Counted from the stretch's first letter, positions 1-64,000 are shown. The stretch: DNA of 64,000 bases from Squalus acanthias (GCA_030390025.1 CM059431.1:142292001-142356000), one strand, 5' to 3'. Notes: generated by a model not told the origin, from the sequence alone. Numbers and translations are program-made.

Positions 1-305
1 TTGGACAGGGTAGATACAGAAAATATGTGTGCTGTTGTATAGAAATCCAGAGCAAGGGGGCAGAATCCAGAATTTAGAGCCAGGCCGTTTAATAGTAAAA
101 TCATGAAGAACCTTTTCACCCACAGGGTGGTGGAAATCTAGATATCTGTCTCTCAAAAATTGCAAATGTTGAGACAAGTGAAATTTTCAATATTGAGATT
201 GTTTGTTTTTGGTAAATGTGTCAAGGGAATTAAGGTACAGATCAGCCATCATATAATTGAATGACAGAACAGGTTAGAGGGGCTGCTTTACCTACTCCTG
301 TATTT
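1..305 (+). mobile_element. CR1-type LINE 3' fragment
   Basis: Resembles the 3' ends of other CR1 copies in the window (ttcacccacagggtggtggaaatct ... gatcagccat ... cctactcctg). Confidence 0.7.
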
Positions 306-1584
306 AATCCTATATTACTTTTAGTCACTTATTCTATGATTGCACTGTTCCACAGCTGTATAATTCTATGAATCGTTGGTGCTGCAGCTGGATAGTGCAC
401 TGATTCTACCGTACTACAGTTCTCTGATTGTATGGAGTAGATTTTCAGCGTGCTGCCTGGACATCAAACTAGCATTGCAGATTGCCCGCCAATTATGCAA
501 ACGACCTTCTTTTCATTCAGGTTGATTTCTGCTTCTCTGAACTGTGTGCCTCTGATTTTCTATTTCTCTGGTTACATTATTCTCTGATTTAGAGGTTCCA
601 AGATCCTAAGATTCTATGATTCTCTGTTTCTATGATTATCTGTTTATTTGACTCTCTGGTTCTGTAACTCCACCATTCTACAGTCCCGTCATTTTATATT
701 TCTCCGGTGCTATCTTTCTATGATACTATGATTAGTTGTAACGTAAGTACTTCGCCATGAAGGCATCATCCTGCTGAATCTATGCTGCATGCTGTCTGCG
801 GCTGAATGACGTTCTACATTGGGGTGCCCAAAACAGCACACATTTTATGTCTGAACCATATACAAATTTACTTTCTAATTCCTGTACTCTATGCCCTCTT
901 GTTTTTTTAATCCGCTGCTATTGGCCTCATGCGCACATTTTGAGATTAAGCTCCCTATGCTCAATTCCAAATCTTTGATATACACCAAGAACTAAAATGG
1001 ACGCTGTACTGACCCCGGACTATACCACTTCCATACGGTCAGCAATACAAGCATCCCCATTAGGCCCCGATTTTAAAAGGGCAGCCACGAATGGTGCGTG
1101 CCAGATCCAAGGCAATTGGCACGCCTGATGAGGTTATTGGGGCACAACTATTGAATGTTAAGTAGGCCCCGCCTGCCTTTAGCGAGAATCCCGTCGATGC
1201 GTGATTCACCTTCATGACAATGAAGGCAGCCGGGACGCATTGGGCTGGAGCTTGGAGCTAAATTGTAAAATTAAAACCTTTCCCCTGCACTATTTTCGCT
1301 GGTTACAGTCCCTGCTCTTTTTCTCTCTGTCAACAGATTTACAGCTATCCTGCTGTAGTTTCTCATAGCATTTTCCTAAGTTTTGTAACAAGCTTCCTTT
1401 GAGTCGTTTTATCAAATGCCTTGGGGAAATTCATTCAGATGAATTCGCAGCATTAACAAGTAACTCCAATCCCACACCAATTCGTTGGCTCTTAATGCCT
1501 TTAAGACAACTAGAGTGGGGAATCAATGCGTCCTTGCCAGCGTCACCAATGTCGCGAGAGTGAACAAACAAATGACGTACTCAC

Positions 1585-1696
1585 CAGTTGATGAACGAGC
1601 TCTTGCCGGCCGAATGGTTCCCCATCAACATCACCGTGATCTTCTTCCTTGGAGCTAAGAGCCCGAGTTCCAGCCGTCTGGCAATGCCCTCCAGGG
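1585..1696 (-). CDS. Coding exon 2 of the P-loop GTPase gene, containing the G1/Walker A motif
   Basis: Acceptor ctctgctattgacag|CC, peptide (A)LEGIARRLELGLLAPRKKITVMLMGNHSAGKSSFIN(W), donor TG|GTGAGT. GNHSAGKSSFIN fits the dynamin/EHD-type GxxxxGKS motif. No further exon was recognised, so the gene presumably continues left of the window. Confidence 0.8.
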
Positions 1697-1776
1697 CTGT
1701 CAATAGCAGAGGGTCACTCAGTATCTCAGTCCAAAAAGCAAAGTTGTGGGTTGTTAGCGCGTTAAAGTGACACAGA

Positions 1777-2210
1777 GGGGGGATATTAACTTTGGGCGAT
1801 GATGTAAAGTGGGACATATCGAATGGGTCGCCCATTTTATACCACGCCCGATTTTCCTTTCCATTGAATACAATGGAAGGCCAATTCGATATTGCCCATT
1901 TCATATTATCGGCAGAAACTAAAGTGCCACCAGAAAATGATACTGGGATGGGGAATGTAGCTAAATTAAAGAGAGAAAGTGAATGCCTTTTTAATATACA
2001 TGAGACGCTGATTGTCAGAAAATTCAAAGAGGGCTCACTTTAACTTTGGGTGATGACATAACACGAGCGATGGAGAACTGACGCTCATAATACACGCCGC
2101 CCGATTCTCCCTTCCACTGACTCCTCAGAAAGGAGAATCCAGCATGGTGTATAATGCTCATCTAATGCGATATCACACATTGTACAGCGTCGCATGAAAT
2201 TACAATTTTT
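1777..2210. mobile_element. Two adjacent short palindromic MITE-like elements
   Basis: taactttggg(c/t)gatga...gcccgatt(t/c)tcc(t/c)ttcca occurs at ~1788 and ~2041, each followed by a degenerate reverse-complement arm. Confidence 0.45.
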
Positions 2211-2329
2211 ATCTAAAGCATTGAAAGTCGGTCAGTGAAACCATAGTTGGACTGGTCTATCTTAATCTGGTTTACATCTCTATCCCTTCTTGCACAAAGG
2301 CTACCCTTCAAGCCCCCACATCTTAAAAT

Positions 2330-5300
2330 GTAATTTCCATTCTCCCACTCTGTACATCTCATTCTTACTCCCATTCTCTCACACTATCGTTGCCATTCAT
2401 ATTCTCTCTCTCGGTGAGTCTCACTCGCAATCGCATTCTCTCACTTTCTAAATCTCACTCCCGGTCTCTGACTCTGTAAATCTCATTCCCATTCCCTCAA
2501 TCTGTAATACTCACTCCCATTCTCTGAATCTGTATTTCTCACTCCCATTCACTCACTCTGCAAATACCACTCCCATTCCCTCACACTGTAAATCTCACTC
2601 CCATTCCCTCAATCTGTAATTCTCACACACATGCCCTGAATCTGTAATACTCACTCACATTCGATCATCTTTAAATCTCATACACATTCCCTCACTGTTT
2701 TATCACTCCCAATTGCTCACTATGTAATTCTCACTCCCAATCCCTCAATCTCTAAATCTCACTCTCATTCTCGCACTCTGTAAATCTCACTCCCATTCCC
2801 TCATTCTGTAAATCTTACTCCCATTCCCTCACTCTGTAAAGCTCACTCCCATTCCCTCACTCAATAAATATAACACACATTCCCTCACTCTGTAAATCTC
2901 ACTCCCTTTCCCTCACTCTGTAAATCTCACACCCATTCCCTCACTCTATAAGTCTCAGTCCTGCTCCCTCATTCTGTAAATCTTACTCCCATTCGCTCAC
3001 TCTGTAAACCTCACAACCATTCCCTCACTCTGTAAATCTCACTCCCTTTTCCTCACTCTGTAAATCTCACCCTCGATTCCCTCACTCTGTAAACCTCACT
3101 CCCATTCCCTCACTCTGTAAACCTCACACCCATTCCCTCACTCTGTACATCTCACTCCCATTCCCACACTCTGTAAACCGCACACCCATTCCCTCACTCT
3201 GTACATCTCACTCCCATTCACTCACTGTGTAACTCTCACGCCCATTCCCTCACTCTGTAAATCTCACTCCCATTCCCTCACCCTGTAAAGCTCACTCCCA
3301 TTCCCTCACTCAATAAATCTCACACCCATTCCCTCACTCAATAAATCTCACACCCATTCCCTCACTCTGTAAATCTCACTCCTATTCCCTCACTCTGTAA
3401 ATCTCACTCACTTTTCCTCACTCTGTAAATATCACTCCCATTCCCTCACTGTAAATTTCACTCCATATCTGCACTCTGTACATCTCACTTCCATTCCCTC
3501 ACTCTGTAAAGCTCACACCCATTACCTCACTCTGTAAATCTCACTCCCGCTCCCTCATTCTGTAAATCTTACTCCCATTCGCTCACTCTGTCAATCTCAC
3601 TCCATTTTCCTCACTCTGTAATACTCACTCCCATTCTCTCAATCTGTATTTCTCACTCCCATTCACTCACTCTGCAAATATCATTCGCATTCCCTCATGC
3701 TGTAAATCTCACTCCCATTCCCTCAATCTGTAATTCTCACACACATGCCCTGAATTTGTAATTCTCACTCACATTCGATCAATATTTAAATCTCATACCC
3801 ATTCCCTCACTGTTTTATCACTCCAAATTGCTCACTATGTAATTCTCACTCCCAATCCATGACTCTCCAAATCTCACTCCCATTCTCGCACTCTGTAAAT
3901 CTCACTCCAATCCCCCATTCTGCAAATCTTGCTCCCATTCCCTCACCCTGTAAAGCTCACTCCCATTCCCTCACTAAATAAATCTCACTCCCATTCCCTC
4001 ACTCAATAAATCTCACACCCATTCCCTCACTCTGGAAATCTCACTCTATTCCCTCACTCTGTAAATCTCACTCCCTTTCCCTCACTCTGTAAATCTCACT
4101 CCCATTCCCTCATTCTGTAAATCTTACTCCCATTCCCTCACCCTGTAAAGCTCACTCCCATTCCCTCATTCTGTAAATCTTACTCCCATTCCCTCACCCT
4201 TTAAAGCTCACTCCCATTCCCTCTCTCAATAAATCTCACACCCATTCCCTCACTCTGTAAACCTCACTCCCATTCCCTCACTCTGTACATCTCGCTCCCA
4301 TTCACTCACTCTGTAAATCTCACTCCCATTCCCTCACTCAATAAATCTCACACCCATTCACTCACTCTGTTAATCTCACACCCATTCACTCACTTTGTAA
4401 ATCTCACTCCATTCCCTCATTCTGTAAATCTTACTCCCATTCCCTCACGCTGTAAATCTCACTCCCATTCCCTAACTCAATAAATCTCACACCCATTCCC
4501 TAACTCTGTAAATCTCACTCCTATTCCCTCACTCTGTAAATCTCACTCCCTTTCCTTCACTCTGTAATTCTCACTCCCATTCGCTCACTCAATAAATCTC
4601 ACACCCATTCCCTCACCCTGTAAATCTCATGCCCATTCCCTCAATCTGTAAATCTCACTCCTATTCCCTCACTCTTTAAATCTCACTCCCTTTCCCTCAC
4701 TCTGTAAATCTCACTACCGTTCCCTCACTCTATAAATCTCACTACTATTCCCTCACTCTGTAAACCTCACTCCCAATCTCTCACTCTATAAATCAAACTC
4801 CCATTCCCTCACTTTGTAAATCTCACTCCCATTCCCTCACTCAATTAATCTCACTCCCTCTCCCTCATTCTGTAAATCCCACTCCTATTCGCTCACTCTG
4901 TAAACCTCACACCCATTCCCTCACTCTGTAAATCTCACTCCCATTCCCTCACTCTGTAAATCTCACCCTCCATTCCCTCACTCGGAAAACCTCACTCCCA
5001 TTCCCTCACTCTGTAAACCTCACACCCATTCCCTCACTCTGTACATCTCACTCCCATTACCTCACTCTGTAAACCTCACACCCATTCCCTCACTCTGTAC
5101 ATCTCACTCCCATTCACTCACTCTGTAATTCTCACGCCCATTCGCTCACTCTGTAAGTTTCACACCCATTCCCTCATTCTGTAAATCTCACTCCCATTCC
5201 CTCAATCTGTAAATCTCACTCCCATTCCCTCACTCTGTCAAGCTCACTCCCATTCCCTCACTCAATAAATCTCACACCCATTCCCTCACTCTGTAAATCT

Positions 5301-7150
5301 CACTCCTGCTCCCTCATTCTGTAAATCTTACTCCCATTCGCTCACTCTGTCAATCTCACTCCATTTTCCTCACTCTGTAAATCTCACTCCCATTCCCTCA
5401 ATCTGTAATACTCACTCCCATTCTCTCAATCTGTATTTCTCACTCCCATTCACTCACTCTGCAAATATCACTCACATTCCCTCAATCTGTAATTCTCACA
5501 CACATGCCCTCAATTTGTAATTCTCACTCACATTCGATCAATCTTTATATCTCATACCCATTCCCTCACTGTTTTATCACTCCAAATTGCTCACTATGTA
5601 GTTCTCACTCCCAATCCCTGACTCTCTAAATCTCACTCCCATTCTCGCACTCTGTAAATCTCACTCCCATTCCCTCATTCTGCAAATCTTGCTCCCATTC
5701 CCTCATCCTGTAAAGCTCACTCCCATTCCCTCACTAAATAAATCTCACTCCCATTCCCTCACTCAATAAATCTCACACCCATTCCCTCACTCTGGAAATC
5801 TCACTCCTATTCCCTCACTCTGTAAATCTCACTCCCTTTCCCTCACTCTGTAAATCTCACTCCCATTCCCTCATTCTTTAAATCTTACTCCCATTCCCTC
5901 ACCCTGTAAAGCTCACTCCCATTCCCTCACTCGATAAATCTCACACCCATTCCCTCACTCTGTATATCTCGCTCCCATTCACTCACTCTGTAAATCTCAC
6001 TCCCATTCCCTCACTCAATAAATCTCACACCCATTCACTCACTCTGTAAATCTCACTCCATTCCCTCATTCATAAATCTTACTCCCATTCCCTCACCCTA
6101 TAAAGCTCACTCCCATTCCCTCACGCTGTAAATCTCACTCCCATTCCCTAACTCAATAAAACTCACACCCATTCCCTCACTCTGTAAATCTCACTCCTAT
6201 TCCCTCACTCTGTAAATCTTACTCCCTTTCCGTCACTCTGTAAATCTCACACCCATTCGCTCACTCAATATATCTCACACCCATTCCCTCACCCTGTAAA
6301 TCTCACGCCCATTCCTTCACTCTGTAAATCTCACTCCTATTCCCTCACTCTTTAAATCTCACTCCATTTCCCTCACTCTGTAAATCTCACCCCCATTCCC
6401 TCACTCTATAAATCTCACTACTATTCCCTCACTCTGTAAACCTCACTCCCATTCTCTCACTCTATAATTCAAACTCCCATTCCCTGACTTTGTAAATCTC
6501 ACTCCCATTCCCTCACTCTATTAATGTCACTCCCGCTCCCTCATTCTGTAAATCCCACTCCCATTCGCTCACTCTGTAAACCTCACGCCCATTCCCTCAC
6601 TCTGTAAATCTCACTCCCATTCCCTCACTCTGTAAATCTCACCCTCCATTCCTTCACTCTGTAAACCTCACTCCCTTTCCCTCACTCTGTAAACCTCACA
6701 CCCATTCCCTCACTCTGTACATCTCACTCCCATTACCTCACTCTGTAAACCTCATACCCATTCCCTCACTCTGTACATCTCACTCCCATTCACTCACTCT
6801 GTAAATCTCACACAACATTCCCTCACTCTGCAAATCTCACACAACATTCCCTCTAACTGTAAATCACACCCCCATTCCCTCAATCTGTAATTCTCTTCCC
6901 ATTCACTCACTCTGTAAATCTCACTCCCATTCACTCACACTGCAAATCTCACACCCATTCCCTCACTCTGGAAATCTCACTCCCACTCCCTCAATCTGTA
7001 ATTCTCACTCCCATTCCCTCACTCTGTAATTCTCACTGCCATTCCCTCATTATGTAAATCTCACTCCCATTACCTCACTCTAAATCTCACTCCCATTCCC
7101 GCACTCTTTAAATCTCACTCCCATCCCCTCACTCTGTAAATCTCACTCCG
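2330..7150. repeat. Intronic 28-bp minisatellite array (CTCACTCCCATTCCCTCACTCTGTAAAT)n, ~4.7 kb, with higher-order structure
   Basis: Tandem unit is directly visible. Variant blocks such as cacacatgccct recur at ~2627, ~3741 and ~5499. Confidence 0.97.
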
Positions 7151-7571
7151 ATCCTTCCTCTTTCTGCCCTGCTGAGCTCAGACCAGACGGAGCCAGTGAG
7201 CAACAAGAATCCTTAAAGCTGTAATAAATCACAGAGCTCGCGCTTTCCAATTTATATTTAAATTTTGCAGATACATATGACTGAAGCATTAAAGATATAT
7301 TTAAATATTTTTGAATGAAAATTGTCTCACACAAACACAGCTCTGAGCGAGAGTTCGGACAAGGTCCTGCTGAAAGCAACATCATAAAGTTGAATTGGTG
7401 CGAACTCAGGCAGAATTAAACCCGAGAGCCGAGTGACTCAGAAACACCGAAATAAACCTCACAGTTGCTGCCTTTCACACACGCGGGGGAGGGACTGGGC
7501 CGTGTGTTGTAAATATATGTTGAAAATATATCTCAATGCTGTCCCTAAAACGCTTGTACCCAGTGTCTTAC

Positions 7572-7686
7572 CGTGCTTTGAGTCCGTGTACAGCAAGTGA
7601 CATTCCCTGAGTATCTTCTCATTAATGGTGAGGCTAACACTCTCCAAGGGGTTAGAAGCGGATCGCAGCCTCAGCCTTCCTGACAT
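7572..7686 (-). CDS. Coding exon 1 of an uncharacterised P-loop GTPase gene (dynamin-N/EHD/sarcalumenin-like)
   Basis: ATG at 7686 opens MSGRLRLRSASNPLESVSLTINEKILRECHLLYTDSKH, then a phase-1 donor G|GTAAGA. The phase matches the downstream exon at 1585-1696 (G+CC = Ala). Confidence 0.75.
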
Positions 7687-8399
7687 TGACCGCGCTGGGA
7701 GCTCCGCAGAATCCCTCAGCCTGGCCTGGGGCAAGCAGGCTCACAGCTGACCAGACCATAATACTGGCCCGTTATGTAAAGCAGCAGGAGTTGGAAATCC
7801 ATGTGTGAGTGACAGACCGTGTGTGGGAGCCTGCTCACACCATCTGTTTAATCCCTCTGGGCCCCTGTCCAACAGGACCTTTAAATCGCCGCCCACCCCA
7901 ATACAGCAGCTGGCTCGGGTCAACACCCTTGGTGTTCTGTTTAAGTGAAGTAGTTAAAACGGAGCCTGTTGTTAAGGTTTCAATATTCTGTTTAATGTTA
8001 GTTTTAACCAAACATTTATTCACCCCTCACTGCCATGTCTAATTCACTAACTTATTATATTTGAAGGCTTGGTTAAACTCTCGGTGTCTAATCAAAAAGC
8101 AAAACTACAATCCTCGAATAAAACTTCCATATACAGTCTCAAAGTAACTATAACAATCATATTATGAATCTATTAATGTAGCTCAGTCCTCTGTCAAAAA
8201 AACAAATAGTTAAGATCAAAGTATAATAAAAATATGGCTAATCCTTAGAGGTGCTGCCTTATTCATTAACTAGTTATAATCAATCATCTTGTTAACCGCT
8301 TAGCGCCACTAACTACCGATCCTCTAGTTAATGTTCAACCTCTTCCTTGTGCGCTCACAACTCTGATGAAGCCCTGGTTCACTCAGATAAGTGCGGATG

Positions 8400-9140
8400 T
8401 GGCAGGACGTTCGGTCCATCGAGCAGATCAATCCACTGGGACCGACAATCCCATCACCGCCTCTAGCTGCTCCTTGAACGGTTCAGCAGTCTTCCGCCCA
8501 TCCCGACCCAGAATATCAATTCAGTGATCAGTCAGCACAAGTATGAAGCATTGACACATGGTCCAAGCTCTGGTCCTTTACCGCTCTGTACCCTTAAACC
8601 TGATTAGATATTCATTGTGTACCACCCCTCGTAGCATGTCTAACTCCACAGGTCCACAGTCTTAGAGGCAACCTGTGAGTTATATAAAATAATGAAAGCC
8701 AAGGATATAGTGTCGAATGATAGGTTATTTGAGTTTGAGAGGATGAAGAGAACCAGGGGACAAGCATTTAAATTACACTCGCGTAGGAATCGTCTGGATG
8801 CTCGTCTTTCCCAGAGAGTAGTGAGCGTTTGGATTGCGTTGCCAGTTTGTGCGGTGTGTGCTGTCTCTCTGCATCCCTTCAGCAGGGAGCTGGACTGGTC
8901 TTGGATGGGCCAGAGATCGCCTCATGTTAAATGTAAATGGTTTAACTATTAACGTGCGCATGGACATTGTGATCTACTGGACTGGTTTCGATCGCCTGAG
9001 CATGTCGGAGAGGATTTTCCCTGTTATTGGCAATGTTTCTTTCCTGGTATTTTACTGCTCCCAGGAGATCACATGGAGGTAGAAAACACTGATGCTGCAA
9101 GCCTGTGGGAGCTTGATTGCTGGGCCAGCTGGTCTTTTCC
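8400..9140. mobile_element. CR1-type LINE 3' fragments (minus-strand piece ~8400-8640, plus-strand piece ~8660-9140)
   Basis: ORF 8692-8952 (RTRGQAFKL...RLSQRVVSVWIALP) is a typical CR1 ORF2 C-terminus. Confidence 0.6.
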
Positions 9141-9539
9141 AATCATTCTATGTTCCTGCACCGCCATTAAGTTTTAACAATGTGACTTTTCACTGCACTT
9201 TCCTCGTGGCCGAGCTCTCTGACACTGGATCGCGGTCTAGCGGCCTCCCTCTATCCCGCTTCCAGGAGTGGATGCCACCTTTGTCCAGGAGTGACCAGAA
9301 ATAAGGTCAATACCCAGGGTCAGTCCTGACTGGAGCACATCACAACTGCAGCATTAGAGACTGAAACGTCATGTTTATTGGGCGTTGTATCTCTGTCCTC
9401 TGTGTGTTTGGTTGCTTGTTGCACAGCTCTCAGCGTGCCCGCTATCCTCAGCCACATCACCATTCCTTAGATGCTCACTGCTTAATCTGTCCTGCACAAT
9501 CCGAGAGCAGTTTTGTGTTATATGCTTATCAAAGGAAGT

Positions 9540-9890
9540 CTTGAATTGATAGAGCGCCTTTCAACAGCTCAGGATATCACGAAGCAATTTACAGCCAATT
9601 CTGTACTTGTGAGGAGCGGTCACTGTTGTAGTTTAATACATGAGGTAGCCAATTTGGGCACAGCACACTCCCACACTGTAATAATCACCAGATAATCTGT
9701 TTTAATGTTGTTGTTTGAGGTTAAATATTGACGAGATCGCCGGGGAGAATTCCACTGCTCTTCTTCTCAATAGTGCCATGGGGTCTTTAACGTCAACCGA
9801 AGAGCTCAGAGAAGGCATCGATTTAAAGTCCCGTCGGGAAGTCTTTGGCAACATAGATTGTTGATTCAAATCACCTTCCCATGGCAACCT
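9540..9890 (-). mobile_element. SINE of the Deu-domain (SacSINE1/AmnSINE-like) type
   Basis: agcgcctttca...tttacagccaat...gccaatttgggcacagca matches the related copy at 45050-45485 and the Deu-SINE pattern as I recall it. Confidence 0.6.
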
Positions 9891-9964
9891 TGATCCGCAG
9901 TAACTGGCAACATCATTGAATGAATTTTTAAAATGAGATTAGATAGGTGGTTGAACCCGCGATC

Positions 9965-10212
9965 TCTTCCAAATAGGGAAGCAGGCGCATGGGAAAACCA
10001 CCACCTCCAAGTTCCCGTCCAAGTCACACACCATCCTGACTTAGAAGTATATCGCCGATCCTTCATCGTCGCTGGGTTAAAAGCCTGGAACTCCCTACCT
10101 AACCACACTGTTGGAACAAATTCACCACACGGACTGCAGCGGTTCAAGAAGGCGGCTCACCACCACATTCTCAAGGGCTTCGGGATGGGCAATAAATGCA
10201 GACCTTGCCTGT
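9965..10212 (+). mobile_element. 3' end of a CR1/L2-group LINE
   Basis: RRSFIVAGLKAWNSLP...RFKKAAHHHILKG, near-identical in type to 33590-33895. Confidence 0.75.
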
Positions 10213-11180
10213 AATGTTAGAGTCGGGACATCACCAGTAATGTTAGAGTAGTGTAGCCACCAGTAATGTTAGAGAAGGTCACCACCAGTAATGTTAGAGT
10301 AGGGTCATCACCAGTAATGTTAGAGTAGGGTCAACGCCAGTAATGTTAGTGTAGTGTCACCACAGTAATGTTAGAGTAGAGTCACCACCAATAATGTTAT
10401 AGTAGGGTCACCACTACTAATGTGAGAGTAGAGTCACTACCAGTAATGTTAGAGCAGATACACCACCAGAAATGTTACAGAAGTTCACCACCAGTAATGT
10501 TACAGTGGAGTCACCAAGAATAATGTTAGAGTTGTGTCACCACCATTAATGTTAGAATAGGGTCACCACTAGTAATGTTAGAGTAGAGTCACCACCAGTA
10601 ATGTTAGAGTAGCGTCACCACCAGTAATGTTAGAGTAGGGTCACCACCAGTAATGTTAGTGTAGAGTCACCAGCAGTAATGTTAGAGTAGGGTCACCACC
10701 ATTAATGTTAAAGTAGGGTCACCAACATTAATGTTAGAGTCAGGTCACCGCCATTAATGTTAGTGTAGTGTCACCACCAGCAATGATAGAGTAGGGCCAA
10801 AGACCATTAATGTTAGAGTATGTTCACCACAATTATGTTGGAGTAGGGTCATCCGCAGTCCTTACAAGTAGGATCAACATTAGTAATTGTAGAGTAACTT
10901 TACCAGCAATAATGTTAGAATGTGTCCTCACTAGTTTGTTTTTGTATTGGGTTACCAGCGGTAATGTTCTTGTATAATCACCAACAGTAATGATAGAATA
11001 GGATCAAAACCAGTAACGGTAGAATAGGATCACCAGCATTAAAGTCAGCGTAGCCTCATCGCCAGTAATATTAGAGTAGGGTGACCGCCAGCAATCTTAG
11101 AGAGGAGTCATCACTGGTATTGTTAGTAATGAATCATTGCCAGTAATATTAAAGCAGAGTCATCACTAGGTATCATTACA
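10212..11180. repeat. 26-bp minisatellite (CCAGTAATGTTAGAGTAGGGTCACCA)n, degenerating rightwards
   Basis: Tandem unit is directly visible. Confidence 0.95.
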
Positions 11181-11543
11181 GTAAAAAAACAAATTTAGCT
11201 TATGCAATGGTTGAGTAAAATTTTCAGCGAATAGATTTGAATCCTCAAGAGCCTAACGCAGAGTCGAGGAGGTATGTTCCATTCAGCGTTCAGGGATCAT
11301 GCGCAGGTCACATTCTTTCTGGGATTACTTTCCATACAATTTTCCCACTGGGGGCAGGGGCGCACTGAAGCGGAAAATCGCCCCTTGTTTGTTAAGTGAC
11401 TGTAACTAACGCCACTTATTGTGTAACATGTTTTTTTCTGACCGGGGCACCGATTTCTCTATAAATGAGGAGTATTTACCGAATCAGATACACTCCAGTC
11501 CGAACCGTAAAGCTGGACAGATTTCGAACAGTTTATTTTTTAA

Positions 11544-11613
11544 ATGGAACGGCCAACAATTCTACAGATAAAGCAAATTTACTACCCAGTTCTCGCAAGC
11601 TTTGGGGCTCCCG
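11544..11613 (+). CDS. Exon 1 of GPR139-like GPCR paralogue A
   Basis: ATG opens MERPTILQIKQIYYPVLASFGAP, then a phase-1 donor G|GTAAGT. IYYPxL is the TM1 start of the GPR139/142 family. The exon is the same length (70 bp) as exon 1 of paralogue B. Confidence 0.85.
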
Positions 11614-12578
11614 GTAAGTCACTGTATTCTGTTGTCTAATAGCTGTTGACTATCTCAGTGTTAATGTAACATATTCCGAACATGTCCTCATTGCAGAGTC
11701 ATTGATCCACCGGGATAAGTCGGTGAAAATCAGCGGGAATTGTACCAGTCCACGAGGCGGCTGAGGACTGTTCTGGTCGCTCGTTCGTGGCAACCGGGCG
11801 CTCAACTTTCCTCCGTAAACTGAGGGAGGGCGAGGCTGATTCCCCTGCCCCTCAAATCGTACATAGATCACTGAAGAATGTGTTGCTTAGTGTCTATGGT
11901 AATCATTTCATCTGTACCGTTGTTTCCTGTCTACTTTAAGTGGATAACTCCTTGTACTGCAGCCACTTCTACCCATCAGAGGACTGTGAAAGATATTTGG
12001 AGCAATAATTGCTGCTCAGGAATCTGCTCCCCTCCCCTCGGCTGCAAAGAACCTTCGCGGCTCCACCAGCTCCCACTCTGTTACCGAGCAGCTCCCTCGG
12101 GGCGATTAGAAATAGAAAAAGCGCAGAGTTTCGACCTACATCGAATGTTTGTCTTCCAGCTGAATGTATTATTTGAATTCATATATTTCCAATAATTGTA
12201 TTTAAATTATATTGAATACAGCTGACTTCTGATGCCGCTCCCGAGATCCCCCTCGTCAATTAAACCGATGAGATTAAATGCAAAATTCCATCGATTGCTC
12301 CCTGCGGCCGCTGTAGTAACTCATCAGATTGGCTCGTTGCATCACATGGTCCCAGACTCATGGCGGGATGGTTTCAGCGCTCCACACTGCAATGGAATGT
12401 GTGTTTGGGTGTATGTACGGGAATCTTCTTCTTTATTGACTGTGAAAATTAATAAATTACAGAACCATCCAAGGTTGCCCTTTACGGGACATTAATATGT
12501 AACTGTAGCATCCCTGCGAGGTACAGCGGCTTGCTCTGGACCGCATCTTTAAAGTGTGAATGGAGCCGGAATGGATAT

Positions 12579-12673
12579 CTGACGAAAGGTTTCAACATGG
12601 AACGTAAACTTTTTTTCCCTCTCCACAGCTAATGCTTGTCCTGCTGAGTATTTCCAGAATTTTCTGTTTTTAT
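12579..12673 (+). mobile_element. Degenerate Penelope-terminus-derived short element with a decayed hammerhead core
   Basis: ctgacgaaagg...ggaacgtaaact...cctgctgagtatttccagaattttctgtttttat resembles 62640-62810. Confidence 0.55.
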
Positions 12674-13125
12674 GCATGAATATAATGTCAATGGCGATAT
12701 CGATGGAGATTGATTCGGGAGAGATGGATCATGGACGCCAGATCCGGAGTCGCTCGTTTTACACTTTCGACCAAAAGTCAAAAATCGCCTCCGTTGAGAC
12801 ATCAGTGCCTGGTTGTCGGTGGTGTTGGGTGTCGCTATCCGTTACCTTTGCCGATACTTAATACGAGCGACCCTACCAGCACCCACCCCTACCACCAACT
12901 TGACACCGTCTGACTGAAGTGTACTGGAAGTACAGCGCCTTCTCAGTCCCTCGATATTGAGTGTTTAATGATTACTTTCGTTTGAAAAGGTCTATTGTCA
13001 ATGTTCGTCTATATAATAACGTGTGCATAACCATCTGTAGGAACACATCGTTCCACCTCCTCACAATACGATGTACGATTTATCCGAGTGTCCCCATTAC
13101 TTACTCTTGTCCCTCTTTCTTACAG

Positions 13126-14057
13126 CGAACCTATTGACAATGGTGATTCTCTCCAGAGGAAAATGCGGTCTTTCCAAATGTATCTCGGTCTACATGGTGG
13201 CCATGGCAACAGCAGATCTACTGGTCATGATCGTCAATGTAATCGTATATCACATTTTGAGTAAACACTTCCCATATTCATTCCTTTCATACACTACCGT
13301 TTGTAAGTTCATGATGTACATGTGTAATGTCAGCCTGGATATGTCGGTGTGGTTTACCGTCTGCTTCACATATGACCGTTTTATTGCTATATGTTGTCAG
13401 AAGTTTAAAACAAAGTATTGCATCGTGAGAACTGCGGCTTCGGTTATAACAACGGTCTCTGTTCTAAGCTATTTAGAGAACATCCCATTTTGGTTTGCAT
13501 ATGAACACAAACAAATGATCAATAATGTTTCCTGGGGTTTCCGCCCCAGTGCGGCCTTTTATTCATCGCCTGCAGGTGTAGCTTACTTCCGCTTAGAAAA
13601 TATTTTGATCACGTGGCTTCCTTTTGTTTTGATATTACTGCTTAATTGTTTGACAGTCAGGCGTATTTTAGTGGCCAGTAGAGCCCGCAGGGGACTCCGG
13701 GGTCACTGCAGTGAGAATCAGAGCGATCCAGAGATGGAGAACCGAAGGAAATCCATAATTTTACTGTTCACTGTATCGGGCAGTTTTGTATTGTTGTGGC
13801 TGACGTCTGCCGTGAGTTTTATAATTAACAACCTAGCCGTGCATCACCGAGGCGATTACATAGATCCAGCTTACATCGCCACTGAAACCGGATATCTACT
13901 GATGTATTTGAGTTCCTGTACAAACACTTGTATTTATGCAGCTACACAAACTAAATTCAGGGAAGAGCTGAAGAAGCTGGTGAAATCTCCTTGGGCATTT
14001 ATTTGGATATTGGTGAAAAAAATGAAAAGTCAAACCAAAGCTTCCTGTCCTAACTAG
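13126..14057 (+). CDS. Exon 2 of GPR139-like class A GPCR paralogue A (spliced product 333 aa, apparently intact)
   Basis: Acceptor ccctctttcttacag|CG. Contains LSRGKCGLSKC, MATADLL (TM2), YDRFIAICC (DRY-like), DPEMENRRKSIILL and NTCIY (NPxxY-like), ending at a TAG stop at 14057. Confidence 0.92.
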
Positions 14058-16539
14058 AGTTAAATTATAGCCCGTGTTCTATTTTAGAATGTCTGTCTTT
14101 CTGTTAGGACGAAAGCAGATTGTTGTTGTGAGAATGAACAGGTATCAGAAACCATTTCCTCCACTTTGTAATCGTGTGTTTGATGTCTGCTGCTTTCCCC
14201 GGTGAACATAATAATTTCCTGCTGAAACAGCGCCCTTCCCGCTCAAGATTCAAAGAGAACAGTCATGATTGAGCTTCAGCAGTGGAGTAGAACTTGTGGG
14301 TGTCAGCGTTAACTGCCTCACACCGCAGACACTGGAAGGAGACGCCCCAGTTTAATTAACAGATACATTTTCTTTAGTGTAGAAACAATGTGTTACAATG
14401 GTGGTTATCTGTAATTCCGTAATCTTGTTGTGAATGTTGCAGGCGCTGGGCTCACCATCAGACTCCGCCCCCATTGTCTCCTGAATCAATAGAACGGGGC
14501 CCTGTCTCCTGACCAGTGTCTAATGATGGAGACAGTAGGAACTTGACTCGTCAATGTGACATTAGACATCTTTGTTCACAGATATTTACTGAAAATCTCA
14601 ACTTGTCATCACAATGTTGGAATGTTATAACAGGGGACAGTCCATTCGACACAATCAGTTCTTGTCGACTGTTACCCGCCACCCGAGCAAATAGTTCCAA
14701 TGACTTCACCCAGGCGGTTTCAACATCCCTTCAGCCTCTTTATATTCAGTCACATTTGCAATTTAATCTTCAATATTGATATAATTTCTGCCTCCAATAT
14801 TTCCGAAGTCTCACAACTCTCCATGTAAAGAGGCTTCTCCTACCTTTAGTTCTAAACTTCGTACATTTATCATTTAATCGCTGGCCGTTAGTTCTTGATC
14901 CTTCAACTAATGGAAGGTTCTGCTTCCATCTATTTAATCCCATCCCTTCTTAACTTGGGTACAACTCGCCAAAAGCTATGAGTCTGGTATCAATGCACAG
15001 TCTAGTTAAAATCAGGAAATTATAGTTAAGATGGTTAGTTGCTAGCTTTCTCTGGGAGATGTTCGTGCCCTTGATTTAGCAGAAGAAAGAAAATAATATA
15101 TTTGATAACCTGGCAAATACACGAAACCTCGTGACGCGTTGTGCATGAAGCAACCAGCATGCTCTATGCGTGATGAAGATACTCTGAGGAACGGATCCAA
15201 AACATGGTCAGTCACGCAGACAACACCACCACATGAAATGGTTATTGTGGCTCTGGCGTGTGGGAACATGTGTAAAAACAATGGATGGAGATCTGCGCAA
15301 TAGAATAGGCCGAGATAGATATATAATGCTCGGGAGATTCAGTGTTCATCTGAAATGCTCTAACGTCAACAAAGATGGCGCTGTAAGGAAAGGGTTAATC
15401 AGTCTAGCCTAACGTATGCTAATATTATACTGTGTTGGTTTCTCATTTTTTGTTTTTATTGTAGTAATCTTAATCTTTAGTATTTTCCTGTTAAGCAGGA
15501 AGTACAATTCTATACAAAGTGCCGCTTGGCTAATGGACCAGAGAAGACCCTGCAACAATTGTCAGTTTCAGGATCAAGTAATAAGCTATTTAATTAAATA
15601 CATATCATTGCAAACAGATTCATCAATTTCAGGGAACATTCTTCCTTTGGTAACAGTTTGGGAAGAGAGTTAGTTTTGCTAAGGAAAACATCGGGACATC
15701 CATCATCATTTTCACATAGTACGGTAGATACAGAACAGGCAGTCTCGGTATTAAAGTTTTCACTTGGTACCATAGCAATTATATGAGTGAAACTATCTTT
15801 AAGATAAATGAATTAACTTATCTTTACGTGGAGTTTTATTTTAAGTTTGATATAATTGTGAGGATTTTAAAGTACCGGGAGTGAGAAAAATGAATAAAAA
15901 CTAACAGTTTTGAATAAGTATTCGGTTTGGTAAAGGCCTACGATACTGAGCTCAGGACAGTGACATTTTTGGGTCACCACCCAACCATCATCAGGTGTGG
16001 TTCTAATGTTTATCTTTTAAGTGCGTGTGTAAGGACTATTACATGTATTATGTGCTTAATAAACCTATGGCACCTCACTCCAATGTTCAAGAACATTATT
16101 GAAAAGCTTATGCTGACAATAGTAATTGTACTTTAATTGTGAAAGGGCTTTATTTATTAACGGTGACTTACACTCAGCTTTACCCGTCACTCTTTAACGT
16201 TCCACTTGACCCAGCCGTTCTCCAAAACCAAAATGCTCTTGGTTGCAGGGCCCCGTGGAACACAGCCTCTGGGAAATTGCTCATTCGCTGCGGGCAGTTC
16301 TGTGTAACTGGCATATTCTCATTTAGCTGGATTCAGGCGGCCAACAGTATTTAAGGCACAAGTCAGGCAGCAGGCAGAGGTTTTAATTTCATCAGTCAGC
16401 GATGTTCTGCACCCAGATAGAATCGTGAGAAGGGGATGTGTAATCAACCACATCATCCAAAAATAACATGTAAAATAAAAAGCAAAGGCATGAATAATTA
16501 ACCATTACATCACCGTGTCATATTCAATCTGATGTGGTT

Positions 16540-17005
16540 GTGATTCGCCTGTCCCCCGTTTCTAATTAACCAGTTGTTGTATTCCCTTGTGTTTCTCTAT
16601 TTCTAATTAAACAGTTACTGTGTTTCCCTGACATTCCCGTCTCCTCTATTTCTAAATAAACAGTTATTGTCTCCCTAGTCCCATAGTTCTAAAAAAAACA
16701 GTTATTTACTGTGTTACCCCATGTCTCCTTTTATTATATTTCTAATTAGACAGTTAGATTATTACACTGAATTCCCTTGTCCTCTATTTCTAATTGACCA
16801 GTTGCTATCTCCCCAGTCCCCTACTTGTAAATGAAGGTTTATTGTGTTCTGATGGTCCCTATTTCTAATATCAGTTACTATAATCCACTGACCTCTATTT
16901 CTAATTAAACATTTACAGTGTTCCACTGAATACTCCTTTATTCTATTTCTAATTCTGCTTCCCGTGTTCCCCTAAACTCCCCTGTCCTCTAGTTTTAATT
17001 ATGAA
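16540..17005. repeat. Degenerate tandem repeat with core ctatttctaattaaacagtta
   Basis: The core recurs about every 40-55 bp. Confidence 0.75.
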
Positions 17006-17494
17006 GATTAGGAAGGAATCCTGTTCCATAGATAGACAGTCGCAACTGAAATAATGTTTCCAGAGATTAGTTTGAATTTACCTCTTCAATCTCAGGTCGT
17101 GTCCTCTGGTTCTACTGTTCTGAACAAGGTTAAACAGCTCGTCATGGTCCACCTTATCGAGTGAATTAAGAGCAGTGTCTCGCACACATTCAGGTCCCGG
17201 ATATTCCTGGGACCTTTGTGTGTTCGTCATAGGATTTGTTAACATGAAAAGAGTTATTAAACTTCAGGTGCTGAGGTCAACAGTTTCAGTGGTTTACATA
17301 TTTCAATTCATGATCGAACAGCCTATATCTCAGGCCTGGATATAATACAAAGCAGACTTGTCCTGTTACTAAAATTTCACTATGGAAATCTCACATACTA
17401 ACATACTCTACTTCACTGCAAAGTCGCAAAAATAAACGTTGTGAGTGGCCCGCAGGATTCCATTCGATTTAATGTTTGATGAGTAAGTTGCTAG

Positions 17495-18800
17495 ACGTCC
17501 ATTCAATAAGGCTGAAGGAATGTTGGCCTTAATCTCAAGTGGGCTGGAATACAAAGAGGAGCAAGTTATGTTTCAGTTGCAACGAGGCTTGGTGAGACCC
17601 TATCTGGAGTGCTTCATTCAGTTTATGGCACCGCACCTGAGGAAGGATATATTGTCTTTGAGGAGGTGCAGCTTAAACATCGCCTTAAATATTGAAAACT
17701 AACAGAGGCACGGACGGGGGATGAACACGCGCTCTGCGGTTTATAAGACCGTCTGATTAACGCTGGATCACAGCAACACCTCCACGCATCATCAGTGACC
17801 CCGGACATAATACTCCAGGTGCCACACTCCAGATGCCAAACATTTGCAATGTTAGTTTCTGAATTGATCTTCCGCCACACGGAGCTGGAGTTCTGATTGG
17901 TATTCGTTACTTCTCTAACTTCCCTTAAAATGCATTAATGATATTCGCCTCAACTTACTCCATGTGGTAGCGAGTTCCACATTCTAAACACTTTCTGGGA
18001 AAATAGTTAATCCTGAATTCCAACTGGTTTTATTAGTGACTATCTTATATGTATTAATTAGCACTATTTCGGATACCCCACAATCATAAATATTTTCTCT
18101 ACCTCTACCCACCGATAATGCTGGATCCTCCATTACGTCGTCCCTAAGCCTTCTCTTTTCTAGAGAAAAGGTTCCCTGCCTGTTCTGTCGTTCTTGACAG
18201 TTATAACCTCTCAGTCAAGTAGATTTTTCCTCGTTTGTTTTTTTCACCACCTGCCGCAAGCCCAGTCTTGTTTGCACTTTCTCAGTACCTCTATATCCTT
18301 TTTTGTAATATTGAGTCCAAACTGAGCCCAGTATATCAAGTGTGATCTAACCAATGTTCAATACAAGTGTAATACAACTTTATTGTTGGAGTATGTGGCC
18401 ATATTATTCCTCCTCCCAAAATAAAACACCACACGCAATTTTATATTGAAATTAGATTGGCATGTACACTCCCATTCTGTATGTTTTTTACCATCTTACT
18501 GTATGTTGTCGCAGTATTCTTCAGCATTAACTAAAACTGCCAATTTGGTGCCAATCGCAAATTTGACAGTCCAATTCAGATTATTGAGACCAAAAAAAAT
18601 TGTACAAATGGTGAACACAGTGGTCCCAGCACCGATCATTGTTGAACGTCACTTCCGGCCTGCCGCCAGTCTGAGGAACCCCCACTCTCTGTTTTCTTTG
18701 TCGCCAGTTTGTTTTCAATTCTGCTACTTGTTCCCTGACTCCACATGCGCGAATCTAGTCTCGATCTACGATGTGTTACCTAATAAAAGGCCTTTTGCAA
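17495..18800. mobile_element. CR1-type LINE fragments (plus ~17495-17700, minus ~17920-18800)
   Basis: GLEYKEEQVMFQLQRGLVRPYLECFIQF on plus, and the reverse-complement RT-domain and 3' sequence on minus. Confidence 0.7.
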
Positions 18801-18969
18801 ATTGAGTGGAGTGGGAGACTCAATTTTTCAGGATCACGTCAATGGATTGGGAAAGTTAATGGACGAGGATCTGTCAATAGATTGGGATAGTCAATAGACT
18901 ATGATATATAAATGGATGAGCGCTGTCGACGATTGTAAACATCAACATTATCAGAAACAGCAGCAGATT

Positions 18970-19260
18970 ACGTTAGCATAGTGGTAACGTTTCTGGCATA
19001 GAAATCCAGAGGCCTGGGCTAATTATCCGGAGACGTGAGGTCAAATTCCTCCGTGGCAGTTTGTGAATTTAAATTCAATTAAATCAATAAATCTGGTATA
19101 TAAAGTTAATACTTTTATTGGTGGCCATGAATCTATCAGATTGTCGTAAACACAACCGGTTAACTAATGCCCCTTATGGAAGGACACATGCCATCCTCAC
19201 CTGCTCGGTCCTAAATGTGTCTCCAGACCCGAAGAAATATATTGCCCTTAGAAATGGCCT
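18970..19260 (+). mobile_element. tRNA-head SINE
   Basis: A-box-like tagcatagtgg and B-box-like ggtcaaattcc. The 5' end is shared with the fragment at 60975-61045 (atccagaggcctgg...atccggagac). Confidence 0.55.
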
Positions 19261-19379
19261 AACAATCCAATCAGTTGTATCAAACCGCTGCAAAAATAGA
19301 ATAAAATCGGACAGACCACTAGGCATTAGATTAGGACACGACAAGGATACGCCCAGCCCAGTCAACCATGTAAGATCCT

Positions 19380-19905
19380 CCTCACTGACATCTGGGGACA
19401 TTTGTCAAAATTGGGAGAGCTGTCCCACAGACTCGTCAAGCAACAGCCTGACACAGTCATACTCACAGAATCTTACCTTTCAGCCAATGTCCCTGATTCC
19501 TCCATCACCAAGAAAACCTCCATCAGATTGCCACCTACCTCAGAAGATGAATTATTACTCCTCCCTGTTGAATACCACAGGACACAGAATATACTCTGGG
19601 TGGGGGAGTTCAATTGCCATCACTTAAAGTGGCTCGGTAGCACCACTACTGACCGAGCTGGCCGAATCCTGAAGGATATAGCTGCCAGACTGAGCATGCG
19701 GCAGGTGGTGAGAGTTCCAACACGAGGGAAAAACCTACTTGAACTCGTCCTAAATAAGACCCAGTAGCAACTCTCCATGACATAATTGGCAGGAGTGACC
19801 ACCGCACAATGTTTGTGGAGAAGAAATCCCGTCTTCACACAGAGAACACACTCCACCATGTTGTGTGGCACAACCACCGTGCGAAATTGGACAGATTCAG
19901 ATCAC
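19380..19905 (+). mobile_element. Non-LTR retrotransposon APE endonuclease fragment (CR1/L2 group)
   Basis: KLGELSHRLVKQQPDTVILTESYL...VGEFNCHH...PTRGKNLLELVL are APE endonuclease motifs. Confidence 0.8.
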
Positions 19906-20049
19906 TCCTGCCTTTCACCCAATTACAGAGCTTCCTTTTAGTCCCCTCCCCACCCCCCCAACTCTTCCTGGCTCTGTACTTGCTTAAAACCTGTTACATC
20001 TCTATGATGCAAAATGATCGACCTGAAACTTTAACTCTGTTTCCCGGTA

Positions 20050-20940
20050 GATGAGACACACTGCAACCTCTGTGCGTTGATCGTGGAGGGAGTGAATGTT
20101 AAAGGTGCTGGTTGAGGTGCCAATCCAGCGGGCTGCTTTGTCCTGGATGGTGTCGAGCTTCTTGAGTGTTGTTGGAGCTGCACTCATCCAGGCAAGTGAT
20201 GAATATCCCATCACACTCCTGACTTGTGCTATTCGATGGTGGAAAGGCTTTTGAAGGGGAGTCAGAATGTAAGTCACTTGCCGCAGAATACCCAGTCTCT
20301 GACCTGCTCTTGCAGCTGCAGTATTTATATGGCAGGTCCAGTTAAGTTTCTGGTCAATGGATATTAATGGTGGGGGATTCGGCTATGGTAATAACATTGA
20401 ATGTCAAGGGTCGGTGGTTATACTCTCTGTTGTGGGAGATATTCATTGCGTGGTACATGTATGGCCCGAATTTTACTTGCCACTTGTCAGACCAAGCCTT
20501 AATATCTTCCAAGTCTTGTTGCATTCGGGCATGGACTTCGTCATTATCTGAGGAGTTGTGAATGGCAATCATCAGTGAACATCTCGACTTCTGCCCTTAT
20601 TATGGATGGAAGTTTATTGATGAAGCAGCTGAAGATGGTTGAGCCGAGGACACTGCCCTGAGGAACTCCTGTAACGATGTCCTGTGTCTGAGATGTTTGG
20701 CCTCCAATAACCACGACCAGCCAACGTTGTGCTCGCTATGATTTCCCTTGAGTCCCGTTGACTTCAGTTTTACTGAGGCTCTTTGATGCCACACCCGGTC
20801 AAATGTTGCCTTGATGTCAACGGCAGTCACTCTCCCCTCCCCTCTGGAATTCAGTTATTTGTTCCATGTTTGGACCAAGGCTGTAATGAGGTCTGGAGCC
20901 GCGTGGACTTGGCGGAATCCAAACTGATAGCACTGTCGAT
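20050..20940 (-). mobile_element. Non-LTR retrotransposon RT fragment (CR1/L2 group)
   Basis: AVDIKATFDRVWH, MQQDLEDIKAWSDKWQVKF, QVRSVMGYSSLAWMSAAPTTLKKLDTIQ. Confidence 0.8.
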
Positions 20941-22153
20941 GACACATGTCCGAATGGCCTCATTCTGTGCTGTAATATTCTATGATCCTCAGATTCTATG
21001 ATTCTATGACTCCGGTCTCTTCACACTACAAATAGTTTGCCATAACCTGTCCTCACTGCCTGGAATTTCCTTCCCAAAACCTTCCGTCTCCTCCTTTAAG
21101 ACGCTCCTTAAAACCTTTATCTTTAAGGAGACTTTTGGACAAACGTTTTAATAGATCCTTCTTTGGATTGGGCATCCATATTTTTGATCACAACTCTATG
21201 AAGCGCATTGGAAGATCGCCTGGAGTGGGGAGGGTGCCAGGGTTTATCAACCTGTGTGGAGCACTTTACTGAACACGTGTGTTTGTGTCTGTTTGTTACA
21301 TTAAATAAATGAGGGCAGCTGGCGCTTCTCTCCCTAACATTGGGGAACTAGTGAGAAAGATTTTACAGCAAGGTTCTGTTTATTGTGAAAAAGCAGATAA
21401 ATTATTCTTCCGGAATTATCCAGACTACAATCAGCGCTAAAAATAAGCTGAGATCCTGATGTGATTTGAAGACGCAGTCTTTTTGATCCAAGAAATCAAA
21501 CGCTCTTCCGATCCGCCAAGAGGTCTCCGTTTGGATAAACGTTGGGGATGTTTCTATATATCAATATATCTTAAACACCGTTTCATTCTCCCGCAGAAGC
21601 AACACAACACAGAAAATAAACCAGGAAACTGCTCAAAACACAGAACAGGTCGAGCAGCTTTTGAAAAACAGTTAAACTTTCGGTGTTTAGACAATAGTTA
21701 GAACTGTAAACAAGGCCGTGTGAAAATATAAACTGTGGGTGTGTATATAGAATCATCGAAAATCACAGCACAGGAGGACATTCGGCCAGTCGTGCCTGTG
21801 ATGGTTTAGAAAGAGCAGCCTTGCTTAGTCCCACACCCTCGCTTTTTGTCCCTAACCCTGTAAGTTCCTCATCCTCAAATACCTGTGCAACTCCTTTTAA
21901 AATTATTGCTGAATCAGCTTTCATCATCTATTCATGTCGAGCGTTCCAGGTCCCGACAACTTACAACATATGTTTGGAATGAAGGCAGATGCCCCCCAAT
22001 AAATGAATAATTATTACAGATACATGTAACTACATCTGCAAGCAGCATATTCATGAATTGCATTTACTTGTGAAACAAGTCCAAAATCAATTTGCATCTA
22101 AAACGGATAGACCCAATTATACTTAAAGTTATCCCAACGATTCTTTGCCACGT

Positions 22154-22226
22154 TCCCTGTTGATCTAATGGTCAGGATTCGGCCCTTTCGCCGCTTTCGG
22201 CTCGGGTTCAATTACCGTTGAGCGGA
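22154..22226 (+). pseudogene. tRNA-Glu(TTC) pseudogene
   Basis: TCCCTGTTGATCTAATGGTCAGGATTCGGCCCTTTCGCCGC...GGGTTCAATTACCG aligns to vertebrate tRNA-Glu (TCCCTGGTGGTCTAGTGGTTAGGATTCGGCGC...) with many stem-breaking changes. Confidence 0.8.
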
Positions 22227-22589
22227 TTGACTCTTACAAAAGTTGTTAATTCAAAGCCGTATCATATTCACTACATGCATCCAATGTGAAAATAATGTTG
22301 CAATTGTCATTAATTAACAGGTAAGTTTCGATTGCAGAATGAAAGAAGGGACTGAGGGACAGTCGAAGCTTCAATAATTTAGTCTGCTCTTTGCATGTGA
22401 TGAACATTTATCCCTATCTCATTTTATACATTGTATTTTGGAGCCTGGTTTGCAATGTTCTGTGCTTATGACTCCTGGAATCTGGTGCAACATTTGTTAA
22501 ATTTAACAGGAATTGCTATTTCACTAAAAAATCATTCTCTAACACAATGTTTTCAGAAAATACACTGACCTGTCTTTCTGAGGTCCAAA

Positions 22590-23170
22590 GTGGGTGATCA
22601 GACACTTCCCCACATTGAAATCCATTATTCACAGTTTTGCCCACTCACATAATCCATCAATGTCCATTTACAATTCACTGCTCCCATCTACACTGCATAC
22701 TGTGCCCCCAACTTAGTGCCATCAGCAAACTTGGATATCCGGTTCTCTATTCCTTCATCTAAGTCATTTATCCACATAGTGAAAAGCTGAGGCCGCAGTC
22801 CAGATCCCAGGGGACACCACTAGTCACTACCTGCCAATTGGAGTGCATACCAATTATCACTACTCTGTGTCTCCTACCTCTGTGCCCATGTCAATACGTT
22901 GCCTCAAATTACATGCACTTTGATTTTTGCTCAGAATCTTTTGTGAGGAACCTTATCAAATGCATGCTGGAAGTTATCATATTAAATCTAGTCAGTCCCT
23001 CTCTATGATTGAGTTTTCGTTTTCCCCATGCCTCTGGTAGTTTTTCCTCTCCCTCTAATTTGAAGACCGATACAATGTGATTGTTTAACATGGCTGTCAT
23101 TTCATTATTTTCAATTACAATGTCGTCTGCTTCTATCTTGAAGGAGTCCACATTATCCTTACTGACTCTG
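22590..23170 (-). mobile_element. CR1-type LINE RT fragment
   Basis: Reverse strand carries the SGVPxGS and ISKFAD motif regions. Confidence 0.7.
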
Positions 23171-23944
23171 TGAGGCAGTGAATACTTACATTAATTTCCA
23201 TCAATAAACCCATTACTTTCTGTTGCAACTGAACGAAATGCTAATATGTTTGCCGACTGACAGTGAAAATGTAATGGCTTTTCTGCTCTACTTTGCCTGA
23301 ACATTTATCATTCTCGTTTTACACACTGTATTTTAAGAGGTTGGTTATAAATGTTCAGTGCTTACGACGCCAGGAATCTGCTGCAGCCATTGTTAAATTT
23401 TAAAGGATTGTAACCCCTTTCACACGAGTAGAAATGTTCATGAGGAGCAAGTTCCCACTATTTTTTTCCGCCCGGCTTTCGCATTGAGGCCCAAAGAAAG
23501 TTTCCCTCACTCCGGTATCTGTAAATGCTGCTAGAAGGCTAAGTGACCCGGATATAATCGCCCCGCTTTTTCGGGAGCCAGTGCTAGGTGTACGGGGAGA
23601 TTTGGCCCGGGCCGTGGCAGCTTGCATTCCAGGGATGGGCAGTAACCCGCTGACTGAGGCTGCATTCGCTGCTTTGCAAAGGCAGCGGGTGATTGGAGAG
23701 CGCGGGGCCGGAATGTTGCTGCTTGACCCGGCCTCACTCACTCTGAAGCTGGGGAAGAGAGAATCATTGATGGGCTTGAGCCTGGGTTTCAAATGCGGCT
23801 TAGAACTGCTGCTGTTGACCGAGGCAGCAAAGCAGGATCTTTTAATCATCTCTCACAAATCAACTGATATCAGGCGGAATGTGCAGCTTTGAGAGGAGCT
23901 TTCTGCACCTTCAGTGCTGGTGAGGGGAGCGAGTGAGAGAGCAT

Positions 23945-24520
23945 CGGAACATAGGAACAGGAGGAGGCCATTCAGCCCCTCGAGCCTGTTCCGCCATTCA
24001 ATTAGATCATGGCTGATTTGCAACCTAACTCCATATACCCGCCTTTGGCCCATTTCCCTTAATACCTTTGATTAACAAAAAGCTTACAATCTCAGGTTTA
24101 ACATTATCAATCGATCTAGCATCAATTGTCATTTGCAGAAGAGATTTCCAAAATTCTACCAACTTTAATGTTTAGAAGTGTTTCCAAATTTCACTCCTGA
24201 AATGTCTTTAGACTACGTCCCCATCTCCTAGAATCCCCAGCCAACGACAATAGTTTCTCTTTATCTATTGTATCTGTTCCCCTTAATATCTTGAAAACTT
24301 CAATCAGATCACCCCTTAAACTTCTAAACTCTATTGAATACAACCACAATTTGTGTAATCTCTCCTTTTATCTTAACCCTTGAAGTCCGGGTATCATTCT
24401 GGTAAACCTACGCTGCACTGCCTCCAAGGCCAATCAATCCTTCCTACGGTGTCGTGCCCAAAACTGCTCACAGTACTTCAGGTTTGCTCTAACCAGGGTT
24501 TTCTATAGCTGCAGCGACAC
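23945..24520 (-). mobile_element. CR1-type LINE 3' end
   Basis: Reverse complement of the CR1 tail (gatcagccatgatct...aatggcctcctcctgttcctatgttc). Confidence 0.8.
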
Positions 24521-24683
24521 TACATACAGAGATACAGAGAAACTGTAGGGTTTGAATGTGTACAGAACCGAACAGAGAAGAAGCAAATGTAACACAGCTG
24601 TGAGATATTGTATATTGTCAATATCTAAACACAAATATGAATTATTCTGTTTTCCTAATATTTAATTGAACAAGTTCTCAAAA

Positions 24684-24756
24684 TGCTTCTGCCCGTTTCC
24701 GAATCAGAGACATTTTGTGTGTTAAGCAAACATGATAAACACTGCACTACAGAAAC
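24684..24756 (-). pseudogene. tRNA-Val(AAC) pseudogene
   Basis: Minus strand GTTTCTGTAGTGCAGTGTTTATCATGTTTGCTTAACACACAAAATGTCTCTGATTCGGAAACGGGCAGAAGCA is a 73-nt tRNA-Val showing CpG-type decay. Confidence 0.8.
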
Positions 24757-24924
24757 ACGGCAGCAAGAATGATTTTGGGAACCTAACCAGCCGTGCTGCC
24801 CTTCAGGAAATAATGTTACAGACATAGAATTTCGGTGCTCTATTGAGAAACGTTATAGAGAATGGCAGAAATTGAACTAGTAGTAGAATCATAGAATGAC
24901 ACAGCACAGAATTATTATTATTAG

Positions 24925-26540
24925 TTAAAAAACAGTGCTAGCAGAATTAAGGGGACTAAAAGTCGATAAATCCCAAGGACCGGATGACCTACATACTAGG
25001 GTTTTGAAAGAGGTGGCCATTGGGTTAGTGGACGCATTGGTTGTTGTCTTCCAAAATTCTATAGATTCTGGAACGGTTCCTGCAGATTGGAGGATAGCAA
25101 ATGTAACCCCGCTAGTTAAGAAAGGAGTGAGAGAGAAAACGGGGAACTACAGAGCTGTTAGCCTCAGATCAGTAGTTGGGAAAATGCTGGAATTTATTAT
25201 AAAGGATGCAATAACTGGGTACTTAGAAACTAATAGTAAGATTGGGCAGAGTCAACATTGATTTATGAAAGGGAAATCCTGTTTGACAAACCTATTGGGG
25301 TTCTTTGAGGATGTAACTAGTGGAGTAGACAAAGGGGAACCGGTAGATGTGGTTTATTTGGAGTTTCATAAGGCCTTCGATAAGGTCCACACAAAAGGTT
25401 GGTGAACAAAATTAGGGCACATGGAATTGGGAGTAATATACTAGCATGGATTGAGAATTGGTTAACAGATAGAAAACAAAGAGTAGCGATAAACGGGTCT
25501 TTTACAGGATGACAGGCTGTGATTAGTGGGGTACCGCAAGGATCGGTGCTTGGGCCCCAGCTATTCACAATCTATATCAATGATTTGGATGAGGGGACTA
25601 AATGCAACATTTCCAAATTTGCTGATGATACAAAGCTAGGTGGCGGTGTCAGTTGTGAAGAGGATGTGAAGAGGCTTCAAGGGGATCTCGACAGGCTCAG
25701 TGAGTGGGCGAGAACATGGCAGATGGAATATAATGTGGATACATGTGAAGTTATCCACTTTTGTAGAAAAAACAGAAAAGCATAGTATTTCCTAAATAGT
25801 GAAAGATTGGGGAATGCAGATGCTCAAAGGGACCTGGGTGTTCTTGTACACGAGTCACTGAAAGTGAAGGTGGAGCAAGCCATTAGGAAGGCAAATGGCA
25901 TGCTGGCCTTCAGTACAAGAGGATTTGAGTACAGGAGTAAAGAAGTTTTAAAACAATTATATAGGGCCTTGGTGAGACCACACTGGAGTACTGTGTATAA
26001 TTTTGGTCTTCTTACCTAAGGAAGGATATACTTGCCACAGAGGGAATGCAACGAAGGCTCGCGAGATTGATTCCTGGGATAGCAGGACTGTCGTATGAGA
26101 AGAGATTGAGTAAACTAGGCCTGTATTCTCTTGAATTGAGAACAATGAGAGGGGATCTCTTTGAAGCATGTAAAATGATTACAGGGTTTGTTAGGGTGGA
26201 TGCTTGGAGAATGTTTCCCTTGGCTGGGGAGTCTAGAACCAGAGGCCACAGCGTCAGGATAAAGGTAGGCCATTAAGGATTGAGATGAGAAGAAATTTAT
26301 TCACACAGAGGATGGTGAATCTTTTGAATTCTCTACCTCAAAGGGCTGTGGAGGCTGAGTCATTGGGTATATTCAAAACAGAAGTCGATAGATTTCTGAC
26401 TCGTAAGGGCATCAAGGGATATGGCGATAGGGCCGGTGAATGGAGTTCAGGCAGAAGATCAGCCATGATCTCATTGAAATGTTAAGCAGACTCGAAAGGC
26501 CGATTGGCCTACTCCTGCTCCTATTTTTTATGTTCTTAGA
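24925..26540 (+). mobile_element. CR1-type LINE, 5'-truncated ORF2 RT to 3' end, with stops and frameshifts
   Basis: [64 protein letters not shown]. Confidence 0.92.
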
Positions 26541-38414: not shown

Positions 38415-40085
38415 AAAAAGAGAAAATGCTGGAAATACTCAGCAGGTCAGGCAGTATCTGTGGAGAGAGTAACAGAGTTAACGTTTCAGGTCGATGACAC
38501 TTCGTCAGAACTGGAAAAAAGCTGGAGATGTAACAGATGTTAAGCAAGTGTAAGGGCAGGGAAAGGAGGGAGGGGAGGAAAGAACAAAAGGGAAGGTCTG
38601 TGATAAAATGGAAGGCAGGAGAGATTAAGAGATTTAAAAGAGATTGACAGATGATGCAAGGCAAAAGGAGATAGTAATGGGACAAGTTAAGAAAAAAATG
38701 ATGGCTCTAGATGAAGTGTAAGTGGCACTGGCAGAATGAAAGACAGCTGCCATGTGGGAGAGAGAAAAAAAATGGAAAAAAAGGATAGGGGCAGAGTTTA
38801 TGGTCTGAAATTGTGGAATTTATGTTCAGTCCGGAAGGCTGTAAAGTGCTTAATGGAAAGATGAGGTGCAGTTCCTCGAGCTTACGTTGAGCTTCATTGG
38901 AACAGTGTAAGAGGCCGAGGACGGAGAGGTCAGAGTGGGAGTGGAGCGGAGAATTAAAGTGACAGGCCACAGGAAGCTCGGGGTCAACCTTACGGAATGA
39001 ACGGAGGTGTTCCGCAAAGCGGTCACCCAATCTGTGTTTGGTCTCCCCAATGTATAGGAGACCGCATCGTGAGCAGCGAATACAGTATACTAAATTGCAA
39101 GAATTAAAAGTAAATCGCTGTTTCACCTGCAAGCAGTGTTATGGGCCCTGGACAGTGGGAAGGCTGGAGGTAAAAGGGCATGTTTTGCATCTCCTGTGCT
39201 TACACGGGAAGGTGCCGGGCAAAGGGAAATGGGTGTTGGGGGTGATAGAGGAGTGGACTAGGGTGTCGCGGAGGCAGCGGTCCCTTGGGACTACTGAAAG
39301 GGGAGGTGAGGGGCAGATGTTTTTGGTGATGGGATCACGCTGGAGCCGGCGGAAATGATGGAGGATGAGCCGTTGAATGTGCAGGCTGGTGGGGTGAAAG
39401 ATGAGAAAAAGTGGAACCCTATCCTGGTTCCGGGAGGGAGGGGAATGGGTGAGAGCAGAAGTGCGGTAAATAGAACGGACTCGGTCAAGGGCCATGTCAA
39501 CCACAGTAGAGGGGTATCCTCGTTAAGGAAAAAGGAAGACATGTCGGAAGCACTGATATGGAAGCTGTCATCGTCAGAGCAGATGCGGCGGTGATAGGGA
39601 AACTGGGAGAATGGAATAGAGTCCTTACAAGAATCGGGGTGGGAGGAAGTGTAGTCGAGGTAGCTGTGAGAGTCAGTGGGTTTGTATGCGAATGTTTGTC
39701 AATAGCCTATCCCTTTGAGATGGATTCAGAGAAGTCGAGCCAGGGAAGGGTAGAGTCGGAGATGGAGATGTGAAGGTGAGTGAAGTGTGGAAATTTTAAG
39801 CAAAGTGAATTAAATTTTCTAGTTCCGGTCGAGAGCAGGTAACAGCACCGATACAGTCATCAATGTACCTGAAAAAGAGGTGAGGGAGGGGACCTGATTA
39901 GGACTGGAACAAAGAATGTTCCACCTATCCCGCGAAAAGGCAGGCATAGCTGGAACCCATGCGGGTTCCCATAGCAACACCTTTAATTTGGAGAAAGTGA
40001 GTGGAGTCAAAGGAGAAGTTTTTCAATGTGAGAACATTTTCAGCCAGGCGGAGGAGGCTGGTGGTGGACGGGGACTGTTTGGGCC
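38415..40085 (-). mobile_element. Penelope-like retroelement (RT C-terminal part, GIY-YIG endonuclease, 3' terminal repeat)
   Basis: Minus strand has FLQIKGVAMGTRMG and RYIDD RT motifs (~39860-40010) and the GIY-YIG motif NLVYCIRCSRCGLLYIGETKHRLGDRFAEHLRS (38707-39132). A terminal hammerhead is present. Confidence 0.9.
38476..38512 (-). ncRNA. Minimal type I hammerhead ribozyme motif in the Penelope terminus
   Basis: AGUU CUGACGA AGUGUC AUC GACCU GAAA CG UU AACU. Core is intact, with stem I AGUU/AACU and a one-base bulge in stem II. Confidence 0.75.
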
Positions 40086-40094
40086 TCTGAGAAC

Positions 40095-42265
40095 AGTCCT
40101 AACTTTTCCAACCTCTCCTCATAACTGAAGTTCCTCATCCCTGGTAACATCCTGGTAAACTTCTTCTGTTCACTCTATAAGGCCTTCACATCTTTCCTGA
40201 AGGGTGGTGCTCAGAATTGTCAACAATACTCCAGCTGAGGATTTACCAGTGATTTATAAAATTCTCGCATGATCGCTTTCCTTTTATATTCTATTCCATT
40301 ATTTATAAACCCAATTAAAACATGTAATTTTTAACCAACTTTTCAACTTGCCGTGCCACATTTAAGGATTTGTGTGTATGGACACCAAGGTTCCTCTGCT
40401 CATTTAAACTTTTCAATATTGTGCCATTTATAGTACACTGTCTTTCCATTTTAGTCCTCCCAAAGTGCATCACTTCAAACTTCTCCGCATTGAGCTGCAT
40501 CTGCTCTTCTTCCCATTTTCCCATCCTTGCTCTTTCAGCCTGCAGCCTGTAAGTACCCTCATTACTATCTACTTATTTTCCAAGATTCGTATCATCTGCT
40601 AAGTGTGTAATGTTGCTGCCTATGTTGTTTATAAAAAATGAAAAGTGTAATGGACCCAAAATGACCCTTGGGGAACAGCACGGCAAACTACCTCCCAGTC
40701 TGAAAAAACATCCATCCTCGACCACCATTGGCTTCCTATCACTGAGAATATTTTGTAGCCACATGCCACTTTCCACTTCATGCCATGGGTTTCCATCTTC
40801 TTAACAAGCTGCATATCCAAACCAGATATCCAAGTTTGCCGATATAGATGTATATGTAGATGTAGATGGAAGCATGAAATTATAAAGAGATATTAATAGA
40901 TTAACTGACTGGACAAAACTTTGGCAAATGATTTTTAACCTGGGCAAATATGAGATTATCGACTTTGGACCCAAATAAGATAGATCAGAGTGATAAACAG
41001 TGAGAGGCTAGAAACAGTGGAGGTCCAAAGAGGCTTAAGGTTCCATGTACATATATCATTAAATAGCATGGACAGGTACAGAAAATAATCAAAAAAGGTT
41101 AATGCAATGCTGATATTTATATCTAGAAAACTACAGTATCAGGGGAAAAGTTATGCAACAGCAATACAAATTGCTGGTTATACTGTATTCAGTTCCGGGC
41201 ACCAAACATTAGGAAGGAAGTATTAGCCTTAAAGAGTGAAGCGTAGATAAAGAGAGATCAGAATACATTCTAAACGAAGTAAACCTGGAACCAGTGGATG
41301 TCCAAAGATACTTAAGGGTCCATGTACATTTATCATTAAATTGTCATGGACATGTACAGAAAAATAATCGAAAAGGCTAATTGAATGCTGGTCTTTATAT
41401 CTATAGGATTACAATATAAGGGGGAGAAATTATGCTATGCCAGAGCCATAACAGCTCAGAAGGAGGCTATTCGGTCCATCGAGTCCGTGCCGGCTCTTTG
41501 TAGAGCGATCCAGTCAGTCCCATTTCCCGGCTCCATCCCCGTAGCTCTGCAAGTTTATTTCCCTCAAGTGCCTATCCATTCTCCCCTTGAAATCATTGAG
41601 TGTCTCTGCTTCCACCACATCCATCGGCAACGAATTCCAGATCTTCACCACTCGCTGCTAACATTATTTTTCCTCAGGTCCCCCCCTGTATCACTTGCCC
41701 AAAACCTTAAATCTGTGTTCCTAGCCCTTGTACCATCAACTAGTGAGAACAGACGTTCCCCGTCTAGCCTATCCAAACCCGTCATAACCTTGTACACCTC
41801 TATCAAATTACCCTTCAGAATCCTTTGCTCTAATGAAAACAAAACCAGCTTCTCCAACCTGTCCTTGTAGCTAAGACCCCCCATCCCTGTACACATTCCA
41901 GTAAATTTCATCTGCACCCTCTTAATGGCCTTCACATCCTTCCTAAAGTGTGGTGACCAGAACTGGACGCAATAATCCAGTTGTGGCCTCACCAGCATTT
42001 TATAAAGGTGCAGCATAACTTCTCTACTTTTGTGCTCAATACCTCTATTTATGAAGCCCAAGATCCCATATGTTTTTCTAACCACTCTCTCTATGTCCTG
42101 CCACCTTCAGGGACCTATGCACATTAACTCGCAGGTCACTCTGTCCCTGCACACTCTTTAGAACTGTGCCATTAAGTGTATATTGCCTGTCCCTGTTCCT
42201 TCTGCCAAAATGCATCACCTCACACTTCTCTGTATTAAATTCCATAAGCCATTTGTCTGTTAGCC
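40095..42265. mobile_element. Nested CR1-type LINE fragments (minus 40095-40810, plus 40825-41440, minus 41445-42265)
   Basis: QMQLNAEKFEVMHFGR and LYKMLVRPQLDYCVQFWSPHFRKD-type ORF remnants on both strands. Confidence 0.85.
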
Positions 42266-42347
42266 TTCTCTGTCCTGTAGAAATGGAGCGGCTGGACAAG
42301 GGACGTGTCGTTTGGAAAGCATCGCCTGAATTATTCAAGAACAGTCG

Positions 42348-42403
42348 AGGCATGGACGGGGATCGAACCCGCGCTCTTCGGTTTACAAGAATTACGCACT
42401 CTA
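42348..42403 (-). pseudogene. tRNA-Thr pseudogene, 3' portion (TGT anticodon in a Thr-CGT-like body)
   Basis: Minus strand TCTTGTAAACCGAAGAGCGCGGGTTCGATCCCCGTCCATGCCT resembles tRNA-Thr(CGT) TCTCGTAAACCGAAGATCGCGGGTTCGAACCCCGTCCGTGCCT. The 5' end is lost at a CR1 junction. Confidence 0.7.
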
Positions 42404-43350
42404 CATTTATCATTAAATTGTCATGGACAGGTACAGAAAATAATCAACAAGTATAATTAAATGGTGGTATTTATATCAATAGGATTAAAATATAAGGGGC
42501 AGAATTTATACAGAGCACTGGTTGGACCACACCTGGAATACTGTGTTCACTTCTGGGCATCACACCTTAGGAAGGTAGTATTAGGATTAAAGAGTGAAGC
42601 GTAGTTTTATCGGAATGATACATAGAGTCCAAGGGTTCAATTGCAATGGGAGATTACAAAAAGCTAGGGTTATCTTCACTGGAATTTAGAAGCTTAAGGG
42701 ATGATATGATTGAAGTATTCACGATATTAAGGGGAACTGATAGGGTAGAGAGAGAGAAGCTATTTCCGATAATTGGCGAGTCTAGGACTAGGGTCCACAG
42801 CCTAAATATTAGACCCAAGCCTTTACAGGAGTGAAATTAGGAAACACTTCTACATGGAATGGATGGTAGAAATTTGTAACTCACTTCCACTAACAGCAGT
42901 TAATGTTGGGTCAATTGTAAATTTTAAACCTGAGATTGATGGATTATTGTTAACCAAAGGTATTAAGGAATCTCGGGTTGTAATCACCGGAATTTAGAAG
43001 CTTAAGAAATGATATGATTGAAGTATTCACGATATTAAGGGGAACTGACAGGTTCGATAGAGAGAAGTTATTTCCGATAATTGGCGAGTCTAGGACGAGG
43101 GGTCACAGCCGAAAGATTAGGTCCAAGCCTTTGCAGGAGTGAAATTAGGAAAGACTTCTCCATGGAATGGGTGGTAGAAATTTGTATCTCACTTCCACAA
43201 ACAGCAGCTAATATTGGGTCAATTGTTAAACTTTGATTGATTGATATTAAACACAGGTATTAAGGAATCTGGTGCAAAGGGAGTTGGATCACAGATCTCA
43301 TTGAATGGCAGAACAGAATCGAAGGCCTAAATGGTGCACTCCTGTTGCCA
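42404..43350 (+). mobile_element. CR1-type LINE 3' fragment with an internal ~310-bp tandem duplication
   Basis: ggaatttagaagcttaag at 42681 and 42989, with colinear downstream sequence. Confidence 0.8.
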
Positions 43351-43387
43351 TTATTAAATAAGCTGAGTTTTACTTTACTGCATGAAT

Positions 43388-43460
43388 GTGGGGGATGAGG
43401 ATTTGTACCCTGGACTCTCCGATTAAAGGTCTGATACTCTACCAATTGAGCTATCCGGGC
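43388..43460 (-). pseudogene. tRNA-Lys(TTT) pseudogene
   Basis: Minus strand GCCCGGATAGCTCAATTGGTAGAGTATCAGACCTTTAATCGGAGAGTCCAGGGTACAAATCC. The B box is mutated and the 3' acceptor strand is lost. Confidence 0.8.
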
Positions 43461-43544
43461 TCTTGTCAAACCAGCGTCACTAAAGGACCTTCACTGCTTG
43501 CCCTGCATCATTACACTCTCAGATAAATCATTCAAATATCATGC

Positions 43545-43980
43545 ACATTTAAAGAAAATAATCAAATAGGCCAATAGCATACTGCCATTTATATCTAGAG
43601 GTCTAGAATACAAGGGGGTAGAAGTTGTCATGCAGCTATACGAAGCCCTGTTTAGACCACACCTGGAGTACTGTGAGCAGTTCTGGGCACCACACCTTAA
43701 GAAGGATATTTTGGCCTTGCAGGGAGTGCAGCGTAGGTTTACCAAAATGATACCCAGATACCAAGGATGAAATATTAAACAAATTATGAATGTATTGCCT
43801 AGAATTTAGAAGGTTGAGGAGAGATTTGATTAACGTTTTCAAGATATGAATAGGAACAGATAAGGTAGATAGAGAGAAGCTATTTCCGCAGGTTGGTGAT
43901 TCTAGGACTAGGGAGCATAATCTAAAAATTAGAGCCAGGCTTTTCAGGAGTGCAATTAGGAAACGCTTCTAAACACAAAA
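43545..43980 (+). mobile_element. CR1-type LINE fragment
   Basis: ggtctagaatacaagggggtagaagtt...agaccacacctggagtactgtgagcagttctgg. Confidence 0.8.
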
Positions 43981-44039
43981 CAGTCATTAACAATGGCATT
44001 CAGCGTTTGATCCATACAAGTCCACCACATCGGCTGCAG

Positions 44040-44770
44040 TAGCCGTTGAACTAGCTGTCAACCTGTGGCGCCCAATACAGTTGTGGGCCCAATGGATGAG
44101 CTCATTACGGGGTGACTGCGGGACTACCCGTTTTCCCTGATTAAATTACAAGTTATCCTGTGCTGTAAAATTGTCCTTTCTGTTCAAGTCATCTTTGGGC
44201 CATGCACCCTAATCTTTAATGATTGCCTGGACTGAGTTAACCCAAGGGTCCTCACCCTGCACCCTTGAAAGGGCGAAAGGAAAATGTTTCACTTCAAACT
44301 TTATTTACCTGGCCCTGGAAGGCATATGTGGCGGATCCCACAGTTTTGCGGCACTCTCAAACTCCTGGGCTAGCTGCTCTGCCTCACCATTACCACTGGC
44401 CATGGGGGGGATTTTAACAAGGAATCGGATTTGACATATGGCCTTAATTTTATCTTCACTGAACTTATGTACATCACGTTCTGCAACCACTCCTAGATAG
44501 TGCACTATGGGCTGTACAAACCCAGCATTCTTTGGGTTTATTTTATCCCGCTATCCCATTATAGAACCAAGCATTCTCTGAGCAAGGTGCAATGCTCTTC
44601 AGTTGTTTCCGTATGGAACAATATATCCTCTACCAACTCGACCAGGGCCTCCGGTCGGCATGACCTTTGTAACACCTTGCTCAGTAACTGATGGAATAGA
44701 GCAGGTGAGCAGTGGAAACCCTGAGGTCAACAGTTCGAAGTATAAGTGTTGCTCACGGAATGTAAATGCA
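44040..44770 (-). mobile_element. Degraded LTR-retroelement/ERV pol fragment (RT plus integrase zinc-finger region)
   Basis: Minus-strand pieces: PQGFHCSPALFHQLL, LVEDILFHTETTEEHCTLL (YxDD region), VHYLG, DKIKAI and VVPQSPRNELIHWAH. Confidence 0.65.
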
Positions 44771-45049
44771 AATGTCTATTGGCATTCAGGGGTTAGGTGC
44801 ATTGACCAAAAATCATTCGATATTTCAAAAACTAAACATACAGCTCGCCGAGGGAAACATGAGGTTATCAGGTGAGGGCTGCCGAGGGTGTGTACTTATT
44901 TACATCTTGATAATTAATAGTAAGTAATTGGCACATGGACCAGAGAGGAGTTCATGCGTTTTTTAATTAAATATCGAATAGTTCTGATCTGGAATGCATT
45001 GTCCAAAAGGTTCATGGAAGCTGATTCAATAATAACAAAATAAAGTCTT

Positions 45050-45485
45050 GCCTGTATACAGCACGGTTCACCACCTCAGGACGTCACAAAGCGCTTTACA
45101 GCAAAATAAGTATTTTTGAGGTGTGGACACTGTTGTAATGTTGGAAGCGGGACAGCCAATCTGTGCACAGCAACATCTCAGAAGAGCAATGAGATAATGA
45201 CCACTTAATCTGTTTTAGTGTTGGTTGAGGGATGAATATTGTCCGGGACACTATGGAGACCGCCCCTGCTCCTCTTCGTAATAGGGCTGTGGGATCTTTT
45301 ATGTCTTGCTGAGAGCTTGGCTTAATGTCCCATCCGAAAGACGACAGCTCCGACAGTGCAGCACACACTCAGCACTGCACTGAAGTGTCAGCAGAGATTT
45401 TGTGTTCAAGTCTCTGGAGCGGGCCTTTAACCCACTGCCATCTGATTCAGAGGCGAGAGTGCCAACACAGAGCCACTGCTGACAC
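45050..45485 (-). mobile_element. Deu-domain SINE (SacSINE1/AmnSINE-like)
   Basis: cctcaggacgtcacaaagcgctttacagc...atccgaaagacgacagctccgacagtgcagcac. Related copies lie at 9540 and 57000. Confidence 0.65.
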
Positions 45486-48362
45486 CCTTATAAAAATAGC
45501 AACTTTCAAAAGGGAACTGGATATTTACTTGAAAAGGAAAGGGTTGCTGGGCTGTGGGGAAAGAGCAGCGGAGTTGTACAAATATCAGAGAGCCGCGTGA
45601 GACACTATAGGCCGCATGGCCTCCTTATGTGCTTTCTGATTCTATGATTCTAGGCCGCTTATGTTGCCCGCTCATTAATGTGAATGGAATGAAAGCTGAG
45701 GAAACGCTTCAATAATTTTCTGATAAGCCGCCCGCAGTGCGTGTGAGATTGCGGCCGTGGGGCAGGTCTGGGAGATCCCAGCGCTGGAGTAGACAAGCGG
45801 AAAGTAGTTGACGAATAAAAATGTATTCATCCACTTAAAAGATAATAGGAGGCACAGTGGGCTCCAAGTCATTATGTCGGGAGCATTGTTAAGAATTAAG
45901 CGAAAGCTTTTTAATTATCTAACGAAACTAGCAGGTAGATAGCAAGGACTAGCAAAGGCCGTTTGGTAAATATTCGAGTAGAACACAAGGGAATCATTGC
46001 AGGAGTGCTTGCAACAGCGGTTTCTAAATGTAGTTACAGTTTTCAACCACATAACATGGGAATCTGGAATCCAGGGACCCAGACACCGCGAGATAGAGGA
46101 ATGGGGACTGACAGGAGTGACGGTTCACTGACACTGTTGCAAGTTTCCACAATTAGAGAAGATTCCTGAGGATCTGACAGCAGCTGAAATAATCCTAGTG
46201 TTTAAAATAAGGCCAGGGCAGATCCAGTGGGTGAGCTCCTGGGAGAGGAGCAATATAAAAGGGAATTATATTGGTTTGAGGAACGATGTGTTATCTTTAA
46301 CCTACCTGCTGGAGTTTCTGAAACACATCACTGGCCTGTAGGGCAGGGGAAATGCAGTGGGAATGACCCAGTCTGATTTTAACGAAGCAGCGGAAAAGGT
46401 TCCACATCTACAAACGGTGAGGAATTATGGGATGGGTGGGAGATCTGGCACTGCACAGACAGCTCATTACAAAATGGAAGTAGGCTATCGACAAATGGAA
46501 ACCTGTAAGGGAAGGGTGACTATTGAACGTCTGGGATCTTCTTTGCTACCAGTTTATATTTAATGTTTTGTTTAATCGAATCTCAACGGGGATGAGGGTA
46601 TCTTAGAAACAAAATAAATGATAATGAGGCCAAAATATGTAACTCTATAAAACCATAGATATTGGGTGCGAGTGCTCATATCACCCATTCTCTCTCTACC
46701 AGGTTCTTTGAAACAGCAATCAAAAACTATCCGCACTCTCTTCCACTCTCTCCACAGATATTTGATTTCTCTGCTTCAAATATTCATCTAATTTCCCCTT
46801 AACTATTCCCTGAGGCAAAACATTCCATGCTCCAGCAACCCTTTGAATAAACGCGATTCTGCTAACCTCTCTGCTCAGTTCCTTTGTGACCATCTTAAGT
46901 CGACCGCCCTTTATCGCTGATTAATCGACTAGGTGGAATGAGACCATCCTCTTCACTCTGCCAAAACTTTTCATACTTTTTAAAAGCTCTATTAAATATA
47001 CTCTTAGCTTCTGCTGCTCTACCGTAAGTTGACCCAATATCTTGTCCCTCATCATCAGTATATTTATGATCCATGGCACCACCCTGGTGCATCGACACTG
47101 CCCGCTCGCAGTGGATTTAATGTATTTTCCACAATGAGGGGCCGAAGCTGTACCCGCTGTTCCAAAGGTGGCCTCACCAGTATTTAGGAAAGATTCATCA
47201 TCACTTGATTATTCTTGTGATCTATGTCCCTGTCCCTCAAACACCAATTTATGTTTGGTTTCTCATGGATTTATCCACCTGAAACCGCAGTTTCTATGAA
47301 TTCAGTATTTGGATACCTATTGCTCGCAGTCCATCCACACCCTATAGCTCCTTCTCACACTCTTCAGCTCCCGTTCCTTGGCGCTTCTCGCTCAATCAGG
47401 CGAGATCACCGATGAACAATTTGTAATTGATTCAAAGTTGCTGATATTTTTCAATTACCTTTTGGAACAATGTGGAACCGAATAATAAGACATTAATGAC
47501 CAAAGATTGTTTCTGACCGTCTGCAAATGTTCAACCAAATACAGAATACCTACTATCAGTTTGATTTTATCTAAATTTCTGCAAGTGTTTTATGTTGACG
47601 AGAGTTTGCATCAATTGTAATAGTTAATAACTATATGAATGATCATTAATTTTTACATACCTTTACCATTTTGTTTGGGACACTGATTGAGAATGAATAT
47701 CAATAATATTACTCATGATACGTTTATCGACATCAAAAAACATGAGCAGACTAATGTGCTTTGTGCTGAGTGAGAGACACCAGTCAGTGTACAATCGAGA
47801 TTTAAATCAATATCTGGGAAAACAGGAGAAAGGTCACATCGATGAGCCGAGTTCCGACAGCTTCCTCCATTCGAGCATTGATCACGTGACTCTATTTTTC
47901 AATGAGGAATGGAGTCCGATAGAGAGACCCGCGCCTGCAATACTCACACCAAACTTCCAGGAAAGTTACTAATATCGGCGATCGCAAGACCTTTAATTGT
48001 TTCGGCACTACATGAAATTGATGATTTTAAAGTGGCGCGCCTGATCGCAGTACCTGCAGTGTGAGATGGATTCCTCTGTTTCCCACATGTCCGACTCCAC
48101 TGCTGCACCTCATCATTGTTATCTTTGATCCCTGAACTTGAAATGTGCTAACTTTGTAGGAATAGGTTATGTTTACTCAACGAAAGAAGAAAACCAATGT
48201 AAAGCAGACATCAAACGTATGCTACAAAATGGAAGAAAGATTCACACAAGAACTCTCCCATTATTCACATTACCAGAAAGAAGGACACTCAACGGTGGAA
48301 AAGGAGCTGAAAAGGAGCTTTAGTTACGAAGAAGCTTGCATTTGACTTTATTATTTTTCCTC

Positions 48363-49266
48363 TCATTTTCCAGCTAATCTCAGAATCAGTGTACAGGGAG
48401 ATTTCAACACACTCTTCAGTTCTTCTCTGAATTTCCGCTGGGTCGCTGCATAAATACACGTGTTTAGACAGGAACTCAAATACTTCAACATTGCTCCGGT
48501 TTCAGTCGCGATATATCCAGGCTCTGTGCCGTCGAATCGGTAATAATTTGTGCTTGACAGTCTGGTAGTTACCAAACTCACGGCATTTGTCATCCACAAC
48601 TGTATAAAACTAACTGATACAGTGAAGAGTAAAATGATGGATTTCTGTCGGTTCTCCGTCTCTGGATCACACTGATTCTCCCTGCTGTGACCACGGAATC
48701 CCTTTCGGGCTTTATTGGCCATTAAAATACGTCTGACTGTCAAATAATTAAACAAGACAATCAAAGTAAAAGGAAGCCAAACAACCCAGGCGCTGTGAAA
48801 CCAGACGTAGGCTACACCTGGAGGTGAAGAAAAAAAGAGATACTGGATCGGCAGCCCCACTGCACCTTGTTAATTATTTGCTGAGGTTCAAATGCAAACA
48901 GTACAGGTATATCCTTTAATAAGATCAGGACTGAGAACGTTGTTATAACCGCGGCCGCAGTTCTCTCGGTGCAATGCTTTGGTTTGAACTTCTGGCAGCA
49001 GATAACTACAAATCGATCAAATGTGAAGGAGACGGTGAACCAAACAGACAAATCGAGGGTGACAGCAGTCATGTATAGAATGAACTTACACACGGGAGTC
49101 TGGAATAGGAATGAAAATGGAAAGTGATAACTGAAAATATAATACACTACAACATTGAAGATCATGATCAGTAGATCTGCTGTTGCCATGGCCACCATGT
49201 AGACAGAGATACACTTGGAAAGGCCGCAGTTTCCTTGGGAGAGAATCACATTTGTCATCAAGCTCG
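48363..49266 (-). pseudogene. Exon 2 of GPR139-like paralogue B, with a single frameshift
   Basis: Acceptor tctctttcttacag|CG. ORFs 48812-49261 and 48363-48860 are the two halves of one 7TM receptor. The frame changes at the A7 run at 48830-48836. Confidence 0.88.
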
Positions 49267-49693
49267 CTGTAAGAAAGAGAGAGGAGAGAAATAATGTTAT
49301 AATGTCTGATTAAAATATATATGGAGATACATGGGGAGAGCATTTTACTCCGTTGAGTGTGATTATCCACACGGAGCAGTGTGAGAACAGGATTAGTATT
49401 GGAGCCATTGGAGCCACCCACACATTTTAATGAGCTGCTGCAGCGCTCACTCTGCACGGGGTGACAAGACGGTCCGGAAATCCGCTAAAATCCTTGTGTT
49501 GGACCTTCAAAGAACATCGTAAAATGAGTAAGGATTGAGGGGAATGGGGAAAGTGTGGGTGGCGAATCACGTGTTTGTCCGGGTAACTACCGACTGTGCT
49601 GACATCAGGGAAACACGTTACCTTATCCAACAGGCTGTAAGAACAGGGAGACAGTAAACACCGATTAATAACAAACAGGTTACAATGGCTCAC

Positions 49694-49763
49694 CGGGGAC
49701 ACCGACGGCCGCGAGAATCGGGTAGTAAATCTCTTTGATCAGCAGTATAACTGGTCGCCCCGT
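49694..49763 (-). pseudogene. Exon 1 of GPR139-like paralogue B, with the start codon reading ACG
   Basis: ACG GGG CGA CCA... encodes (T)GRPVILLIKEIYYPILAAVGVP, then G|GTGAG. It is 70 bp and colinear with paralogue A exon 1. Confidence 0.8.
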
Positions 49764-50399
49764 TTTCTGTGAGAACGGTGAATTCTGTCGGAGCTGAAAG
49801 ACTCTGACTGGCGCACGGCTGAGGCAATGGAAGGGAGCCTATATTTATTCGCACATCAATCCTCCAGGGAGACAATCAGGCTACATCATTATAGCATTAG
49901 TTACAGTCATTTAACAAATAGACTCAGGTTAGTGTTTTGTTTTTATCAGATACACCGACTTCAGGCAAATAGTTGAAATGGTTATCGGACAGTTTAAAAA
50001 CACATTATTTACAAATGGAAAGTGGAATCTCCCAGTACTGATGCTGAGCCTATTCCTACAGGACGGGTGAACGCATCTCCCCCTGCAGTAATCGCCCTGA
50101 CCCAGGCCTCACCCCCAGTGCCCAACTCCTCCCGAACAGGCGATCAGCCTAATCCTGTCAGCAACCGGGCAGCGCCATAGAGCTTAACCATTTCCTTATG
50201 TTTATTTCTAATAAAAAGTATTCCTTGATGTATTTTTCAGTGGTAACCTGGTGCGATTTTATTAATACAGCCAACTGGATTATCAGCTGGAATAAGCCTT
50301 TTTACTAAGGGTGTCCAGTCCTCCACCTGTGGGTAACATGATTGAGAATCACTGAAAATGACTTCAGAAACGACACTGAACCTTTTAATGTTACTTTGG

Positions 50400-51095
50400 T
50401 CCACACGGTGGTAACCGATTTGTGGCGATCTGCTGCCGGAAGTTCAAAGCACAGTATTCCACCGAGCACTGCGACTGCCGTTTTTCCATCTGTCTCTGTC
50501 TGGACCTATTTAAAGCGGGTCCCCATTTATATTTCACATGAACCTGAGCGAACAATGAACAATGTGCAGTGGGTTTGCCGGATAACTGCGGACTTTCTTA
50601 CTGCACCCATGGGCAGCGTACAACTTGGCCCGTATTACCTCAGTCGCATGGCTTCCCGTCATTTTGACGGCACTATTTAATTATTTGACAGTCAGACGTA
50701 TTTTAGTGGTCTGTGGACCCAGCAGTGAGAATCAGTCTGATTCGAAGTTTGAGAACCGAAGGAAATCCATCATCATACTCTTCATTATATCCGGCAGTTT
50801 TATAGGAAAATTGGAACATATACTCTTATGGATCACAGCTGCCGTGCGGTTTTAACTACCCGAATGATAACCACCATGTATTCCCAGGGCGATTACACCA
50901 GTCCTGTATCGATCACCACTCAAGCCGGATTTAAGCTGTTGTATTTGAGTTCCTGCAAAAAACACCTGTATTTAGGCAGCGACCCGGAGGAAACTCAGCG
51001 AAGAGCTGCGGAATGTGGTCAAATCTGCCAGGACACTGATTCTGAGATTGTTTAAAAAATGAAAAGGAATGAAGTCAAACTAAAGCTTCCTTTTC
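50400..51095 (+). pseudogene. Degraded GPR139-like paralogue C (TM3 to TM7 only)
   Basis: Fragments LFNYLTVRRILV, SENQSDSKFENRRKSIIILF and SQGDYTSPVSITTQAGFKLLYLSSC lie in shifting frames. Confidence 0.85.
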
Positions 51096-51199
51096 TAATC
51101 TGAGCTCAATCTCAGCCCGTGCTCCAGCGGAGAGGGGCTTTCTTTCGGGTTGTGACAGAATGGATAGCTCTTGTGTGAAACCTCACAGGTATCAGAATT

Positions 51200-51965
51200 T
51201 TTTTTAACAGAGTCTAAATGGGGGAGAGGTGCAAAGGGGTCTATGGGTACAGAGTCACAAATCATTGAAAGTAACAAGGCAAGCTAACAATCGCATACAA
51301 ATGTAAACCAAGCACTGGAACTCATTTTACGATAAAAGGATCCAAAAGCAGAGAAGTTATGTTGAACTAATACGGAACCTTGGTCAGACCACACTGGGAT
51401 TGCTTTGAACAATTCTGGTCTCCATATTACGAAACGGGGATCGAGGCACTTGAGAAGGTGCAAACAGATTTTACAAGGATGATACCGTAACTGAGAATGT
51501 GCAACTATCAGGAATGACTGAACAGGCTGGGATTCTTTCCTCTGGAAAAGATAAGGCTGAGGGCTGACCTAATGGATGTCTTTCAATTATGAATGGGTTT
51601 GATCGGGTAGACGTAGAGAAGATGTTTCCTCTTGTAGAGGAGTTCAACAAAAGAGGTTTAAAATATTGGATAATCACTAATAAATCCAATACGAAATTCA
51701 GGAAAAGCTTCTTTACCCAGAGAGATTAGAATGTGGAACTTGCTACCACATGGAGTTCTTGAGCCGAATATGTTCTTATGTTAATAGATGCATTTAAGGG
51801 GAAACTAGAAAAGTCCTTGGGGGAGAAAGGAACAGAAGGATGTGCTGAAAGGGTTGGGTGAAGTCTATGTGGGAGTAGGCTTTTCTGGAGCATAAAATCG
51901 ACATAGATACGTTGAACGGACTGTCCTGTCCTGTGCTTTAATTTCTATGTATTTCTATGTAATTT
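51200..51965 (+). mobile_element. CR1-type LINE 3' fragment inserted in the 3' flank of paralogue C
   Basis: ccttggtcagaccacactgg...ctttacccagaga, with a ttctatgt-repeat tail. Paralogue flank homology resumes after it. Confidence 0.8.
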
Positions 51966-53849
51966 CTTCTGTTTTGTAGGAGCCGTTTGACATCTGCTTT
52001 CCTAGCGTTTTCTCGCTTCTTTCGTCGAGTGATCATAATTTTTTCTGGTAAATCAGCATCTTTTAACCTGAAAATTCAAAGAAAACAGTCATGATTGAGC
52101 TTCAGCTGTGCAGTGGAACATGTGAGCATCAGCTTCATCTGTCTCACGCCGCAGGTCCTGGAATAAGACATGGCAGATTCATTGATGAATACAACTTTCA
52201 TTAGTGCAGAAAATATCAGGGGCCTTTCATCGTAAGTATTTGTCACTGCTCTGGATGTTTGGTGAGAATGATGCAGACTCCGGTCTCCCCTTCATATCCC
52301 ATTGTCTCCTGGACCAATAGAACGGGGCCTGTCTCCTGATCAGTGTCAAATGATGGAGAGAATAGAGAATTAACCCGCCAATGTGACGTTAGTCATCTCT
52401 GTTTACAGATACTTACTTAAAATGAAAATGTATCATTGGAAATTGAAGTTTGCACGTGATTGGCTCTGCCGCTAGCGGCTAAAGGAGTCCTGATTGATAT
52501 TCCGGCAGGAGTCAGTATTTCCAAATAAAATTGGTCAAATATGTAAAATAAGAATACATTAAAGTAAAATTAATCGTGACGACATTTGAGGCAACAGATT
52601 TGCAAAAAGTTACTATCAAAATTCCTATATCAGATTGATGTTAAGCAGTCGGAGTTTACCTGAACCTTTATATGTCACATATAAAGGATATTTGTGGAGT
52701 TTTGTTTGATCTCCTGGACAGACATTGTTACAACTCATTCAAAACATGTCACCAGTTTGAATCAGTTGCTATTTGTTCACAGTTGTTCTACCCTGACATT
52801 CTGGTATGAATAACAAGGGGTGGGAACAAGGTCCTAATGGAAAGAAAGCCGAGGATGAACAGCGAGACCTGGGGATTCAAAGACTTCATTCCCTGACAGT
52901 ACGGGTACAGATAGTAAATTTACAATAAAAGCAGCAGGGATTCGGTTTGACGGATTGGGACATTGAGCACAACAGTAACAAGTAAAGATATGTTTGGCGA
53001 GGCTTTGGTTCGGCCACAGTTAGAACACGAGCTGCAGCTTTGGCCACTTCATTATAATTCAGCCCAAAGAGCGGCGCTCCCCACAATGATGTCAACGTCC
53101 TGCGGAGTCTCTCCGTTCCATCCCAGGCAACGTCCTGTCCTCACTGAGTTACACTTTGCGGCTCTAACAGTGGAACTCACTGCGGGAATTGGTACCTGGT
53201 CATTCTGTCACCTCACACTGCATCTTCATTCATCGCAGAACATGGACAATCCCCACAGATCACAGCAGGTGCAGAGTTAAATTAGCGCGATATCAATTAA
53301 CAGTTTGAGGATTGTAATCAATTCGATTCTGACCACAAAATATGATTTGCAACTACAAATCTGAGTATTGTGTTCGAACAAGTCCAGTTACACATATAGG
53401 CCCTGATATAGCGGTCGTAATGACGGCGAGGCTGTCAGCCCTGGCCATTGATACTTGGTAAAATTGAAGGCAAATCTGGGGTCCGCACATGCGCAGTTCA
53501 ACAAGGAAATCCAGAAGCTGATGTCAGAGATACTCGGCTCCACCACAAGGAGCGCTGTTGCAGTCTTCGCCGATGGAATTAACACAAAAATCAGTGTTAA
53601 AGTGTGAACTTAAACCAATTATCCACTGTTCTCGGTCTAAATACAGGTGAAAAGTTAAGCAGGCCGAGCTCTGCAGCGCGGAGATTGGAGCAGTCTGTCC
53701 GTTTAATGTTCACTCAACAGCCTTAAGTTACGACCTGTAATCCTGTTCCAGTCTCCACAATCATTTATTTCAGTTTCACAGGAAGCCGTTTAGCTTATTA
53801 AACCGCGACCGGCATGAACACGGAGGGCAGATTGCTGTCAGCATCAGCT

Positions 53850-55600
53850 CCCGGGGAATGTACTGAACCGAGTCATAATACAGGGGATTGTTCGGGATAT
53901 AAACCCCAGGGACTGTACTGAACCGGCTCATAATACCGGGGATTGTCCGGGATATAAACCCCAGGGACTGTACTGAACCGAGTCATAACACAGGAGATTG
54001 TCTGGGAAATAAACCCCAGGGACTGTACTGAACCGGCTCATAATACAGGGGATTGTCCGGGATATAAACCCCAGGGACTGTACTGAACCGAGTCATAATG
54101 CAGGGGATTGTCCGGGATATAAACCCCAGGGATTGTACTGAACCGGCTCATAATACAGGGGATTGTCCGGGATCTAAATCCCAGGGACTGTACTGAATCG
54201 AGTCATAATGCAGGGGCTTGTCCTGGATATAAACCCCAGGGACTGTACTGAACGGGCTCATAATACAGGGGATGGTCGGCGATACAAACGCAAGGAACTG
54301 TACTTAACGGGCTCATAATACAGGGGATTGTCCGGGATATAAACCCCAGGGACTGTACTGAACGGGCTCATAATACAGGGGATGTTCGGGAATATAAACC
54401 CCAGGGACTGTACTGAACGGGCTCATAATACCGGGGATTTTCCGGGATATAAACCCCAGGGACCGTACTGAACTGGCTCATAATACAGGGGATTGTCCGG
54501 GATGTAAACCCCAGGGACTGTACTGAACGGGCTCATAATACAGGGGATGGTCGGGAATACACACCCCAGGGACTGTTCTGAACATGCTCACAATACAGGG
54601 GATTGTCTGGGATATAAACCCCAGGGACTGTACTGAACGGGCTCTTAATACACGGGATGTTCGGGGATATAAACCCCAGGGACTGTACTGAACGGGCTCA
54701 TAATACAGGGGATGGTCGGGGATATAAACCCCAGGGACAGTACTGAACGGTCTCAGAATACAGGGGATGGTCGGGGATATAAATTGCAGTGAATTCAATG
54801 AACAGGGACAAAATACAAGGGATTGTCTGGGATATAAACCCCAGGGACTGTACTGAACGGGCTCATAATACAGGGATTGTCGGGGATATAAACCCCAGGG
54901 ACTGGACTGAACGGGGTCATAATACAGGGGATGGTCGGTGATATAAACCCCAGGGACTGTACTGAACGGTCTCAGAATACAGGGGATGTTCGGGGATATA
55001 AACTGCAGTTCATTTAATGCACAGCATCAAAATACAGGGGATCGTCCAGGATATAAATCCCAGGAAATTTAATGAACAGATTCATAATACCGGTGATGGA
55101 TTGGGGTATAAACCCCTAGGGATTGTACTGAACCTATTCGTAACACAAGAGATGGTCCGGGATATAAATCCCAGTGAATTTACAGAACAGGGTCATAATA
55201 CAGAGGTTGGACTGGGGTATAAACCCCAGGTAATTGTACTGAACCGGTTCATAATACAGGGGATGGTCAGGGCTATAAACCCCAGGGCAATATACTGAAC
55301 GGGCCACAATACAGGGGAGGGAGCGGAATATAAACCCCAGGGACTGTACTGAACTGGGCATTAAAACACCGGATGGCCCGGGATATAAACCCCAAGGAAT
55401 GTACTGAACAGGGCCAAAGGCACGGGATGGCCTGGGATATGAACTCCAAGAGAATGTACTGAACCGGGGAATAACGCACCGGGTGGCCTGGGATATAAAC
55501 CGCAGGGGAAGGTACTGGACCGAGCAATAACGCACGGGATGGTCCGGGATATAAACCGCAGGGAATGTACTGAACTGGGTCATAACACACGGGATGGTCC
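53850..55600. repeat. 55-bp minisatellite (GGGATATAAACCCCAGGGACTGTACTGAACCGGCTCATAATACAGGGGATTGTCC)n, ~30 copies
   Basis: gggatataaa at 53894, 53949 and onward, with a period of 55. Confidence 0.96.
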
Positions 55601-56239
55601 AGGCTTGGAGTTTTGTGTGGGTTATTCTGCAGTTTGAAGCGAAAATGTTGCACTTCTGCCAACATGAGTGAAAATGCGGAGGTTTCAGGTGCCCGGATAT
55701 CAACTGTGAGGAAAAATACCAAACGAAACCATAGCCCCGGAGCTGATGGCTTTGGGAGATGCGGGAGTTAGAATAGAACGACAGGAATTACAACAAATGT
55801 ATTAATTATATTATGTTTCAATAATGAATTACAAGAGTATTTCAATTAATGGCGAGCAAGTAGCACAAGCTATTTCCTCCGCGAAATCCCGTTCAAGCTG
55901 ATCAATCTTTGAATATTTCATGGGATATCGTTACAGTGAAAGGAATTCCGACTATCCAAGAGAGCACCCTAACTTTTGGAGGGAACAGATTCTACTCTTA
56001 TAATATTCGGCTACCTTGGGCTGCACAAACTATAACAATATTCCACCAAGCTGATGCCACACTTGACATGTTTACATCACATTCTAATCCTTTAGGCCTC
56101 TAACTCTCCCCATAAACATTGTTTATTTTACAGTAATGCGTGGGTCAATCTTTTTCTCTTATTGTGGTATGTGGTGTCTTAGCGACTCGTCCCATATCCA
56201 TTTCCGTGATGACTGCAGGCATCAGGAATGATAAAATAA

Positions 56240-56850
56240 TAAAATATTAAAAACTACAGAAATATCCTATTGTGCTACATTGATCACCACACACATGGGG
56301 AACTGTAATATATTAAAAACTACAAGTAAACCCAATTGTAATATTTTTCACCACAGGCATAGGGAATTGTAATATATTTAAACGACAGGTATATCCAATG
56401 TAATATTGATCGCCACAGACATGGGGAATTGTAATATATTCAAACTACAGGTATATTCAATTGTAATATTGACCACAACAGACATGGGGAATTGTAATAT
56501 GTTAAAACTACAGGTATATCCAATTGTACTATTGATCACAGAGACATGGGGAGTTGTAATATATTAAAACTACAGGTATACCCAATGTAATATTGATCAC
56601 CACAGAAATGGGAAATCGCAAAATATTGAAAGTACAGGTATATGCAATGTAATATGAATCACCACAGATATGGGGAATTGTAATATATAAAAAGTACAGG
56701 TATATCTAATGTAATATTAATCACCACAGACATGGGAAATTGTAATATATTAAAACTTATGGTGTATACAATGTAATATTGATCACACAGTCATGGGGAA
56801 TTGTAACATATTCAAACTACAGGTATATCCAATGTAATATTGATCACCTG
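56240..56850. repeat. ~62-bp AT-rich minisatellite (tgtaatattgatcaccacagacatggggaattgtaatatattaaaactacaggtatatccaa)
   Basis: About 10 copies are directly visible. Confidence 0.93.
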
Positions 56851-56999
56851 CTAGCAAGGGACTGAATGAAAGGCAACAGGTGAACTGTGTTTATTTGAGG
56901 GATTTTCGTGAGTGAGCGAGCCTGGGGAATAGATTGCAACATTCTGATACATGACTCTGTTGGGTAGTCTTACCTTACCAGGTTCCTTTTCCCGGACAA

Positions 57000-57225
57000 G
57001 CGAAGTGTCGCTCTCGAGTCTGACGATCGTAGCTTCAAGATCCAAACCAAGGTTTTGAGCACATAATCGGAAATAACTGAGGGAGTGCTGCATTGTCGGA
57101 TGAGTCGTCTTTCGAATGAAAAACGCAATCCAGTCCCGGCTGCCTCTACAAGTGGAAGGGAAATAACCCACGGCTCTAATGAAGGAAGAGCAGAGGACTC
57201 CTCCCAATACCTTGGCCTACATTGA
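57000..57225 (+). mobile_element. Deu-domain SINE 5' fragment
   Basis: actgagggagtgctgcattgtcggatgagtcgtctttcgaatga is the reverse complement of the 45330-45375 motif. Confidence 0.6.
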
Positions 57226-57354
57226 GATATCTTAAAAATTTAATACGAGATTATACTCTCTCTATTTTTCTTTAAGTGCCCACGTCTTTCTAATTGTCCG
57301 CAGCATTCCCACAGGTCAGTGTCTGTCCCGATATTCAGGGTCCCGCCCGCCTGA

Positions 57355-58050
57355 AATAATCACTGAAAGTTAACATGCAGGTACAGCAAGCAATTAAGAA
57401 AGCAAATGTTATGTTGGCCTTTATTACAAGAGGGTAAGAGTAAAGACGTCTTACTGCAGTTATATAGCGCCCTGTTGAGACCACACCTGGAGTATTGTGT
57501 ACAGTTTTAGTCTCCTTACCAAAGGAAGGATATACTTGCCTTGGAGGGAGTGCAACGACGGTTCACCAGACTGGTTCCTGGGATGGGGGGATTGTCCTAT
57601 CAGGACTGATTGAGTTGACTAGGCCTCTATTCTCTAGAGTTTAGAAGAATGATAGGTGATTTCATTGAAACATACACAATTCTTAGAGGACTTGACAGAG
57701 TAGATGCAAAGAGGCATGTTTCTCCTGGCTGGGGATTCTAGAACCAAGGGGCACAGTCTCAGATTAAGGGGTCGGCGATTGAGGAATGAGATGACGAGAC
57801 ATTTCTTAATTCGGAGGGTAGCGATTCTTTGGAATTCTCTTTCCCAGACAGCTGTGGAGACTCAGTCGTTGAGTATATACAAGACAGAGATCGATAGATT
57901 TTTAGATAATAAGGGAATCAAGATATACGGTGGTAGTTCAGGAAAGTGGAATTGAGGTCCAAAATCACCCAAGATCTTATTGAATGGCGGAGCAGGCTTG
58001 AGGGGCTGAATGGCCTACTCTTGCTCTATTTCTTACGGTCTTATGTTCTT
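57355..58050 (+). mobile_element. CR1-type LINE 3' fragment
   Basis: MFLLAGDSRTKGHSLRLRG...RVAILWNSL followed by the CR1 tail. Confidence 0.88.
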
Positions 58051-58214
58051 ATGTAGATATGTACTAGTCCTACAAGTCAGTGTCTGCCACGGATATTCAG
58101 GGATCCGCCCGAGTTGCTCGCAGGTAGACATTTACTTGCCCTGCAGGTCAGTGTATGCCCCTGATATTCAGAATCCCGCTCGCCCGAGAGGCTCCCAGGT
58201 ATACATGCACGGGG

Positions 58215-60775
58215 CCTACATGTCAGGCCTTTCGCATGATTTCGCCTACATCGGCGGTTCTCGACCTCGCTGCTGGCTCCAGCCCGCTTTCCAAAATGAT
58301 TTTATGCTGACTGGCTTGTTAAGCCCGAAAAGTGCGGTTGCCGCCCAATTGAAGGAAGCGTGTCCGATGACGTCATTTAATGACATGTCATCAAACGGTT
58401 TCCTGAAATGGACCTTGCACAAATTGATGTTGACAGTTGTGCTGTTAGTGTTCTACAGCATTGAAGTGGGGCAAACACTGACAATCACTGCACAGAGGTG
58501 CACGGCTGCATCCAGGCTCTATTATGACTCCATACATATGCTTATAGAGGAAGTCACAGCAAGCAGGGAGGACCTCTTCCCTTTCAATGGGCGGAAGTGA
58601 CCTCCCCAGGAGATCAACGCAGCCGGGTTGCACATTGCACAGAAGGGCACAAGTAGGGCTGTCGTGAGGAGGACCAGGCTGCAGTGGGGCAAACCTTTCA
58701 ATGATTTCAGTAGATCACGAAACGTCATTGCAAAGTCACACTCAAACTCATCCTGCTGTGCCACTCATCACAGCCCCATCACTCTTCCTTCCCTACCCTA
58801 CTCCTGCACATCCTTACTCACACCAACTTACCTTGCACCTCCAACCATCCATCTCTATCTACATTACCACGTCCCATCTCACTAGGCACACCTGACATTC
58901 ACCCTCGTCCTCGCCCAATCATACCAACTAACAACAAACAAGGGTAGGTACTTATGTGTTTGAAATAATGCTCATGTGAAGTTTCTGTTCATGCACTGTC
59001 AAACATTGAAATCTTTATTTTCAAAACCTTGCGTTTTGGACAGATTTGTGTGCACCTTTGGAAGTGGCTTAGACAGTTGCAGTGAATGGTGAGACATAAT
59101 GGTACCCCCCCCCCCCACACACACACACACCCCACCACCGCAATGGTGATGAGTGTGAAAGGAATGGCTTGGCCATTGTACGGATGCTTTATGGTGTTCG
59201 TGTGGGGTGGTGACAACCTGTGCATCATGTGGCAGCCAGGGTGTACAGCGTCAATTGAAGTAAATCTGGCCATGGTGAGGACCTCCCTGGCGTCCCGGGC
59301 AGCAATGTAGTCGATGGCTGAGGCCCTGTGTCCTGTGCTTCATAAGGAAATTGCGGAAAATGTTGGTGTTAAGAACATAAAGCATAAGAAATCGGAGTAG
59401 GAGTATCCCATACGGCCCCTCGAGCCTGCTTCACCATTCAATAAGATCATGGCTGATCATCGACCTCAACTCCACCTTCCTGCACTGTCCCCATATCCCT
59501 TGATTTCCCTAGAGTTCATAAATCTATCTATCTCAACCTTGAATATACTCAAAGACTCAGCATTCACAGCACTTTGGGGCACAGAATTCTAAATGTTCAC
59601 AACACCGTGAATGAAGAAATTCCTCCTCATCTCGGTCTTAAATGGGATACCCCTTATCCTGAGAGTATGTCCCCTAGTTCTAGACACTCCAACCAGGGGA
59701 ATCATCCTGGCAGCATCTACCCTGACAATCCACTTCAGAATCTTGTATGATTCAATGAGATCACCACTCATTCTTCTGAACGCCAGAGAGTATAGGCCCA
59801 TTCTACACAATCTCTCATCAGAGGACAGCCCTCTTATCCCAGGAATCAATCTAGTGAACCTTCGTTGCACCGCCTCCAAGGCAAGTATATCCTTCGTTAG
59901 ATAAGGTGAACAAAACTGTGCACAGTACTCCAGGTGAGGTCTCACCAAGGACCTGTACAATTGCAGCAATACGTCCTTATTCTTATACTCCAAACCCCTT
60001 GCAATAAAGGCAAACATGCCATTTGCTTTCCTTATTGTTTGCTGTACCTGCATGCTAGCTTTCTGTGTTTCTTGCACGAGGGCACCCAAATCTCCCTGAA
60101 CACCAACATTTGAAAGTATCTCACCATTTAAAAAATATTCTGTTTTTCTATTAAAATATCCAGGTGAAGTGTCGCGTGGTATTGCAGATATTCCTGATAC
60201 TGCTGGTGTTGGGGCTGATCGTGGTGGGATTCTGAAGAGAAAGATGAGATAGTTTCAATGGCACCGATGCTGATATAATAGATGGCCGGTGACGTTGAGA
60301 TACAGAAGCGATCTGTCAATGGTGAGAGAGGTTGTTCCAATGAGGTGACACTGGATACAGCGATTATTGCCAACACTCGCAAGCTGCATAAAGCTCAATT
60401 TGTCTTCCAAATACAGTAAGCAACAGCTTCTGAGCTTGGAAAGTGAACAGCTCTGAATTGGGAGCTTTTATCGCACATTTGCAGCTGTCAAGTAAAGAGA
60501 TCTCAAAACCCGTTCTCCTTTCCTGACGTTATCCCCAAGCAGCGTAGACCGAGTGGGCGACCTGGTAAGCTCTGAAGGTGAGCTTAAAATTCTTTTTAAC
60601 TGGCTCTTAACAAGGTCATAATGACCTAAATTGCCTCCCCCGCCGCTGCGTGTCGGGTCTGTTCAGAGTTGACAGAGTCGACTTCAGGGAAAGTCGCGTG
60701 GCGGCGGGTTGACAAAACAATCCCACCGGCTCGTCACCAAACGCGTCCGCTGACCCAGCGAAAAATACCCCTCTC
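58215..60775. mobile_element. Probable PIF/Harbinger-like DNA transposon relic (Myb/SANT-like ORF remnant), interrupted by a CR1
   Basis: Plus strand 58500-58730 reads ASRLYYDSIHMLIEEVTASREDLFP...RRTRLQWGKPFND, resembling the Myb/SANT DNA-binding ORF of Harbingers. Minus strand AARDAREVLTMARF resembles a transposase C-terminus. Paired TIRs were not confirmed. Confidence 0.5.
59372..60150 (-). mobile_element. CR1-type LINE 3' fragment
   Basis: ORF 59589-60089: LLQLYRSLVRPHLEYCAQF...VSRTRGHTLRIRG. Confidence 0.9.
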
Positions 60776-62639
60776 AGTGTATTCAGGATCCCGCCCGCCC
60801 AGTAGTTCCCAGGTCGCCATGTACTGGTCCTTGGAGCACTGGGAATTGATTGAAATTCACTGATCTCAGGTTACACCTGAAGATTAGCGCCAGCTCCAGA
60901 TGTGCGGGGGTTCGGGTGCTGCACAGCCAGGACCACAGATCCAATCTCCCGCCCATAATGACAATATTAGGGGTCTGGTAGCACAGTGGTTCTGTTAGTG
61001 TCCTAGTAATCCAGAGGCCTGGACTAATGATCCGGAGACACGTGGTATCTGTGTTCTCCTGATCCAGCTCCCTGCATCTGCCGAGGGTTCTTGTTATTAA
61101 ACTGAGAGCGGTGTTTGTCCCCATACTTTCTAGATTTACTTCCCTGCTCTTTCAACACAGTCACGCGATTATTGTTGGTATCTTATTCCAAAAGGACATA
61201 AAAACAAGATGTTTCAATTCTTGAAACAGGAACTGGAGTTTCATGAAATTACGTGTAAATTCAAATGGTAGAACATTCCGATGTGTAAAGAAGTTGAATG
61301 TAAACTGTTTTGCCATCGGATTCAGCATTTTAGCAGCAATTTAAATGGTCACTGTTAACATTAACAGATTTAGATGGTTTAAGACAATCAGGTTTTCAGA
61401 GGAGGTGGGGTTTATTTCCAAAAATGTGACTATTTTATTGATGTATTTCTGTAGATGCGGCGCTGCTTAATGTCCTGTACAGCTGGAACTGACGATGGAT
61501 TCAGTAAACCCGCAGTGTCAGGTCTGGTGTTGTAAAAATCCGTTATTGAATCGACACTTCATGGTTGGAAAAAACTGTCTGAATGTTCAGGGTTAATTTT
61601 CTTCACTAAACTCCGAACATGTGATGCTGGTTTTGTTACTTCCATGTTCAGTTATTTTCGCTGAGTGATTTCCTCTGTTACCAGGGTAACAATCTTTCAG
61701 ATCTCAGCACAAGAGGCCTTGGCTCCAATTTATATCCGAAAAACCGTGAAATATTCAGTTTAAACTCCTGTCTGTGCAGTCGGCAGTCCAGGAGTAGGGA
61801 CGTCTTCTGCATTAATTTTAATACAATGGCCACAATATTAAAATAAGACTTTTAAGCTGTTGTGTAGGAGCAGTAGTTTATATGGATACACATAATTCGT
61901 GATACTTCCTCTTGCCATGATTTAATAATGCTTCTTATATTGATAAAGCCTGTTTCAATCACTTTTTTCAATAGAGAACATTGCTCCAGGTGTTCGCACA
62001 TGTTCCAACATTTCCAGATGTTCGCCTGCCGTTCTAACCTTTTCCTATACACTCAGTGAAAAGACATTCCAGTTCATCAGTTGGAGTTTGAGCAATGGCA
62101 TCGAGATTCATCAGTAATGAATTAATTCTTGTTTTTAAAGCACACTTCCTGTAACGTTCACATTTACTGTTGGCCGAACTAATCACCTGCATATTAATTT
62201 CCTGTTACACCTCAGACATCAAAGTTCCAGTGAATCCTTTCACTCGTTCCAAATGGCAGTGGATCTGCTAGTTCTAATTACGGGAGAAACGTTTCTTCCA
62301 ATTACAACTGTTTACAGAGAGCCTTTATGTGATAGAATATTAATATTGTTTCCAGATAATTAACACATGAGAGAAGTATCGGACAATACAAGACCATAGA
62401 CAGATAGGATCAATTGGAGGCGATTCCGTTCCTCAATCCTGTTCCGCCAATAACTCAGGTGAGAACTGGCATTCGATAAGGTGCCACACAACAAGTTATT
62501 AAACAAAATTAGGGCTCATGGGATAGGGGTAAAATACTAATCTGGATTGAGGATTGGCTGACAGACAGAAAAGAGAGAGTAGGAATAAACGGGTCCTTTT
62601 CGGGATGGCAGGCTGTAACATAGATAGTCATAGAGATCT

Positions 62640-62810
62640 TTCATCCCCTCCCCCATTTCCCAGCCCCTCAACTTGCTTTAAAATCTGTTCCAATTCCTGC
62701 TTTTTCCAGTTCTGACGAAAGGACATCGACCTGAAACATTAACTGTGTTTCTCTCTTCACAGATGCTGCCTGACCTGCTGAGTGTCTCCAGCATTTTCTG
62801 TTTTTATTTT
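62640..62810 (+). mobile_element. Solo Penelope-terminus element with a partly decayed hammerhead motif (62708-62744)
   Basis: ccagttCTGACGAaaggacatcgacctGAAAcattaact...cctgacctgctgagt is the reverse-complement homologue of 38420-38580. Confidence 0.7.
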
Positions 62811-62811
62811 A

Positions 62812-64000
62812 GTCATAGAGTCATAGAGTTATACAGTACAGAAAGAGGCCCTTCGGCCCATCGTGTCCATGCCGGCCATGAAGCCGTGTCTATTCTAATC
62901 CCATTTTCCCGCACTTGGTCCGTAGCCTTGTATGCTATGGCGTTTCAAGTGCTCATCTAAATGCTTCTTGAATCTTGTGAGGGTTCCTGCCTCTACCACC
63001 CTTTCAGGCAGCGAGTTCCAGATTCCAACCACCCTCTGGGTGAAAAGGTTTTTTCCAGAAATCCGCTCGAAACCTCCTGACACTTACCTTGAATCTATGC
63101 CCCCTGGTTATTGACCGCTCTACTAAGGGGAATAGTTATTTTCTATCCACCCTATCTATGCCCCTCATAATTTAGTACACTTCAATCAGGTTACCCCTCA
63201 GCCTTCTCTGCTCTGACGAAAACAACCCCAGCCTATCCAGTTTTTCTTCATAGCTGAAGAGCTCCAGCCCATGTAACATCCTGGTGAATCTCCTCTACAC
63301 CCTCTCCAATGCAATCACATCGTTCCTATAGTGTAGCGACTAGAATCGCACACAGTATTCCACCTGTGGCATTACTAGCGTTCTGTACAGCTCCATCATA
63401 ACCTCCCTGATCTTATATTCTATGCCTCGACTAATGGAGGCAAGTATCCCGTATGCTTTTTTAACCACCTGATCTACCTGTCCTGCTGCCTTCACGGATC
63501 TATGTACATGCACATCAAGATCCCTCTGATCCTCTGTCCATCCTAGGGTCCGACCATTCATTGTGTATTCCCTTGCCTTGTTAGTCCTCCCAACATGCAT
63601 CACCTCACACTTTTCAGTGTTAAATTCAATTTGCCACTGTTCTGCCCATCTGACCAACCCGTCTATATCGTCCTGTAGCCTGAGGCTTCCCTACTCGCTA
63701 TTTACCACCCCACCAATTTCCGTTTCATCTGCGAGCTTACTGATCATAACTCCTACATTCATATCTAATTCATTAATGTACACTACAAACAGCAAACGAC
63801 CCAGCACCGATCCCTGCGGTACACTACTGGACACAGGCTTCCAGTCACAAAGACAAGCATCGACCATAACCCTCTGCCTCCTGCCACGAAGACAATTTTG
63901 GATCCAATGTGCCAAATTGCCCTGGATCCCATGGGCTTTTGCCTTCTTGAAGCCTTACAAAAGTCCATGTAGCCTACATCAACTGCACTACCCTCATCTA
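62812..64000 (-). mobile_element. CR1-type LINE RT to 3' end, running off the window
   Basis: SSVPQGSVLG, ISKLADET, WQIEFNTEKCEVMH, FTQRVVGIWNSLP, and a ctctatga-type tail. Confidence 0.92.

Follow-up and report, generated by a model that had tools for sequence, protein, structure and literature searches.

Three receptor loci, here called A, B and C, in a 64,000-nucleotide stretch of the Squalus acanthias genome (the window) belong to an old and large family of two-exon class A G protein-coupled receptors (GPCRs), for which a chemosensory role is our best guess, held at a little short of even confidence. No paper on this receptor family was found in the literature searched.

Receptor loci in the window

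The elements of the three loci are listed below, with positions counted from the first nucleotide of the window.

10211..11168, + strand: 26-bp tandem array (TRF period 26, 35.4 copies), ending about 375 bp upstream of the A start codon
11388..11466, + strand: putative promoter region of A, with a motif in common with B and a TATA-like word
11544..11613, + strand: gene A exon 1, 70 bp, phase 1, ATG to GT donor, homologous to B exon 1
13126..14057, + strand: gene A exon 2; spliced product of 333 aa, a class A 7TM receptor, no stop
48363..49266, - strand: gene B exon 2, with one 1-nt deletion near 48842-48830
49694..49763, - strand: gene B exon 1, 70 bp, phase 1, start codon ACG
50377..51197, + strand: pseudogene fragment C from TM3 onward, plus the start of its 3' flank (tblastn E 4e-29)
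52015..52423, + strand: rest of the C 3' flank, displaced by an insertion of about 820 bp

Gene A is a class A (rhodopsin-like) GPCR gene. Its exons are separated by an intron of 1512 bp, and the N-termini of annotated shark relatives match exon 1. The product matched Pfam 7tm_1 (E 8e-19; 68.5 bits against a cut-off of 30.5), which was the only Pfam domain match in A, B and C. An AlphaFold model of exon 2 (pLDDT 91) had the helices of the 7TM bundle and a TM-score of about 0.7 to class A GPCRs; a fold search with this model did not pick out GPR139, which ranked 6 among near-equal class A matches. The class A microswitches are present in A (N1.50, D2.50, DRF, W6.48 and NTCIY), with T at P6.50 and P7.50, as in most family members.

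Gene B has an intron of 427 bp and carries two lesions. The ATG start is lost, and upstream of it the nearest stop is reached without an in-frame ATG. The 1-nt deletion, as assembled, adjoins a T7 run; there are no stops among the 319 aligned codons. Fragment C lies head-to-head with B. Its receptor part (about 50377-51098) is without exon 1 and the first 100 or so codons, and has several indels and three stops in the aligned codons; the displaced part of its 3' flank is 72.7% identical over 418 columns to the 3' flank of A (14189-14596). The sequence-only reading had described three paralogues in mixed orientation at three stages of decay, and the present analysis bears this out. The 70-bp phase-1 first exon that it had noted as common to A and B is homologous, not identical, and a paralogue contig is spliced at the intron that follows it. 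Upstream of A, a 25-bp motif (11388-11412) is identical at 23 of 25 positions to 49918-49894 upstream of B, and a TATA-like word was read from the sequence at 11460-11466. The counterpart in B of the 26-bp array of A is a single unit with eight mismatches at 50064 (- strand), about 300 bp upstream of exon 1. The region around the three loci is abundant in LINE fragments and satellites.

Relationship of A, B and C

A and B are 75% identical in nucleotides and 64-65% in amino acids (dS 0.61, dN/dS 0.37), and the best identities to genes of other species were 75.5% for A and 79% for B. A sister relationship of A and B was rejected (p-AU 1.4e-5) in trees in which A and B were placed. A forms a clade with genes of Heterodontus, Rhincodon and Carcharodon (support 100/96), so subfamilies have persisted across shark orders. 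Since A and B belong to different subfamilies that are found in other shark orders, at a dS of 0.61, the proposal of a recent local duplication series was not supported. Homology among A, B and C takes in the promoter motif, the gene and some 0.5 kb of the 3' flank; it is free of tRNA sequence. Copies may be born and lost as gene-plus-promoter cassettes in a repeat-rich cluster.

Size and distribution of the family

The family covers sharks, rays and a chimaera, with species-level blooms and pseudogenes. At E<=1e-10, 1863 of 4797 candidates were retained; the 120 relatives listed, the best of the 1863, were all elasmobranch, from 14 species, a single one of which supplied as many as 33. When sequences were clustered at 50% identity, at least 101 clusters reached E<=1e-30, and all 19 strong clusters that were looked up (E<=1e-49) were chondrichthyan, one of them from Callorhinchus. 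Many paralogues, pseudogenes, lineage-specific blooms and subfamilies that cross species are all present, so that the earlier description of a birth-and-death GPCR family holds; the family is large and has the blooms, pseudogenes and variable pocket of a receptor repertoire. Its lineage specificity, as then proposed, applies at the level of cartilaginous fishes and not at that of Squalus acanthias. A search of metagenomes for related loci gave 85 pattern matches, none of which was confirmed.

Outside the cartilaginous fishes, a salamander query gave 25 matches among 1675 candidates, namely 20 amphibian clusters from 20 different genera, one sturgeon and four elasmobranch. The amphibian/sturgeon gene (Pleurodeles XP_069092602.1, Acipenser RXM35349.1) is thus apparently single-copy, as judged from these matches. 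It is unnamed, being automatically called GPR139-like as well, and gave the top scores outside chondrichthyans on the chondrichthyan-only profile (235-260 bits for the amphibian sequences, 190 for the shorter sturgeon protein). It has the basic ICL3/TM6 motif in common with the shark family, but differs in its apparent one copy per genus, a nearly invariant pocket and only about 30% identity to A. In the free tree it formed one clade with the chondrichthyan genes (93/97), while an alternative tree joining the chondrichthyan family to a coelacanth/teleost group was not rejected (p-AU 0.061); human GPR139 and GPR142 were left out of these trees. The amphibian/sturgeon gene is the favoured candidate for the bony-vertebrate counterpart of the chondrichthyan family. 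The coelacanth/teleost orphans adjacent to GPR139 (XP_005988539.1, KAM4562537.1) scored 213-229 bits on the family profile, but form a separate clade (100/99) with S at 6.48 and R at 6.51. They may correspond to GPR210A/B of Rinne et al. 2019 (PMC6504862), which is a guess on our part.

Relation to GPR139

Among solved receptors in the PDB, to which the ranking applies, human GPR139 (PDB 7VUG, 9M42) was the best sequence match both for A (E 1.8e-9) and for the family profile (E 4.5e-22). It came top with a mixed profile (119 bits, the runner-up having 92.5) and with a chondrichthyan-only profile (81.6 against 63.8), and as the nearest characterised receptor among solved structures it places the family in the broad GPR139/GPR142 superfamily. 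The automatic name of the family genes, 'probable G-protein coupled receptor 139', is taken from GPR139. An amphioxus TM6-7 query for vertebrate GPR139/GPR142 gave just three matches, all amphioxus, among eight candidates.

Orthology to GPR139 was rejected. On the chondrichthyan-only profile GPR139 scored 82 bits. Amphibian, coelacanth, teleost and amphioxus relatives scored 142-260, and proteins from amphibians, sturgeon, coelacanth and teleosts 190-260. The score of GPR139 and those of the other proteins come from separate runs with the same alignment, and the PDB chain is a fusion. C3.25 and a long ECL2 in the family correspond to D and a shorter loop in the GPR139 chain. The best explanation is that the family arose from the GPR139/GPR142 branch, yet is not orthologous to GPR139. 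The mammalian receptors, which the sequence-only reading had used as direct comparators, are not supported as such, given the 82 bits of human GPR139 against the 235-260 of the amphibian gene; this comparison was made with GPR139.

The Trp/Phe site of GPR139 consists of F109(3.33), H187(5.43), W241(6.48) and N271(7.38) (PMC5430874). With these positions mapped by counting from conserved motifs, A has N, E, W and Y and so keeps one of four, W6.48 being the residue common to both receptors; R244 of GPR139 is S in A. Orthology fails on this site too, and the suggestion that aromatic amino acid sensing was inherited from GPR139 is not supported. Among the 120 relatives listed, F3.33 occurs in 6 and H5.43 in 50, and N is outside the seven commonest residues at 7.38. 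The amphibian gene keeps three of the four residues, with F3.33, W6.48, K6.51 and N7.38 in 21 of 21 sequences.

Variation in the ligand pocket

Variation in the family is greatest at ligand-pocket positions, and the inner, G-protein-facing half is kept. Entropy was compared among 30 pocket positions, presumed from generic class A numbering, 56 outer non-pocket positions and 105 inner positions. The respective means were 1.90, 1.37 and 0.82 in the 120 close relatives (pocket against outer, p 0.002) and 2.49, 1.97 and 1.19 in 46 diverse members (p 0.005), against 0.09, 0.48 and 0.51 in 21 amphibian sequences (p 0.0008, in the opposite direction), the p-values being indicative because sequences and sites are not independent. 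In the shark paralogues the pocket thus varies more than the remainder of the receptor does, with the amphibian set as an opposite control. Among the 120 relatives listed, R3.50 and Y7.53 are present in all and W6.48 in 116. The variability of the pocket fits a diversified ligand repertoire, not aromatic amino acid sensing specifically.

The expansion could also be largely neutral, with one or a few copies keeping the ancestral job and the rest redundant and drifting in a recombination-prone region. Two of the three copies in the window are broken, the region is full of repeats, the ECL2 cysteine is lost in A, where it is F (among the 120 close relatives listed it is C in 110 and F in 7), and P6.50 is replaced by T in 113 of the 120 relatives listed. 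However, the dN/dS of A against B is 0.37 at a dS of 0.61, subfamilies have been kept across shark orders, and variation is focused on the pocket and not even, and we consider neutrality improbable.

Transcription

Members of the family are transcribed and spliced in Squalus acanthias. In a paralogue contig from run X1, 49267 is joined directly to 49699; the net loss, 427 nt, equals the B intron in length. Paralogue contigs were found in all three runs of this species at a word depth of up to about 160. In two of the three runs some contigs reached a depth of about 155-160, although short contigs may pool several paralogues. In the same three runs no contig was at least 99% identical to B or C, and words of A were next to none, which says nothing either way on their expression. 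In the available text of PMC11979771, the top-50 list for catshark 'brain & olfactory epithelium' contains no GPCR gene; low per-gene expression would hide genes of this family there. The same text describes catshark OR, TAAR and ORA genes as mostly not olfactory.

tRNA-like loci between A and B

Across the whole window, ARAGORN and Rfam together accepted one tRNA gene, Asn-GTT. Nine tRNA-like loci scored above 40.5, the maximum of a reversed-window control, against a library of 54 tRNAs from 60 metagenome loci (145, 82.5, 80, 75, 57.5, 55, 48, 47.5 and a marginal 41.5).

21450..21523, - strand: tRNA-like, decayed, marginal (ARAGORN -ps90; score 41.5 against the control maximum of 40.5; best library match Arg-ACG)
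22154..22226, + strand: tRNA-Glu-like, decayed (54/73 matches, score 75; 47.3 bits)
24684..24756, - strand: tRNA-Val(AAC)-like, decayed (Rfam 25.9 bits, below the gathering threshold of 29; 55/75 matches, score 80)
28418..28491, - strand: tRNA-Asn(GTT), near-intact (ARAGORN; Rfam 57.8 bits; 74/76 identical to library Asn tRNAs)
29499..29573, - strand: tRNA-Ser(GCT)-like, decayed (52/77 matches, score 57.5)
30552..30619, + strand: tRNA-Val-like, decayed (48/74 matches, score 55)
30870..30946, - strand: tRNA-Glu-like, decayed, ends approximate (35/50 matches, score 47.5)
42350..42400, - strand: tRNA-like 3' half with a perfect B-box (36/52 matches to Ile tRNA, score 48)
43393..43460, - strand: tRNA-Lys(TTT)-like, decayed (Rfam 25.5 bits; 59 bits, 80.6% over 62 nt)

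The first locus appears to be Trp-like and that at 42350..42400 Thr-like. All nine are in the interval from A to B, at 21.4-43.5 kb, and the rest of the window has none, so the earlier count of seven was reasonable but slightly low. At least eight of the nine are decayed and only one passes the ARAGORN default and Rfam gathering, so a functional tRNA gene cluster was rejected. The Asn locus has two substitutions (D stem and anticodon stem) and a T-run downstream. The second Glu-like locus is within an inverted duplicate, about 70% identical, of segment 21962-22551, and the 3' half adjoins a LINE fragment whose repeat starts at 42397. An origin of the loci as heads of one SINE/LINE family is unlikely, since their best matches are to tRNAs of different types and resemblance among them is confined to the two Glu loci.

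Relaxed ARAGORN alone is not evidence, since the 13 matches in the interval at -ps80 compare with 14.0 in 30 Markov controls; results at -ps85 and -ps80 were the same as chance. Candidates at 36124-36187 and 55139-55183 (score 40, under the control maximum) were left out, as was the -ps95 'Leu' at 38793-38885 because it is absent from the top library tiles and has retroelement ORFs next to it. The literature search found no report on shark tRNA clusters.

It had further been proposed that tRNA-rich DNA drove the amplification of the receptors. The position of all nine loci between A and B speaks for this, and there is a parallel in the human extended MHC, where, in the available text of PMC2776167, an array of 157 tRNA loci lies beside histone and olfactory receptor clusters, with immune clusters nearby and hitchhiking suggested. 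Both there and in the window, a cluster of mixed tRNA types is interspersed with a multigene family of receptors; the window differs in its nine loci, mostly decayed, and no MHC or histone gene was seen in it. However, the homology shared by A, B and C is tRNA-free, the distance to the nearest locus is 4.9 kb for B and 7.4 kb for A, the tRNA types are mixed and have a duplication of their own, and the nine loci form one cluster in one window and hence are not independent draws. Such a driving role is highly improbable, and the decayed cluster looks like a co-resident of the receptor region, a neighbour rather than a cause.

Functional interpretation

Expansions of OR, TAAR, V1R/ORA, V2R and FPR/MRGPR genes form clusters of mixed orientation with pseudogenes, species blooms and a variable pocket on a conserved scaffold. 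The shark family behaves like them in the genome, but differs in its other ancestry, its match to 7tm_1 only, its peptide-receptor neighbours in the PDB and its coding intron.

We favour a diversified chemical-sensing repertoire. The family would have descended from one gene, surviving in amphibians and sturgeon as a conserved, apparently single copy with a GPR139-like pocket. After duplication the pocket would have been retuned many times, so that each paralogue may bind a different water-soluble small molecule or short peptide, with signalling probably through a common G protein. In the weakest step, the repertoire may work as an array that senses chemicals in epithelia with a sensory or barrier role (nose, skin, gill, mouth and gut). 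According to the available text of PMC11979771, the catshark has only 2 OR, 6 OR-like and 32 V2R genes, which leaves a gap that another large sensory family would fill. The variability of the pocket fits immune or reproductive repertoires equally well.

The same family with the same pocket diversification could instead serve immunity, its members being receptors of leukocytes or mucosa that detect peptides and metabolites from microbes or from damage, comparable to FPR/MRGPR. All family-level evidence (size, clusters and variable pocket) counts for this as well; cartilaginous fishes are without MAS1-related receptors in the available text of PMC8455134, which leaves that role open. The word depth of about 155-160 also exceeds what sparse sensory neurons would be expected to give, unless the samples were sensory tissue; but these runs carry no tissue record, contigs may pool paralogues, and GPR139, the nearest solved receptor (82 bits), stands above chemokine receptors (about 60 bits). 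An immune role is unlikely, if worth serious attention. Internal peptide or reproductive signalling, with endogenous aromatic, seminal or pheromonal peptides as ligands, has a small chance of being correct. Protostome MIP, sex-peptide, proctolin and FMRFamide receptors, which have aromatic-peptide ligands, are the sister group of GPR139/142 in the available text of PMC8557429, and F3.33, W6.48, N7.38 and a basic residue at 6.51 are kept in the amphibian gene; but hundreds of divergent pockets would require an equal diversity of peptides, and A retains W6.48 alone.

If the chemical-sensing repertoire is the correct reading, the chemosensory receptor families of cartilaginous fishes may include a fifth that has gone unrecognised, is larger than the V2R set of these fishes and derives from a GPR139-branch gene; we regard this as possible and still doubtful. 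Bony vertebrates would then have kept the ancestral gene as one copy (amphibians and sturgeon) or lost it, a wide chemical space covered with a handful of ORs would be explained, and the amphibian copy would be the starting point for the ancestral ligand. The available texts describe shark genomes as GPCR-poor (PMC8455134) and olfactory-receptor-poor (PMC11979771). At least 101 clusters (50% identity) under one automatic name are at odds with this description, whatever the tissue. The window is an ordinary corner of this family, to which the tRNA link contributes little. The conserved amphibian gene makes the question of ligands testable, starting with its own ligand and going on to the departures of the shark pockets. 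A sensory function would make the family a new group of vertebrate chemoreceptors descended from a peptide receptor, and an immune function would make it a new repertoire for pattern sensing in the oldest lineage of jawed animals.

Gene structures of the receptor paralogues

The window has a G+C content of 43%, and retroelement fragments and satellites are abundant. The sequence-only reading had described three GPR139-like receptor paralogues, A as intact, B as carrying two lesions and C as fragmentary; the gene models confirmed this, and exon comparison confirmed the 70-bp phase-1 first exon common to A and B.

11544-11613 (+), A exon 1, 70 bp, phase 1
13126-14057 (+), A exon 2, after a 1512-bp intron; product of 333 aa
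52015-52423 (+), resumed part of the C 3' flank, displaced by an insertion

The 333-aa product of A matches Pfam 7tm_1, and exon 2 is predicted to adopt a class A receptor fold (pLDDT 91). B, on the reverse strand, has the exon layout of A with an intron of 427 bp. Its start codon is ACG instead of ATG, with no upstream start to rescue it, and a single 1-nt deletion adjoins a T7 run; no stops were found across 319 aligned codons. C (+) is head-to-head with B, begins about 100 codons into the gene and carries several indels and three stops. A paralogue contig from X1 (depth 3.4), one of three same-species sequencing runs searched, joined 49267 to 49699 with 4 letters between; the net gap of 427 nt is exactly the B intron length and thus gives outside support for the exon model. 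Short paralogue contigs were found in 3/3 runs (run type presumed), nearly all at 80-95% identity and some with a word depth of about 155-160, and none in these runs was at least 99% identical to the window genes.

A 26-bp satellite (10211-11168) lies directly upstream of the putative A promoter. At the matching place B has one unit with 8 mismatches, at 50064 (-), its upstream region being otherwise occupied by a repeat and fragment C. Downstream of the genes, the flanks of A (14189-14596), C (52015-52423) and B (47800-48360) share about 70-73% identity, which exceeds the synonymous-site identity (54-58%), with figures inflated by local alignment; the excess hints at a constrained 3' UTR. Further features of the window were:

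1584-1650 (-), probable exon of an EHD/dynamin-like GTPase gene (P-loop GNHSAGKS), a weak Atlas lead; no match in a Pfam search
2434-7149, satellite, period 28, 169 copies
33975-38417, segmental repeats of 0.6-0.9 kb, 67-73% identity (33975/36166/37815 and 34966/36782)
35492-35926, satellite, period 67
53850-55600, satellite, period 55
56240-56848, satellite, period 62

How old the local copies are

A and B share 75% DNA identity and 64-65% protein identity (dS 0.61, dN 0.23, ratio 0.37), and each has a nearer match among the genes of other sharks (75.5% for A, 79% for B) than in its neighbour. A clusters with genes of Heterodontus, Rhincodon and Carcharodon (support 100/96), and B sits in another subfamily (100/100). 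A tree forcing A and B together was rejected (p-AU 1.4e-5; 39 rows, bootstrap not fully settled). Since the two belong to separate cross-species subfamilies, the proposed rapid duplication as a local array did not hold: there was no fresh triplication here, and recent blooms are present elsewhere in the family. B was probably constrained during most of its life and broken late.

tRNA-like loci

The standard tools ARAGORN and Rfam returned one tRNA gene, Asn-GTT at 28418-28491, differing from library Asn tRNAs at 2/76 positions, both in stems. The library comprised 54 tRNAs from 60 metagenome loci, Trp and Thr tRNAs not among them; the window was cut into 2842 tiles, with the control set at 40.5, the top score reached when the window was reversed. 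Nine loci scored above it, all within 21.4-43.5 kb.

Scores of the tRNA-like loci
Asn, 145
Lys, 82.5
Val, 80
Glu, 75
Ser, 57.5
Val, 55
3' half, 48
Glu, 47.5
Marginal locus, 41.5

The marginal locus, which we take to be Trp-like, scored 39 as a tile and 41.5 solely in a hand-set window; the 3' half is presumably Thr-like. A decaying tRNA cluster, as first proposed, is real, with one of the nine passing standard tools. An inverted duplication of about 600 bp, some 70% identical (21962-22551 and 30615-31138), holds both Glu-like remnants. One LINE-like fragment begins at 42397, directly at the truncated tRNA half; another begins at 43514, some 50 bp away from the remnant resembling Lys.

The first reading proposed that tRNA-rich DNA helped the receptors to amplify. 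That tRNA arrays and receptor clusters lie side by side has a precedent in the human extended MHC (PMC2776167). No tRNA falls within the homology of A, B and C, which extends over the gene, an upstream motif of 25 bp and some 0.5 kb of 3' flank; B is separated from the closest tRNA-like locus by 4.9 kb and A by 7.4 kb, and the two Glu loci belong to their own inverted duplicate. On this one window a tRNA-driven amplification is unsupported, and we consider it very improbable. As part of the duplicated unit, the 26-bp array upstream of A is the stronger candidate; B holds one degenerate unit at the corresponding place.

Extent and ancestry of the family

Genome-wide statements on the family rest on proteins of other species. 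Of 4797 candidates in a search with A, 1863 proteins reached E<=1e-10. The best 120 of these, which mark the window as DNA of shark type, were all from sharks and rays (49-73% identity; by hand tally 33 Pristiophorus, 29 Heptranchias, 24 Heterodontus, 14 Scyliorhinus and 20 from nine others), and the other 1743 may include non-shark relatives. Clustering at 50% identity gave 101 clusters with E<=1e-30. Taxa were looked up for 29 of 150 clusters among the matches listed: 19/19 strong ones (E<=1e-49) were chondrichthyan, Callorhinchus milii among them, and ten weak ones comprised coelacanth, salamander, teleost, amphioxus, nemertean and five without taxon. One chimaera protein is nested among family members in a FastTree tree, and on this one protein the family is probably older than the split between chimaeras and sharks and rays.

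The best PDB match was human GPR139, which explains the automatic database name. On a chondrichthyan-only profile human GPR139 scored 82 bits, five amphibian proteins 235-260, coelacanth 229, teleost 213, sturgeon 190 and amphioxus 142-153; judged by these scores, GPR139 is a distant relative. With the salamander protein as query, 25 of 1675 candidates matched: 20 were amphibian clusters, each of a different genus, four were elasmobranch and one was sturgeon, with no amniote or teleost in this word-indexed set, where absences are soft. The amphibian/sturgeon gene joined the chondrichthyan family at 93/97 in a 36-row tree; neither its placement with the coelacanth/teleost group (p-AU 0.061) nor chondrichthyan monophyly (p-AU 0.32) was rejected. 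It is the probable bony-vertebrate counterpart of the family. This conserved orphan GPCR, auto-named GPR139-like, has a GPR139-like pocket, and its amphibian form shows the unusual residues S1.50 and N2.50. The orphans GPR210A/B, near GPR139/142, were named in gar, coelacanth and fishes by Rinne et al., in a paper that lacks the word 'shark' (PMC6504862).

The ligand pocket

Entropy was computed over 120 close shark relatives, 46 diverse members and 21 amphibian sequences, no rows dropped, at 30 positions which we take, by generic numbering, to form the pocket.

Mean entropy by site class (pocket, outer non-pocket, inner)
Close shark relatives: 1.90, 1.37, 0.82
Diverse members: 2.49, 1.97, 1.19
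Amphibian sequences: 0.09, 0.48, 0.51

The apparently single-copy amphibian gene protects its pocket, whereas the shark paralogues vary theirs most. Pocket variability together with low inner entropy supports many different putative ligands and a common signalling face. The cysteine of ECL2 (13560-13580 region), kept in 110/120 relatives, is F in A and in 7/120, which means that one subgroup has lost or rearranged its usual disulfide; A also has an extra C at 3.32 (TM3). This loss counts against a clean picture.

According to PMC5430874, mutagenesis gave F109, H187, W241 and N271 an important part in the activation of GPR139, Trp and Phe share that site, R244 is a modelled contact, and H187A lies outside the Trp/Phe measurements. 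At F109, H187, W241, N271 and R244, the residues of A are N, E, W, Y and S, and those of all amphibian sequences (21/21) are F, Q, W, N and K. Aromatic amino-acid sensing carried over from GPR139 is thus unsupported; the ancestor may have sensed Trp/Phe. The wider superfamily prefers aromatic peptide ends, according to PMC8557429.

Possible role of the repertoire

Family genes are already annotated in RefSeq under automatic names. Among the titles and abstract openings of mostly open-access papers on GPR139 or GPCRs in sharks, none treated the family; the review PMC12208981 lacks the words 'shark' and 'cartilaginous', and GPR139 occurs solely in a reference in PMC12294341. A GPCR paucity of cartilaginous fishes is stated in the whale shark paper; across its 24 supplementary files GPR142 appears in one orthogroup line and GPR139 in none (PMC8455134). 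In the catshark, according to PMC11979771, there are 2 OR, 6 OR-like and 32 V2R genes, and most of its OR, TAAR and ORA genes are non-olfactory; the top-50 olfactory list of that paper includes no GPCR. The weighing of sensory against immune roles is a matter of judgement and not a result. Immune receptors seem an unlikely reading, a neutral expansion a distinctly less plausible one, and endogenous peptide signalling slightly fainter still. The receptor repertoire of cartilaginous fishes is real and apparently new to the literature, its function putative. Most likely it would have arisen by cassette duplication inside a repeat-rich cluster and ligand-pocket retuning after duplication, some subfamilies being retained across shark orders and others lost, and, as our tentative preference, it may work in a sensory epithelium.
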